Positions 1-64,000 of a stretch of 64,000 bases of DNA are shown piece after piece. Source of the stretch: Diadema antillarum (Eukaryota); contig NW_027272190.1 of NCBI RefSeq assembly GCF_040938485.1, positions 620,001 to 684,000 of the forward strand, written 5' to 3'. Under the pieces are notes generated by a model that did no database searches, was not told the origin of the DNA, and worked only from the letters and a program-made list of their open reading frames with translations. Position 1 is the first letter of the stretch. Each line of letters starts with the position of its first letter. Position numbers and translations under genes: made by a program.

Positions 1-879
1 AAAATCGGGCTTGGAATGACTGAAACATCCAAAAAACAAGTGAAATAAAGCGACCGTAATGAAGTGTGGGTCCCACACTATATTAGCATCATTTTTTTTT
101 TTTTTTTACATCTCAGCCATTTCAAAACCAATTTTAATCAAATAAACGTTGAATTCTGAACATGCTCTTTCATATTTCAAAGGAGGTTTCTCATTATCTC
201 TCTCTCTCACACACACACAAGAAAAAAATTGTTAGAAACCTGAAATTAAGTCTCAACCAAAACTATACGATCACTTTAATGCGTCGATGACAATCTGCAA
301 ACTCATCAATTTCTTCTCACCACCTCTCTCACATCAAGAAAGAATGGCGTCGAATAAATTTATTGACCCATTACAAGATAGAACCACGTGTGTATGCTAG
401 TACAAAGACAATATTCCAATTTTATGAATATAACCTTTCGTAATATTCGGAGCGAAATTGAGAAAAAAAAAAATCGATTTCACGGGTGAAACCCCCTCCT
501 GAAGGACAAGCAAGCGACAATGAGACAGATGAAAAGGAGAGTCGTAAGTAAAAAAAAAAATATAGTATAGGAGAGGGGGTGAGGAAGAGAGAAAGAGATA
601 GGCGGGGAGCTGGACAGGTAACGAAGGGGATAATGGATGATACAACATGAGCGTTATCACTCGATCCATGGTGTAATGAAAAACACATACTTTACGGCGG
701 ATCAGAAATATTCATCTGTACTTGTGCAGTTGCTGGGCATGATAGGGTATTATGTTTTTCTTTCAGGCATGCCTTAATTTGATGGACTTTGCAATGCAAA
801 ACTCCATGTCAAAAGAAAGCAAAAGCGGTGTAAAAAGTCTTATTCATCCACTCACAAGAATAACACATTAGTTGGGACC

Positions 880-1515
880 TATAGCAAATATTTAAGGCAT
901 ACACTGCGGAGAAGTCGATGATTCGAACTGTTTTCATCAGTTTTCAATTCACATGGATATCATGCTATGGCGTTAAACATAACGGAGTAAAAGGGGAATT
1001 AGCTTTATTGGCTCTCGTTACCCATTACAGTGATATAAATTCAATCATAAAAACACAGCAGCATCAAATAAATTTCCAAGCAGTAGACTGGTTTGAAGAT
1101 GAGTGTGACTAGGACGCTTGCGGGAGAGATCGTTGAATTTATTAACGAGGCGTTGATTAATGAGGCGCTGAAACACAAGCATAATACCGATCCTCCCAAA
1201 TATATTTCAGCGGACGGCCGCCAGATTAACGACCCGGTCATTATGTCAGAATCTCTCAATGATTATTTTGCAAGTCTTGGTCCACATTTTGCCAGTAAAA
1301 TCCCGAAATCATCAACTGGATTTTATAAATATTTAGGTAATAGGAATTCTCAATGAATATTTTTGAACGTGTTGTGAAGAAGAAAGTATAGATATTATCA
1401 AGAATTTGAACGATATAAAAGTTAAGGATGTGATGGAATTACAAATTGTCTTTTAAAAATGTTTTAAGCGAAATCATTTCTCCTCTTACATATGTTCTCA
1501 ATCAATCTTTATTAA
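880..1515 (+). mobile_element. Degraded LINE ORF2 fragment (L2/Crack/CR1-like, pre-RT region), cut by a MITE
   Basis: Broken frames encode ..INDP..SESLNDYFASLGPHFASKIP.. and ISPLTYVLNQSL, typical of the region upstream of the RT core. Confidence 0.7.
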
Positions 1516-2208
1516 ATGTGACCGTGCTCCTCAAAACGAGCATAAAGTCGCACACACTGATTTTGCGTGAGTACTGAAAATAAGTGAAATGGGTCAACCC
1601 AGCCGAACTTGACTTTTCCATATTTTCTGAAAGAGCGGGTCTTCTTTTACATTATGCTATAATTTGGTATCATAAAACGGCAGGAAAGAGCGTTTTATTT
1701 GACACTTTATCTCGAACATTTTTGGTAGAATAGTGTGATTAGGTGTGTCTTTAGAATCCCTTTTTCATTTCTGAAAAATTTTGTCCACACTCTTCACTTT
1801 CAACTCTAATAACTTTTGACAGGATAGGGCTACTGCTTTGAAAGTTGGCATTAATTATGGACAGAATGTTTTAATGAGGCATAGTCAATTTCAGTTTAAT
1901 CTGATAATCCCTTCACTGTTGTTACTCTGGTGGTTTACTTCCTGTTTTTTGTCCTATTCATCGCACAGCCAGCACGGTTTGGTAAAGATTAAGCGCTTGA
2001 ATAAACATTGTACTTCAGAGCCTCTTTTCTCAGTTCACACTTTTCCTGAGTTTGTGCTTTCTTTCCAATATTTAGATAGGTTAGGAGTGTCCATTTGATT
2101 TTAATCATACATCATTTTGAAGCTTAAAGTCTGCTCTTTCAAAATATGGTCTTAACTAAAAATTCATGTCTGGCAACTTTTTGTTTGTTTTGAGGTGCAG
2201 AGTCACAT
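1516..2208 (+). mobile_element. 693-bp MITE family A (ATGTGAC... TIR), copy 1
   Basis: Imperfect ~22-bp TIRs atgtgaccgtgctcctcaaaac / gttttgaggtgcagagtcacat; near-identical to 25157-25849. Confidence 0.88.
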
Positions 2209-2294
2209 TTACACTTTCCTAATTTGAAAAAAACCCTCAAATTTCTACAATTTTTGATAATTATTACATCTTTTTTATTTCATTTGATTTTAGA

Positions 2295-3360
2295 TTTCAA
2301 TTTCAATTTCAATTTCAATTTCGATTTATTTTCATATTTCTCGATGAAAAAATACATCAAATATAACAAAATTAAATGAAGTACATGATATCAAGCTGGA
2401 GACATACATGAAATATTGCAAATACATAAAACATATAGTGGTCGATCTATGAAGTTTTGAATTTGTGAATGGATGCTAAAGAAATATGAAGGAACCTACT
2501 TAAAAGCGAGCTTGTTGAGCGTAGGTCCCAATTAAAATCGAGTTAAAGATTAAGATGGGGAGCACGGGTACAACAATGACCGAAACATGGAGAAAAAAAA
2601 AGTACATTTATACAGTTATACAGCAGATTCTTCTCTAATGCAGATTTGGGGTCGGATAAGCCACATGCTGTAGGCGGATGAACCATTGTCGTTCTGGAGA
2701 TAATAACAATATGACTCAATATATGATAACAATAATACGGTTAAAAAGTATTAAAGATTTATACATTGCGTGTATTAAGGAGGGAACACATGCACCTGCA
2801 AATCCCCCCCCCCCCAAAAAAAAAGAAGACATTCAACAACCAGTTACAGTGCAGAAGGAATTAAAATACCAGCTGTTACCTCGCCCCAAATGTCTTAGAG
2901 AAGGAAGAAAATGCAATAGGTCATAAACACAGTGACAGAAGTTGAGGGCACAAATAGCTGGTTTTAACATAACAACAACCGTGGAGTACAGTACAGTGAT
3001 GGGATAGTCCTGTACAGCACAAAACAGATTTCAGTGAGCTGAATTAATGTAATTATTCAATAAGTACTGTCTTAATTTGCATTTAAAGGATGATAGTGAT
3101 AAACAACCTGTGAGTTCAGAGGGGAGATCGTTCCAGTATTTCGGTCCCGCATACATAATTGTTTTCATCGCGAAAATTGTTCGAGTACGTGGAAGGTGAT
3201 AAGCGTCCCGTTGGCGGGTGGGATAATTGTGAACTGAGTAGTTTCTTTTGAACATGTGAAGAAAAACATCAGGAAGATCATTCGTGGAGTATTTATACAT
3301 GAAAATACCTAGGTTGTAATCAAACAAGTCAGGCAATTTCAAAATTTTGACATTAGATTC
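2295..3360 (-). mobile_element. 3' end of L2/Crack-like LINE (ORF2 C-terminus, 3'UTR, AATAAA and (TTGAAA)n tail)
   Basis: ORF 3031-3342 (..GIFMYKY..HNYPTR..GPKYWNDLP..SLSSFKCKL) is a typical ORF2 terminus; tandem tail at ~2295-2322. Confidence 0.8.
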
Positions 3361-3517
3361 TTCATTTTCATCCTTTATTTTTAGCTTTCATTGATCATTT
3401 GGGCTTAAAAGAAATCATAAAGATCAAAGATTTATTTTTACAACCTAATTCATGTTCCTTTTTGAGTGAAATTTGCTGTTTGTTCTTATTGTTGTATGGG
3501 AAAGCACATACGCATGA

Positions 3518-3566
3518 ATGACAACTTGTTCAGTTTTGCAATTTTTACTTTTGTGCCCTGGAAGAG
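3518..3566 (+). CDS. Candidate signal-peptide exon (MTTCSVLQFLLLCPGR), model A
   Basis: ATG at 3518, short hydrophobic core, donor AG|GTAAAC, phase 1 matching the acceptor at 4217. The start context is weak. Confidence 0.3.
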
Positions 3567-4217
3567 GTAAACAAAGGTGTTCACTCATGTGTACAGTTCC
3601 CCTTTTTGTTGACCTACCAAGTTGATAGCCAATTGAATAACCTTTGATATGGCATACAATACATTACCTTTCAACCAAATATTCTGTGAGAAATATGAAA
3701 TTGAAAAAGCGTTTACTTTCTTTTTTTTTGGCTGAGTGTGGATTACATCAGATCACTCTATTTCGATTAAAAAACAACAACAACAATATCTGCTTGAGTC
3801 GCGTTGAGAGAACACCTTCCATGTTCCCTCTCCTCCCTTCTAAAGACTTTAATAGAACAACGTCATGATCACCACACTGAGCAAGAGATGAGATAACGGC
3901 ATTTTGCTTTTGACATTCGCGGAATATTGATTTCTCTTACTTTTGAAAGAAAAAAACAAATCTTGACATTTTACTACATTTCTTACTATTACAAAACATT
4001 TTATGATAATGTCATTCAACCGAGGTGGAAAATTGCACTTTTAAAGGTGCTTCCATTGCTACACTGGTCACATGTATGTGCAGTTCAAGTGAGTATAACA
4101 TGATTAAGTTATTCCGTCTTTTTCCTACAGAATACAATGGTCATGATTATATTCATTGATATGCTTATGTTTTTTTTTTTTTTTTTTTTTTTTACAATTT
4201 GTTCCTCTTGCATGCAG

Positions 4218-4595
4218 CTGTTGCAGTGAACGGTTTGCTCGCCCAACGAGTAGAAACAGAAAGGCACCTCACAGAGGTGACCAACATCCGTCTAGTCGGA
4301 GGTGTCCTTCCATGGGAGGGGCGCGTTGAGTTGCTCCACGAAGGGCAGTGGGGTACCGTCTGCGACGACCGTTGGGACATACTTGATGCTAGGGTGGCTT
4401 GCAGAATGCTCGGCTATCCCAATGCTCTCTCCTCACATTCTCAAGCATTTTTCGGGGAAGGCTCCGGTGTAATCCTCTTGGATGATCTCCAGTGCAACGG
4501 AGAGGAATTAGATCTGATATTAGAGTGCCCACATGACCCTGTTTTAGTACACAACTGTCAACACCACGAAGACGCCGGTGTAATTTGCGAACCTT
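4218..4595 (+). CDS. Exon: SRCR domain 1
   Basis: IRLVGG..EGRVE..GQWGTVCDDRWD..A.VACRMLG..LDDLQC.G.E..C..NC.H.EDAGVIC. Acceptor tgcag at 4217, donor gtaag at 4596, phase 1/1. Confidence 0.92.
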
Positions 4596-7500
4596 GTAAG
4601 TTTTTAACACCTGTTTCCCTCTCGATATGGTGCGTAGTGGTGTAACTCTGGTGTATATGAATAAATAAACCCCACATATTTATTATTATAACAGTGTAGT
4701 GCAAAATGTATAAACTTGCTGCAGAAAATATTTTGGCAATATCAAGACTGACATGAGTTACCTCAATTATCCAAAATGATGAAAAACGTATTTCCTCATA
4801 TCAGAACAAGAAAGACATGTCATCAGTAACATTTGTTGAAAGTTATTGTAAGGCATTCAAAAGGGCACAAAAGAAAGATATAATCATACTTTTGGAAAAA
4901 AACAACAACTGCGCAGTGTGCGTTTCATTCATCGAGCGTTGATTGTTAAAAGGCAAATGGGTAAACTCCTTAATGAAGAAATGTACTCCAATATTGTATC
5001 AATACCAAAAGAAAGAGAAAAATCCTGCAAAACAGAAAGGAAAATGATCAAAATCGAATAAGAAGTAAAGAAAGTATGATATTGAGAAATTTCCTTTTTT
5101 CTTTTTAGGAAAACACTTCTTGATCAGCTATTTTGAAAAGGCATACTCATATCGACAGGTTCATGACCACATCCTCTCACAATTTCTTGACTATATCATT
5201 CACATAAGTAGTAAAATCTCATAATCTACATTTCCGTACAAGTACGAAACCTGAGTTGAAAACAACCCAGAATAGATATCACCAGTGACTGACTGATGTA
5301 ACGTTGGAAAGGGAATATGTTTTACCTGTAACAGCAAAGAGGGTTTTTTTTTTTCGTCTTCATACCACACAGGAAAATCTGCGAGGGTATGGCATCGTCA
5401 ACTTGCTCATGTAAATATTTATGAGAACTGGTCAGGAAATGTTTTCCGGACAAGATATAAAGTTTTAGAATGTCCTATCTTCCTTATTTTCTTGTCCGGT
5501 TTTCCCCGTTATTTTTGTAACTTCCTGTATTGATTTTCCCCTCTTTCTTTTAGAGTTTGTTTATTGTGGCTTTCTCTTAAATAGTCCTATTACCTGAACA
5601 GCTTTTTATCGATCTTATTACAAACATCCTCACTTCAAATTCTCAGCAGTCTTTACCTCCCATATACATTTCCGTGTACAGGGACTGCAGACATGTCTCT
5701 GCGTTTGGGTGGTTCGGGACGGAACACCCCTTGGGAAGGCCGCTTAGAGATACAATTCGGCAGTGCATATATCGCTGTCTGCGACGATGGGTGGGATATC
5801 ATCGCTGCCGATGTGGCTTGTAGAGAGATGGGATTTGAAGGGGCGGAACTCGCTTGGACCAGATCGAAATTCTCCAACGGCTCCGAATTTTTCCCAATAG
5901 TACTGGACATCTTAAGCTGCGATGGAACAGAAAGCAGCATTCGGGACTGCGATCACCAGTTTGTCTCTGGAGTCAACTGCTCCCGTGATGAATACGCTGG
6001 AGTTTCATGCGTGTCAGGTAGCCTACCTGTAATAAGCTTCGATTTCTTGAGGACAAGAAGGAGATGACGAATGCACGGAAAAAAAAAAACACAAGGATGA
6101 TGATCGCTATTAGCACTGTTGTTAAAAACTTTAAACAAAACATGCATACGTTCAGCCAATTTAGTTACGCAAAAACTAGGATTATGTTTTACTCAGTGAA
6201 CGCTTTCAGTTGGTTGACTTTTCAGAGCGAATTTCTATTCATCTTAGTTTGAACTCCGGAGACGCTGTTTAAATGCTTATTCTTCTGTACAATTCAAAAC
6301 GATCTGCCTTTGGTTATAACCGAAGTTATAAAATGAAAAGGAACAAACGTTAACACTGATTTTGGTATGGGAATATGTTTTATCGGTATTTCCAGGCAAA
6401 CACTTCATATTGTGCACAATGCACCGCTGCACTCTTTCTTTCTTTTTCCCCCTCATTTACCTCCACTCAGTGAGTAGTGACTTGAATATTATATTTTCAC
6501 TATGTCGTATTGTTTAGACAATAATTTCTGAGGCTATTGTCTTCGTCAAGCGTCTGCTTATGATGATGGTCTCCTGCATTTTTGTTACATCAAAAGTTGC
6601 TAAATTCGTCTTTGAGCGACAGATAAACGGGATCCTATGTTTGCATAAATATATGCATAGAATAATGCATTTTTGTTCTCATTTTGTATTGTTTTACAAA
6701 AATGTTGGTCATTTGAATTAGGCCAAATCATTTATCTGTTTAAACTGTCAGATTCAAATTATACTGTGCTCATTTAGTTCGTTCCCTTGACTTTGGATTT
6801 CATAAATGAAAAACTAATTCAGAAATCAAATCAAATCAAATCAAATCAATTCAAATTCATTGTCTTAGTTATCTTTTGTCAATGGCGTTCATTAACGATT
6901 TCGTTATTATAAAAAAAAAATGCTAAATCCGTGTTCGTTATGAGCGAATTTTGTATCTTGATAAATAGACTTTAACGACGATAATTTTGGGACATAGATT
7001 GTTTCTTCTTCGTTATAAGCAAACTTCGTCTCAAAGAAATTTCATCATAATCGTGTTCGCTGGAGAGGAATGCACCGTACTCCTCCATCCATGTACATTC
7101 TTTAGACGCACACAACCATACTACACTGCCGGTTATCTCGTAAGAGTTTGGATGTCTATCCCTCAAAGTTAAATTTGACTGAAAGTTGGTGACAATTTGA
7201 TATGGAAAATGATTCTAAAGGGGATGTGTATGGATGGTGGACTTACCGTTTACTTATACAGGTGTAACATGATCACCCACTTCAGAATCACTTAACATAT
7301 TACCGATTTTCAGACATATTGTTTCTTTTTAATCCCACATACGCTCACATCACAACTCAGACATCCGCCTTGCTGGTGCAACAGTGCCAACAGAGGGCGT
7401 GGTGGAGGTCTTCTACGATGGGTCATGGGCCAGCGCATGCATAAGAAATTACTCTAGACATGGGATCGCCGACACCGTATGCAATGCAATCTATGACACT

Positions 7501-10500
7501 CATCACTGGGAGTACATACAAATGTCAATCACCGAGCACTTCGCTGACACTTTTCTGCCCGTCGACATCCGCTGTTACTCAGCCGGAAATTCACTGGCGG
7601 GATGCTGGTATTTTGATCCTGAAGATCTCGGAATGGACGCACCAAACTGTGATGAGGCAAGCATTATCTACGGAATTCGGTGCTTTCCTACAGGTAAAGG
7701 AATGAAACTAGTTTGCTTTCATCTCATATACTTCCTTATCTATCATATTTATCATCGGGACACATGAGTCGTTGACATTCTTGATTTTATTTGGAATATG
7801 ATGCAATCATTTGTTTTCTTTCTTGTTTCATCTTATTATTTTCCATCAAGAACGCAATTCCGATGAGACATTTGAGTACACATGATTACACAAAATCGGT
7901 AGGGCCTACAATGCAATCAACATTGATGAAAGAAAAATGAAAAAAAAATGGGTCCATTTGTTTTTATAACAATGCTATAGTGTTTAAGTGAACGGTTATT
8001 TTACAGATAGATTCAAAATAGAACAGGGCTGTTGGCAAGGGGATCCCTTATCACCCTAACTTTTTCTGTTGGTCAGTGAAATTCTTGGAATTATGATTAG
8101 GCACACAAATTCTGTAGTTGGGTTGCAAATTGATGAAAAAAAAATGAAAGTATTACAATACGCAGATGACACACTTTTGACACTCAACGGATCAGATCAA
8201 GATCTAAAAGATGCTCTTGAGATTTTTGTTAGTTTTGCTAATATATCGAATTTACGAATTAACCCCAGAAAGACTAAAATGATTTGGATATGAAAGAATC
8301 GGAACTGCAGAACTAAATTATTGAAAGATTGTAATTTGACTGGATTGTTCAGGGTAGGTACTTTACGTACATGGGAATAGAATTTTCAGTTAAATTACAT
8401 GAAATGGTTGAACAAAATTACCGTGAAAAATGAACAATATTACAAATACAATGACCCCCTGTTCTAAACGATCACTTACTGTTTTAAGAAGAGTTACTGT
8501 AGTTAAATCATTATTGATGTGAAAATTAAATTATTTGGTGTTATCACTTCCTGAAACAAATTTTAAAACATTGACAGATATAAATCGTTATTTTTGTCGT
8601 TTTTATAGGAAAATAAACCCGATGAAATAAATAGAAATCAATTGTACCAGTTATATTGTCATGGTGGTATTAAAATGATTGATATCAAATTTATGCATGC
8701 TAAATCTCTTAAAATATCCTGGATCAGAAGGTTCATTTGTGATCCGCAGACCCAAAATTACACGTTCCACATGTTCCGTCCTTTCTTGCCTCAACCAGTA
8801 TCGTTTCATTTATATATGGGGTCATTACACTACACACAAAAAAAAAAACTTGCTAATGTAATGCTTAATGATTTTTGGAAAGAGGTACTTCTGGCTTTTT
8901 CAGAATTTTTACAAATTAATACGCATGAAAATTTGGCAAGCCAAGCTCTTTGGAATAATCCTTTGATTAAATGAATAACAACACTGTATATTTTAAGTTT
9001 TGGTGTGAAAAAGGTGTACGTTTTCCCTTAGATAATGATGGATTTTTTTTTTCATATTTTGAATTTCAGAGGAAGTTTGGTATACAAACTAACTTTCTTC
9101 ACTACGGTGGATTGTATACTTCTATTTAATCATTTGCCAAAATCTGCATGTCGAAGATGACAGAACCTGTTATTCCTCATGGTTTAAATGTAATATTAAA
9201 ACATAAGAAAGGTTGTTCTGATATTTATCAAACGTTGTTAAGACACACCTCAAAACGTTGTAACAGTTTTGTGAAGTGGAGTAGTATGTTGGATCTTGAT
9301 GATGAAACATGGTCTTTATACTGTTTAATGCCTTTTCAATCAACTATTGATATTTATATGAGGTGGTTTCAATATAAGATTCTCAACAGAATATTATATA
9401 TGAAAGACACTCTTTTGAAATGTGGTCTTGTAACAGATAAAAAGTGTACGTTTTGTAATGATAATGAGGAAACCATAATGCATATAATTATTCTGTACAT
9501 GTCCTTATTCAAATAATATATGGAATAAGTTTGAGCGATGGTTACTCCTGAAGATAGACAAACAAATTCTATTTACAAACCAACATAAGTTATTCGGATT
9601 TTATGGTCTTAACAACAGTGCATTAAACTGTATGACGATTCTTATAAGAAGAGCTCTTTTTTTTTTCAGCGAAATTAAAAAAAAAAACGTTCCGTCATTC
9701 GAACATAATAATATCTAAGATAAAATGTAATTTTGAGATGGAAAAATATATAAGTCAAATGAATTGTAGAGAAAGGAATTTTGTGAAAAAATGGGCTTTG
9801 TTTATTAAGTGTCTTTGAATATTTAATTAATATTACATTATATTCAAAGTGTTTTCGGGGCTGTTTCTGCCAATAAAAAAAGAATAATATGAATTATAAT
9901 ATGTTGTAAAAAAGTTAAAGGACAGGTTCACCTTCATAAACATAAGGATTGAGAGAATGTAGCAATATTAGTATAACACATCATTGAAAGTTTGAGGAAA
10001 GTCGGACAATCCGTTCAAAAGTTATGAATTTTTGAAGTTTTTTGTGCAGTAACCGCTGGATGAGAAGACTACTGCAATGTATGAATGACTTAGATGTCAC
10101 ATGCGTACAACAATATAAGGAAAATATAAAGAGAATTTCACAAAATTTCATCTTTTGAAAAAAAAAAGTACACATTCCCTTGACTCGTTACCGACATATG
10201 TTATGGGTATTATTATTCCCCCTGCCTTTAGAAAGAGGCAAGTCAAGTGCTCTTTTATTATGCGAAAAAAGTGAAAATATGTTGAATTTTCTTTACATTT
10301 TCTTTGTACTGTTGTACGCAATTACTCACAAGCTGTAGTAGTCTCCTCATCCAGCGATTCCAACACAAAAATTTTAGAAATTCATAACTTTTGCTTTGAT
10401 TGTCCAGTTTTCCTCAAACTTTCACTGATGCGTTTTACTAATGTAGCTGCATTCTCTCAATCCTTATGTTTATGAAGGTGAACTTGTCCTTTAAAGACAT

Positions 10501-11169
10501 TTTGTTATTATATGTACAAGCGCAGTAGGCCACTGTTTGTCGATAACTGAATTATTATTCTGTTTTGTATTTAAGAAATTATTTGTAAATGTCACTTTCT
10601 GAATATGTGTAGAAATAAAACACTCTTTGGAAGGGAAAAGCAACAATGATGAAATTAACTTTTAAAGGAAGAACTGAAACACATTTTTGAGAAATAATGT
10701 CACTTTCTGAATAAGTGTATAAATAGAACACTCTGTGGAAGGGAAAAAACAACATTGATGAAATAAACTTTTAAAGGAAGAACTGAAACACATTTTGTGA
10801 AATAAAAGACAATAAAAATTTGGATTTTATAGTTTGCATTTTCTTTGAAAAAAGTTGACTAACTGCTGAATTAAAAGAAATAGGCAAACTGCTTTAAAAA
10901 CTCCAGAAATAAAAGAAAACACAAACACAAACAAACTTAAGCCCCCCAAAAGAAAGAAAACAAACGATAACCACGTAGGGAATATTAACCACTAATTGCG
11001 ATCTGATTGTCATAAACCATGTGTAAACAGTGGTTTTATCATCTTATCCGTAAGCATCAATGCATCGAGCATGCCCTAGTTCTACACAACGTTCTACAAG
11101 CTTTTGCTTTATCCAACCACCAACCCAAGAAAGTTAAATTAGTAACAAGACGAATACAAGTAAATACGA

Positions 11170-11210
<41 letters not shown>

Positions 11211-14200
11211 GAGAGGATTATACAGTGTTTAGACACAATGAAGCTGATAACGAAAACCATGCTCATTTCAGATCCCTGTCTAGCAGATGCGTGTCCAGCA
11301 CCATCCATCTGCGCAATGCCAGCATACACTGAGTCGACATCGGCACACTGCTTGTACCCCGACATCGAACCAGAGGCAATCTGTCGGGGCAGTCAAGGTA
11401 TCGAGTACACAGGGAAAAGGTCTTGGCCAACTGCAGTAAAATGGGGAAGGGGAGGGTTACAGATAAAGCACAAGATATAAAGAAGAGAAGATAAGTAATA
11501 ACAGAAAATAACAAAGAAACACAGAAGTTTGAAGATTTTTCCTCCGAGAGAGGAAAACAAAACTTACATAGGATTGTTGTCGATTGTCGATTAAAGGAAA
11601 GTATACTGCAGTAAAAAATCGCCATCCGTAACATACAAATTAATATCAATCAGAAGTTACATAGATTTGAAAAGACAGGTATTTTCCTAAAGTACAACTA
11701 CATTGCTCTCTCAGAATAATGCTGCACAGGAGGTGTACACCATGGCACATAGAGAGTTAATCTTCTACCTCGTCGCGCTCCGTGCAATGAATGGAACCAA
11801 AAACCCAAACAAAACAAAAACAAACAAACAAACAAACATCAAACAAACAAACAAACAGTGTGTAAAACTTTATAGCAACAACAGTGAAGAAGCTATCAGA
11901 TTGGAATTGACCATTCTCTAAAAACACTCTTTGTCGGCTTCCTACTCTTCCCCCCCTATTCTTCCCAACATTTTTTTTTTGTTCCAAACCTTTTTGTTGT
12001 TGTTTAGATGCCCATTTTTACCAATATTTCCGTTTTTTTTCTTTCCCAGGGGGCCCACACTTTACACGCATTTGTGTTTTCAGTGGTTCCCTCCGTTTTT
12101 TGCAAAGTGCATAAATAGATATTTCTCTTTATTTCATTTTCCTTCAGACCCATTATGATGTATCTTTACTGTAAGTTTACAATCATTGTTTACTCTGTTA
12201 AATACATATCGCTTTGTTAACATGTTCAATTCCTGAAGAAAGTTACATGTATTATCATGTTATTAATATTGTCGAAAAAAAGAAAAAAAATAATTGAATT
12301 GTTTTGGACATCGTCTATCTATGACTAAAATAAACTTCCAAAGCAGTTACTTTATCTATTATAAAGATATTGAAGTGAGGAGTGTGAAAAGGGTTTTTAA
12401 GAAATGAAAATGGGCTCTATGATACACCTGCTCACATTTTTCTACAAAAGACAGAGTGTTTAAGAATAAGTGTAAAAACACACTTTCCCATTCGGCTCAT
12501 GATCCCAAAACTTTACAATACTATAGAAGAATAATTGCTCTTCATAAAGTAAGTTATGAAAAACTCAAGATTGACAAGGTTGACTCATTTCACCTATTTT
12601 CAGTCCCCACACAAACTCAGCGATTGCGACTTTTTGTTAGTTATGTGATGCAAGGTCACATATTGAAAGAGAAAAAGAGAGAGAGAGGGGAATATCATTC
12701 ATGAGGTCATTCTCGTTGTTGTTTTGATAACGGCTGCTTGCTCTTTATTAGTAATTTGCTATTTCGTTTTCGTCTCTACTTGTTTGTTTGTTTGTTTTCT
12801 CACCCGCAGAGAATGGTAATAACTCAGCGGACTACGTTCAGTCAAGAATGACAGGTACCCTGCGACTACCTGACTTCGATGTTCCACCGTGGCAGGAATG
12901 CTCTTACCATCTCCTTCTTCCAATGGCCAGCCGCTTTGCTTTGTATTTTGAAGGCAATAGCACATTATTCATGAGGATAAGTATCAGCAGAGGCTACGAC
13001 TATTCTTCGTCTCAACCACAACAGACTATCATGGTCTACGGATCTTATCCCTGGACGATTTCGGTACACCATAGTAGCATATGGATGGAAGTGTTTTTCT
13101 CCGAAACCAAAATCGGCTCAGTGGACTTTGTAATGAACTATGTAGCAGGTAAGTGCAGCAAATCAAATGTGATTGGCAAACAAAACAAACAGAATGTCCA
13201 CAATGTTATAGAAACATATAGAGCATAATTATGATTAAAGAAGATGGACTTCTGACATTATACGCGGAATTGAATGAATTGAATTTTATAACTTTTTAAA
13301 TAAAACAAACAAACATGAAACTGGTTTACACGTCAAGTGTTTCAAAAGAAAAAAAAACCCAAAACATAACCATTAACGATTATTGTTTAGGGTGAGTGTA
13401 TGCTTGACTGTTTCGTCATTACTTTCATCTCCATCAATCAAAAAAAAAATCTAACATATACTGATTCTTTGCCCTTTCAGAGTGCATAGAAGAAGACAGC
13501 TTCGAAGGTAAGTTTAAGAAAGTGTCTAAATTCCGTTTCACATTGTATCCTTTGTCCAATAGAACACCAAAAAAACAACAACAAAAAACTTGAATATCAT
13601 ATAATTATATTATCAGGTAAGAAATAGCTATACTCAAACCAATAAAATATTACTCAATAGTAGAATATTTGTTCTATACATAAGCCCTATAAACTCAGCA
13701 TCTGCACGAATATACATGTACCTATACCTGTTGCTGGTTGTCGTAATTGAGGGCATTAGCTAAATCATTCTGAAAAAAAAAGAATTAATTATATTATTGT
13801 AATCTTATACTATGTCAATGTTATGAAATTTCAATATCTGATATATAGGGCTTGCTATGAGTGTAACGTGTTAGAACAACATCTAGGAAGTAAGTCTGCG
13901 ACACGAAAGCGTAATTTGATACGATTGATTAAACTCTTTATTGTGTAAATGGTACAGTGGCGTTTGATTTATACAATGCCAGGCAAATGATCATGGAATA
14001 AATTGTTGTTCCACAAACTCATGACAGAATCCTATTGTTTGAACATCAAAATCTTCCATCAGGAATTGGCAAGACAGAATTTGCCCACATCGTTTTAATC
14101 GTTTGCAGTGACTTGATTGTGTATCAGATGGAGACATTCGTTTTCCTCATTTGCAGTGACTTGATTGTGTTTTAGATGAAGACATCATTCGAAATCAGTC

Positions 14201-17200
14201 CTGTTGTATAATAATGTATATCGACCCAATGACTTCGTCTAACACTACAGCATGAAAAAGTAAAAGTTAAGTCATTTTCAGTCACATTATCTGTTACCTT
14301 CGCGCTATCGTTGGTATTTGAGTTTGTATAATATATGACACGCAATGTTCAGACAAAGATTGTGTTAGTTATCCCTGTACTTTGATGTTTTCAGATCTGG
14401 ATATTGAACTTTTGAGTCATGTTTTCCCGCTTGGCATGGAGGCGAATTGGATTGCTGACGAAGAAATCCTGGCCAGTAGCATGTTAGACTATGACCACGC
14501 CCCGCATAACGCCAGACTCTATGGAGCGTCGGCATGGATGCCGGATCCCAGCGATCAAGACCCATACTTACAGGTAGGAGTGTGCTGTCACCATCCTCAC
14601 GATTATAGATAGGGCAGGATTTCCCTTCAAGCGAACAAATTGCATTTCTACCGTAATTCTTGGTGATATTAAGTTTGATCAATATCGAAATAGTAATAAT
14701 TCTATCAATCATAACATTAAAATGAATCAAGAAGGAGTCATGTCTTGACACACAAAGGTTTATTAAAGAATCACATGTGAGAATCAGGGAGTAAGAATCA
14801 TTTTCGGAAAAGCTAAATGGTAGCTTGAATGAAAGCAGAAGAAGAAGAAGAAATGAACACAACAGTCAAATCGTGAGAAAAATCCGATTAGAGTTAATCG
14901 AATTAGAGAACTTTCCAAACAATCCCATTCGGATCAAATTTTCACAGTGACTGTTCGGTTAGGGGAGACCCAGGAGAGTTGAGCCACTTTTTACATAATT
15001 TGTCATATTTCCCCCTAATTGTATTTTGGGCTGAAGACTTTCTTATGATTGGAAGTTAAGGTCATATGTTATAATCCCGTTTTGTTAATTACACGGAAGG
15101 TGATTGCATTTCAGAATAAGAGCCCGTTCAAAAAAAGATGTCAAATGGCACAAGTCTCCTGTAGGACGAGGAGAGTTGAGCATACCCGCAATGAGAGTTG
15201 AGCCACCCATGGGAGAGTTGTGCCACACTGTACTAGGGAGTGGGAAAGTCGTATTATATCTCGTTAGGATGGGCCCGCATAAAGACATTTAATGTGCTGT
15301 TCTTATCGAATATCACTATTTTGTAAATTGAAATACAATGACTATAACAGAGAACTATTGATTTTTTTTTCAGATAGAAAGAACTTCAAGATAGGCTTTC
15401 CAAGTTGTAGACAAATTGATGATGTCATCGAAATGTTCTGACTTAGAGTTGGCTACCTGGGGCCGACAATCAATAACTTTAAAACACTTCCATGACATAT
15501 GCTCCGGCGACAAATGCTCTGGCACGAATTGCTAATGTTGAAGCTTACACAAGCCCTTACCCCTACCCTAACCCTAACCCTAATCCAAATCCTTACCCTG
15601 CTCTGACCCAAAAACTCAATCATACCCACGAGGCTCACTCTCTCTTCGGAGAGATATTAATGTCAGAGCAATAATTGTTGGCGGAGCATATGTCGTGTCA
15701 CCCTTTAAAACACAATAACTTCTTTGAGAAATCATTACTCATGAAGACAATAACTGAGTAAGCGAAAAACCATTGGCAGCTTAATTAAAACTTTAAAACA
15801 ACATTAAAACACAACTGATATAACCCTTACTTAGATCTTACAATGCTTTTCAGAGCTCGCTCAAACAGATATGCAACCTTGAACAGGAGATAAAGATTGT
15901 AGTGCGTGGAAATTAACATGACATTTTGTTTCATTTAGCTCACGTCAGATTCAGGCTATGCTATTGATATTTATGTATCATCCTCTTTGTTGTGAATTTC
16001 AATTTCCATGGGGTTTCATTCATCGTCTAAAGACAACAAGGGGCCACAAAACTTTCCAGAATTGCCTCAATACAGTCACATCTTTTCCAGTCACATCCTT
16101 TCAAATTTCAGACGATGATATCATATTGTTAACAATATCTGCTCAAAAAATGTAGTCCCATGAACAACATAATGCCAACCAGTGACTCTTCCATCTACCT
16201 GGCAAAACAATACAAAATAACAAAATGACCTCGACAAATGATTTGTTAGATTCAACGAAATGCAGAATACCATGATTGCAGTGTCAACCACACAACTTTA
16301 ACAATAATGACACAACAAATGATGGTGTCCTTCACTCTTACAAAAAAAATGTGCTGATTAGAACCTCTTCTTGTCCCGTATTTAAGATTCTTTATAGACC
16401 CTTTTTGTATAGGGTTCTAGAATGTATAAAGAACCCTATACAAAAACGGTAATTTTTCTGTTTATCCATGTATCTCTTGAGTGTCATTCGATCTACACCA
16501 AATGCTCGAGCGGCAGCTCGAACACTGTTCAACTCTTCGACTAGTTTTGCTCCTCGCTGGAGCGATCCTGGATCACTCCCACGGTCTGATGTCCTTTTGT
16601 ATAATTATTTGTGGCATTGTCTGAAAGAAAAGTAAAAATTTGTATAAATAAGATAATGGTAAAAGGAGAGTTGAGCCATGGATCATGTCTCCTCATGATG
16701 AGTGGCTCAACTCTCCAAAGGTCGGCCATTTTTGCATGTGACTTAACTACCACTAGAGCAGTTGCATCATATTTAACCAAAAACATCAGAAATAATCAAC
16801 AATGCAGAGGCTACGCGTTGCCCATATTGCGACCAAAGTAACTGCTAGTATATGAATAATAAGAAGGGTCTTACCTCTAACTCTCAAATCCACTTTTCAG
16901 CGCGATATTTGGTTTTTCTTTCACAAAATCTCCCATGAGGTACCATGGATCTTCCTGACTTAACTGGAAAGAAAGTTATATTATACACTACCAGCAGAGG
17001 GAGTTTTAACTTTTTATCTAAAGTGCAAGTGTGAGATTTAGGGGGTGGATCAACTCTCCTTGTGACTCAAGTCTCCTGGGTCTCCCCTATATTGTGCGTA
17101 TCATTTTTTCTCCTGTTTTTATGATTAACTTTTAACTGTCCTTTAAACGTTATTTGATTCCACATTGCAATCAAACCAAATGCAATACAATTCCAAATGA

Positions 17201-20200
17201 AGTGTTATCAAAGGACATTATCACAAGGTTAATCTGTCTGATAACCTAAAAATCAGATGCAGAAAGATAATAAAGATGTTCCAGAAAGGTTTTTTTTTGT
17301 TATCTATTAATATTGCATTCCCTCTATTCAACTCTATTATTACCTTACTTAAATAACGGAATATTGGCCTGGGGTAATTGCTCTAAGACTAAAATCGATT
17401 CGTTATTTTTGATTCAGAAAAAGGCCTTGCGGATTACGAATCGTGCACATTTTTTGGATCATACAGATGAATTGTTTGTTTCCAGTAAATTACTACAAGT
17501 TTCTGATTTGTATTTGTATCACGTTGGAATTTTTATGTATAAGTTGAGCATTGGCGATCTTCCTAGTTTATTTTCCTCAATGTTTGTTAAAAACAGTGAA
17601 ATTCATAATTACCCTACATGACAAAGTGGATTATATCACTTTCCCCCCGTTCGTACAGTTCTAGCCCTTAAGACAATTACTTCTACCGGTCCTTCTTTCT
17701 GGAATGAGTTAGATTCTGTTCGGCTGCAATCAAGTTCTCTAAGTTCCTTTAAGCAAAATCTAAAAGCCAATTTTTAAAAATCTTATGTATAGTTACTTGC
17801 TGTGACCATTTTGATATATCTGTTCTTATTCTCAATGATGCCTCGCTCGGGTGTCTTCATTTGACTTCATTTGACCACATTTCTTTGACCAATAGTGCAA
17901 TTTTGTGGAGCATTGAATCCCTGAGTTTTACCTTGAACATCATAAACTATTTCGTACATTCTGTAGAGTTTATTATTATCTCGACATACCGATTTTCGCT
18001 TGTGGTTCGTCATCTTTCGACATTAGCATGTTGTACTAAACGCTTATATTGTTTCTTTGGAACCTACATCCTACAAGCATCGCTTTTTAGTAGGTTCCTC
18101 ATATTTACACATCATTTTATTACATGTCCTTATACATTTGTGAAATTATGTCTAAAATTGAATGTTGTGTCATACATATTTTACTCCGAAATCAAATGGA
18201 ATATGAAGCCTGAATATGGGATGTGGAATATGGAGCTTGAATAAAAAAAAAAATATTTGATAAATAAAAGTTTACGATCACATATAGAAAAAGATATAAC
18301 TCTTCTGTTTACATGCAAACTCATTCCTTATTTCACAATAATCATAACTTGTTTCGTTTTGTTGTTTCTTTACCTTCTCTAAGATAAATCTACAAGATAT
18401 GATGAACGTGATCGGTCTAATTATGCAGGGTGGCGGCGCAGACGACCGCTACTGGGTGAAGTCCTTTGAAGTAGAGTACGGAATTGGTGATATATTTGTG
18501 TACTTGTTGGATGTCCACCAACCATTTACGACACCGAAGGTAAGTTTGGTGTATTACATTGCCCTATAGCTGAAGTTGATGGTTCCCTTCTATATGTGCA
18601 CGTTTGCGTACATAAACGTGCCTTTTGCGTGTGGTGTAAAAGCTCAGTGGAACATATAGAAATTATGCAGCACTGCGTGTTTGCCTCAATCAATTTTACC
18701 TTAGATTGAACATATAACCGTAGACGAACTAAATGATTGGTTTTATTTTTTTTCAATCAAACGAACATGTTATCTATCGCTTTTACAAATGAAATACGAA
18801 CGTTAAGTTATCAGTTTTCATTGGCAGTTTCTGAAAGATGCATGATTTCTGTATTGATTAATATCATTTGTTTTTCTTGAACCGATCACTCCCTGAGAGA
18901 CAGATTCAACACTGACATTTTTTTTTTTGGCTTCGTTTTTCAAGGTGCCGAACTCTAAAACCCTAAAAGAATCACTGACTATACATTATTATGACCCATT
19001 ATTGATATTACGTATCAAACGTTGTTGTATCATTCATTTCACGTTATGTTTGTTTTGTGTGTTGGTGTGTATGCGTGCATTTCCATTTTCTTCTTTCGAT
19101 ACTTCAGGTATTCACAGGGAACACAAATTATTATTGTGCAAGGATCGTTTACTTTCCTGCAGCGGTCACGACGGATCGCCTTCGGATTAGGCCTACGCAA
19201 GAATCTCAAAGCGCTCTACGCCTCGAAATACTGGGAAGCAGCTTGTATGGTAGGCGCCATGTGGTAACAGGGATGGAGCTTGATCAATATTTTTTCATTT
19301 TTACCCACCACAATCCCAAATTAAAATGAGTACTTTTATAATGGCTTGCTATATTAGATCTTTACCGAAATACCGAAATAGATGTATTTATGTTCATATA
19401 TTTTATACACTCATCCCGATTGTTGTTCCAACACCACGCACTGTGAATTAAGGTCATGCGTAAACACTGCTAAGGCTCCATCGCAATTACAGTCATATAC
19501 ATGTATTCTATTTGTTTTCTTCTGAAAGTGTATCTCTACATTGACAGTGGTAATGTTGATGAAAAATAGAGAATACTGATTTTTTTCCTTGTCATTTTTT
19601 GTTTTATTGAAAGGAGATTTTGATGTTATGTTTTAGTTTCAACAATATAATATACCCTTTTTTGGGTTTGAAAATATAAGACGCATTGATTATTCAAATG
19701 TAAAATACTCTTAAGATTACCATTGCCTTGGGAATGAGGTGAAAGCTGGAAAAAAAAAATGAAAATTTGTGGATGTCTTTCAACATTTTGTAATGTCGTT
19801 GTGACATTAATATTTCTGTTTAGCATTTTCAATAGGCTAAGAAGCCATTTCTTTCGGCTTTCACATTAATTTTTTTTTTAATATACTGCACCATTTTCCT
19901 CAATTTCTTACTGAATGCATCTTATCTATAAAGCTTTGCTTAGTACATGCATTTGATAATTTCTATACTCAACACTCACACACAAACACACACACATGTA
20001 TACATAATAATATTATGTATACATGTGTGTGTGTTTGTTTATGTAAATATCTGTGTGGGTGGGTCTACGCGTACAACTGTGTATGCGTGTGTGTATGCAT
20101 ATAAAGTAGGAATGTTTTTATATATGTTTATAAACTTGTATAATACTTTAATCTTTTACTCGTAGTTGCAGTCTTTCAAATGATTTGTATCGAATTGTGA

Positions 20201-21601
20201 CACAATAAACAGTGATCAAATATCTTAGCATCCTTTTGAAATAATAACCCGCTGTCTGGATTTTCATTTTCAGCCTGCGATTATCCGTTGACGAATACAG
20301 CATTAAGGTCATACGAGATATTCATTAACTGGAGAATAAGGCTACAGGAATATCAATATCAACAAGGAAATGCATCAACTTACATTCAGGTGAGACTTGT
20401 GGAGACCAAATACATTTCTAAACATTTCTAAAAATAATAGATTAAAAAAAAACTCAATGTAATTGAAATTTTTCAACTTTCCTAAAGAGCATTGTTGCTT
20501 GTGTCTGCGATGAGCACGTTATAAACGTATATGACAATCATGTCTTAAAATTTCCATTTCAAAAGGATACGTGCACGAGGCAAACTTGCAATACAAAAAA
20601 ACCCAATAATTTGTATGATGTTTGTGTTAGTATTAGAAGTAAAATGTAAACTTTGTGATTTTCAGCGATTTTTTTTTCTTACGTTTTACCCCTTAATATG
20701 GCATCTTTAAAGCATTCTTGTTTCTGGGCTTTTTTGTTAGTAACATCCAAGTATTGTTTTTCTTTTTTAAACAAAAGATCTAACTGTATTTTGATGAATG
20801 GTAAATGGATAATGCAGTGCTCTGATAAAGAGAAGCGGTGCTGTATGAGAAATTGTCCTGCGTTTTATTTCTCGTTGCTACTTTTAGTTACTCTGTTATT
20901 GTTGTTAACTCTGTTCATTTTACACTGCCTTGATTACATTTCTCTGTTACTGAAGAAATTGAGATGTATTGATCAAGAAATGGAAATAAATTGGAACTTA
21001 AACTTGAATTTTCTGTCTCATACATCATTTTTATCAATAAAAATGAACATATAAAGAATGAAATGTCTTTTGGAATGAAGGACAGCATGAAAGTAACATA
21101 GCGCACTGGCCAAAAACCATGTTAACTGTTTGTGCCACATAAACGTAAGAAAAAAATCGAGTGCACGGAAAAAAAAAACTAGGCATATAAAGTACCTAGT
21201 AACCAAGAGAGGATGAAATCTGTAGGTTGCTTTGAAATCATGTCTAGTCTTTGTGTTAAGTGCCTCTGTCATGTCTATAGGGCCTATTGTGCTGTCTCTC
21301 ACTCTCTCTACACTTCATATTATGCTTGAAGAGTTTGTTTGCAAAAACCGATAAGTCCACATTTGCCAAACGGAGATATTTGCGATTAAAGGTCAAGAAA
21401 AGTAAAGAGAATGATAAGAAATGTTTTGCTTCTTTTGACCATAACTTCAAAAATGTACCTTTATATGTATTGACTAGTATATCATTTAAAAGGTATTATT
21501 TTGTACTGTATGACATAGACCGTACTTCAAAATCTTCAAAAATGGACTTATCGGATTTTGCGAACAAACTCTTCACTTATGCCATATACCATAAAATTGC
21601 A

Positions 21602-21641
<40 letters not shown>

Positions 21642-22793
21642 AATGCTTCCTTGCCGGTGTACAGATCACATACTCAAGTCTCGTCACCCTAACTCGGATT
21701 ATATCAAGAAAGTGCCTGGAAAGAGATGGTGTCAAGTCATTTCGCCTTCAGTATGAAGGCTCTGATCATGGGATAGTTGTAAGTCTCATTCAGAAGAATC
21801 ATATCCTAGTCTCCACATGTCATACTATAGAGATGTGTGGTCCCCAGTCGTTGTGGTGAAAAAAAGGCCTTCCACCTTTCACATTAAAATCCTATCCATG
21901 CGTTATGCATGTGTATACCTATTTTCTAACGAAATTTCTCGTGGTTAAAATCCGTTTATATCATGCCTTTCTCATGATAGAAGCATCTGACATCTGAGCT
22001 GCTTGGATTGTTAAAAAAAAACAAAGCAAAGAAAAAGAAAAAGAAAAACAAAACAATGTTTGAATTAGTTCTGCATCAATACCACTCTTGCCTGTATTCA
22101 ATTAGGTATATATTTGATATAAGCTTTCTATTATCATGTTTGAATTACCCCGAATATGAACATATATTTGCTTCGAACTTCCAAAGCCCAGTCAGCATTT
22201 ACCCACTAAAACGAAAAAGGTATTTGGGGTTAATTAAGCTGTTAATTATTTTGATGATTTCAATGATGCACTTCACTGATATAAGGGTACTTGTCTTGTG
22301 AGAAATGAGTTCTAATGCAGTGCCTCCGAGAGATGTGCAAAATTATCCACACGTCTTAAAAAAGGCAAATATTTTCCAACAACCTTGCAAAACAAAAGTG
22401 CCGTCCCCTATTAACTTTTTAGAACAAACGAACAAAAATTACAAGTAAATGGAATATTGTTAGCCAAGAAAATGTACATTGTTTCTCTGCCACTTAACTT
22501 TCCGAGATCGATTTGGACTATCGCAACACTTCATGGGCTATGCACGTCTTCGAGCAGCCGCTTACAGGTGTCAGGTCACTGAAGGTGTTTCCCACTGCAT
22601 GGATAACATCTCAAGAATGTGTCAAGCTTCAAACGTTTGGATGTCCGTTGGGTATGCCGCACTTCACATTCAAAAGTCTTAGTTTGTTACAGCAAGGCTT
22701 AATAAACATTTTCCCCGAACTTCGAAGTCTTCGTCATGCGTTTCCTGTAAGGTCTGGCCAGACATCTTTTGCGATGTGCGGTTAAAAGAACAA

Positions 22794-22826
<33 letters not shown>

Positions 22827-25800
22827 TAAAAACAAACATCATAAAGAACAACGATATTATTTTCCCCGATATCCACTGAAACTGCTTTGCAGTGTAGTTC
22901 ATCCTATTCGTTCAGTTACTGTAATTCTCTCAGGATACTACTTAGCACATTTTATTGCATCATGCAGATGACTATCAAAGTTGTATCCTGTGTCTTAATT
23001 ACGACATTAAAGATGTTTCTTTCCGATCAATGGCGGACACTCCATGAAAAGTGTGGTTATCAGGTCACTGGTTAATATATCAATGCATCATGTTGCACAC
23101 CTAAACTTCACAATACGTCACAATATCACAATGCTTTATGATTTCGGCTGCATCCATTTTTTTGTGGTTTCATTGTATTATTTCTTGGAATATTGCTCGG
23201 ATATTCGTATTCATAGAAGAAACACAAAACAAGATAGCCCTTACAGCACATGACTTTATTGAAATTTTTACTTTGTAGATGCATGTATCAATTTCATTCA
23301 TTTCTGAATTTGTTTGCCAAAAAAAAAAAAAAAAAATGACGTTCCACTTATCGAATTGCAGAGACCTCACACCATGCATTCCAGCGTCTAGAGTTTTCTG
23401 TTGAAGGTCCGATTTGCAGCGGCTGTGATGAAGAGACACTTTCGCTGTCTCGCATTGGCACGATTGGAGCTGGAAACGCTACGGGATGCTTCTTTCCTCT
23501 TCTTTTGGGTAAAAATTGATCTTTTTGACTCTTCTTTAATTTCGAAATTCTTCTGAAATTAGTAATTATGTGCTGTTAGTTGTATGATGTAATTTATGGA
23601 TACAAGGATATAAAGCCGTGCTTGAAAGTTCTGCAACTTCGCCGTAAAGGCTTCAGAATATAATGCATAATGCGCAAGAAAGCTCAGAGATCACTTAATG
23701 CAATTTGCCAAACGCTACATCATTAATTGTTAAAATACATCATCAGAATGGCAAAATGAAGACATTAAATCCACAAGTTAATGAGTAAAGTTTTTGTGTT
23801 TTACATGAATGTCTGTCTTCTTTTGCCTTTTGCATATGGGTCAGTAGTCCGTACTATCTTTACATCAAATGCTGTTGTCACCTTTATGTAAAAGAAAAAT
23901 CTCATTTAATTTCTTATCTTTTTTTTTCTTCTGTCAAAGACACGTCCCATGAACAATGGATACAAGTCAGCTTCTCTCAGCTTGCTCTCATCCATACCCT
24001 TTATGCTTTGTCGGGTACACCAGAGTATCCAATAGACACATTTTACGAAATTACCAAGAAGTCGTACACTTTTAAAATCGCGTATCGGCCTGTGACGGCT
24101 GTAGCAGCCAATGACTTCATCACTCTGTCATCTGCAGTCTCTTGGGTAAGTTTTCGCATTTTCCGAAGGAGGGAAAGGAAAGATTTCGAAACGATTTTTG
24201 TTTTTTTCATTTAAGACAATGGATAATGACATTCCTCACCATTATTTCTCAAAGCCATCTTCTACTTAACACCGCATAGAAAAATAAAACAACATATACA
24301 ACAATCAAACTAAAAAAAAGGGAAAGAAATAAGAGTTGAGAGATAATGTTGTAAACTTTTCGTATAAACCCCCCGATACTCTTGTTGTTACGGTGTCGTC
24401 AAACACCTAAAACCCTGCCCCTAATGAAATGGTCTCTACATTGGTCGCTGATATCAGATGGAGTGTATGTCATCACATGCAATGTTGTGGCCTTATATTG
24501 TATGTTGAATATTTGTTTTTATTTGGTATCACTCTACTTTTGAACCATCATGATATCATGGCCATGTTTTAATCGATTTTATTTTATTTCATTTTTTTCT
24601 TTAAGCCGAAACGACCACTCACGACCTCAACAATACATTTACCTCAATTCACGACGACTTCTGTGAGAATTATACCATTCCGAACTAACAGCTGGCCAGC
24701 AAGTCGTGTGTCGTTCGCATTCGGAGGACACTATGAAGTCGGTAAGATGGGCGCATGATGGCATCAGCAGTTCAGACAATGTTTCTTTCCAATGGGGAAA
24801 GGTTCTATGAATGTAATTTTGCACTTTTTTATTACATTAACAGACAGAGAGAGAGAGAGAGAAAGAGAGAGAAAGAGGGAGAGCAGAAAATAGCATATAT
24901 GCTGTATACATACGTCTTTCGCATAGAACACAAAGAATCACTATATATAGTCCTCTTTTGCGCCATTTATGCCGTTGAACTGGGTTTTAGTTTTGGGGTG
25001 CATTCTTTCCACCTCCCTGGCCAAACAAACCTTGGGTCTATCTCTCGTCGAAGTTTGGAAGCATGGATGCAGTTTGATACGCAGTGTATGTCATTTTACT
25101 TTTGTTTGTTCCTGGGTCGGAAATGTCCAAGCTACGAGGTATGTGAAAGTTTCCATATGTGACCGTGCACCTCAAAACGAACATAAAGTCGCACACACTG
25201 ATTTTGCGTGAGGACTGAAAATAAGTGAAAAGGGTCAACCTAGCCGAACTTGACTTTTTCATATTTTCTGAAAGAGCGGGTCTTCTTTTATATTATGCTG
25301 AAATTTGGTATCATAAAACGGGCAGGAAAGTGTGTTTTTTTAGCAGTTTATCTCAAACATTTTTGCTAGAATAGTGTGATTAGGTGTGTCTTTAGAATCC
25401 CTTTTTCATTTCTGAAAAACCTTGTCCACACTCTTCACTTTCAACTCTAATAACTTTTGAAAAGATAGTGCTACTGCTTCGAAAGTTGGCATTAATTATG
25501 GACAGAATGTGTTAATGAGGCATGCTTACTTTCAGTTTAATCTGATAATCTCTTCATTGTTGTTACTCTGGTGGTTTACTTCCTCTTTTTTGTCCCATTC
25601 ATCGCACAGCCAGCACGGTTTGGTAAAGATTAAGCGCTTGAATAGACACTGTACTTCAGAGCCTCTTTTCTCAGTTCACACTTTTCCTGAGTTTGTGCTT
25701 TATTTCTAATATTTAGATAGGTTAGGAGAGTCCATTTGATTTGAGTTATACATCATTTTAAAGCTTAAAGTCTGCTCTTTTAGAATATAGTCTTAACTAA

Positions 25801-28800
25801 AAATTCATGTCTGGCGACTTTTTGTTTGTTTTGAGGTGCAGTGTCACATATAAGCCCTGTAACGCTAACTTAAGCGTTACTTGAAATCATCATCAAAATC
25901 AATGGGGGTTATACAATGTAAGGTAAGATAAGATTATTATGATTTGTTGAATTTAGATATTGCTCAAGACGGTTATTACCTCCTAATAATAATAATTATT
26001 ATTATTGTTGTTGTTGTTGTTGTTATTGCAGTTTAGAGATTCCGAATATTGATTAATAGTGGTTGTGTGGTCAAAAGTTTCCCAGACTGAAATTTTCAAT
26101 TCAACATCATTCAAGAGGAAAATTTTTCAACTTTGATACACAAACCCTGCTGAACCAATAGTACCTCTTAATATAGGTTTTCCCGGCCAATTTCGCACTT
26201 TTGTCAGTCCAATTCCTAATTGCTGCATTCAATTTAGCAAAATTTAGCGTAGATGACATGTTCGGTAGTTCAATTTTATGATCTCTTCATTCAAATTAAT
26301 TTTGGAGCATTCAAATTGCCTTTCTCCTCATTCTAATTAACACTTTTTCAATTGAAATTCGTAAAACAAGCACCATTTCGTTATTCGTTCATTCAATTTA
26401 GAATGCTATAGTCACGTGATCACGGACATGCTGCACTCGTTCATTCAAATTCATTTTGGGGCATCCAATTTAACATCTTTTGCAGTCAATTTAGCACGCA
26501 TGTTTATGCTTTGGTTCTTTCCTTAGTTTTTTCTTTCAACAAAGTTATTGTTTTGCAAGCGTCATTACATTTCATATTTTCGTACTCGTTTTAGAGATTT
26601 TGCCAACAGTTTTTTCTTCAATGTGCTTAGTGAGTCTTCCAGTCCGAAGTGTATCATGTGGCCACAACTTATCTGGCTGTTGAGCGCTTTATTCCGAGTG
26701 TGTCGGCCAGTTCTAGGAAGTCATGGTTATGATCATCAAATGTTCCTATAATTCTTTTTCTGTCTTCTTGAGGAATACGTCTGTATGTAACTTGTGCTGT
26801 CATGACTATAAGAAGATGAAGTTAATCTGTAGTATTGGTACATGTAGGCCTAAAATGACACGTATGAAAGAAAGGGGGCGTTACAGAACAACAAGCTCGA
26901 GTTATATAGGGTCAAAAATATGATACTTTTACTGCTTAACAGTGCGTGGATGAAACAAAAAAGTCATATAGAAATACGCGTTTAAATGTTATCACCTTGT
27001 CAAGAAAGAAATAACATGACGTTAATTTGAATGAACATGTTTGGAATTTGACTGCCCATACGCGAAATTGAATGACTGAACTACCCCTTTCGGCCAGTAT
27101 TGGCGAATTTGAATGACGGAAGAGCACGTACCAATTTGAATGCCCGTTTTACGAATTCGAAAGGCACATGTGCAAATTTCATCGATCGAAATGCTAAATT
27201 GAACGACCAACTTGCAATTTTGAATGACAGAATGTGCAGTGACGAGGATTTTCGCTAAATTGAATGAACATTTTATCAAATGGACTGACAAAAGTGCGAA
27301 ATTGGCCGGGAAAACCTATAATAGAAATGATGATGTCACACTTGTAGCCAAATTGAACGGATATTACGTTCAATAATGGCATACACATTTTGTTCAGCGC
27401 CAAAGCCAAGTTACCACCTCTTCCTCTCTCCTAATTCCTTTACAATCTTCCCTTTTTCCACAGGAAAATGTCCTTTTGCTAGCACGCACTTCAATAATCA
27501 ATGCTACCGTTTGATCGGTGCCGCCGCGGACCCCGGGGCAGAGTGCCAGGCCGCGCTGCCGGGCAGTCACCTGGCGTACCTAAAGACCTCTAATCAGCAA
27601 TGGTTCGCCAAAGAGTTGTCGTTAACCAGCCTCACAACACGTGATCCAGTGAGAATTGGTCTGAAATTCAGTGAAGGGTAAGACTCGGGTGCAAGGGATT
27701 TTAGAATTGTATCGACTATGGGAAAGTTAGATAAGTATATTATATATAAATATATATCGTCACTGGGTGACAAGAACTTTTATCTGCAATTTTGGTGAAA
27801 AAGATTTTTTTTTTTTTGCATTTATGGTCAAATAATCGGTTAAGTGATGTCCTGTCCAAATCCTAGTTGTCTTACCCCAAAAATGAAGCCACCATGGCAC
27901 GTCAAAGGAATGGCTGTCCCATTCGGTATAGTGCTTTGGCCGCCATGTTTTTTGGCTCTCCTGAACATTTGACATTTTGTAGATACGAGGTCTTGTCGCC
28001 CCAGCGACGATATATGTATATATTGAAACAAAGAAGGGAAAACTGACCAGAAACGAATAATAAACAGTGAAAACTTTGAGCAAAGAAATAGGTTTTCATC
28101 GGGATTCGAACCCGAGACCTCCGGATTACTAGACTGGTGCTCTACCGACTGAGCTATTGAAAGCCCTAGTTGGGTGTTCGTCCCAAACCCTTAATTCTCT
28201 TTGCTCGTGTGGTCAGAAGCTATAGTGTGTGTATGTGTGCTCTTTGCTCAAAGTTTTCACTGTATATATATATATACATATATATGTCCCGCTACAACAA
28301 AAGGATCCGAAAGTCGGGGCAGGAAAATTTTCTGAAAATGGCATAACATTCTTCCCTTACTCTTCTCCTTTAATTCCGTATATAGCACAACTCATAAAAG
28401 TACTCGGTTGCGGAGATATCGATGAATTTATTAGGGCATGTCAAGTGGTTGTGGAAATCATAGTTTCGAGAAAAACACCTTCAAAGTTTTCCTTCCGACG
28501 CTATCATGATCAAGGGGCCGGAGTCGAGACAGTTTTCACCCCCAGACAATAGAAGGTATGCTTCTAGCGACATCCGCGATTTTCATCCAAGCTTAAAGCC
28601 CGCGGTCTACGCACGACCAATCAGTAATCAGGTTGCCATGAATGACCAATAAGATCAATCCCTTGTTGCTAGGGGCGGAGTCTAGCTGCGGCCCTAAATC
28701 CAAATCTCCTGACACGTTTCTGTTACGTTGAAAATCGAAAAATCATGGGCCAAAAAAGCGCTGATTTCTTGCTTTTTCTCAGATCATTTAGCTTCAAAAT

Positions 28801-43500: not shown

Positions 43501-44740
43501 CACTACAATTACTTTCTATATGTACGGTAGATATTACGGGCGATAATGATAAAATGTATGACATCATGAGGCAAATCTCTCGTTTGAGGAAGCTACACCC
43601 CTGTAGACAATGCCAGTGTATATCTTGGCAATCAAGGACTTAAAAACCAAAGATATAAAACACCTGTTTCTTGACCCTGGCCTAATCTAAGCATCAGTGA
43701 CCGCCACAGGGAGGGGGGGGGGGGGGCACCCGCGAGAGGAGGAGATTGTTTTGGTTTTGGCATGGGCTATGTAGCTCCATGGTGCGTGTGTGTGTCGGCA
43801 AACTTCTACAATGCTCTCCTTCTTATTCCTGTATTTTCGTTATTTATGGGTCAAATTTTTTTCGTTCGAAATTCAAAACGGATGACTATGGAATTTCTCA
43901 ATAGAATATACAATCTCAAACTTGAGAAAGAATAGAGAAAATTGAGTGCACTTTGAATGGTCTGCCACAGGCAGATATCCTTATCATGCTCTTACTTAAT
44001 ATGACAGCTGTTGCAGTCATTAAACCCTGGCTTGGCCTCCAGGTTTGCCACGCCTGAGTAGAAAGTTATTTAGCCCTCCTACTCCCAACTCTCAAACGAG
44101 GAATCGTTAGGGGGGTATAGCACCCCATCAGCTTCGTTTGGTGATGGGGTCTCGCCTCAAACGGGGATTTGACGGCATGATACAGCGTTGACTGGATCAT
44201 GACAGGAAGGTTTAAATCATAAACTGTGAAATATCTTGATTCAGAGTGGACTTTTGCATTCAGCGTTTTTATTACATTATGGAGTGATGCATAATTAATT
44301 TTTTATATGATTGGAAAAAGAGTTAAGAATGGAGGGACTCCGTAATTTATTATCCATGTATTTTTGCGGATGGGATCTCGTGTAGGTTCCATCGCAAGCC
44401 ACCCTTGTCCCGCAGGATGGGATTCCTACGGGGTTAACTGCTACAGGTTCACATCCGTTGACGAAAAGTCCTGGAACGACGTTGAGAATCTCTGTGAAAC
44501 CAATATTCATGCTGGTTCTCATTTGGTCAGTATCCTTGACCAGGACGAGGCGAACTTCATACATCGAAAGCTCTTGTCGAAGTGGTCGGAGTTAGGAAAT
44601 GCAACCTACATTGGTGAGTACAGAACCTGCTGTGAGGGATTGAGATGTTCGCTTAATGCTCAAAAAAATTGTCTTTTCTTGCCTATAGAAATAAACTAAT
44701 CCTCCAATAGTGATAAGGACCGCGCTTACGGGGCCTGCAT

Positions 44741-44783
<43 letters not shown>

Positions 44784-45409
44784 TAACTGACAGTCTGATG
44801 GCTTGTCAAATGCAGATCATAAGTGGTACTGCGAATACTGAGTATGTAAAACAAAGTCCAATATAATAACATACGTAAACAAAAGTCACCAGTGCATCTT
44901 ACGTACACGCATGCCAGGTTAGCGTTAAACTGTATGTAGCCCCTACTACTGTTTTAGTTTCACATCACGATTCCATAGTCTAATGCAATAAAAGAAAAAA
45001 GTTCAAGTGACAACCACAAATTTGATGTTGATTTTTACGTGGGCATAGCGATTCGTTTAGTCTTCTAGTAGGTCGACTAGACCGAATCCATCCCGCCGCG
45101 GAAGGAAGTTGGCAACTTAGACCAAGAGAAAAGGTGTGTGTGTGTGGGGGGGGGGGGGGGGGGGGTGCCCCGACATAAAGATACTCCATTCAACGGTTGA
45201 CATAGATCAAGGAAGATTGCCGGCTTTCTAAGCATGTATTTCTTATACCTGTGAGTGATTGGTGAGTAACAATAACATCATTCTTTGACAATAGGTCTGG
45301 GACACCGGAACGGTGCAAGTGTGTTCCGTTGGACCGATGGCTCTCCTATGGCGTACACCGATTGGTTCGTTCGGAAATGGTAATTAAGATATCACATCGC
45401 GCACACACA

Positions 45410-45440
<31 letters not shown>

Positions 45441-48400
45441 GTGTATCACCCCTAAATGTTATAATGCTAAGTGTAATAACAACCATAAAAGTAATACATT
45501 TTAACGCTATTGTAAAATGTAATAATCAAGTCAGCCCTAAATGTAATATCATTATTTTGACCCTACATGTAATATCCACCCTAAATGTATCAATTTAAAC
45601 CCTGTTTTACCTACCCTAAATGTAACACACCTTAATCCTAAGAAAATATGATAACAACCTTAAATGTGATACATTTTAACGTTTAAAGTAATAGCCGGAA
45701 ACAACCTTAAATGCAATACATTTTAACATTAAAAGCATACTGAAGACAACCCTAAATTTAAAACATGTCGACCCTTAATGTAACATCCACCCTTTTATGT
45801 AATACCTTTTCACTCTAAATGTAATATCCACCGTAAGTGCAATACATCTTAACCCTGAATATAAAAACGACGCTAAAGGTAACACATCTTAACGCTAAAT
45901 GAAATAACGACCCTAAATGTCATACAGTTTAACGCTAACTTTACAACAACCAGAAATGTTTAACCATACAGTGACATGTTTTTTATTGTTTTTTTAACCT
46001 CATACAGGGATTACGAGGAGCAATCACAACCGGATGGAAGTTCGCTTGAAAGGTGCGTCATTACGCGCCTTCATCGCATAAGCACCACTGCTTTGTGGCA
46101 CGATATTCCATGCGCAGGAATATCAGCAGAAGCAGTCATTTGCAAGATGCCCATTGAAGCCAGCATTGATACCGATGAGACGAGAGGTAAGGACGAAAAC
46201 CTTTCTTGGTGCCTTAAGATTTCAATTCATTGAGCGTAACTAGAAAAATCGAGCGTAAGTTCAATATAAGTCCTTTTTTCAAAAAAGGTGGATCCCACTT
46301 TTTATTAGGAATGCACTTTTTTATATCTCAGTCATTTTAAAACCCATTTTCATCAAATAAACGTTCGATCCCTCTGGGAATTACATACTTTTTTTTTCAT
46401 ATTTCAAAGGAAGCTTTTCATTATCTCGCAAAAAAAAAAAAAAACATTAGAAACTTGTAGTTAGGTTTCAGCCAAAACTATACGTTCCATTTTAAACGAG
46501 TCATATTTAACCAACGCAAAAAAAAGTATTTTTCTTACTCCTCCCGCAAAATGTTCAATTCACTACCAATATCCGTTCACTCACCCCTTCGCTAGATATT
46601 TAAGGAACGCCTACGAAAATATATAACTATATGACTATTCAAAGTATTTCATTGTACATGTTTTCCTTAGGTTGATTTCTATTCCGTTTTTACTATTTTC
46701 TTACGTGCAATATTATTGCTTGTAAACACACATCATACTTTGCAACTTTTCTATCAGTTCTCACGCAGGGCTCCCTGGTAAAGCAGGCTTTTTTCCTCTC
46801 TGAATAGGACTACCCTGCTTTAAAGGAAAACATGAATAAATAAATAAGAATGTAAATACTTAATAATTGATGTAAATGGCATCAATTATGTCTGGCTAGA
46901 ACCATTTACAGTCTAGACTACGCAATGTCCAATTTCTACAATATTTTATTACCAGCTCGCCTCCCCTATTTCGTTTGTATACTTACTCGTATTTCCAGAA
47001 CGCCGGGATGTGGGGATCAATGGATTGCTTTACTTCCAAGCGGATGATACCCCGAACTGTACTGAGAATACCATGCCCTGCCGTTCTGGCGAGTGTATTC
47101 AAAAGATTTACGATTGTGACGGCAACGCGGACTGTTTTGACGAGTCGGATGAAGTGGACTGCCCAGCAAGCGTAGACCAGATCGAAGGTTATATCAAATG
47201 ACAAGTCCGCCTTCACATGCACGTGGATTGAGTGAATGCAGCAACATTAGTAGAACACATCAATGAAAGTTTGGGGGAAGTCGGACAAAGTGAAAGCACT
47301 ATTTTGTTATAACTCTTCAACATGTCTCATAATATTCGCGTCTTGCGCTTGTATTACATTTATGATACAAAGGCAAAGATCGTCAAAGGGCCCCTTCTTT
47401 CAATATAATTTGATCAAATATTCAAAGAAAACTTAAAAAGTTACAATAATTACTAATTTACAATAGCATGTTCAGAATCTGAGTCACACAGAAGGCTTTC
47501 GTTTGATATGAATAATTTTTGTTTGAGTCTTCTACAATACCTATAGTATACTGGTTGAATAGTAGTTACACAGCGTTGGACTTTTCGTCCACTCTGTAAA
47601 AAAAAACAAAAAAACCCACTAAATTTTCATGACGCTTTGCGAAGGATGTGCTAGGTAGTAGATAACTGTATACAGACAAACAAACCCCCCCCCCCCCCAC
47701 CCACAAACACACACATACTAATTTTTATCATCACAACTATCACGATTAGTGCGTATCCTCTTTTCACATGCAGAAAATTCCGTTTGCCCGGACGGTTTCT
47801 TCAACTGCGGGTCAACCTGTATTTCGATTTCATACTATTGTGATTTTAAGGAGGATTGTCAAGATGGGTCCGACGAAAACGACTGCGGTAAGTCAACAAT
47901 GAACACAGAAGTTTTTGATGTTGGTGTACTATTCTTTGATTCTTCTTATGATCTACACCTGTAGACCAATGTACACAATCCTTTTTTTCCTAGCTGAGAT
48001 ACATAATACTCGTAGAACATTTAGATTACCTGTATGTGTGTTTTCCTTGTAGTTCGATGGTGATTCTAATTGTGTGTGTGTGTGTGTGTGTGTGTGTGGT
48101 TTAAGTTGTTGACATTTTCCATGCTGACTTAAAACATATGACAGTGAAAGTGATGGAACAAAATTAAGTACTGTGGTTACCATCTTGTTAATGTCGAACG
48201 GTAAAATCCTGGTTGGAAACACTAGAGGTGAGTGTCTTTGGCAAGGTCATGCTGACATACAGCATTATCGTGGTCACCTCACCAAAAGTATTCCAGAGTG
48301 ATATTGAGTCGGTGTAGCTTACACTCCACTAGAATCGTGCTTTGATAGAAACACGTGCCCTGAATAGATAGCGGAGACAATTTTACTGAACAAATCTGCT

Positions 48401-48989
48401 TCTTTAATGGAGGAAAGGATTCGAGTATGCGATAACCATAATGATTTCTCTGTTAATCATACAGATAATGTCGATAATAGGAATGATCACAAAATTGCGC
48501 ATGATGTTATTTGCCCCCCCCCCCCCTCCTAAAAAAAATAAAATAAACTGTCATATTTCGTTTCAGGAACGGCTTACTCTCTGGTTTTAGTGATTTAGCA
48601 ATGATTTTCCAGAGGGAGCTACTATTATCATGTATGTCCCAACAGCTCTTTTTTTTTTCCTTTTTTTTTAGTTCACTCTGCTAAGAATTATACGATGCGG
48701 GCCGGATTCAAACCCCCAAAACCTCCTGTTTGGGTGTGCTGAGCCGTAATGATAGCCTGTTCCATATTGAATCGATATCACGAGTGGTTGAGATACTTCA
48801 TTGACCTGCTATTTCATCTTCTTTATCCTCGTACTCAGTGTTTGAGGATGCATGTCCGCCAACTCACTTTTCTTGTGGCACTAACGACATATGCATCGAC
48901 AACAGCAAGGTTTGCAATCTGATCATTGACTGCCAGCAAACGGATGCCGATGAAGAAAATTGTAGAGAGGGTATGTAATCAAACGATGT

Positions 48990-49033
<44 letters not shown>

Positions 49034-52000
49034 ACACACACGCACATACACACACCCGAACGCACAAACAATCAGGAATTTGAATATACGTTTAATAACT
49101 GTGTTTAACAAGGCTCGACATTTCTGAGATGGCACGGCGGCCAGGGGCCACCCCATATTCGGCTGTCCCCAAGTTTTAAATCTTTTCGTAGCCGTTCTGG
49201 CCACCAAGATTTGATATGAATCATATTATTTCCTCTCATTTCGGGCCGCTTTATTCTTCTTTTTTTAGGGCTAACCGAATTTTTCAAAGATTTCATTGCC
49301 CCGAACAGCCCCGCCTCGTGAGAGCCCTGTATACATCGTACATAACACAACCTATGAAAACTCGCGCTGGGAGACTTGCGAGTGAGAGTTTTTAATAGTC
49401 TTAAAAAAAAAAGAAGTGTGTAATATCTGTCGCCGTGATAGGAATAACAAAGTAGGTTGCTAAACTCTGTTATATCTCGTATTCGAGAAGACCGTTGGGT
49501 CGCCATATTAAACTTCACAGCCAGTTTCCACCATCCCTCCCTCTCCTCTGTTCTCTTTGTGATTCTCGTAACCTTTCCGCCCTGTCCAATCTTCGAGATG
49601 TTTAAAACCACTTCTACGAAAATTCAAATAGCAATTAAAATGGAAAAATTGAAAGTGAAAGTAGGTTTATTGTAATTACGAGATATCCAAAAACAAACCA
49701 GAAGAAAGAGGGTCTAATAAAAGGTGGGACCAACCTTTTATTAGGACCTCTTTATTTTGTGTGTGTGTGTGTGATTTTTAAACGTGTTTTTGCATCTATC
49801 AGTCATTTACAAGCCAATTTTCATCAAAATTAGTGTTTAATTATTCTTAGAATTATATGAAGAGTTTGTTCGCAAAAACCGATAAGTCCATTTTTGAAGA
49901 TTTTGAATTACGGTCTCTGCCATAAAGTACAAAATAACATCTTTTAAATAATATATATTGGTCACTACATAGGTACGTTTTTGAAGTTATGGTCAAAAGA
50001 AGCAAATATTTTCTTATTATTCTCTTTATTTTTCTTGACCTTCAATCGCAAATATCTCCATTTGGCAAATATGGACTTATCGGTTTTGGCGAACAAACTC
50101 TTCATATGCTCTTTTAAGTTTCATATAAGTGATTTCTAATTATCTTGCAAAAGGTTTTAACCTAGTTCAACATCTCAAAACAAAAACAAACAAAAAACCG
50201 AGAAAGACGTGGCAATCTTTTCCTTGGTTCACTGCTGCCACCGTCCTGCAATTAAACTTACATTATTTTGTTTTTCACCACTGTGAGTGAATTCATTCTA
50301 ATACGATCAATCTGCCTGTCATTCAGAATACGAGGAAATGGGATATTTCCAGTGTTACAGTGGGACCTGGATTCCGGGATCGACCAGGTGTGATGGTCTG
50401 TTTGATTGCATCGGTTTTAACCATGAGGATGAAATGGGCTGCGGTAAGATCAAAAGTTCTTCTGTAATTTTCTTGTCAGTCGATGAATGAATTTTCTTGT
50501 CAGCCTGAACATGCATTTAATGCATATTATCTTTATAAGCTATTTTGAAAAAGTATTCATCCATTCTACTATCGATCCTGAAACTTCGTCTTCTAAGGCA
50601 AAATCAGTCATTATAACATCAGCACTTAGCCATGGAGTTAAAAAAAAAATGCACCAAGAAATTGGAAGAAGGATAGAATGACACCATTTTCATCTTACAT
50701 ACTTTTTTCATCTTATTTTCTGTTACAAACATTTATGTCTAATGTGTTTTTTTTCAAAAAGTTAAAAAAAGAAAGAAATGAAATTGAATTGAACTCACTA
50801 GACCGGAGAAGGTGTGATTGTTCATGTGTAATACCAAATTTCGTTTGAAAGTGCAAATTAATCCTTCACTGGCAGATAAATACCACATACTTCCCGTTAT
50901 GATATCTCCACGTAAGATGAAGAACCAATAAATTGCGAAGATGACCAGTTCACATGTCTCAATGGCGCATGCGTGAACAACGATTTGCTTTGTATCTACG
51001 ACGTGGACTACCTCGGCTACATCAAAGGCTGCCGTGACGTCTCACATATGCGAAAAACTGACTGTGGTGAGTCATGAACTACCTTTCGTACCGTTTGTCA
51101 AATTGATGTCAGTCCTTTATAACCTAAAATTACCTCGCTAGGACTGGCTGGTCGAAAATATTTACAATGATGTGCTATAGATATAACAGTACAACGGAGA
51201 CCCATGTTGAATCCACGACAACCCTTTTCTTCTCATTCTTAATTGTACCAGCGCATCTATGCTCCCTTCCAAAGCTTAAGCCGGCAAAGTTACACTTACG
51301 TGTATAGCCCTTCGCAAATGAACGAAGCATAACTTTAAATTATACGAATGCTATTTTCCTTTAGTTTTTGATGAATGTTGTGGATGTAACGCCCCCCCCC
51401 CCTAAAAAAATAATAAAGAGAAAGAAAATGTCAAGAAGGGTGGTGTCCGTGTTATTAGTGGTGAATTCTCCTAACATAATGGTGGATTAGTATGTTGGTG
51501 ATTCTCAGATTCTTTTTGCATGCACCTAAGATGAAATGACTCTTAATAGATATTAAACTTTCTTAATCAAATCACTGGGGATTTTCAGTAGGTGACTCTT
51601 AATAGATATTAAACTTTCTTAATCAAATCACTGGGGATTTTCAGTTTCGTGAACTAACTCCAAAACCGAAAAATGTCTAACTCATCTTGTATGCATTGAG
51701 ACAGTAACATAAGAGAATGCCGTCGCCATCAAATTAAGATTGTTATACTATACATAATTACATGAATAAAATCACACTGAATTAAAATCTGTTAAACCTT
51801 TGAAAGGATTTACCCATGTTTTCTTGTGTATATATGATTGGGTTAGAAATAGAAAACTCGTAATGTTTGTCTCTCTTTTGAGTATCATCTCATTTCAAAT
51901 CTTTGGTGCCATTGCTGAGTGACAGCGTTATGTATGACAAAATGCTTACTGATGTGCTGACAAAGTGACACAAACCCTGATACGACGTATCCATTTCCGC

Positions 52001-54356
52001 AGAATCTTTCATCTGCCCAGAATACCACTTCAAATGCCCGGATTCTTACTGCATCCCGCTTAGAATGAGGTGTGACGGGGAGAATAATTGTCCAAATGGT
52101 GATGACGAGCTTCTGTGTCACGGTAGATGAAGCTTAATGCCATCTTATTGTGTTATTATTATCATTTTCTTTCAAATAGTTGCTATGATAGCATCTCTTG
52201 CTGAAGTGGTTACAGTCTTGGTAAAGACAATGATCATGCTTCTTAGTTGCCTGTGTTACGTGAAGTTGCTATTCTAAAAAGAGCTGTAAGCCTTGAAGCT
52301 TATATAAAATGGGACCTGGGCGCAGGAAGGGAGACCTACGGCACGTTACATGACCAATGCCAAAGATAAGCATTTGTAACGTTTATCAAAATTAATGAAT
52401 CTTGACTAGAGTAGTGTGCAATACGATCGATTGGCAAATTACCCTTCATCGACGTAAGTAAATACCACTTAATCAGAGTTTGGGTAAAAGCTGCGATAGA
52501 AATAATATTGACATATATCATACTCCGATGGGATTTGAAACTCTCTACCTGCTGGTAGCTTGATAGGCGTCATATCAACTAGATTATCGACCTTCGGCCC
52601 TGTAGTCTGCGCCGGTACTGGTCTCTTAAATCAGCGAGTACCACGCAATTTATCGGGTTGTTACTCCCGCCAGTAGGTTTTTTTCGATTCCGTTTTTTTT
52701 TTGTCTGTCTGTCTCTCTCGTTGCGCACAAGAACTCGAGAACCGAAGAATGGATTTTCACCAAATTTACAGGGTGTATTTAAACTGAAGTAAGAAAAACA
52801 AATAGATTTGTAGTCACGAGATCAAAAGTAATAGGTGTCATAAAGGGTATAAGATCAGCTTAATTCCAAAATAAGTCAGCAATGGATGATCAGATTTTCA
52901 CCAACTGTGTAGATGTCCCGAAACCTCCACATTTGTTTTGAAGATACCGTCTAAGAAATGGCAATGTTTTAATCATTGCTGATTGGCAAAGGTCTGCTCT
53001 TTCGGAGTGATGCTCCGGTTTATTCATTGACAAATTTATATATTGATCATGAAGAACAATTCTAAAGGAGAAAAAAAAAAATATTATATTTTGGGGTCAT
53101 GCGGCCGAAAGTCAATTACCATAGGCGTCATGAAGGACTTTAGTTTAATATCCAAATACTGGGAAAAATAATTGGATCACCAAACTTACAGGATGTGTTT
53201 ATAGTGAAATAAGAAAGAATCCTCAACTTCAAGGCCATCAATGCAAAGGTCAAAATGTCTTCGGGGTCATAAAAGACACAAGCTTAATTTCATAAAATAA
53301 AAAAACCTCAAGAACAGATAGTCAGATTTTCACCAAACATAAGACTGAGTTCATAATGAAGTGAGAAACAAGATAAAATGGGGTCATGAGATTAGAAGTC
53401 AAGAGACATAGGGTTATAAAGAACATATTACGCCTAATCAAATCAACCCCAACAAAATTTGTTTCCAGATTCTTATACTTTTGATTTTCATGATAAAAAA
53501 AGAAATACGTCGATAATTTGTTACTTAGGTAAGATCATTTTCTTTGCAGCAACTGGAATGGCTTTGAATATTTTGTATAGTGATTTTTATCATAGCTTAT
53601 TTGGGACGGCAATTCACGACACATGTTTGGAAATAAAAAGAAAACACTTGATTTCAACAATGGCAGTATCGGTCGCTTTTTATCACTATTCTTTTGATTT
53701 ATCATTTCATCTATGATATTACCATCTTTACTTTTCAATGTATATTTTCATCCTAATAGGGAAGTGTAGGTGCTTTGGAATAGAATGACAAAACAATCGT
53801 TGAATAGTATTATCACCACATTGCTGCTAGCAGAACGAGGTGATCGTTACATCATTGCATGCTGTAAAGCTGGTTTTCCTTTTGTTACTCCTATTCACCA
53901 AGAGAATAACTACGTTCACGTCTGTCCCCTTCGGACGTACAAATGTCGGGTCTCCAATCGCTGTCTGCCACCGCACGAAGTGTGCGATGGCGTCGCCCAC
54001 TGTCCGGAAGGCGACGACGAGCTGTTTTGCGGTGAGGATTATATCCTTTCATGTACAATGAGACAGAATAGATAATCATTTACTTCGATTGGAATGAAAA
54101 CTTATCATGAAAGCCTTATCTATCTTATATAACTTCAGACTCACAGTAAAACACCCGTAGCAGAAAACTCGGCCATGACTAGACAAGACCAAATACAGCC
54201 CAACATACAGAAGATGAGCACACGGTGCTGGGATGCACGTTAACCATACGAGTCCCACACAGGTCCTGACGAAGGTCCAATGACGGGCCGAAAGCTTGAC
54301 AAATAAAAGGGAGACTAAGATCGAGAGCAACGTCCCGCCTCAGTCCAATTTCTTTC

Positions 54357-54392
<36 letters not shown>

Positions 54393-56628
54393 CCTCAAAA
54401 CGAACATAAAGTAGCACACACTAATTTTGCGTGAAGACTGAAAATAAGTAAAATGGGTCAACCGAGCCGAACTTGACTTTTTCATATTTTCTGAAAGAGC
54501 GTGGGTTCTTTTACATTACTCTCTAAAAAAAATCGAGTGAAAATTTTCACTCTTAAAGGAGTGAATACAAAAAAGAGTGAATTTAGAGTGAAATATGAGT
54601 GAATTTCGAGTGAAAATGTTCATATTCACTCATTTTGGAGTGACCTCAGGGATCACTCGAAGATTTTGGAGTGATCCCTGACGTCACTCTAAAACGAGTG
54701 AAAATGAACATTTTCACTCAAAATTCACTCCAATTTCACTCTAAATTCACTCTTTTTTGTATTCACTCCTTTAAGAGTGAAAATTTTCACTCGATTTTTT
54801 TTAGAGAGTATCCTAAAATTTGGTATCATAAAACGGGCAGGAACGTGTGTTTTTTCAGCAGTTCGCAGCAGCATCTCGCACATTTTTGGTAGAATAGTGT
54901 GATTTGGTGTGTCTTTAGAATCCCTTTTTCATTTCTGAAAAATCTTGTCCACACTCTTCACTTTCAACTCTAATAACTTTTGAAAGGATAATGCTACTGC
55001 TTTGAAAGTTGGCATCAATTATGGACAGAATGTGTTAATGAGGCACGCTTAATTTCAATTTAATTTGATAATCCCTTCATTGTTGTTTTTCTGGTGGTTT
55101 ACGTCCTGTTTTTTGTCCCATTCATCGTTTGGTAAAGATTAAGCGCTTGAATAGACATTGTACTTCAGAGCCTCTTTTCTCAGTTCACACTTTTCCTGAG
55201 TTTGTGCTTTCTTTCCAATATTTAGATAGGTTAGGAGAGTAAATTTGATTTGAGTTATACATCATTTTAAAGCTTAAAGTCTGCTCTTTCAGAATATGGT
55301 CTTAACTAAAAATTCATGTCTGGCGACTTTTTGTTTGTTTTGAGGTGCAGGGTCACATTATAATTATAATACTATAATTAAATTATGTTTGTACACATAT
55401 AATCGAACAAATGAATATGTTTTCTTCATAATCATTACAATTAGGTACAGTACAACATTTTCTAGGTTCAAGGTTCAGTGTAAAAATGTTATATTAGACA
55501 ATTTGAAATGAATTTGTTAAGCTACATGTTAAACATTTATTTGATGTTATATGAAGATTGGCCAGCCTACTTTAGTTTTTAGTGCTCTGTGATGTGTGGT
55601 TGTGTGTGGGGTGTGAGGGTGTGGGTGTGTGTGTGTGTGTGTTAGTGTGTTTATGGTCTCCCTTTTTATGTAGGTTTATCTGTTGCCATTGTATATACGT
55701 TATGATTTTTCTGATATATACTTGCCATGTCGTAGTGTTAGTGTGTGAACTTACGTGGTACCTTGGTCCGCTGTCGGTGGTTTCAGTGACTGATCTGAAT
55801 GTTCACTCAACTGATTATTATGATGGGGAATGTCACTATACATCATTGGCGTTTGGCCTTTGTGCTGCTGAGTCCAACTTATTTGTACCTTGCATAGGGC
55901 CCCACTCACAAGCCTTGCTTCTTTCGGGGTCCTAAAAGCCATGTGAATTTTGTATTAGCGATTTGTGTTACCTTGTTATTTATGTTTGGTTTTTTAATAA
56001 ATTGAATTGAATTGAATTGAAATGAATTATCAAAAAAATGTGGCCAGAAGAGTTTTGAAGTACTCATTGTGTCCTGATCATGGAACTAATGTGAAAATGG
56101 TATGACACCCCCTCCCTCCCCCCCCCCCCCCCCACCCGCCCCCTCCCTGCAGTCATGGCACACACCTAGTAATACCGTGTCTTATAACATAACAGCCACT
56201 CAAATGTGCTGCCTAGGCCTATCATGTATTAATGAACTCTAGGTTCATCTTAAACATCATGAATCACAACGCACCGAACGAAGAATAATTAGTCAAATTG
56301 TACTTTTAAAGTATTCGTATCTATTTACCTAATAAAAGGAGGGTATTCTTATTAAAGAAAAAAGAAGTCAAAAAGCTTGGTTACTTCATATCCCTAATTC
56401 CCTTATTGAAATTCATTACCAAGGCTGATTTTTTTTTTTGGCAATGTGATATTAATAGCGACTAACTGCCATATTTCATGGGAGTTTTTTTTTTTTCTCT
56501 CCTAATGCTACCTCGACAGGAATCGACTCTATGTGCCCAGCTGAATGTGAATGTGTTGGACAAAACGTGAAGTGTAATTTCATAAAGTCGTCCGGAGTCA
56601 TTCAGTTCCCTTTGGACATGAAGCGACT
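4218..56628 (+). CDS. Multi-exon gene (36 coding exons found, continues 3' of 56628): giant mosaic receptor ectodomain SRCRx3-EGF-like-CUB-F5/8x3-CTL-EGF-CTL-CUBx3-CTL-LDLax7-LRRNT; GRL101-like / type C2 LGR (relaxin-receptor-like GPCR) predicted
   Basis: Every exon listed below has an AG acceptor and GT donor, phases match across all 35 introns, and the joined 6,385 nt has no stop. CTL + LDLa array (including a CIYD..GCRD.SH repeat) + LRRNT is typical of GRL101-like receptors. The 7TM region was not seen. Confidence 0.85.
5682..6017 (+). CDS. Exon: SRCR domain 2
   Basis: LRLGG..EGRLEI..AVCDDGWD..A.VACREMGF..LDILSCDGTE..CDH..NC..EYAGVSC. Phase 1/1; alternative in-frame acceptor at 5690. Confidence 0.9.
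7361..7693 (+). CDS. Exon: divergent SRCR domain 3
   Basis: DIRLAG..EGVVEVFYDGSWASAC..TVC..DIRC..NSLAGC..C..GIRC. ctcag acceptor, gtaaag donor, phase 1/1. Confidence 0.88.
7980..9820 (+). mobile_element. Decayed Tx1/L1-clade LINE ORF2 (RT C-terminal half to end)
   Basis: QGDPLSP*LF, LQYADDT, GG.KMID, LWNNPLIK, WFQYKILNRIL and a CTFC...E zinc-knuckle-like motif, spread over frameshifts and stops. Confidence 0.88.
9919..10490. mobile_element. Kolobok-like non-autonomous element with long TIRs and TTAA TSD
   Basis: TTAA|aggacaggttcaccttcataaacataagg ... ccttatgtttatgaaggtgaacttgtcct|TTAA; inverted arms extend about 200 bp. The superfamily call is inferred from the TTAA TSD and RR termini. Confidence 0.8.
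10588..10803. repeat. Tandem duplication, ~108-bp unit x2
   Basis: aatgtcactttctgaata...gaactgaaacacatttt occurs at 10588 and 10696. Confidence 0.85.
11272..11397 (+). CDS. Exon: Cys-rich / EGF-like module (DPCLADACPAPSIC...HCLYP...AICRGSQ)
   Basis: tttcag acceptor; donor AAG|gtatcg gives the phase 1 required by the next exon; 5 Cys. Confidence 0.7.
12545..12662 (-). repeat. Terminal fragment related to MITE family A
   Basis: Reverse complement resembles the left end atgtgacc...aagtcgca...actgaaaata.gtgaaat. Confidence 0.55.
12810..13148 (+). CDS. Exon: divergent CUB-like domain
   Basis: Open frame ..GTLRLPDF..PPWQECSYHL..F.LYF..IWMEVFF..DFVMNYVA. ccgcag acceptor, gtaagt donor, phase 1/1. 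The domain call comes from pattern only. Confidence 0.72.
13481..13507 (+). CDS. 27-nt microexon (ECIEEDSFE)
   Basis: Strong ccctttcag acceptor and AG|gtaagt donor, phase 1/1, open frame. Confidence 0.7.
14102..14190. repeat. Short tandem duplication (~48-bp period)
   Basis: tttgcagtgacttgattgtgt..agatg.agaca occurs twice. Confidence 0.8.
14395..14573 (+). CDS. Exon: F5/8 type C (discoidin) domain 1, N-terminal part
   Basis: PLGME..IADEEI.ASS..APHNARLYGASAW.P...DPYLQ. Phase 1/0. Confidence 0.88.
14962..17087 (-). mobile_element. Decayed pogo/Tigger-like (Tc1/mariner superfamily) DNA transposon with nested insertions
   Basis: TA|ggggagacccaggagagttgag ... ctcaagtctcctgggtctcccc|TA. The minus strand at ~16460-16617 encodes YKRTSDRG..LQRGAKLV..SVRAAARAFGVDRMTLKRY, like an HTH_psq/CENP-B N-terminus. 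Confidence 0.8.
15486..15703. mobile_element. Small element with subterminal inverted repeats and a (CCCTAA)-like core; Helentron/HINE-like
   Basis: gacatatgctccggc ... ggcggagcatatgtc IR flanks ccctaccctaaccctaaccctaatcc. Confidence 0.55.
17300..18245 (+). mobile_element. 3' fragment of L2/Crack-like LINE
   Basis: LYSTLLLPYLNNGILAWGN..QKKALRI..GIFMYK..HNYPT*; similar to the 3031-3342 product; ends near aataaaaaaa. Confidence 0.82.
18384..18539 (+). CDS. Exon: F5/8 domain 1, middle part
   Basis: INLQ..NVIGLIMQGG..YWVKSFEVEYG. ctaag acceptor, AAG|gtaagt donor, phase 0/0. Confidence 0.88.
19108..19249 (+). CDS. Exon: F5/8 domain 1, C-terminal part
   Basis: VFTGNTN..F...V.TDRLRIRP...ALRLEILG. 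Phase 0/1. Confidence 0.88.
20274..20389 (+). CDS. Exon: divergent F5/8 domain 2, N-terminal part
   Basis: ACDYPL..W.IRL..STYIQ. ttttcag acceptor, CAG|gtgaga donor, phase 1/0. Confidence 0.75.
21327..21575 (+). mobile_element. ~250-bp MITE family B (TGAAGAGTTTG TIR), copy 1
   Basis: tgaagagtttgtttgcaaaaaccgataagtcca ... tggacttatcggattttgcgaacaaactcttca. Confidence 0.82.
21665..21778 (+). CDS. Exon: F5/8 domain 2, middle part
   Basis: ITYSSLVTLTRIISR..GVKSFRLQY. gtacag acceptor, gtaagt donor, phase 0/0. Confidence 0.8.
22507..22651 (+). CDS. Exon: F5/8 domain 2, C-terminal part
   Basis: HVFEQPLTGVRSLKVFPTAW..CVKLQTFGCP. Phase 0/1. Confidence 0.8.
23362..23508 (+). CDS. Exon: divergent F5/8 domain 3, N-terminal part
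   Basis: Open 147-nt frame (..CSGC..LSLSRIG..GCFFP). ttgcag acceptor, gtaaaa donor, phase 1/1. Confidence 0.7.
23940..24145 (+). CDS. Exon: F5/8 domain 3, middle part
   Basis: EQWIQVSFSQL..FKIAY. Long pyrimidine tract with aag acceptor, gtaagt donor, phase 1/0. Confidence 0.8.
24606..24741 (+). CDS. Exon: F5/8 domain 3, C-terminal part
   Basis: IHLPQFTTTSVRIIP..W..RVSFAFGG. Phase 0/1, gtaaga donor. Confidence 0.78.
25157..25849 (+). mobile_element. 693-bp MITE family A, copy 2
   Basis: Same TIRs and near-identical interior to 1516-2208. Confidence 0.88.
26176..27316. mobile_element. ~1.1-kb non-autonomous TIR element with TA flanks and internal ATTCAATTT/AAATTGAAT subrepeats
   Basis: 36-bp perfect TIR ggttttcccggccaatttcgcacttttgtcagtcca at both ends. 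Confidence 0.82.
27464..27677 (+). CDS. Exon: C-type lectin domain 1, N-terminal part
   Basis: KCP..FNNQCYRL..ECQ..GSHLAYL..VRIGL. Phase 1/2. Confidence 0.88.
28064..28263. mobile_element. 200-bp element with perfect 23-bp TIRs enclosing a tRNA-like sequence
   Basis: acagtgaaaactttgagcaaaga (28064-28086) and its exact reverse complement (28241-28263). Confidence 0.78.
28092..28165 (-). pseudogene. tRNA-like / SINE-head sequence (loop CT-AGT-AA, Thr-derived), defective anticodon stem
   Basis: Minus strand reads TAGCTCAGTCGGTAGAGC (A box/D arm) and TCGGGTTCGAATCCCGA (B box/T arm). The acceptor stem pairs 6/7; the anticodon stem has 2 mismatches. Confidence 0.7.
28597..29208. mobile_element. 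Possible TTAA-flanked (Kolobok-like) non-autonomous element
   Basis: TTAA|agccc ... gggct|TTAA; only a very short terminal match. Confidence 0.3.
29952..30112 (+). CDS. Exon: C-type lectin domain 1, C-terminal part
   Basis: WYWLDN..QCG..C..NC..ALCQ. Phase 2/1. Confidence 0.85.
30540..30662 (+). CDS. Exon: calcium-binding EGF domain
   Basis: DINEC..CSHNCVNTAGSFYCSCPHGY..C, matching the cbEGF consensus. Phase 1/1. Confidence 0.93.
31384..31556 (+). CDS. Exon: divergent C-type lectin-like domain 2, N-terminal part
   Basis: C..GRCMY..SFDSVSADC..GGRIA. Phase 1/0. Confidence 0.75.
31603..31642. repeat. (TA)n microsatellite (others at ~40503-40565 and ~54358-54390)
   Basis: Direct read. Confidence 0.95.
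31661..32354 (-). mobile_element. Diverged full-length member of MITE family A in reverse orientation
   Basis: Ends atgtgaacctgcatcacagaac / gttttgtggtgcacggtcagat; interior matches the reverse complement of family A blocks. Confidence 0.7.
32693..32822 (+). CDS. Exon: C-type lectin-like domain 2, C-terminal part
   Basis: LWWTG..ECQAF..W.PCDENFSYAC. Phase 0/1, gttagt donor. Confidence 0.78.
33105..33758 (+). repeat. ~650-bp interspersed repeat family C, copy 1
   Basis: Reverse complement of 43562-44179 across its whole length. Confidence 0.88.
34474..34627 (+). CDS. Exon: CUB-like domain A, N-terminal part
   Basis: Open frame, ttctag acceptor, AG|gtacag donor. Phase 1/2 fits the neighbouring exons. 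Confidence 0.65.
35000..35489. repeat. Tandem duplication (~245-bp unit x2) spanning a (GT)n tract and the 5' junction of the Tx1 fragment
   Basis: ggttgcgattaaatac...gaaaagcaa at 35000-35247 and 35248-35489. Confidence 0.88.
35073..38540 (+). mobile_element. 5'-truncated decayed Tx1/L1-clade LINE (ORF2 RT to end at ~37715, then G/T-rich 3'UTR)
   Basis: KAPGNDGF..FY, KNYRPITLLNVDYKI.SK, RQGDPLSPYLF, GGL...., zinc-knuckle-like region and KW terminus across several frameshifts. The 3' limit is approximate. Confidence 0.87.
39097..39317 (+). CDS. Exon: CUB-like domain A, C-terminal part
   Basis: L.F..CVDYVRVID..ICG..IRFQLLY. Phase 2/1, gtaagt donor. Confidence 0.83.
39878..40050 (+). CDS. Exon: CUB domain B, N-terminal part
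   Basis: GCG..GTVETSPFPSEF..CSLDV.VP.G..VQIE. Phase 1/0. Confidence 0.87.
40062..40403. repeat. Tandem duplication, 171-bp unit x2, just downstream of the donor at 40050
   Basis: atacattttgtttccataacattgc...gttatttagc repeated almost identically. Confidence 0.92.
41279..41465 (+). CDS. Exon: CUB domain B, C-terminal part
   Basis: SCQDRVYL..LAC..SSEVTMR..GFRARI. Phase 0/1. Confidence 0.85.
42495..42911 (+). CDS. Exon: CUB domain C
   Basis: C..PGIIASPYYP..W.L.AP..IRIVF..C..FECG..V.ITL..FRAEY. Phase 1/1. Confidence 0.88.
43562..44179 (-). repeat. Interspersed repeat family C, copy 2 (inverted relative to copy 1)
   Basis: See 33105-33758. Confidence 0.88.
44386..44613 (+). CDS. Exon: C-type lectin domain 3, N-terminal part
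   Basis: CPAGW..YGVNCYRF..SW..C..SHLVSI..E..FI..TYIG. Phase 1/1. Confidence 0.92.
44742..44779. repeat. (CA)n microsatellite (others at ~45405-45440, ~48070-48097 as GT, ~48993-49055, ~35047-35071)
   Basis: Direct read. Confidence 0.95.
45295..45379 (+). CDS. Exon: C-type lectin domain 3, middle part
   Basis: GL..FRWTDGSPMAYTDW. Phase 1/2. Confidence 0.9.
45445..45940. repeat. Degenerate array of (A)CCCTAAATGTAATA-like units
   Basis: More than 15 variants of ccctaaatgtaa / taatacattttaac at irregular 20-40 bp spacing. Confidence 0.72.
46008..46186 (+). CDS. Exon: C-type lectin domain 3, C-terminal part (QPD, WHD motifs)
   Basis: QPDG..ERC..WHDIPC..VICK. Phase 2/1. Confidence 0.92.
46280..46500 (+). 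repeat. Interspersed repeat related to ~90-270 and ~49710-49850
   Basis: Shared blocks tctcag.cattt.aaaacc.atttt.atcaaataaacgtt and ttttcatatttcaaagga.g.tt.tcattatctc. Confidence 0.5.
46999..47187 (+). CDS. Exon: linker + LDLa repeat 1
   Basis: C..CRSGECI..CDGNADCFDESDEVDC. Phase 1/1. Confidence 0.92.
47774..47887 (+). CDS. Exon: LDLa repeat 2
   Basis: CPDGFFNC.STCI..CDFKEDCQDGSDENDC. Phase 1/1. Confidence 0.93.
48839..48970 (+). CDS. Exon: LDLa repeat 3
   Basis: CPPTHFSC..CI..VCNLIIDC..DEENC. Phase 1/1. Confidence 0.9.
49858..50104 (-). mobile_element. MITE family B, copy 2 (inverted), TA TSD
   Basis: TA|tgaagagtttgttcgc ... gcgaacaaactcttca|TA; interior is the reverse complement of 21327-21575. 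Confidence 0.85.
50327..50443 (+). CDS. Exon: LDLa repeat 4 (4-Cys variant)
   Basis: FQCYSGTWIP..RCDGLFDC..EDEMGC. Phase 1/1. Confidence 0.9.
50917..51066 (+). CDS. Exon: LDLa repeat 5 (GRL101-type insert)
   Basis: CEDDQFTCLNGAC..LCIYDVDYLGYIKGCRDVSHM..DC. Phase 1/1. Confidence 0.9.
51537..51645. repeat. Exact tandem duplication, 56-bp period
   Basis: tgactcttaatagatattaaactttcttaatcaaatcactggggattttcagt occurs twice. Confidence 0.92.
52003..52122 (+). CDS. Exon: LDLa repeat 6
   Basis: CPEYHFKCPDSYCIP..RCDG..NCPNGDDELLC. Phase 1/1. Confidence 0.93.
52660..53440 (+). mobile_element. HINE/Helentron-like non-autonomous repeat(s) with diverged tandem core
   Basis: ttactcccgcc..gtctgtctgtc start, recurring gattttcaccaaa/ggggtcat core units, and a ggtctg..gagtg..ct end motif near 53010. 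The family assignment comes from recalled structure. Confidence 0.4.
53903..54031 (+). CDS. Exon: LDLa repeat 7
   Basis: CP..YKC..RCLP..VCDG..HCPEGDDELFC. Phase 1/1. Confidence 0.92.
54392..55358 (+). mobile_element. MITE family A, copy 3 (left end replaced by (TA)n, carries nested palindrome)
   Basis: Colinear with copies 1 and 2 except for a 290-bp insert; right TIR ...gaggtgcagggtcacat. Confidence 0.87.
54519..54808. mobile_element. 290-bp near-perfect palindromic (foldback) MITE with TA TSD
   Basis: TA|ctctctaaaaaaaatcgagtg ... cactcgatttttttagagag|TA; ~140-bp arms, 10-nt loop, GAGTGAA subrepeats. The insertion site is empty in the other family A copies. Confidence 0.92.
55430..56020 (+). 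mobile_element. Probable LINE 3'UTR remnant with AATAAA + (ATTGA)n tail
   Basis: Ends ...taataaattgaattgaattgaattgaaatg; no coding part seen. Confidence 0.4.
56520..56628 (+). CDS. Exon: LRR N-terminal cap (LRRNT)
   Basis: CPAECECVGQNVKC..FP.DMKRL. It ends in phase 2 within a Leu codon, as is typical before LRR exons; gtaagt donor. Confidence 0.88.
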
Positions 56629-57074
56629 GTAAGTTTTTATGCTGTCATGCTTCCTTTAAAAAAGAAAAAAAAATCAATCATAAGCACACTTCTTGTGTCT
56701 TCAAGAGATTCAAGGGTATTTGATTAAAATAAGTAATATTCACAGTCGTCAAGGTTTCCAGTGGTCACAAGCATGGAGGCAAGCGGTAACAGAGTGAGTA
56801 TGTTGCAAAACAATGATTATTATGATAATCAATAGACCACCAACAAAGAAACAGAAAAAGAGATACATTCACATCAAATATTTTAATTTACTTGATTCAA
56901 GAAGGGGATGTTTCATTTCTTTTTAATTGGTTTTCATAATTTCGCCTGTTGTTGCTTTTTATGGGAATTGATTCTTTTAAACAAATTAATCTATTCAACC
57001 TTTGCTTGCCGATGTTGTGTTTAAATGTGATGTAAGTGTGTTCCGATCGTCATCCGGGTCCGGAATCTGAAAGA

Positions 57075-57106
<32 letters not shown>

Positions 57107-57890
57107 GCAACAACAACAAAACGCTATTCGATTGGAGCGAGATAACATTCTTTAAACGTATTGACATAAGTACAATAGTGACAACAACGGTAGTATTTAT
57201 TTATGTCTTGGTGAATGATGTCATATGTGAATAAAAAAAAACACAAAAAAACGTTCCACTCTATTTTCCACTCAACATTTTCTGAGCGCAAAGCAGCGGG
57301 ATATACAAAACCTTCGGAGTCTCTAAAACACTGAATCCATTCTCATGCAAGTCATTCTTCTTTTATCATAAATCTAAAAGAACTTAAGTTATCTCATATT
57401 GATAATGATAACGATGACGAAAATTATAAACCGTAGTCTAATATTTAGGCTCATCTATATAGAAGACAACATACCGCGATGAAGGTTTGGAAGGTTTGGA
57501 CCATGTGACACTCTCAACTTTATGTCATATCATTTGAAGAGATTGATTGTTAACGCCATTTTCGCTATTCTTGCTAGTTGGAGGTATTACAATGAGGAAT
57601 ACTAGTCGTCTGAATAGCTCAAAAATTTTAAGGCGATATAATGTAGAAAAGCACTCTGCGATCGCAGACCTCCGCCAAGCGTGCAGCTCATTTCTACCAC
57701 TGATATTGTTCTTCCATAGAAATATCAGTGATTTCCACCCATACGTACTTATAGCGTTGCGTGATGAAAGTCGCCCGATTTTCCAATAAAGAAGCCTTTG
57801 TTACGTCACAAACCCTCAGCTCTGCACGGCGCGCCTCGCCCTACCAGAAACTATGTAATGTATGGCTTTGCTTCGCGAACGAAGATATTA

Positions 57891-58477
57891 GCCGGGTTCA
57901 CACGTACACCAATTAGCGGGATACAAATCTCGAGATTTGCATCGCGATCGTCATCCCGAGTTTTTTTGCACGTGTGGACAGAAAAAACCCGAAAATTAGC
58001 GGGATAAGCATCGCGATGCTAATCCCAAGAAATCTTGCGCTGGTTCGCCAATTAGCGGGATAATTGGCCCCACGCTGGTACGTGTGAACGGTCGGGATTA
58101 CAATCTCGAGTTTTTACATCCCATCATGCAATGCGCACATCACAACAGCGAGGCCTCTGCGAAGAGGTCCTTCACCTCTTTGGAGCACAACAACAACAGC
58201 GCGCGAACCACACCACTGACGCGTAAAAGACAATGGACAAAGGTAAGTGCGCGCAGGCAGTGATAGAGAAGGGCGCTGTGTGACCCAGTTTGCAGGCTTT
58301 GCTGTTATCTCTATCGGCAATTAGCGGGATAATTCGGTACGTGTGGACGCTCGCCAAATTAGCGGGATACCGATCGCGATCGCTATCTCGCTAATTTGGT
58401 ACGTGTGGACGCTCGCAAAAAAACTCGGGATGAGCATCGCGATCGTCATCCCGCTAATTTGTACGTGTGAACCCGGC
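57891..58477. mobile_element. 587-bp MITE (GCCGGGTTCACACGTAC TIR, TA TSD) inserted in the RTE 3' end
   Basis: TA|gccgggttcacacgtac ... gtacgtgtgaacccggc|TA; internal aattagcgggat/atcgcgat subrepeats. Confidence 0.88.
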
Positions 58478-58482
58478 TACTA

Positions 58483-58805
58483 GGGAGCTTTAGATTTTAG
58501 ACGCGCGGACGTTCAAAGGAAAAAAAAAACATGTTCTGAGCTTGCGCAGTAGCGCGCGTAAAGTCAATCTATTTTTAGCTTGCGTCGCCTGAGTTTTTCA
58601 CTACGCGTACTGGGCTATTTTCACGTCCGCACAGTTTGCGACGTAGAGAGCTTCTTCATGCACTGATCATGTGGGGTGCGATTTTATTTTTTATACGTTA
58701 CGTCCCAGCGTAATCTAAAGCTGCTTTTCCACACGACGCAGGGAGAGGAGAACGTCCAGCGCAAGCGTCGGCTCAAACGTCCGCGCGTCAAAATCTAAAG
58801 CTCCC
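58483..58805. mobile_element. 323-bp MITE (GGGAGCTTTAGATTTT TIR, TA TSD) inserted in the RTE 3' end
   Basis: TA|gggagctttagattttagacgcgcggacgtt ... aacgtccgcgcgtcaaaatctaaagctccc|TA. Confidence 0.88.
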
Positions 58806-61800
58806 TATTAAGGAAGTCCACGTCTGCTGCAGGCTTGAAAGTGACTGATGAGTCCGATGCGGGACAGGCAGGCACGGTTGCAGCGGTTGCACGGGAAAGT
58901 CGGTTGGTTGATGTTGGGTGTTGGGTTTTTCCTCTGTTGTCTTTTTCTGTTGAGTCGGGCCCTGTGATCATCCTCGAAGGCTGCTGTTGCTCGTCGAACA
59001 GTAAGGCGCCAAGATGTGCGATCAGAGGCGATAGCAGCCCACCGTCGGTGATCGATGTTGCAGGTGCTCAAGGTTTTTTTCAAGCAGTCCTTGTATCTCT
59101 TCCTGGGTCCACCTCTCTCTCGGTGTCCAGAAGAGAGCTCACCGTACAGCATGACCTTCGGAAGGCGATGGTCTTCCATTCTCGAGACATGACCAGCCCA
59201 GCGCAGTTGAGTTTTCATCAGTGTGGCTTCGATGCTAGTAGTCTCTGCCAGCTCAAGAACTTTGATGTTGGCGACAAAGTCATTCCAGTGGATGTTTAGG
59301 ATAAAGCGGAGACATCGCTGGTGGAAGCGCTCAAGAAGGCGTAGGTGATGCCGGTAGAGGGCCCATGACTCGGATCCGTACAGGAGAGTTGGTAAGACAA
59401 CGGCTCTGTACACGCTGATCTTTGTCTGCTTTTTCAGGGGGTTGTTTTTCTAGACTCTGTCGTGCAGTCTACCAAAGGCGCTGCTTGCCTTAGCAAGTCT
59501 GTTGTCAATTTCTTTGTCGACTCTTGCGTTTGATGTGATGGTGCTGCCGAGATAAGTAAATTTATCAACTGTTTTGAGTTCTGTTTGTCCTATGGCGATG
59601 TGGGGGGACTGGTAATCCTGTCGAGGAGCCGGCTGATGAAGAACCTCGGTTTTCTTCAGGCTTACTTCAAAGCCAAATGCTTTAGCAGTAGCTGCGAAGT
59701 AGAATGTTAAGCGCTGGAGAGCAGACTCTGAATGAGCAACAAGAGCGGCATCATCTGCGAAGAGTAGCTCACGGACGAGTAACTCATGCGTCTTTGTGTG
59801 AGCTTGCAGACGTCTCAGATTAAATAGACTGCCATCTGTGTGGTACCGGATGTAAACAGCATCTTCGTTATTGAACTCTTCCATGGCTTGTTTGAGCATC
59901 ATAATGAAGAAGATAGTAAACAGGGTCGGTGCAAGAACACAACCTTGCTTTACACCGTTTTCAATTGGAAAGGGCTGGGAGAAATCATTGTTATACCTAA
60001 CCCGGCCTTGCTGGTTTTCATGCAGTTGGATGATCATATTGACGAACATCGGGGGACAACCAAGGCGCTCCAGAATTTGCCAGAGTCCTTTCCTACCCAC
60101 TGTGTCAAAGGCTTTGGCTAGGTCAACAAAGGTAATGTAAAGTCCCTTGTTTTGTTCCTTGCATTTTTCCTGGAGCTGTCTGAGAGCAAAGACCATGTCA
60201 ACAGTTCCTCTGTTTTCGCGAAAACCACACTGAGATTCTGGGAGAACACTTTCTGCGACACTAGGCGTTAGTCTATTGAGAAGAATTCGAGCAAGGATTT
60301 TGCCCGCAATGGAAAGCAGCGTGATTCCTCTGTAGTTGTTGCACTCTGATTTCTCTCCTCTTTTTTGTTCAGGGTGATGATAATTGCATCCCGAAGATCT
60401 GGAGGTAGTTGGCCTTGGTTCCAGCGAAGCGTGAAGAACTCGTGAAGCTTGTGTCTAGGGCTTTTCCACCAGCCTTCCATACCTCTGGGGGAATTCCATC
60501 CACACCTGCTGCTTTGCCGATTTTCATTTGTTCAATCGCTTTAAGTGTCCCCTCGAGGGTAGGGAATTCATCCAGCTCAGGTTTAAAGAGCTGTTGGGGA
60601 ATCTGGAGTAGGGCAGATTCTTGTACTATGCGGTTGGCACTGAAGAGCGACTGAAAGTGCTCTGACCATCGGGTGAGGATGGAGGTCTTGTCGTTGAGGA
60701 GAACTTCGCCGTCAGCGCTACGAAGAGGACTTTGTGCAGGTTTAGCTTGCAGTGAACAAGCCGATGATCAGTGTGGCATTCAGCACTGGGCAAAACTCTG
60801 GTGTGAAGCACGTCACGTTGGTCTCTCCTGCGAACCAGAATGTAGTCCAGTAGATGCCAGTGCTTGGACCGGGGGTGCATCCAGGTAGTCTTTAAACTGT
60901 CCCTCTGCTGGAAAAGGGTGTGTGTGATGACTAGTTGTTGTTCTGTGCAGAACTCCAGCAGGAGGCGTCCGTTGCCGTTGCACTTTCCGACGCCATGTTT
61001 ACCAAGGATTCCTGACCAGGTTTCTGAGTCTTTCCCAACGCAGGCGTTGAAGTCACCAAGGATGATAACCTTGTCGTCTTCCCGAACTTGTAGGGAGAAG
61101 ATGCGCAAATCAGTGTAGAACTTATCCTTTTCGGCTGTTTCCGCCTGAAGGGTTGGGGCATAGACACTGAACAGAGTTATATATTGACCCTTGCGAAGGG
61201 AGAGACGCATGGACATAATCCGGTCAGAGTGGCCTGTGGGAAGGTTTTCGAGCCTGGAGGCGATGGAATTCTTGACCATAAAACCAACTCCTGGTAGACG
61301 TCGTTCACACCGAGGTTTCCCAGACCAGTAGAGTCTGTAGCCCGCACCATGTTCTTTGAGATTACCTTCATCTGCAAGGCGGACTTCGCTGAGAGCAGCT
61401 ATGGCTATGTCAAGTCTGGAGAGCTCATGAGCGATGAGGGCAGACCGCCGTTCAGGTCTGTGGCCGTCCGTGTCCAACATTGTTCTGACGTTCCAACATG
61501 CCAACTTCAGTTTGTGTACACCTTTTGAAGGAGGTGTGACCCTTTTGTTCTGTTTTGTTCGACCGCTTGGAAGATGCCCGTTGGGGTTAACCAACTAGGT
61601 CAGAGGAGATGAACTTTGGTTAGGCCACCTTTTAGGCCCCTCTCCATGCGGAGCAAGTAGTGCTATCCCTTAAAAGGGCTGCTTGGTCGTTCAAGGTGCT
61701 GCCGAATGATGCTGTCGTCTCCAGGTCAGCATTAAGCGCCCAATATCCTGAACCGCCTGCATGTAGGATTGGAGCTGCGGCTGCCAAAGACATCTTTCAC

Positions 61801-62581
61801 ATGCCGTTTTCACCCCTTTCCCATCGCTGCAGGACTTTAAGGGGGAGGAGGACGTGGACATGTACTCAGGCCTGCGCAAAGGAGCTTTTAAGTGGAGTGC
61901 AGTGTGCGCAGTACTGACCCCACTCTTTACACCCAAGGTTCGTGTGCTGTAGCCAAGCAAGCTAGGACGTACACCTCAGCGAGGTTCTTGAATCGTAGGT
62001 TTTACATCGGAGTGTCCTTCTCGTATGCAGGTTGCTCAACTGGGCTGAAGAGGCCTGCCTCCCCTGATATATGGATTAAAGCTGTAACCTTCGACCGCTG
62101 TCCACAGAATATGGAGTGGCACGCCCTGAAGAGTCTAACAACTATTGGTCGTTGAGTCCGACTTGGTCTCTTTCACCATGGCCGTTGGCTGCCTGGCAGC
62201 TCATCCGCCCATAACATTAACCAAGCAGATAATTAACCAAGCAGACAGATAAAAAATAATAGACAGGAAGATAAAAGTCAACGTAATAACATTTTCATTT
62301 GGCACCGTATAAACTTTACTCAGTGATTTTATACTTGTACAGTATAAGACATTCGATTTTGTATTACACTTCACAGCTTGTATTTCTTACAAAATGTTTA
62401 ATAATATCAGTAGACAGATGTATGCCTTGTACTGTCGACTTGAAATTATTGCTAAGAACAAAGTTTGTACTACGTATTACGTACCGTACCAGATGAGGAG
62501 CAACTTATGTGTATGACGTCATGAGCATAAGCAATACAGGGCGCCTGCTAACTAGCGTTTATTTCTAATTGAGAAGATCGC

Positions 62582-62689
62582 GTTAACATAGATTCTATGT
62601 TAACCCGTTCCTTACGGGAACCTGGTATACCAGGCTCCCGTCAGTGGTGGGAGTAACTGATATACGGGAACCTGGTATACCAGGTTCCC
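62582..62689. repeat. Cluster of short palindromes, including two copies of GGGAACCTGGTATACCAGGYTCCC
   Basis: gttaacataga-t-tctatgttaac (62582-62604); 28-bp palindrome with 1 mismatch (62614-62641); perfect 24-bp palindrome (62666-62689). Confidence 0.85.
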
Positions 62690-64000
62690 AAGATGAAGAG
62701 AAGAGTGCCTGCTTAAATTCATGTTTCTTTGTGTTAAAATGCCCAGAAAAGTGGGTTTGATAACAAGATCAGAGTTTATTCTGTCAGCTGCATTTGTTCT
62801 TCTGTTTGAAAAATACGTATTTCACAGTATTATTTACCTTTTTACTGGTTTAGTTTCCACTTGTTCTGCTGGAAACTCGTACGAACATGTACATATCGAT
62901 GAAGGCTGAGATCAGTTAGTTTTGGGGGTTCGCTGACCCCAGTCACCCCAATCAGGTGCCTGGTTTTGTGTAGAACAAAAGATTCGGTGAGCTCATCAGC
63001 GCACGCTCTATTCATACATCGCACCCGATGGATATTTCCATTGTTCACTGGCACATGTAGTTGACCGTGGAAAGGGGGATACAATGTACAGCTTGACTGC
63101 CTTCACACAGGTGGATTACCAACCTGTCGGCCTCTCAGTCGACGGGCAAAAAGAATGTCGTTTGGGGGCATAAAAGGCACTCAGAGAATTGCGGAAGGAA
63201 CGGTTTAAGATGTCACAATAGATTGCATTCATTACGTAGAAATTTGTGCATCTCTATTCAGCGTATTTTAATTTATTTCCTACTTAATAACGTTGAACGC
63301 AATGTTCAAAGTACTTATCCAATAAAACTGAACAGAAACGAGTTAGAACCCGGACAGAAAAAGAAGACAAAATAAGAGTAAAAGGAATAGAAGAATGAAG
63401 AGTTAACCTGCCTGCTCCTGTACCGCAGTACAGGGTTACGCCTTTCCCGTCAACAAGAGGGTGAAAAACCCTCCCGTTAACACCGGTGAAGTCTTGGCCT
63501 TTCCTGGGGGCGGGCGCCTTTACCCTACCTACCCACGTATAACAAGCCTAGCGAAAAGAGGAAGATAGAACTAGGAAGACTGCAGCGTTAACCTTGGACA
63601 CCGTACATTGTACTCAATCATTTAATCTTTGTTTAATGCATCTATATTATTTTGTATATAAATGATGTATAACTTAAACCAAGATTATTTATTTCAAATA
63701 TTCACCCATGCTTTATAATATAAATAAATAAACCGATGTATGTTGCATACATCATAAAAATTCTTTGTTAGATAAAGCAAAAAAAAAAAAACACAAAACA
63801 AACACTAAACCTAAAGTTGAATTGAAAAAGGTAAGGAAGAAATGTTGGTAAGGAGCGAAACAGCTTACAGGAAGTCCGTTACCAGTGGAGGCGGTTTGCG
63901 TGCTGAGTTACTATGCTAACCAAATTTGAAATGATTTCTAGTACAGTGCATGATGCCTATTAGCGTAAGTGCATTTGACGTCATAATCACAAGCAGTACT

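What the first reader, a model, noticed from the sequence alone, without database searches (positions are those of the whole stretch)
4218..56628. Giant pattern-recognition-like ectodomain (SRCR, F5/8, CTL, CUB, EGF) fused to a GRL101/type C2 LGR-like LDLa-LRR module
Seen: 36 phase-compatible exons form one stop-free frame of about 2,128 codons. Domain order is 3 SRCR, Cys-rich module, CUB, 3 F5/8, CTL, cbEGF, CTL, 3 CUB, CTL, 7 LDLa, LRRNT. Known: Lymnaea GRL101 and type C2 LGRs have LDLa arrays + LRRs + 7TM, and SRCR, CTL and F5/8 are common microbe- or glycan-binding modules in invertebrate immunity. Inference: this is a single GPCR carrying about 1,800 aa of adhesion/lectin modules upstream of a relaxin-receptor-like core, which could link glycan or microbe sensing to G-protein signalling. 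I do not recall this full architecture being described, and automated annotation would probably split it into several genes.
Basis: partly seen in the sequence, partly recalled or inferred. Interest (0 to 1): 0.85.

Follow-up and report, generated by a model that had tools for sequence, protein, structure and literature searches.

The report
Giant mosaic-headed relaxin-type receptor gene
This stretch of sea-urchin DNA encodes the 2,100-residue outer part of one very large hormone-receptor-type G-protein-coupled receptor, whose head is built from immune- and adhesion-type modules; relatives exist across echinoderms, gene-prediction pipelines break them into pieces, and I found no paper describing them.

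Summary
I rebuilt a chain of 35 AG/GT-bounded, phase-compatible exons on the + strand (4218-56628) with 2,118 codons and no stop.

- **Domains confirmed:** Pfam finds 3 SRCR, a cbEGF and 7 LDLa on single exons. Home-made HMMs on the joined protein find a strong F5/8, two CUB and a strong C-type lectin.
- **Domains weaker:** the remaining F5/8, CTL and CUB copies are degenerate and rest on position and homology. The first "CUB" and the Cys-rich module are unverified.
- **Homology:** residues 518-2118 align in one gap-poor HSP with Lytechinus pictus LOC129265611 (E=0). Residues 1046-2118 align with S. purpuratus LOC105438462. Both continue after the LRRNT exon into LRRs and a rhodopsin-class 7TM that is closest to human RXFP1.
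- **Synteny:** in S. purpuratus and Diadema setosum the same exon order (SRCR, F5/8 ... LDLa, LRR, 7TM) lies on one strand. Annotation cuts it into two and three gene models, in S. purpuratus inside a lectin domain.
- **Paralogues:** Kringle-headed versions with the same core are single 2,500-2,900-aa RefSeq models in starfish, brittle star and urchins.

The single-gene GPCR reading is therefore well supported, but only indirectly. The LRR/7TM exons lie beyond the window and I have no transcripts. The pattern-recognition function is untested.

The parts
4218..4595 (+). Exon 1 of the model: SRCR domain 1 (one exon, phase 1-1). No start codon, so the signal-peptide exon is missing.
   Evidence: Pfam SRCR 104.9 bits, E=3e-30; AG/GT and phase
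5682..6017 (+). Exon 2: SRCR domain 2
   Evidence: Pfam SRCR 78.3 bits
7361..7693 (+). Exon 3: SRCR domain 3 (divergent)
   Evidence: Pfam SRCR 26.9 bits against cut-off 26.1; own HMM 13 bits
11272..11397 (+). Exon 4: short Cys-rich linker module, with no recognised family
   Evidence: Open, phase 1-1, good acceptor; no Pfam hit
12810..13148 (+). Exon 5: beta-rich module. It may be a degenerate CUB, but this is unverified.
   Evidence: Strong splice sites; no Pfam hit; faint repeated similarity to CUB repeats; AF2 model all-beta but pLDDT 45
14395..14573 (+). Exon 6: F5/8 type C (discoidin) domain 1, first third
   Evidence: tblastn 55% identity to P0170 1-47; joined domain 81 bits with own F5/8 HMM
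18384..18539 (+). Exon 7: F5/8 domain 1, middle
   Evidence: tblastn 59% identity to P0170 44-92
19108..19249 (+). Exon 8: F5/8 domain 1, last third
   Evidence: tblastn 49% identity to P0170 100-144
20274..20389 (+). Exon 9: degenerate F5/8 domain 2, first third
   Evidence: Strong acceptor and CAG|GTGAGA donor, phase fits; no tblastn HSP of its own; lies within the single blastp HSP to P0170, with no gap of 10 or more residues in the MAFFT alignment
21665..21778 (+). Exon 10: degenerate F5/8 domain 2, middle
   Evidence: tblastn 52% identity to P0170 188-218; GTAAGT donor
22507..22651 (+). Exon 11: degenerate F5/8 domain 2, last third
   Evidence: tblastn to P0170 231-335; own HMM 9 bits over domain 2
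23362..23508 (+). Exon 12: degenerate F5/8 domain 3, first part
   Evidence: tblastn to P0170 301-332
23940..24145 (+). Exon 13: degenerate F5/8 domain 3, middle
   Evidence: tblastn 36% identity to P0170 323-389
24606..24741 (+). Exon 14: degenerate F5/8 domain 3, end
   Evidence: Splice sites and phase; colinear with P0170
27464..27677 (+). Exon 15: C-type lectin-like domain 1, first half. The S. purpuratus annotation is split at the equivalent exon.
   Evidence: tblastn to P0170 448-518; homologous exon at L001 9752-9979
29952..30112 (+). Exon 16: C-type lectin-like domain 1, second half (WYWLD ... CQA)
   Evidence: tblastn to P0170 and to the N-terminus of P0142; phase 2/1 join to exon 15
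30540..30662 (+). Exon 17: calcium-binding EGF domain
   Evidence: Pfam EGF_CA 38.4 bits
31384..31556 (+). Exon 18: short C-type lectin-like domain 2, first half (weak)
   Evidence: tblastn to P0142 98-153 and P0170 638-667
32693..32822 (+). Exon 19: C-type lectin-like domain 2, second half
   Evidence: Coding score and phase; colinear with P0142 154-196
34474..34627 (+). Exon 20: first of three tandem CUB domains, first half (weak)
   Evidence: tblastn 44% identity to P0142 197-253
39097..39317 (+). Exon 21: first tandem CUB, second half
   Evidence: tblastn 43% identity to P0012 and 36% to P0142
39878..40050 (+). Exon 22: second tandem CUB, first half
   Evidence: tblastn; own CUB HMM 14 bits over model residues 1353-1459
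41279..41465 (+). Exon 23: second tandem CUB, second half
   Evidence: tblastn 48% identity to P0142 391-451
42495..42911 (+). Exon 24: third tandem CUB (whole domain in one exon)
   Evidence: Pfam CUB 20.4 bits, cut-off 21.4; phmmer found the family with it
44386..44613 (+). Exon 25: C-type lectin domain 3, first part
   Evidence: Own CTL HMM 135 bits on the joined domain; tblastn 42-46% identity
45295..45379 (+). Exon 26: C-type lectin domain 3, middle
   Evidence: tblastn 81% identity to P0142 671-696
46008..46186 (+). Exon 27: C-type lectin domain 3, end (QPDG ... WHD). Its last codons form half of the R-E-R-R site.
   Evidence: tblastn 50% identity; alignments
46999..47187 (+). Exon 28: linker plus LDLa 1
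   Evidence: Pfam Ldl_recept_a 40.9 bits
47774..47887 (+). Exon 29: LDLa 2
   Evidence: Pfam 32.5 bits
48839..48970 (+). Exon 30: LDLa 3
   Evidence: Pfam 28.1 bits
50327..50443 (+). Exon 31: LDLa 4
   Evidence: Pfam 24.6 bits
50917..51066 (+). Exon 32: LDLa 5. It is atypical or truncated, as in all relatives.
   Evidence: Pfam 19.7 bits, partial; 55% identity to P0142; same weak fifth LDLa in the paralogues
52003..52122 (+). Exon 33: LDLa 6
   Evidence: Pfam 41 bits
53903..54031 (+). Exon 34: LDLa 7, the module next to the LRR domain. An alternative in-phase acceptor lies at 53831.
   Evidence: Pfam 23.9 bits; 60% identity to P0142 1038-1077; acceptors compared
56520..56628 (+). Exon 35: LRR N-terminal cap (C-P-x-E-C-E-C ... 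C-N-F). This is the last exon of the gene inside the window; it ends in phase 2 at the same point as the relatives' exon.
   Evidence: tblastn 40% identity to P0142 1078-1112 and P0170 1587-1621; alignment; Pfam LRRNT is the only hit, 13.5 bits, sub-threshold

Best explanation
Window 4218-56628 (+) is the ectodomain-coding part of one very large gene for a leucine-rich-repeat G-protein-coupled receptor of the relaxin/GRL101 kind (type C2 LGR). It holds 35 exons and at least 2,118 residues.

**Shown here.**
- The head reads SRCR x3, a Cys-rich linker, an unassigned beta module, F5/8 x3 (one good, two decayed), CTL, cbEGF, a short CTL, CUB x3 and CTL.
- It is followed by seven LDLa modules and an LRR N-cap.
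- The gene sits in a well-supported sea-urchin subfamily with S. purpuratus LOC105438462 (plus its upstream SRCR/F5/8 neighbour model), L. pictus LOC129265611 and a three-model locus in D. setosum.
- It shares the core F5/8x3-CTL-EGF-x-CUBx3-CTL-LDLax7-LRR-7TM with Kringle-headed paralogues across echinoderms.

**Inferred from the relatives.**
- After exon 35 come the LRR exons, a hinge and a rhodopsin-class 7TM. They lie beyond the window's 3' end, past an intron that holds a LINE element.
- A short signal-peptide exon lies upstream of 4218.

**Inferred mechanism.**
- The modular head binds large ligands such as matrix, glycan, lipid or cell-surface molecules.
- The signal passes through the LDLa array and LRR domain to an RXFP1-like 7TM, probably Gs/cAMP, as in relaxin receptors where the LDLa module and LRR domain are needed for activation.
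- A dibasic R-x-K/R-R site at the CTL#3/LDLa1 exon junction is shared with the two camarodont relatives. It may let a furin-type protease separate the roughly 1,770-residue head from the LDLa-LRR-7TM part.
For: **Gene model.** All exons are AG/GT-bounded and phase-compatible, with no stop.

**Domains.** Pfam on single exons; own HMMs on the joined protein.

**Homology.**
- Model 518-2118 aligns to P0170 1-1620 in one HSP at 38.7% identity, E=0.
- Model 1046-2118 aligns to P0142 34-1111 at 42% identity.
- There is no gap of 10 or more residues over the overlap with P0170 in the three-way MAFFT alignment.

**Relatives carry the receptor part.** P0142 and P0170 carry LRR_8 and 7tm_1 after the LRRNT. 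Their LRR-7TM part is closest to RXFP1: 7TMW at 217 bits, LHCGR 132, LGR4 82.

**Trees.** The window model falls in a clade with Spur, Lpic and Dset copies at 99% and 100% SH-aLRT.

**Synteny and split models.**
- S. purpuratus: a 1,153-aa SRCR, SRCR, F5/8 model ends 19 bp before the P0142 gene on the same strand.
- That boundary falls in the CTL#1a exon. The stop used is the TAA of its donor GC|GTAAGA, and P0142 begins with a 7-codon mini exon and then the second half of the lectin domain.
- D. setosum: three same-strand models (SRCR, SRCR, F5/8 | CUB | LDLa, LRR, 7tm_1), with homologous unannotated exons in the gaps between them.
- P0170 and P0142 both start at an internal Met inside a domain and have no signal peptide.

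**Paralogues.** Nine Kringle-headed single models of 2,565-2,880 aa in seven species share the core.

**Dibasic site.** Window RERR, Spur RKRR, Lpic RKRR.
Against: - No LRR or 7TM exon lies in 56629-64000, so the receptor half is inferred, not seen.
- I have no transcript evidence of any kind.
- No convincing signal-peptide exon was found in 1-4217. The only candidate is 3518-3566, 16 codons, and it is weak.
- No single public protein model joins SRCR to 7TM.
- No protein more than 43% identical to the CUB exon over its full length exists in the 1.84-billion representative library, so this copy seems unannotated and its expression is unknown.
- Identity to every relative is only about 40-50%, and the branching order inside the clade is unresolved. 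One-to-one orthology is therefore not shown.
- The dibasic site is not evident in the D. setosum copy.
- Several head domains are degenerate or unassigned.
- Ligand, coupling and cleavage are all inference.
Confidence: 0.8

Rival explanations
1. Two or three separate neighbouring genes, as public annotation draws them in other urchins. One would be a secreted SRCR-F5/8(-lectin) protein; the other a separate CUB-CTL-LDLa-LRR-7TM receptor, possibly with a third CUB-only gene between them.
For: S. purpuratus RefSeq has two models and D. setosum has three. Phase 1-1 module exons are compatible with almost any neighbour, so phase compatibility alone proves little. There are no transcripts here.
Against: - The S. 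purpuratus boundary cuts a C-type lectin domain in two. It uses a stop codon that is part of the donor consensus, and the next model starts 20 bp on with a 7-codon exon.
- The L. pictus model splices across that point and joins F5/8 to 7TM.
- The D. setosum gaps hold homologous, unannotated CTL and LDLa exons.
- The downstream models lack signal peptides and start inside domains.
- The window holds no credible internal first exon.
- The Kringle-headed paralogues are single models with the same core.
Confidence: 0.1
2. This copy is a truncated or decaying paralogue. It would be an ectodomain-only (secreted) gene, or a pseudogene that has lost its LRR-7TM part, for example after the LINE insertion downstream of exon 35.
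For: The LRR/7TM exons are absent from the last 7.4 kb. A LINE (endonuclease plus RT, minus strand) sits at about 58.8-61.6 kb. No annotated protein matches this copy closely. It is only 40-50% identical to the other copies, which may mean an extra, faster-evolving paralogue.
Against: All 35 exons are open, with intact canonical splice sites and conserved cysteines. Exon 35 ends at a good donor in the same phase and at the same residue as in S. purpuratus. Introns of 2.5-4.5 kb with LINE fragments occur elsewhere inside the gene, so 7 kb without an exon is not unusual.
Confidence: 0.08
3. Same gene structure but a different job. It would be a peptide-hormone receptor (for insulin-, relaxin- or IGF-like ligands, as proposed for GRL101), with the big head serving only as a co-receptor or localisation device rather than as an immune pattern-recognition sensor.
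For: The 7TM and LRR parts are closest to RXFP1. Veenstra 2021 (PMC8286064) proposes GRL101 as an IGF receptor and reports echinoderm insulin-like peptides without an assigned LGR. The LDLa x7 array and the CTL next to it are conserved from crinoid to spider, whereas the outer head modules are swapped between paralogues.
Against: Nothing here tests ligand binding. Type C2 LGRs are still orphan receptors (PMC8660763). Many paralogues with different heads would be odd for a small set of hormones.
Confidence: 0.3

Closest known systems
Lymnaea GRL101 and other type C2 LGRs (Tensen 1994; Van Hiel 2012, as cited in PMC8286064 and PMC8660763)
   Same: Both have an array of several LDLa modules followed by an LRR domain and, in the relatives, a rhodopsin-class 7TM. 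UniRef names the S. purpuratus relative 'G-protein coupled receptor GRL101'.
   Different: GRL101-type receptors are described with LDLa and LRR only. This gene adds about 1,770 residues of SRCR, F5/8, CTL, EGF and CUB modules in front.
Human relaxin receptor RXFP1 (PDB 7TMW), a type C1 LGR
   Same: It is the best solved-structure match of the relatives' LRR-7TM part (217 bits, covering both LRR and 7TM). An LDLa module sits directly N-terminal of the LRR domain.
   Different: RXFP1 has one LDLa and no further head modules. The ligand and coupling of the urchin receptor are unknown.
Kringle-headed giant LGR-like proteins of echinoderms: A. planci LOC110983669 and LOC110983144, P. miniata LOC119737135, L. 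variegatus LOC121413255 and others (all 'uncharacterized protein')
   Same: The core is the same and colinear: F5/8 x3, CTL, cbEGF, CUB x3, CTL, LDLa x7 (fifth one atypical), LRR, 7tm_1.
   Different: Their N-terminus is Kringle x2 plus a PAN-like stretch rather than SRCR x3 plus a Cys-rich and a beta module. They are 25-45% identical and form separate clades.
Adhesion GPCRs (7tm_2) with SRCR, Kringle, CTL, CUB or LDLa heads in amphioxus and sponge (PMC2246102, PMC4302439)
   Same: Both have a long mosaic extracellular head of adhesion- and immune-type modules on a 7TM receptor. The head may be cut away from the membrane part.
   Different: The relatives here have a rhodopsin-class 7tm_1 with LRRs and no GAIN/GPS domain. 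Any cleavage would be by a furin-type site, not autoproteolysis.
Amphioxus LOC144862181 (P0193)
   Same: CUB, LDLa arrays, SRCR, CTL, LRR and 7tm_1 all lie in one predicted protein. Its SRCR is 46% identical to SRCR1 of the window by tblastn.
   Different: The module order differs (the SRCR is embedded between LDLa arrays), there is no F5/8, and a kinase-like tail suggests a fused model.

Membership tests
Type C LGR (relaxin/GRL101-type leucine-rich-repeat GPCR) | At least one LDLa module in the ectodomain (definition quoted in PMC8660763) | tested here: met
   Seven LDLa exons; Pfam 19.7-41 bits, five above the 24.1-bit cut-off
Type C2 LGR (GRL101 type) | More than one LDLa module | tested here: met
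   Seven in the window. Relatives and paralogues have the same seven-fold array.
Type C LGR | Leucine-rich-repeat domain between the LDLa modules and the membrane | tested here: inconclusive
   Only the LRR N-cap exon lies in the window (sub-threshold Pfam LRRNT 13.5 bits; alignment). LRR_8 follows at that position in P0142 and P0170. No LRR exon lies in 56629-64000.
Type C LGR | Rhodopsin-class (7tm_1) seven-helix domain | not testable with these tools
   It lies outside the window. It is present in P0142, P0170 and in the downstream D. setosum model.
Type C2 LGR (GRL101 type) | 7TM groups with GRL101 rather than with RXFP (C1) or type A/B LGRs in a tree | not tested
   No reference C1, A or B sequences could be obtained. 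The only indirect evidence is that RXFP1 is the best PDB match of the relatives and the automatic UniRef name 'GRL101'.
Echinoid SRCR-headed giant LGR subfamily (Spur LOC105438462 plus its upstream model, Lpic LOC129265611, Dset P0012 locus) | Colinear homology over the ectodomain and clade membership | tested here: met
   One HSP of 1,600 residues; no gap of 10 or more residues; 99% and 100% SH-aLRT clades
Echinoid SRCR-headed giant LGR subfamily | SRCR and F5/8 exons upstream of the CUB-CTL-LDLa-LRR-7TM exons on one strand | tested here: met
   Window; S. purpuratus L001; D. setosum L003
Adhesion GPCR (class B2) | 7tm_2 domain preceded by a GAIN/GPS autoproteolysis domain | tested here: not met
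   The relatives carry 7tm_1 and no GPS or 7tm_2 hit. No GPS-like exon lies in the window.
Functional C-type lectin (Ca-dependent glycan binding), for CTL#3 | EPN/QPD triplet plus WND motif | tested here: inconclusive
   QPDG is present and conserved, but WND is replaced by WHD in the window and in nearly all relatives.

The most novel reading that the evidence does not exclude
Echinoderms, and perhaps bilaterians more widely, carry a whole undescribed clade of rhodopsin-class, relaxin-receptor-like GPCRs that behave like adhesion GPCRs. A giant head of interchangeable modules (SRCR or Kringle, F5/8, lectin, CUB) would be cut off at a furin-type site yet stay coupled to an LDLa-LRR-7TM unit. 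Binding or pulling by matrix, glycan or microbial ligands would then be turned into cAMP signalling. This window's gene would be the SRCR-headed, possibly immune-facing member.
Probability: 0.15. Interest if true: 0.85.

Novelty: new variant of a known kind. Interest (0 to 1): 0.6.

Why it matters
Type C2 LGRs (GRL101 type) are still orphan receptors and are described as LDLa-plus-LRR receptors.

A recent survey of ambulacrarian LGRs reported one GRL101 orthologue per species and no further LGRs (PMC8286064).

The data here show several paralogous lineages of 2,200-2,900-residue receptors in urchins, starfish and a brittle star. They have an RXFP1-like LRR-7TM part behind a conserved CUB-CTL-LDLa x7 unit and swappable heads. 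Smaller versions of the same core occur in a crinoid, a spider and amphioxus.

If these are expressed as single proteins, they are a rhodopsin-class counterpart of adhesion GPCRs. They are also candidates both for unassigned echinoderm insulin/relaxin-type peptides and for matrix, glycan or microbe sensing.

There is a practical point as well. Gene predictors cut these loci into two or three false genes, which hides the family from domain-architecture surveys.

Tried and rejected
- **Automatic exon chaining.** Two dynamic-programming runs recovered the main exons but added spurious short ones and missed three. I replaced them with a hand-curated chain checked against relatives.
- **Pfam on single exons of split domains** (F5/8, CTL, most CUB) gave nothing, so I built HMMs from homologue segments instead.
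- **Joined protein.** It could not be given to Pfam, the structure tools or the large searches, because it has no reference.
- **The look-up of encoding contigs for P0170:** not on record.
- **The search for homologous proteins with P0170:1-1000**, meant to fetch the S. purpuratus upstream SRCR/F5/8 product, returned nothing. I never obtained that protein's sequence.
- **Search for LRR motifs and for homology to the relatives' LRR/7TM in 56-64 kb:** only noise.
- **Signal-peptide exon scans:** one weak candidate upstream and none credible between blocks.
- **AF2 of exon 5 without an alignment** was too poor for a fold search.
- **D. antillarum paralogue locus L002** does not overlap the window, so it gave no downstream sequence.
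- **Species.** The genome is said to be Diadema antillarum only in an earlier agent's note. I did not verify this, and the D. setosum copy is only about 40-50% identical.
- **Literature.** Whittaker et al. 2006 (echinoderm adhesome) and Van Hiel et al. 2012 were not held, so prior mention there cannot be excluded.
Full report
**What is in the window.** The window is AT-rich metazoan DNA (35-39% GC up to 56 kb, rising to 44-46% in the last 8 kb) with no N. Stop-free stretches on the + strand carry obvious cysteine-rich module sequences. I therefore curated the chain by hand against relatives.

The result is 35 exons from 4218 to 56628, every one with an AG acceptor and a GT donor. Phases are compatible throughout, giving 6,358 nt or 2,118 codons with no stop. 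The only ambiguity I saw is the acceptor of the LDLa7 exon (53903 or 53831, both in phase).

**Domains.** Pfam on single exons confirms:
- three SRCR (104.9, 78.3 and 26.9 bits);
- a calcium-binding EGF (38.4 bits);
- seven LDLa (19.7-41 bits);
- a CUB just under threshold (20.4 against 21.4 bits).

Domains split over two or three exons cannot be scored that way, and the joined protein has no reference for the tools. I therefore built HMMs from segments that Pfam delimits in homologues and ran them on the joined model:
- F5/8#1 scores 81 bits;
- two CUBs score 14-15 bits;
- CTL#3 scores 135 bits;
- F5/8#2 and #3 score only 9 and 6 bits;
- CTL#1, CTL#2 and the first tandem CUB are marginal or missed.

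These weak copies sit exactly where the starfish paralogue P0129 has Pfam-significant F5/8 x3, CTL and CUB x3, so I read them as decayed copies. Neither has a Pfam hit even at E<=10. The latter shows faint repeated similarity to cubilin-type CUBs, and its AF2 model is all-beta but poor (pLDDT 45). For the last exon, LRRNT is the only Pfam family returned, at 13.5 bits. The exon aligns residue for residue with the C-P-x-E-C-x-C ... C cap of the relatives.

**Relatives.** A phmmer search of the single-exon CUB against 1.84 billion representatives was swamped by multi-CUB proteins but also gave a few full-length single matches. Pfam on those showed two things:
- Acanthaster planci proteins of 2,767 and 2,565 residues with Kringle x2, F5/8 x3, cbEGF, CUB x3, CTL x2, LDLa, LRR and 7tm_1;
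- a S. purpuratus protein (cluster member P0142, XP_030854276, 1,734 aa) with CUB, CTL, LDLa, LRR and 7tm_1.

Searching onward gave single Kringle-headed models of 2,565-2,880 aa in seven species: A. planci, Patiria miniata, Asterias amurensis, Amphiura filiformis, Diadema setosum, Lytechinus variegatus and L. pictus. All are named "uncharacterized protein". Several shorter or differently headed paralogues also turned up. L. pictus LOC129265611 (P0170, 2,237 aa) is 70% identical to P0142.

The joined window model aligns with P0170 in one HSP (model 518-2118 to P0170 1-1620, 38.7% identity, 1,130 bits). It aligns with P0142 over model 1046-2118 at 42% identity. A three-way MAFFT alignment with P0170 and P0142 shows no gap of 10 or more residues over the overlap with P0170, so no exon is missing or extra relative to that model. 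Trees of the CTL#3-LDLa-LRRNT region and of the CUB region place the window model in a clade with the S. purpuratus, L. pictus and D. setosum (P0012) copies, at 99% and 100% SH-aLRT. All Kringle-headed and other paralogues fall outside.

**Does it go on into a receptor?** Not inside the window. Neither an LRR motif scan nor permissive tblastn with the relatives' LRR/7TM parts finds anything in 56629-64000. That stretch holds a LINE element on the minus strand, with endonuclease and reverse transcriptase. In the relatives, however, the exon homologous to 56520-56628 is followed by LRR_8 and 7tm_1. The window's exon ends at a good donor in the same phase and at the same residue. The relatives' LRR-7TM part matches human RXFP1 far better than the glycoprotein-hormone receptors or LGR4 (217 against 132 and 82 bits). 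By the structural definition quoted in PMC8660763, seven LDLa modules make this a type C2 LGR. I could not run a 7TM tree with reference sequences.

**One gene or several?** Public models are fragmentary in an informative way.
- P0170 begins at a Met inside F5/8#1. P0142 begins in the second half of CTL#1. P0012 begins in the second half of CTL#2. None has a signal peptide.
- At the S. purpuratus locus (L001), a 1,153-aa model with SRCR, SRCR and F5/8 ends 19 bp before the P0142 gene on the same strand.
- The boundary lies in the exon homologous to 27464-27677.
- The upstream model stops at a TAA that is part of that exon's donor (GC|GTAAGA). P0142 starts 20 bp further on with a 7-codon exon.
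- The L. pictus model splices across exactly this point (..INSA|IRWLDG).
- At the D. setosum locus (L003), three same-strand models read SRCR, SRCR, F5/8 (819 aa), then CUB (445 aa), then LDLa, LRR, 7tm_1 (691 aa).
- tblastn with my model finds the missing CTL#1, CTL#3 and LDLa1-5 exons in the unannotated gaps, in order.
- A D. antillarum paralogue shows the same pattern: an F5/8-only model just upstream of a CUB-LDLa-LRR-7TM model.
- The window holds no credible start-plus-signal exon between the blocks.

Taken together, this makes one transcription unit from SRCR1 to the 7TM much the most likely reading. It remains an inference until cDNA spans the junctions.

**What remains open.**
- The 5' end: only a weak 16-codon candidate first exon exists, at 3518-3566.
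- Whether this copy is expressed: no protein more than 43% identical to its CUB exon over the exon's full length exists in the representative library.
- Its exact relation to the other copies. An earlier agent's note names the genome as Diadema antillarum (unchecked). Yet the D. setosum copy is only about 40-50% identical and the order inside the clade is unresolved. This may be a second, older paralogue of the SRCR-headed type.

**How it probably works.**
- Shown: a mosaic head in front of a conserved unit of CUB, CTL, LDLa x7 and LRRNT.
- Shown: that unit (CUB-CTL-LDLa x7-LRR-7TM) is also present in a crinoid and a spider. An amphioxus protein combines CUB, SRCR, CTL, LDLa, LRR and 7tm_1.
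- Shown: the lectin next to the LDLa array keeps QPDG and a W-H-D in place of WND from spider to urchin.
- Inferred: the variable outer modules (SRCR or Kringle, F5/8, CUB) bind large ligands. The conserved inner unit passes the event to an RXFP1-like 7TM, by analogy with relaxin receptors, in which the LDLa module and LRR domain are required for activation (PMC4837482 abstract).
- Inferred: a dibasic R-x-K/R-R site sits at the CTL#3/LDLa1 exon junction in the window (RERR) and in S. purpuratus and L. pictus (RKRR), but is not evident in D. setosum. It could allow furin-type cleavage between head and receptor unit.

**Comparison with the literature.** Papers on GRL101 and type C2 LGRs describe LDLa plus LRR ectodomains only (PMC8286064, PMC4079206, PMC11863921, PMC6267866, PMC8660763). 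PMC8286064 states that only one orthologue of each type C LGR was found per ambulacrarian species, despite searches for more. SRCR, Kringle, CTL, CUB and LDLa heads have been reported on adhesion-class (7tm_2) GPCRs of amphioxus and sponge (PMC2246102, PMC4302439), not on rhodopsin-class LGRs. Searches for the domain combination and for the locus names found nothing. Two likely sources, Whittaker 2006 and Van Hiel 2012, are not held.

**Verdict.** This is a new variant of a known kind: a type C2 LGR with a giant mosaic head. The family is already visible as unnamed or fragmented predictions in public proteomes but, as far as I could find, has not been described.

Noticed in passing
window 46183-47006 (exon junction 46186|46999): The dibasic R-E-R-R formed across the exon junction is matched by R-K-R-R at the same alignment position in S. 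purpuratus and L. pictus. It is absent from other paralogues and not evident in the D. setosum copy.
   Followed up: partly
window 35280-37600 (+), 58800-61600 (-), 9130-9513 (+): Non-LTR retrotransposon fragments lie inside introns. RVT_1 is at 35280-35768. Exo_endo_phos plus RVT_1 ORFs lie on the minus strand at 59453-61594. zf-RVT is at 9130-9513. GC rises to 44-46% over the last one.
   Followed up: partly
window 40062-40408; 35000-35490; 10588-10805: Three intronic tandem duplications: 171 bp x2 at 97% identity just after exon 22, 242 bp x2 at the 5' edge of the LINE, and 108 bp x2.
   Followed up: no
window 3518-3566 (+): This is the only ATG-plus-hydrophobic-plus-donor candidate for a first exon in phase with exon 1 (MTTCSVLQFLLLCPGR). 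It is short and weak.
   Followed up: partly
L001 9700-10060 (S. purpuratus GCA_000002235.4, AAGJ06000005.1): The RefSeq models look mis-split. The upstream SRCR/F5/8 model ends at a TAA inside the donor GTAAGA of a lectin exon. LOC105438462 starts with a 7-codon exon 20 bp downstream.
   Followed up: yes
L003 1-27965 (D. setosum GCA_964275005.2, OZ188186.1): Three adjacent models (819, 445 and 691 aa) together cover only part of a colinear giant receptor locus. CTL#1, CTL#3 and LDLa1-5 exons lie unannotated between them.
   Followed up: yes
L002 1764-35927 (D. antillarum GCA_040938485.1, JBFRCO010001033.1): In a paralogue, a 253-aa F5/8-only model sits directly upstream of the CUB-LDLa-LRR-7TM model P0174. 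This is probably another split giant receptor.
   Followed up: no
window model residues about 1700-1750 (exons 26-27, 45295-46186): The lectin domain next to the LDLa array keeps QPDG, and W-H-D instead of WND. This is conserved from the spider Parasteatoda to echinoderms.
   Followed up: partly
It is only 35-78% identical per exon. Either this is a second SRCR-headed paralogue or the species label needs checking.
   Followed up: partly
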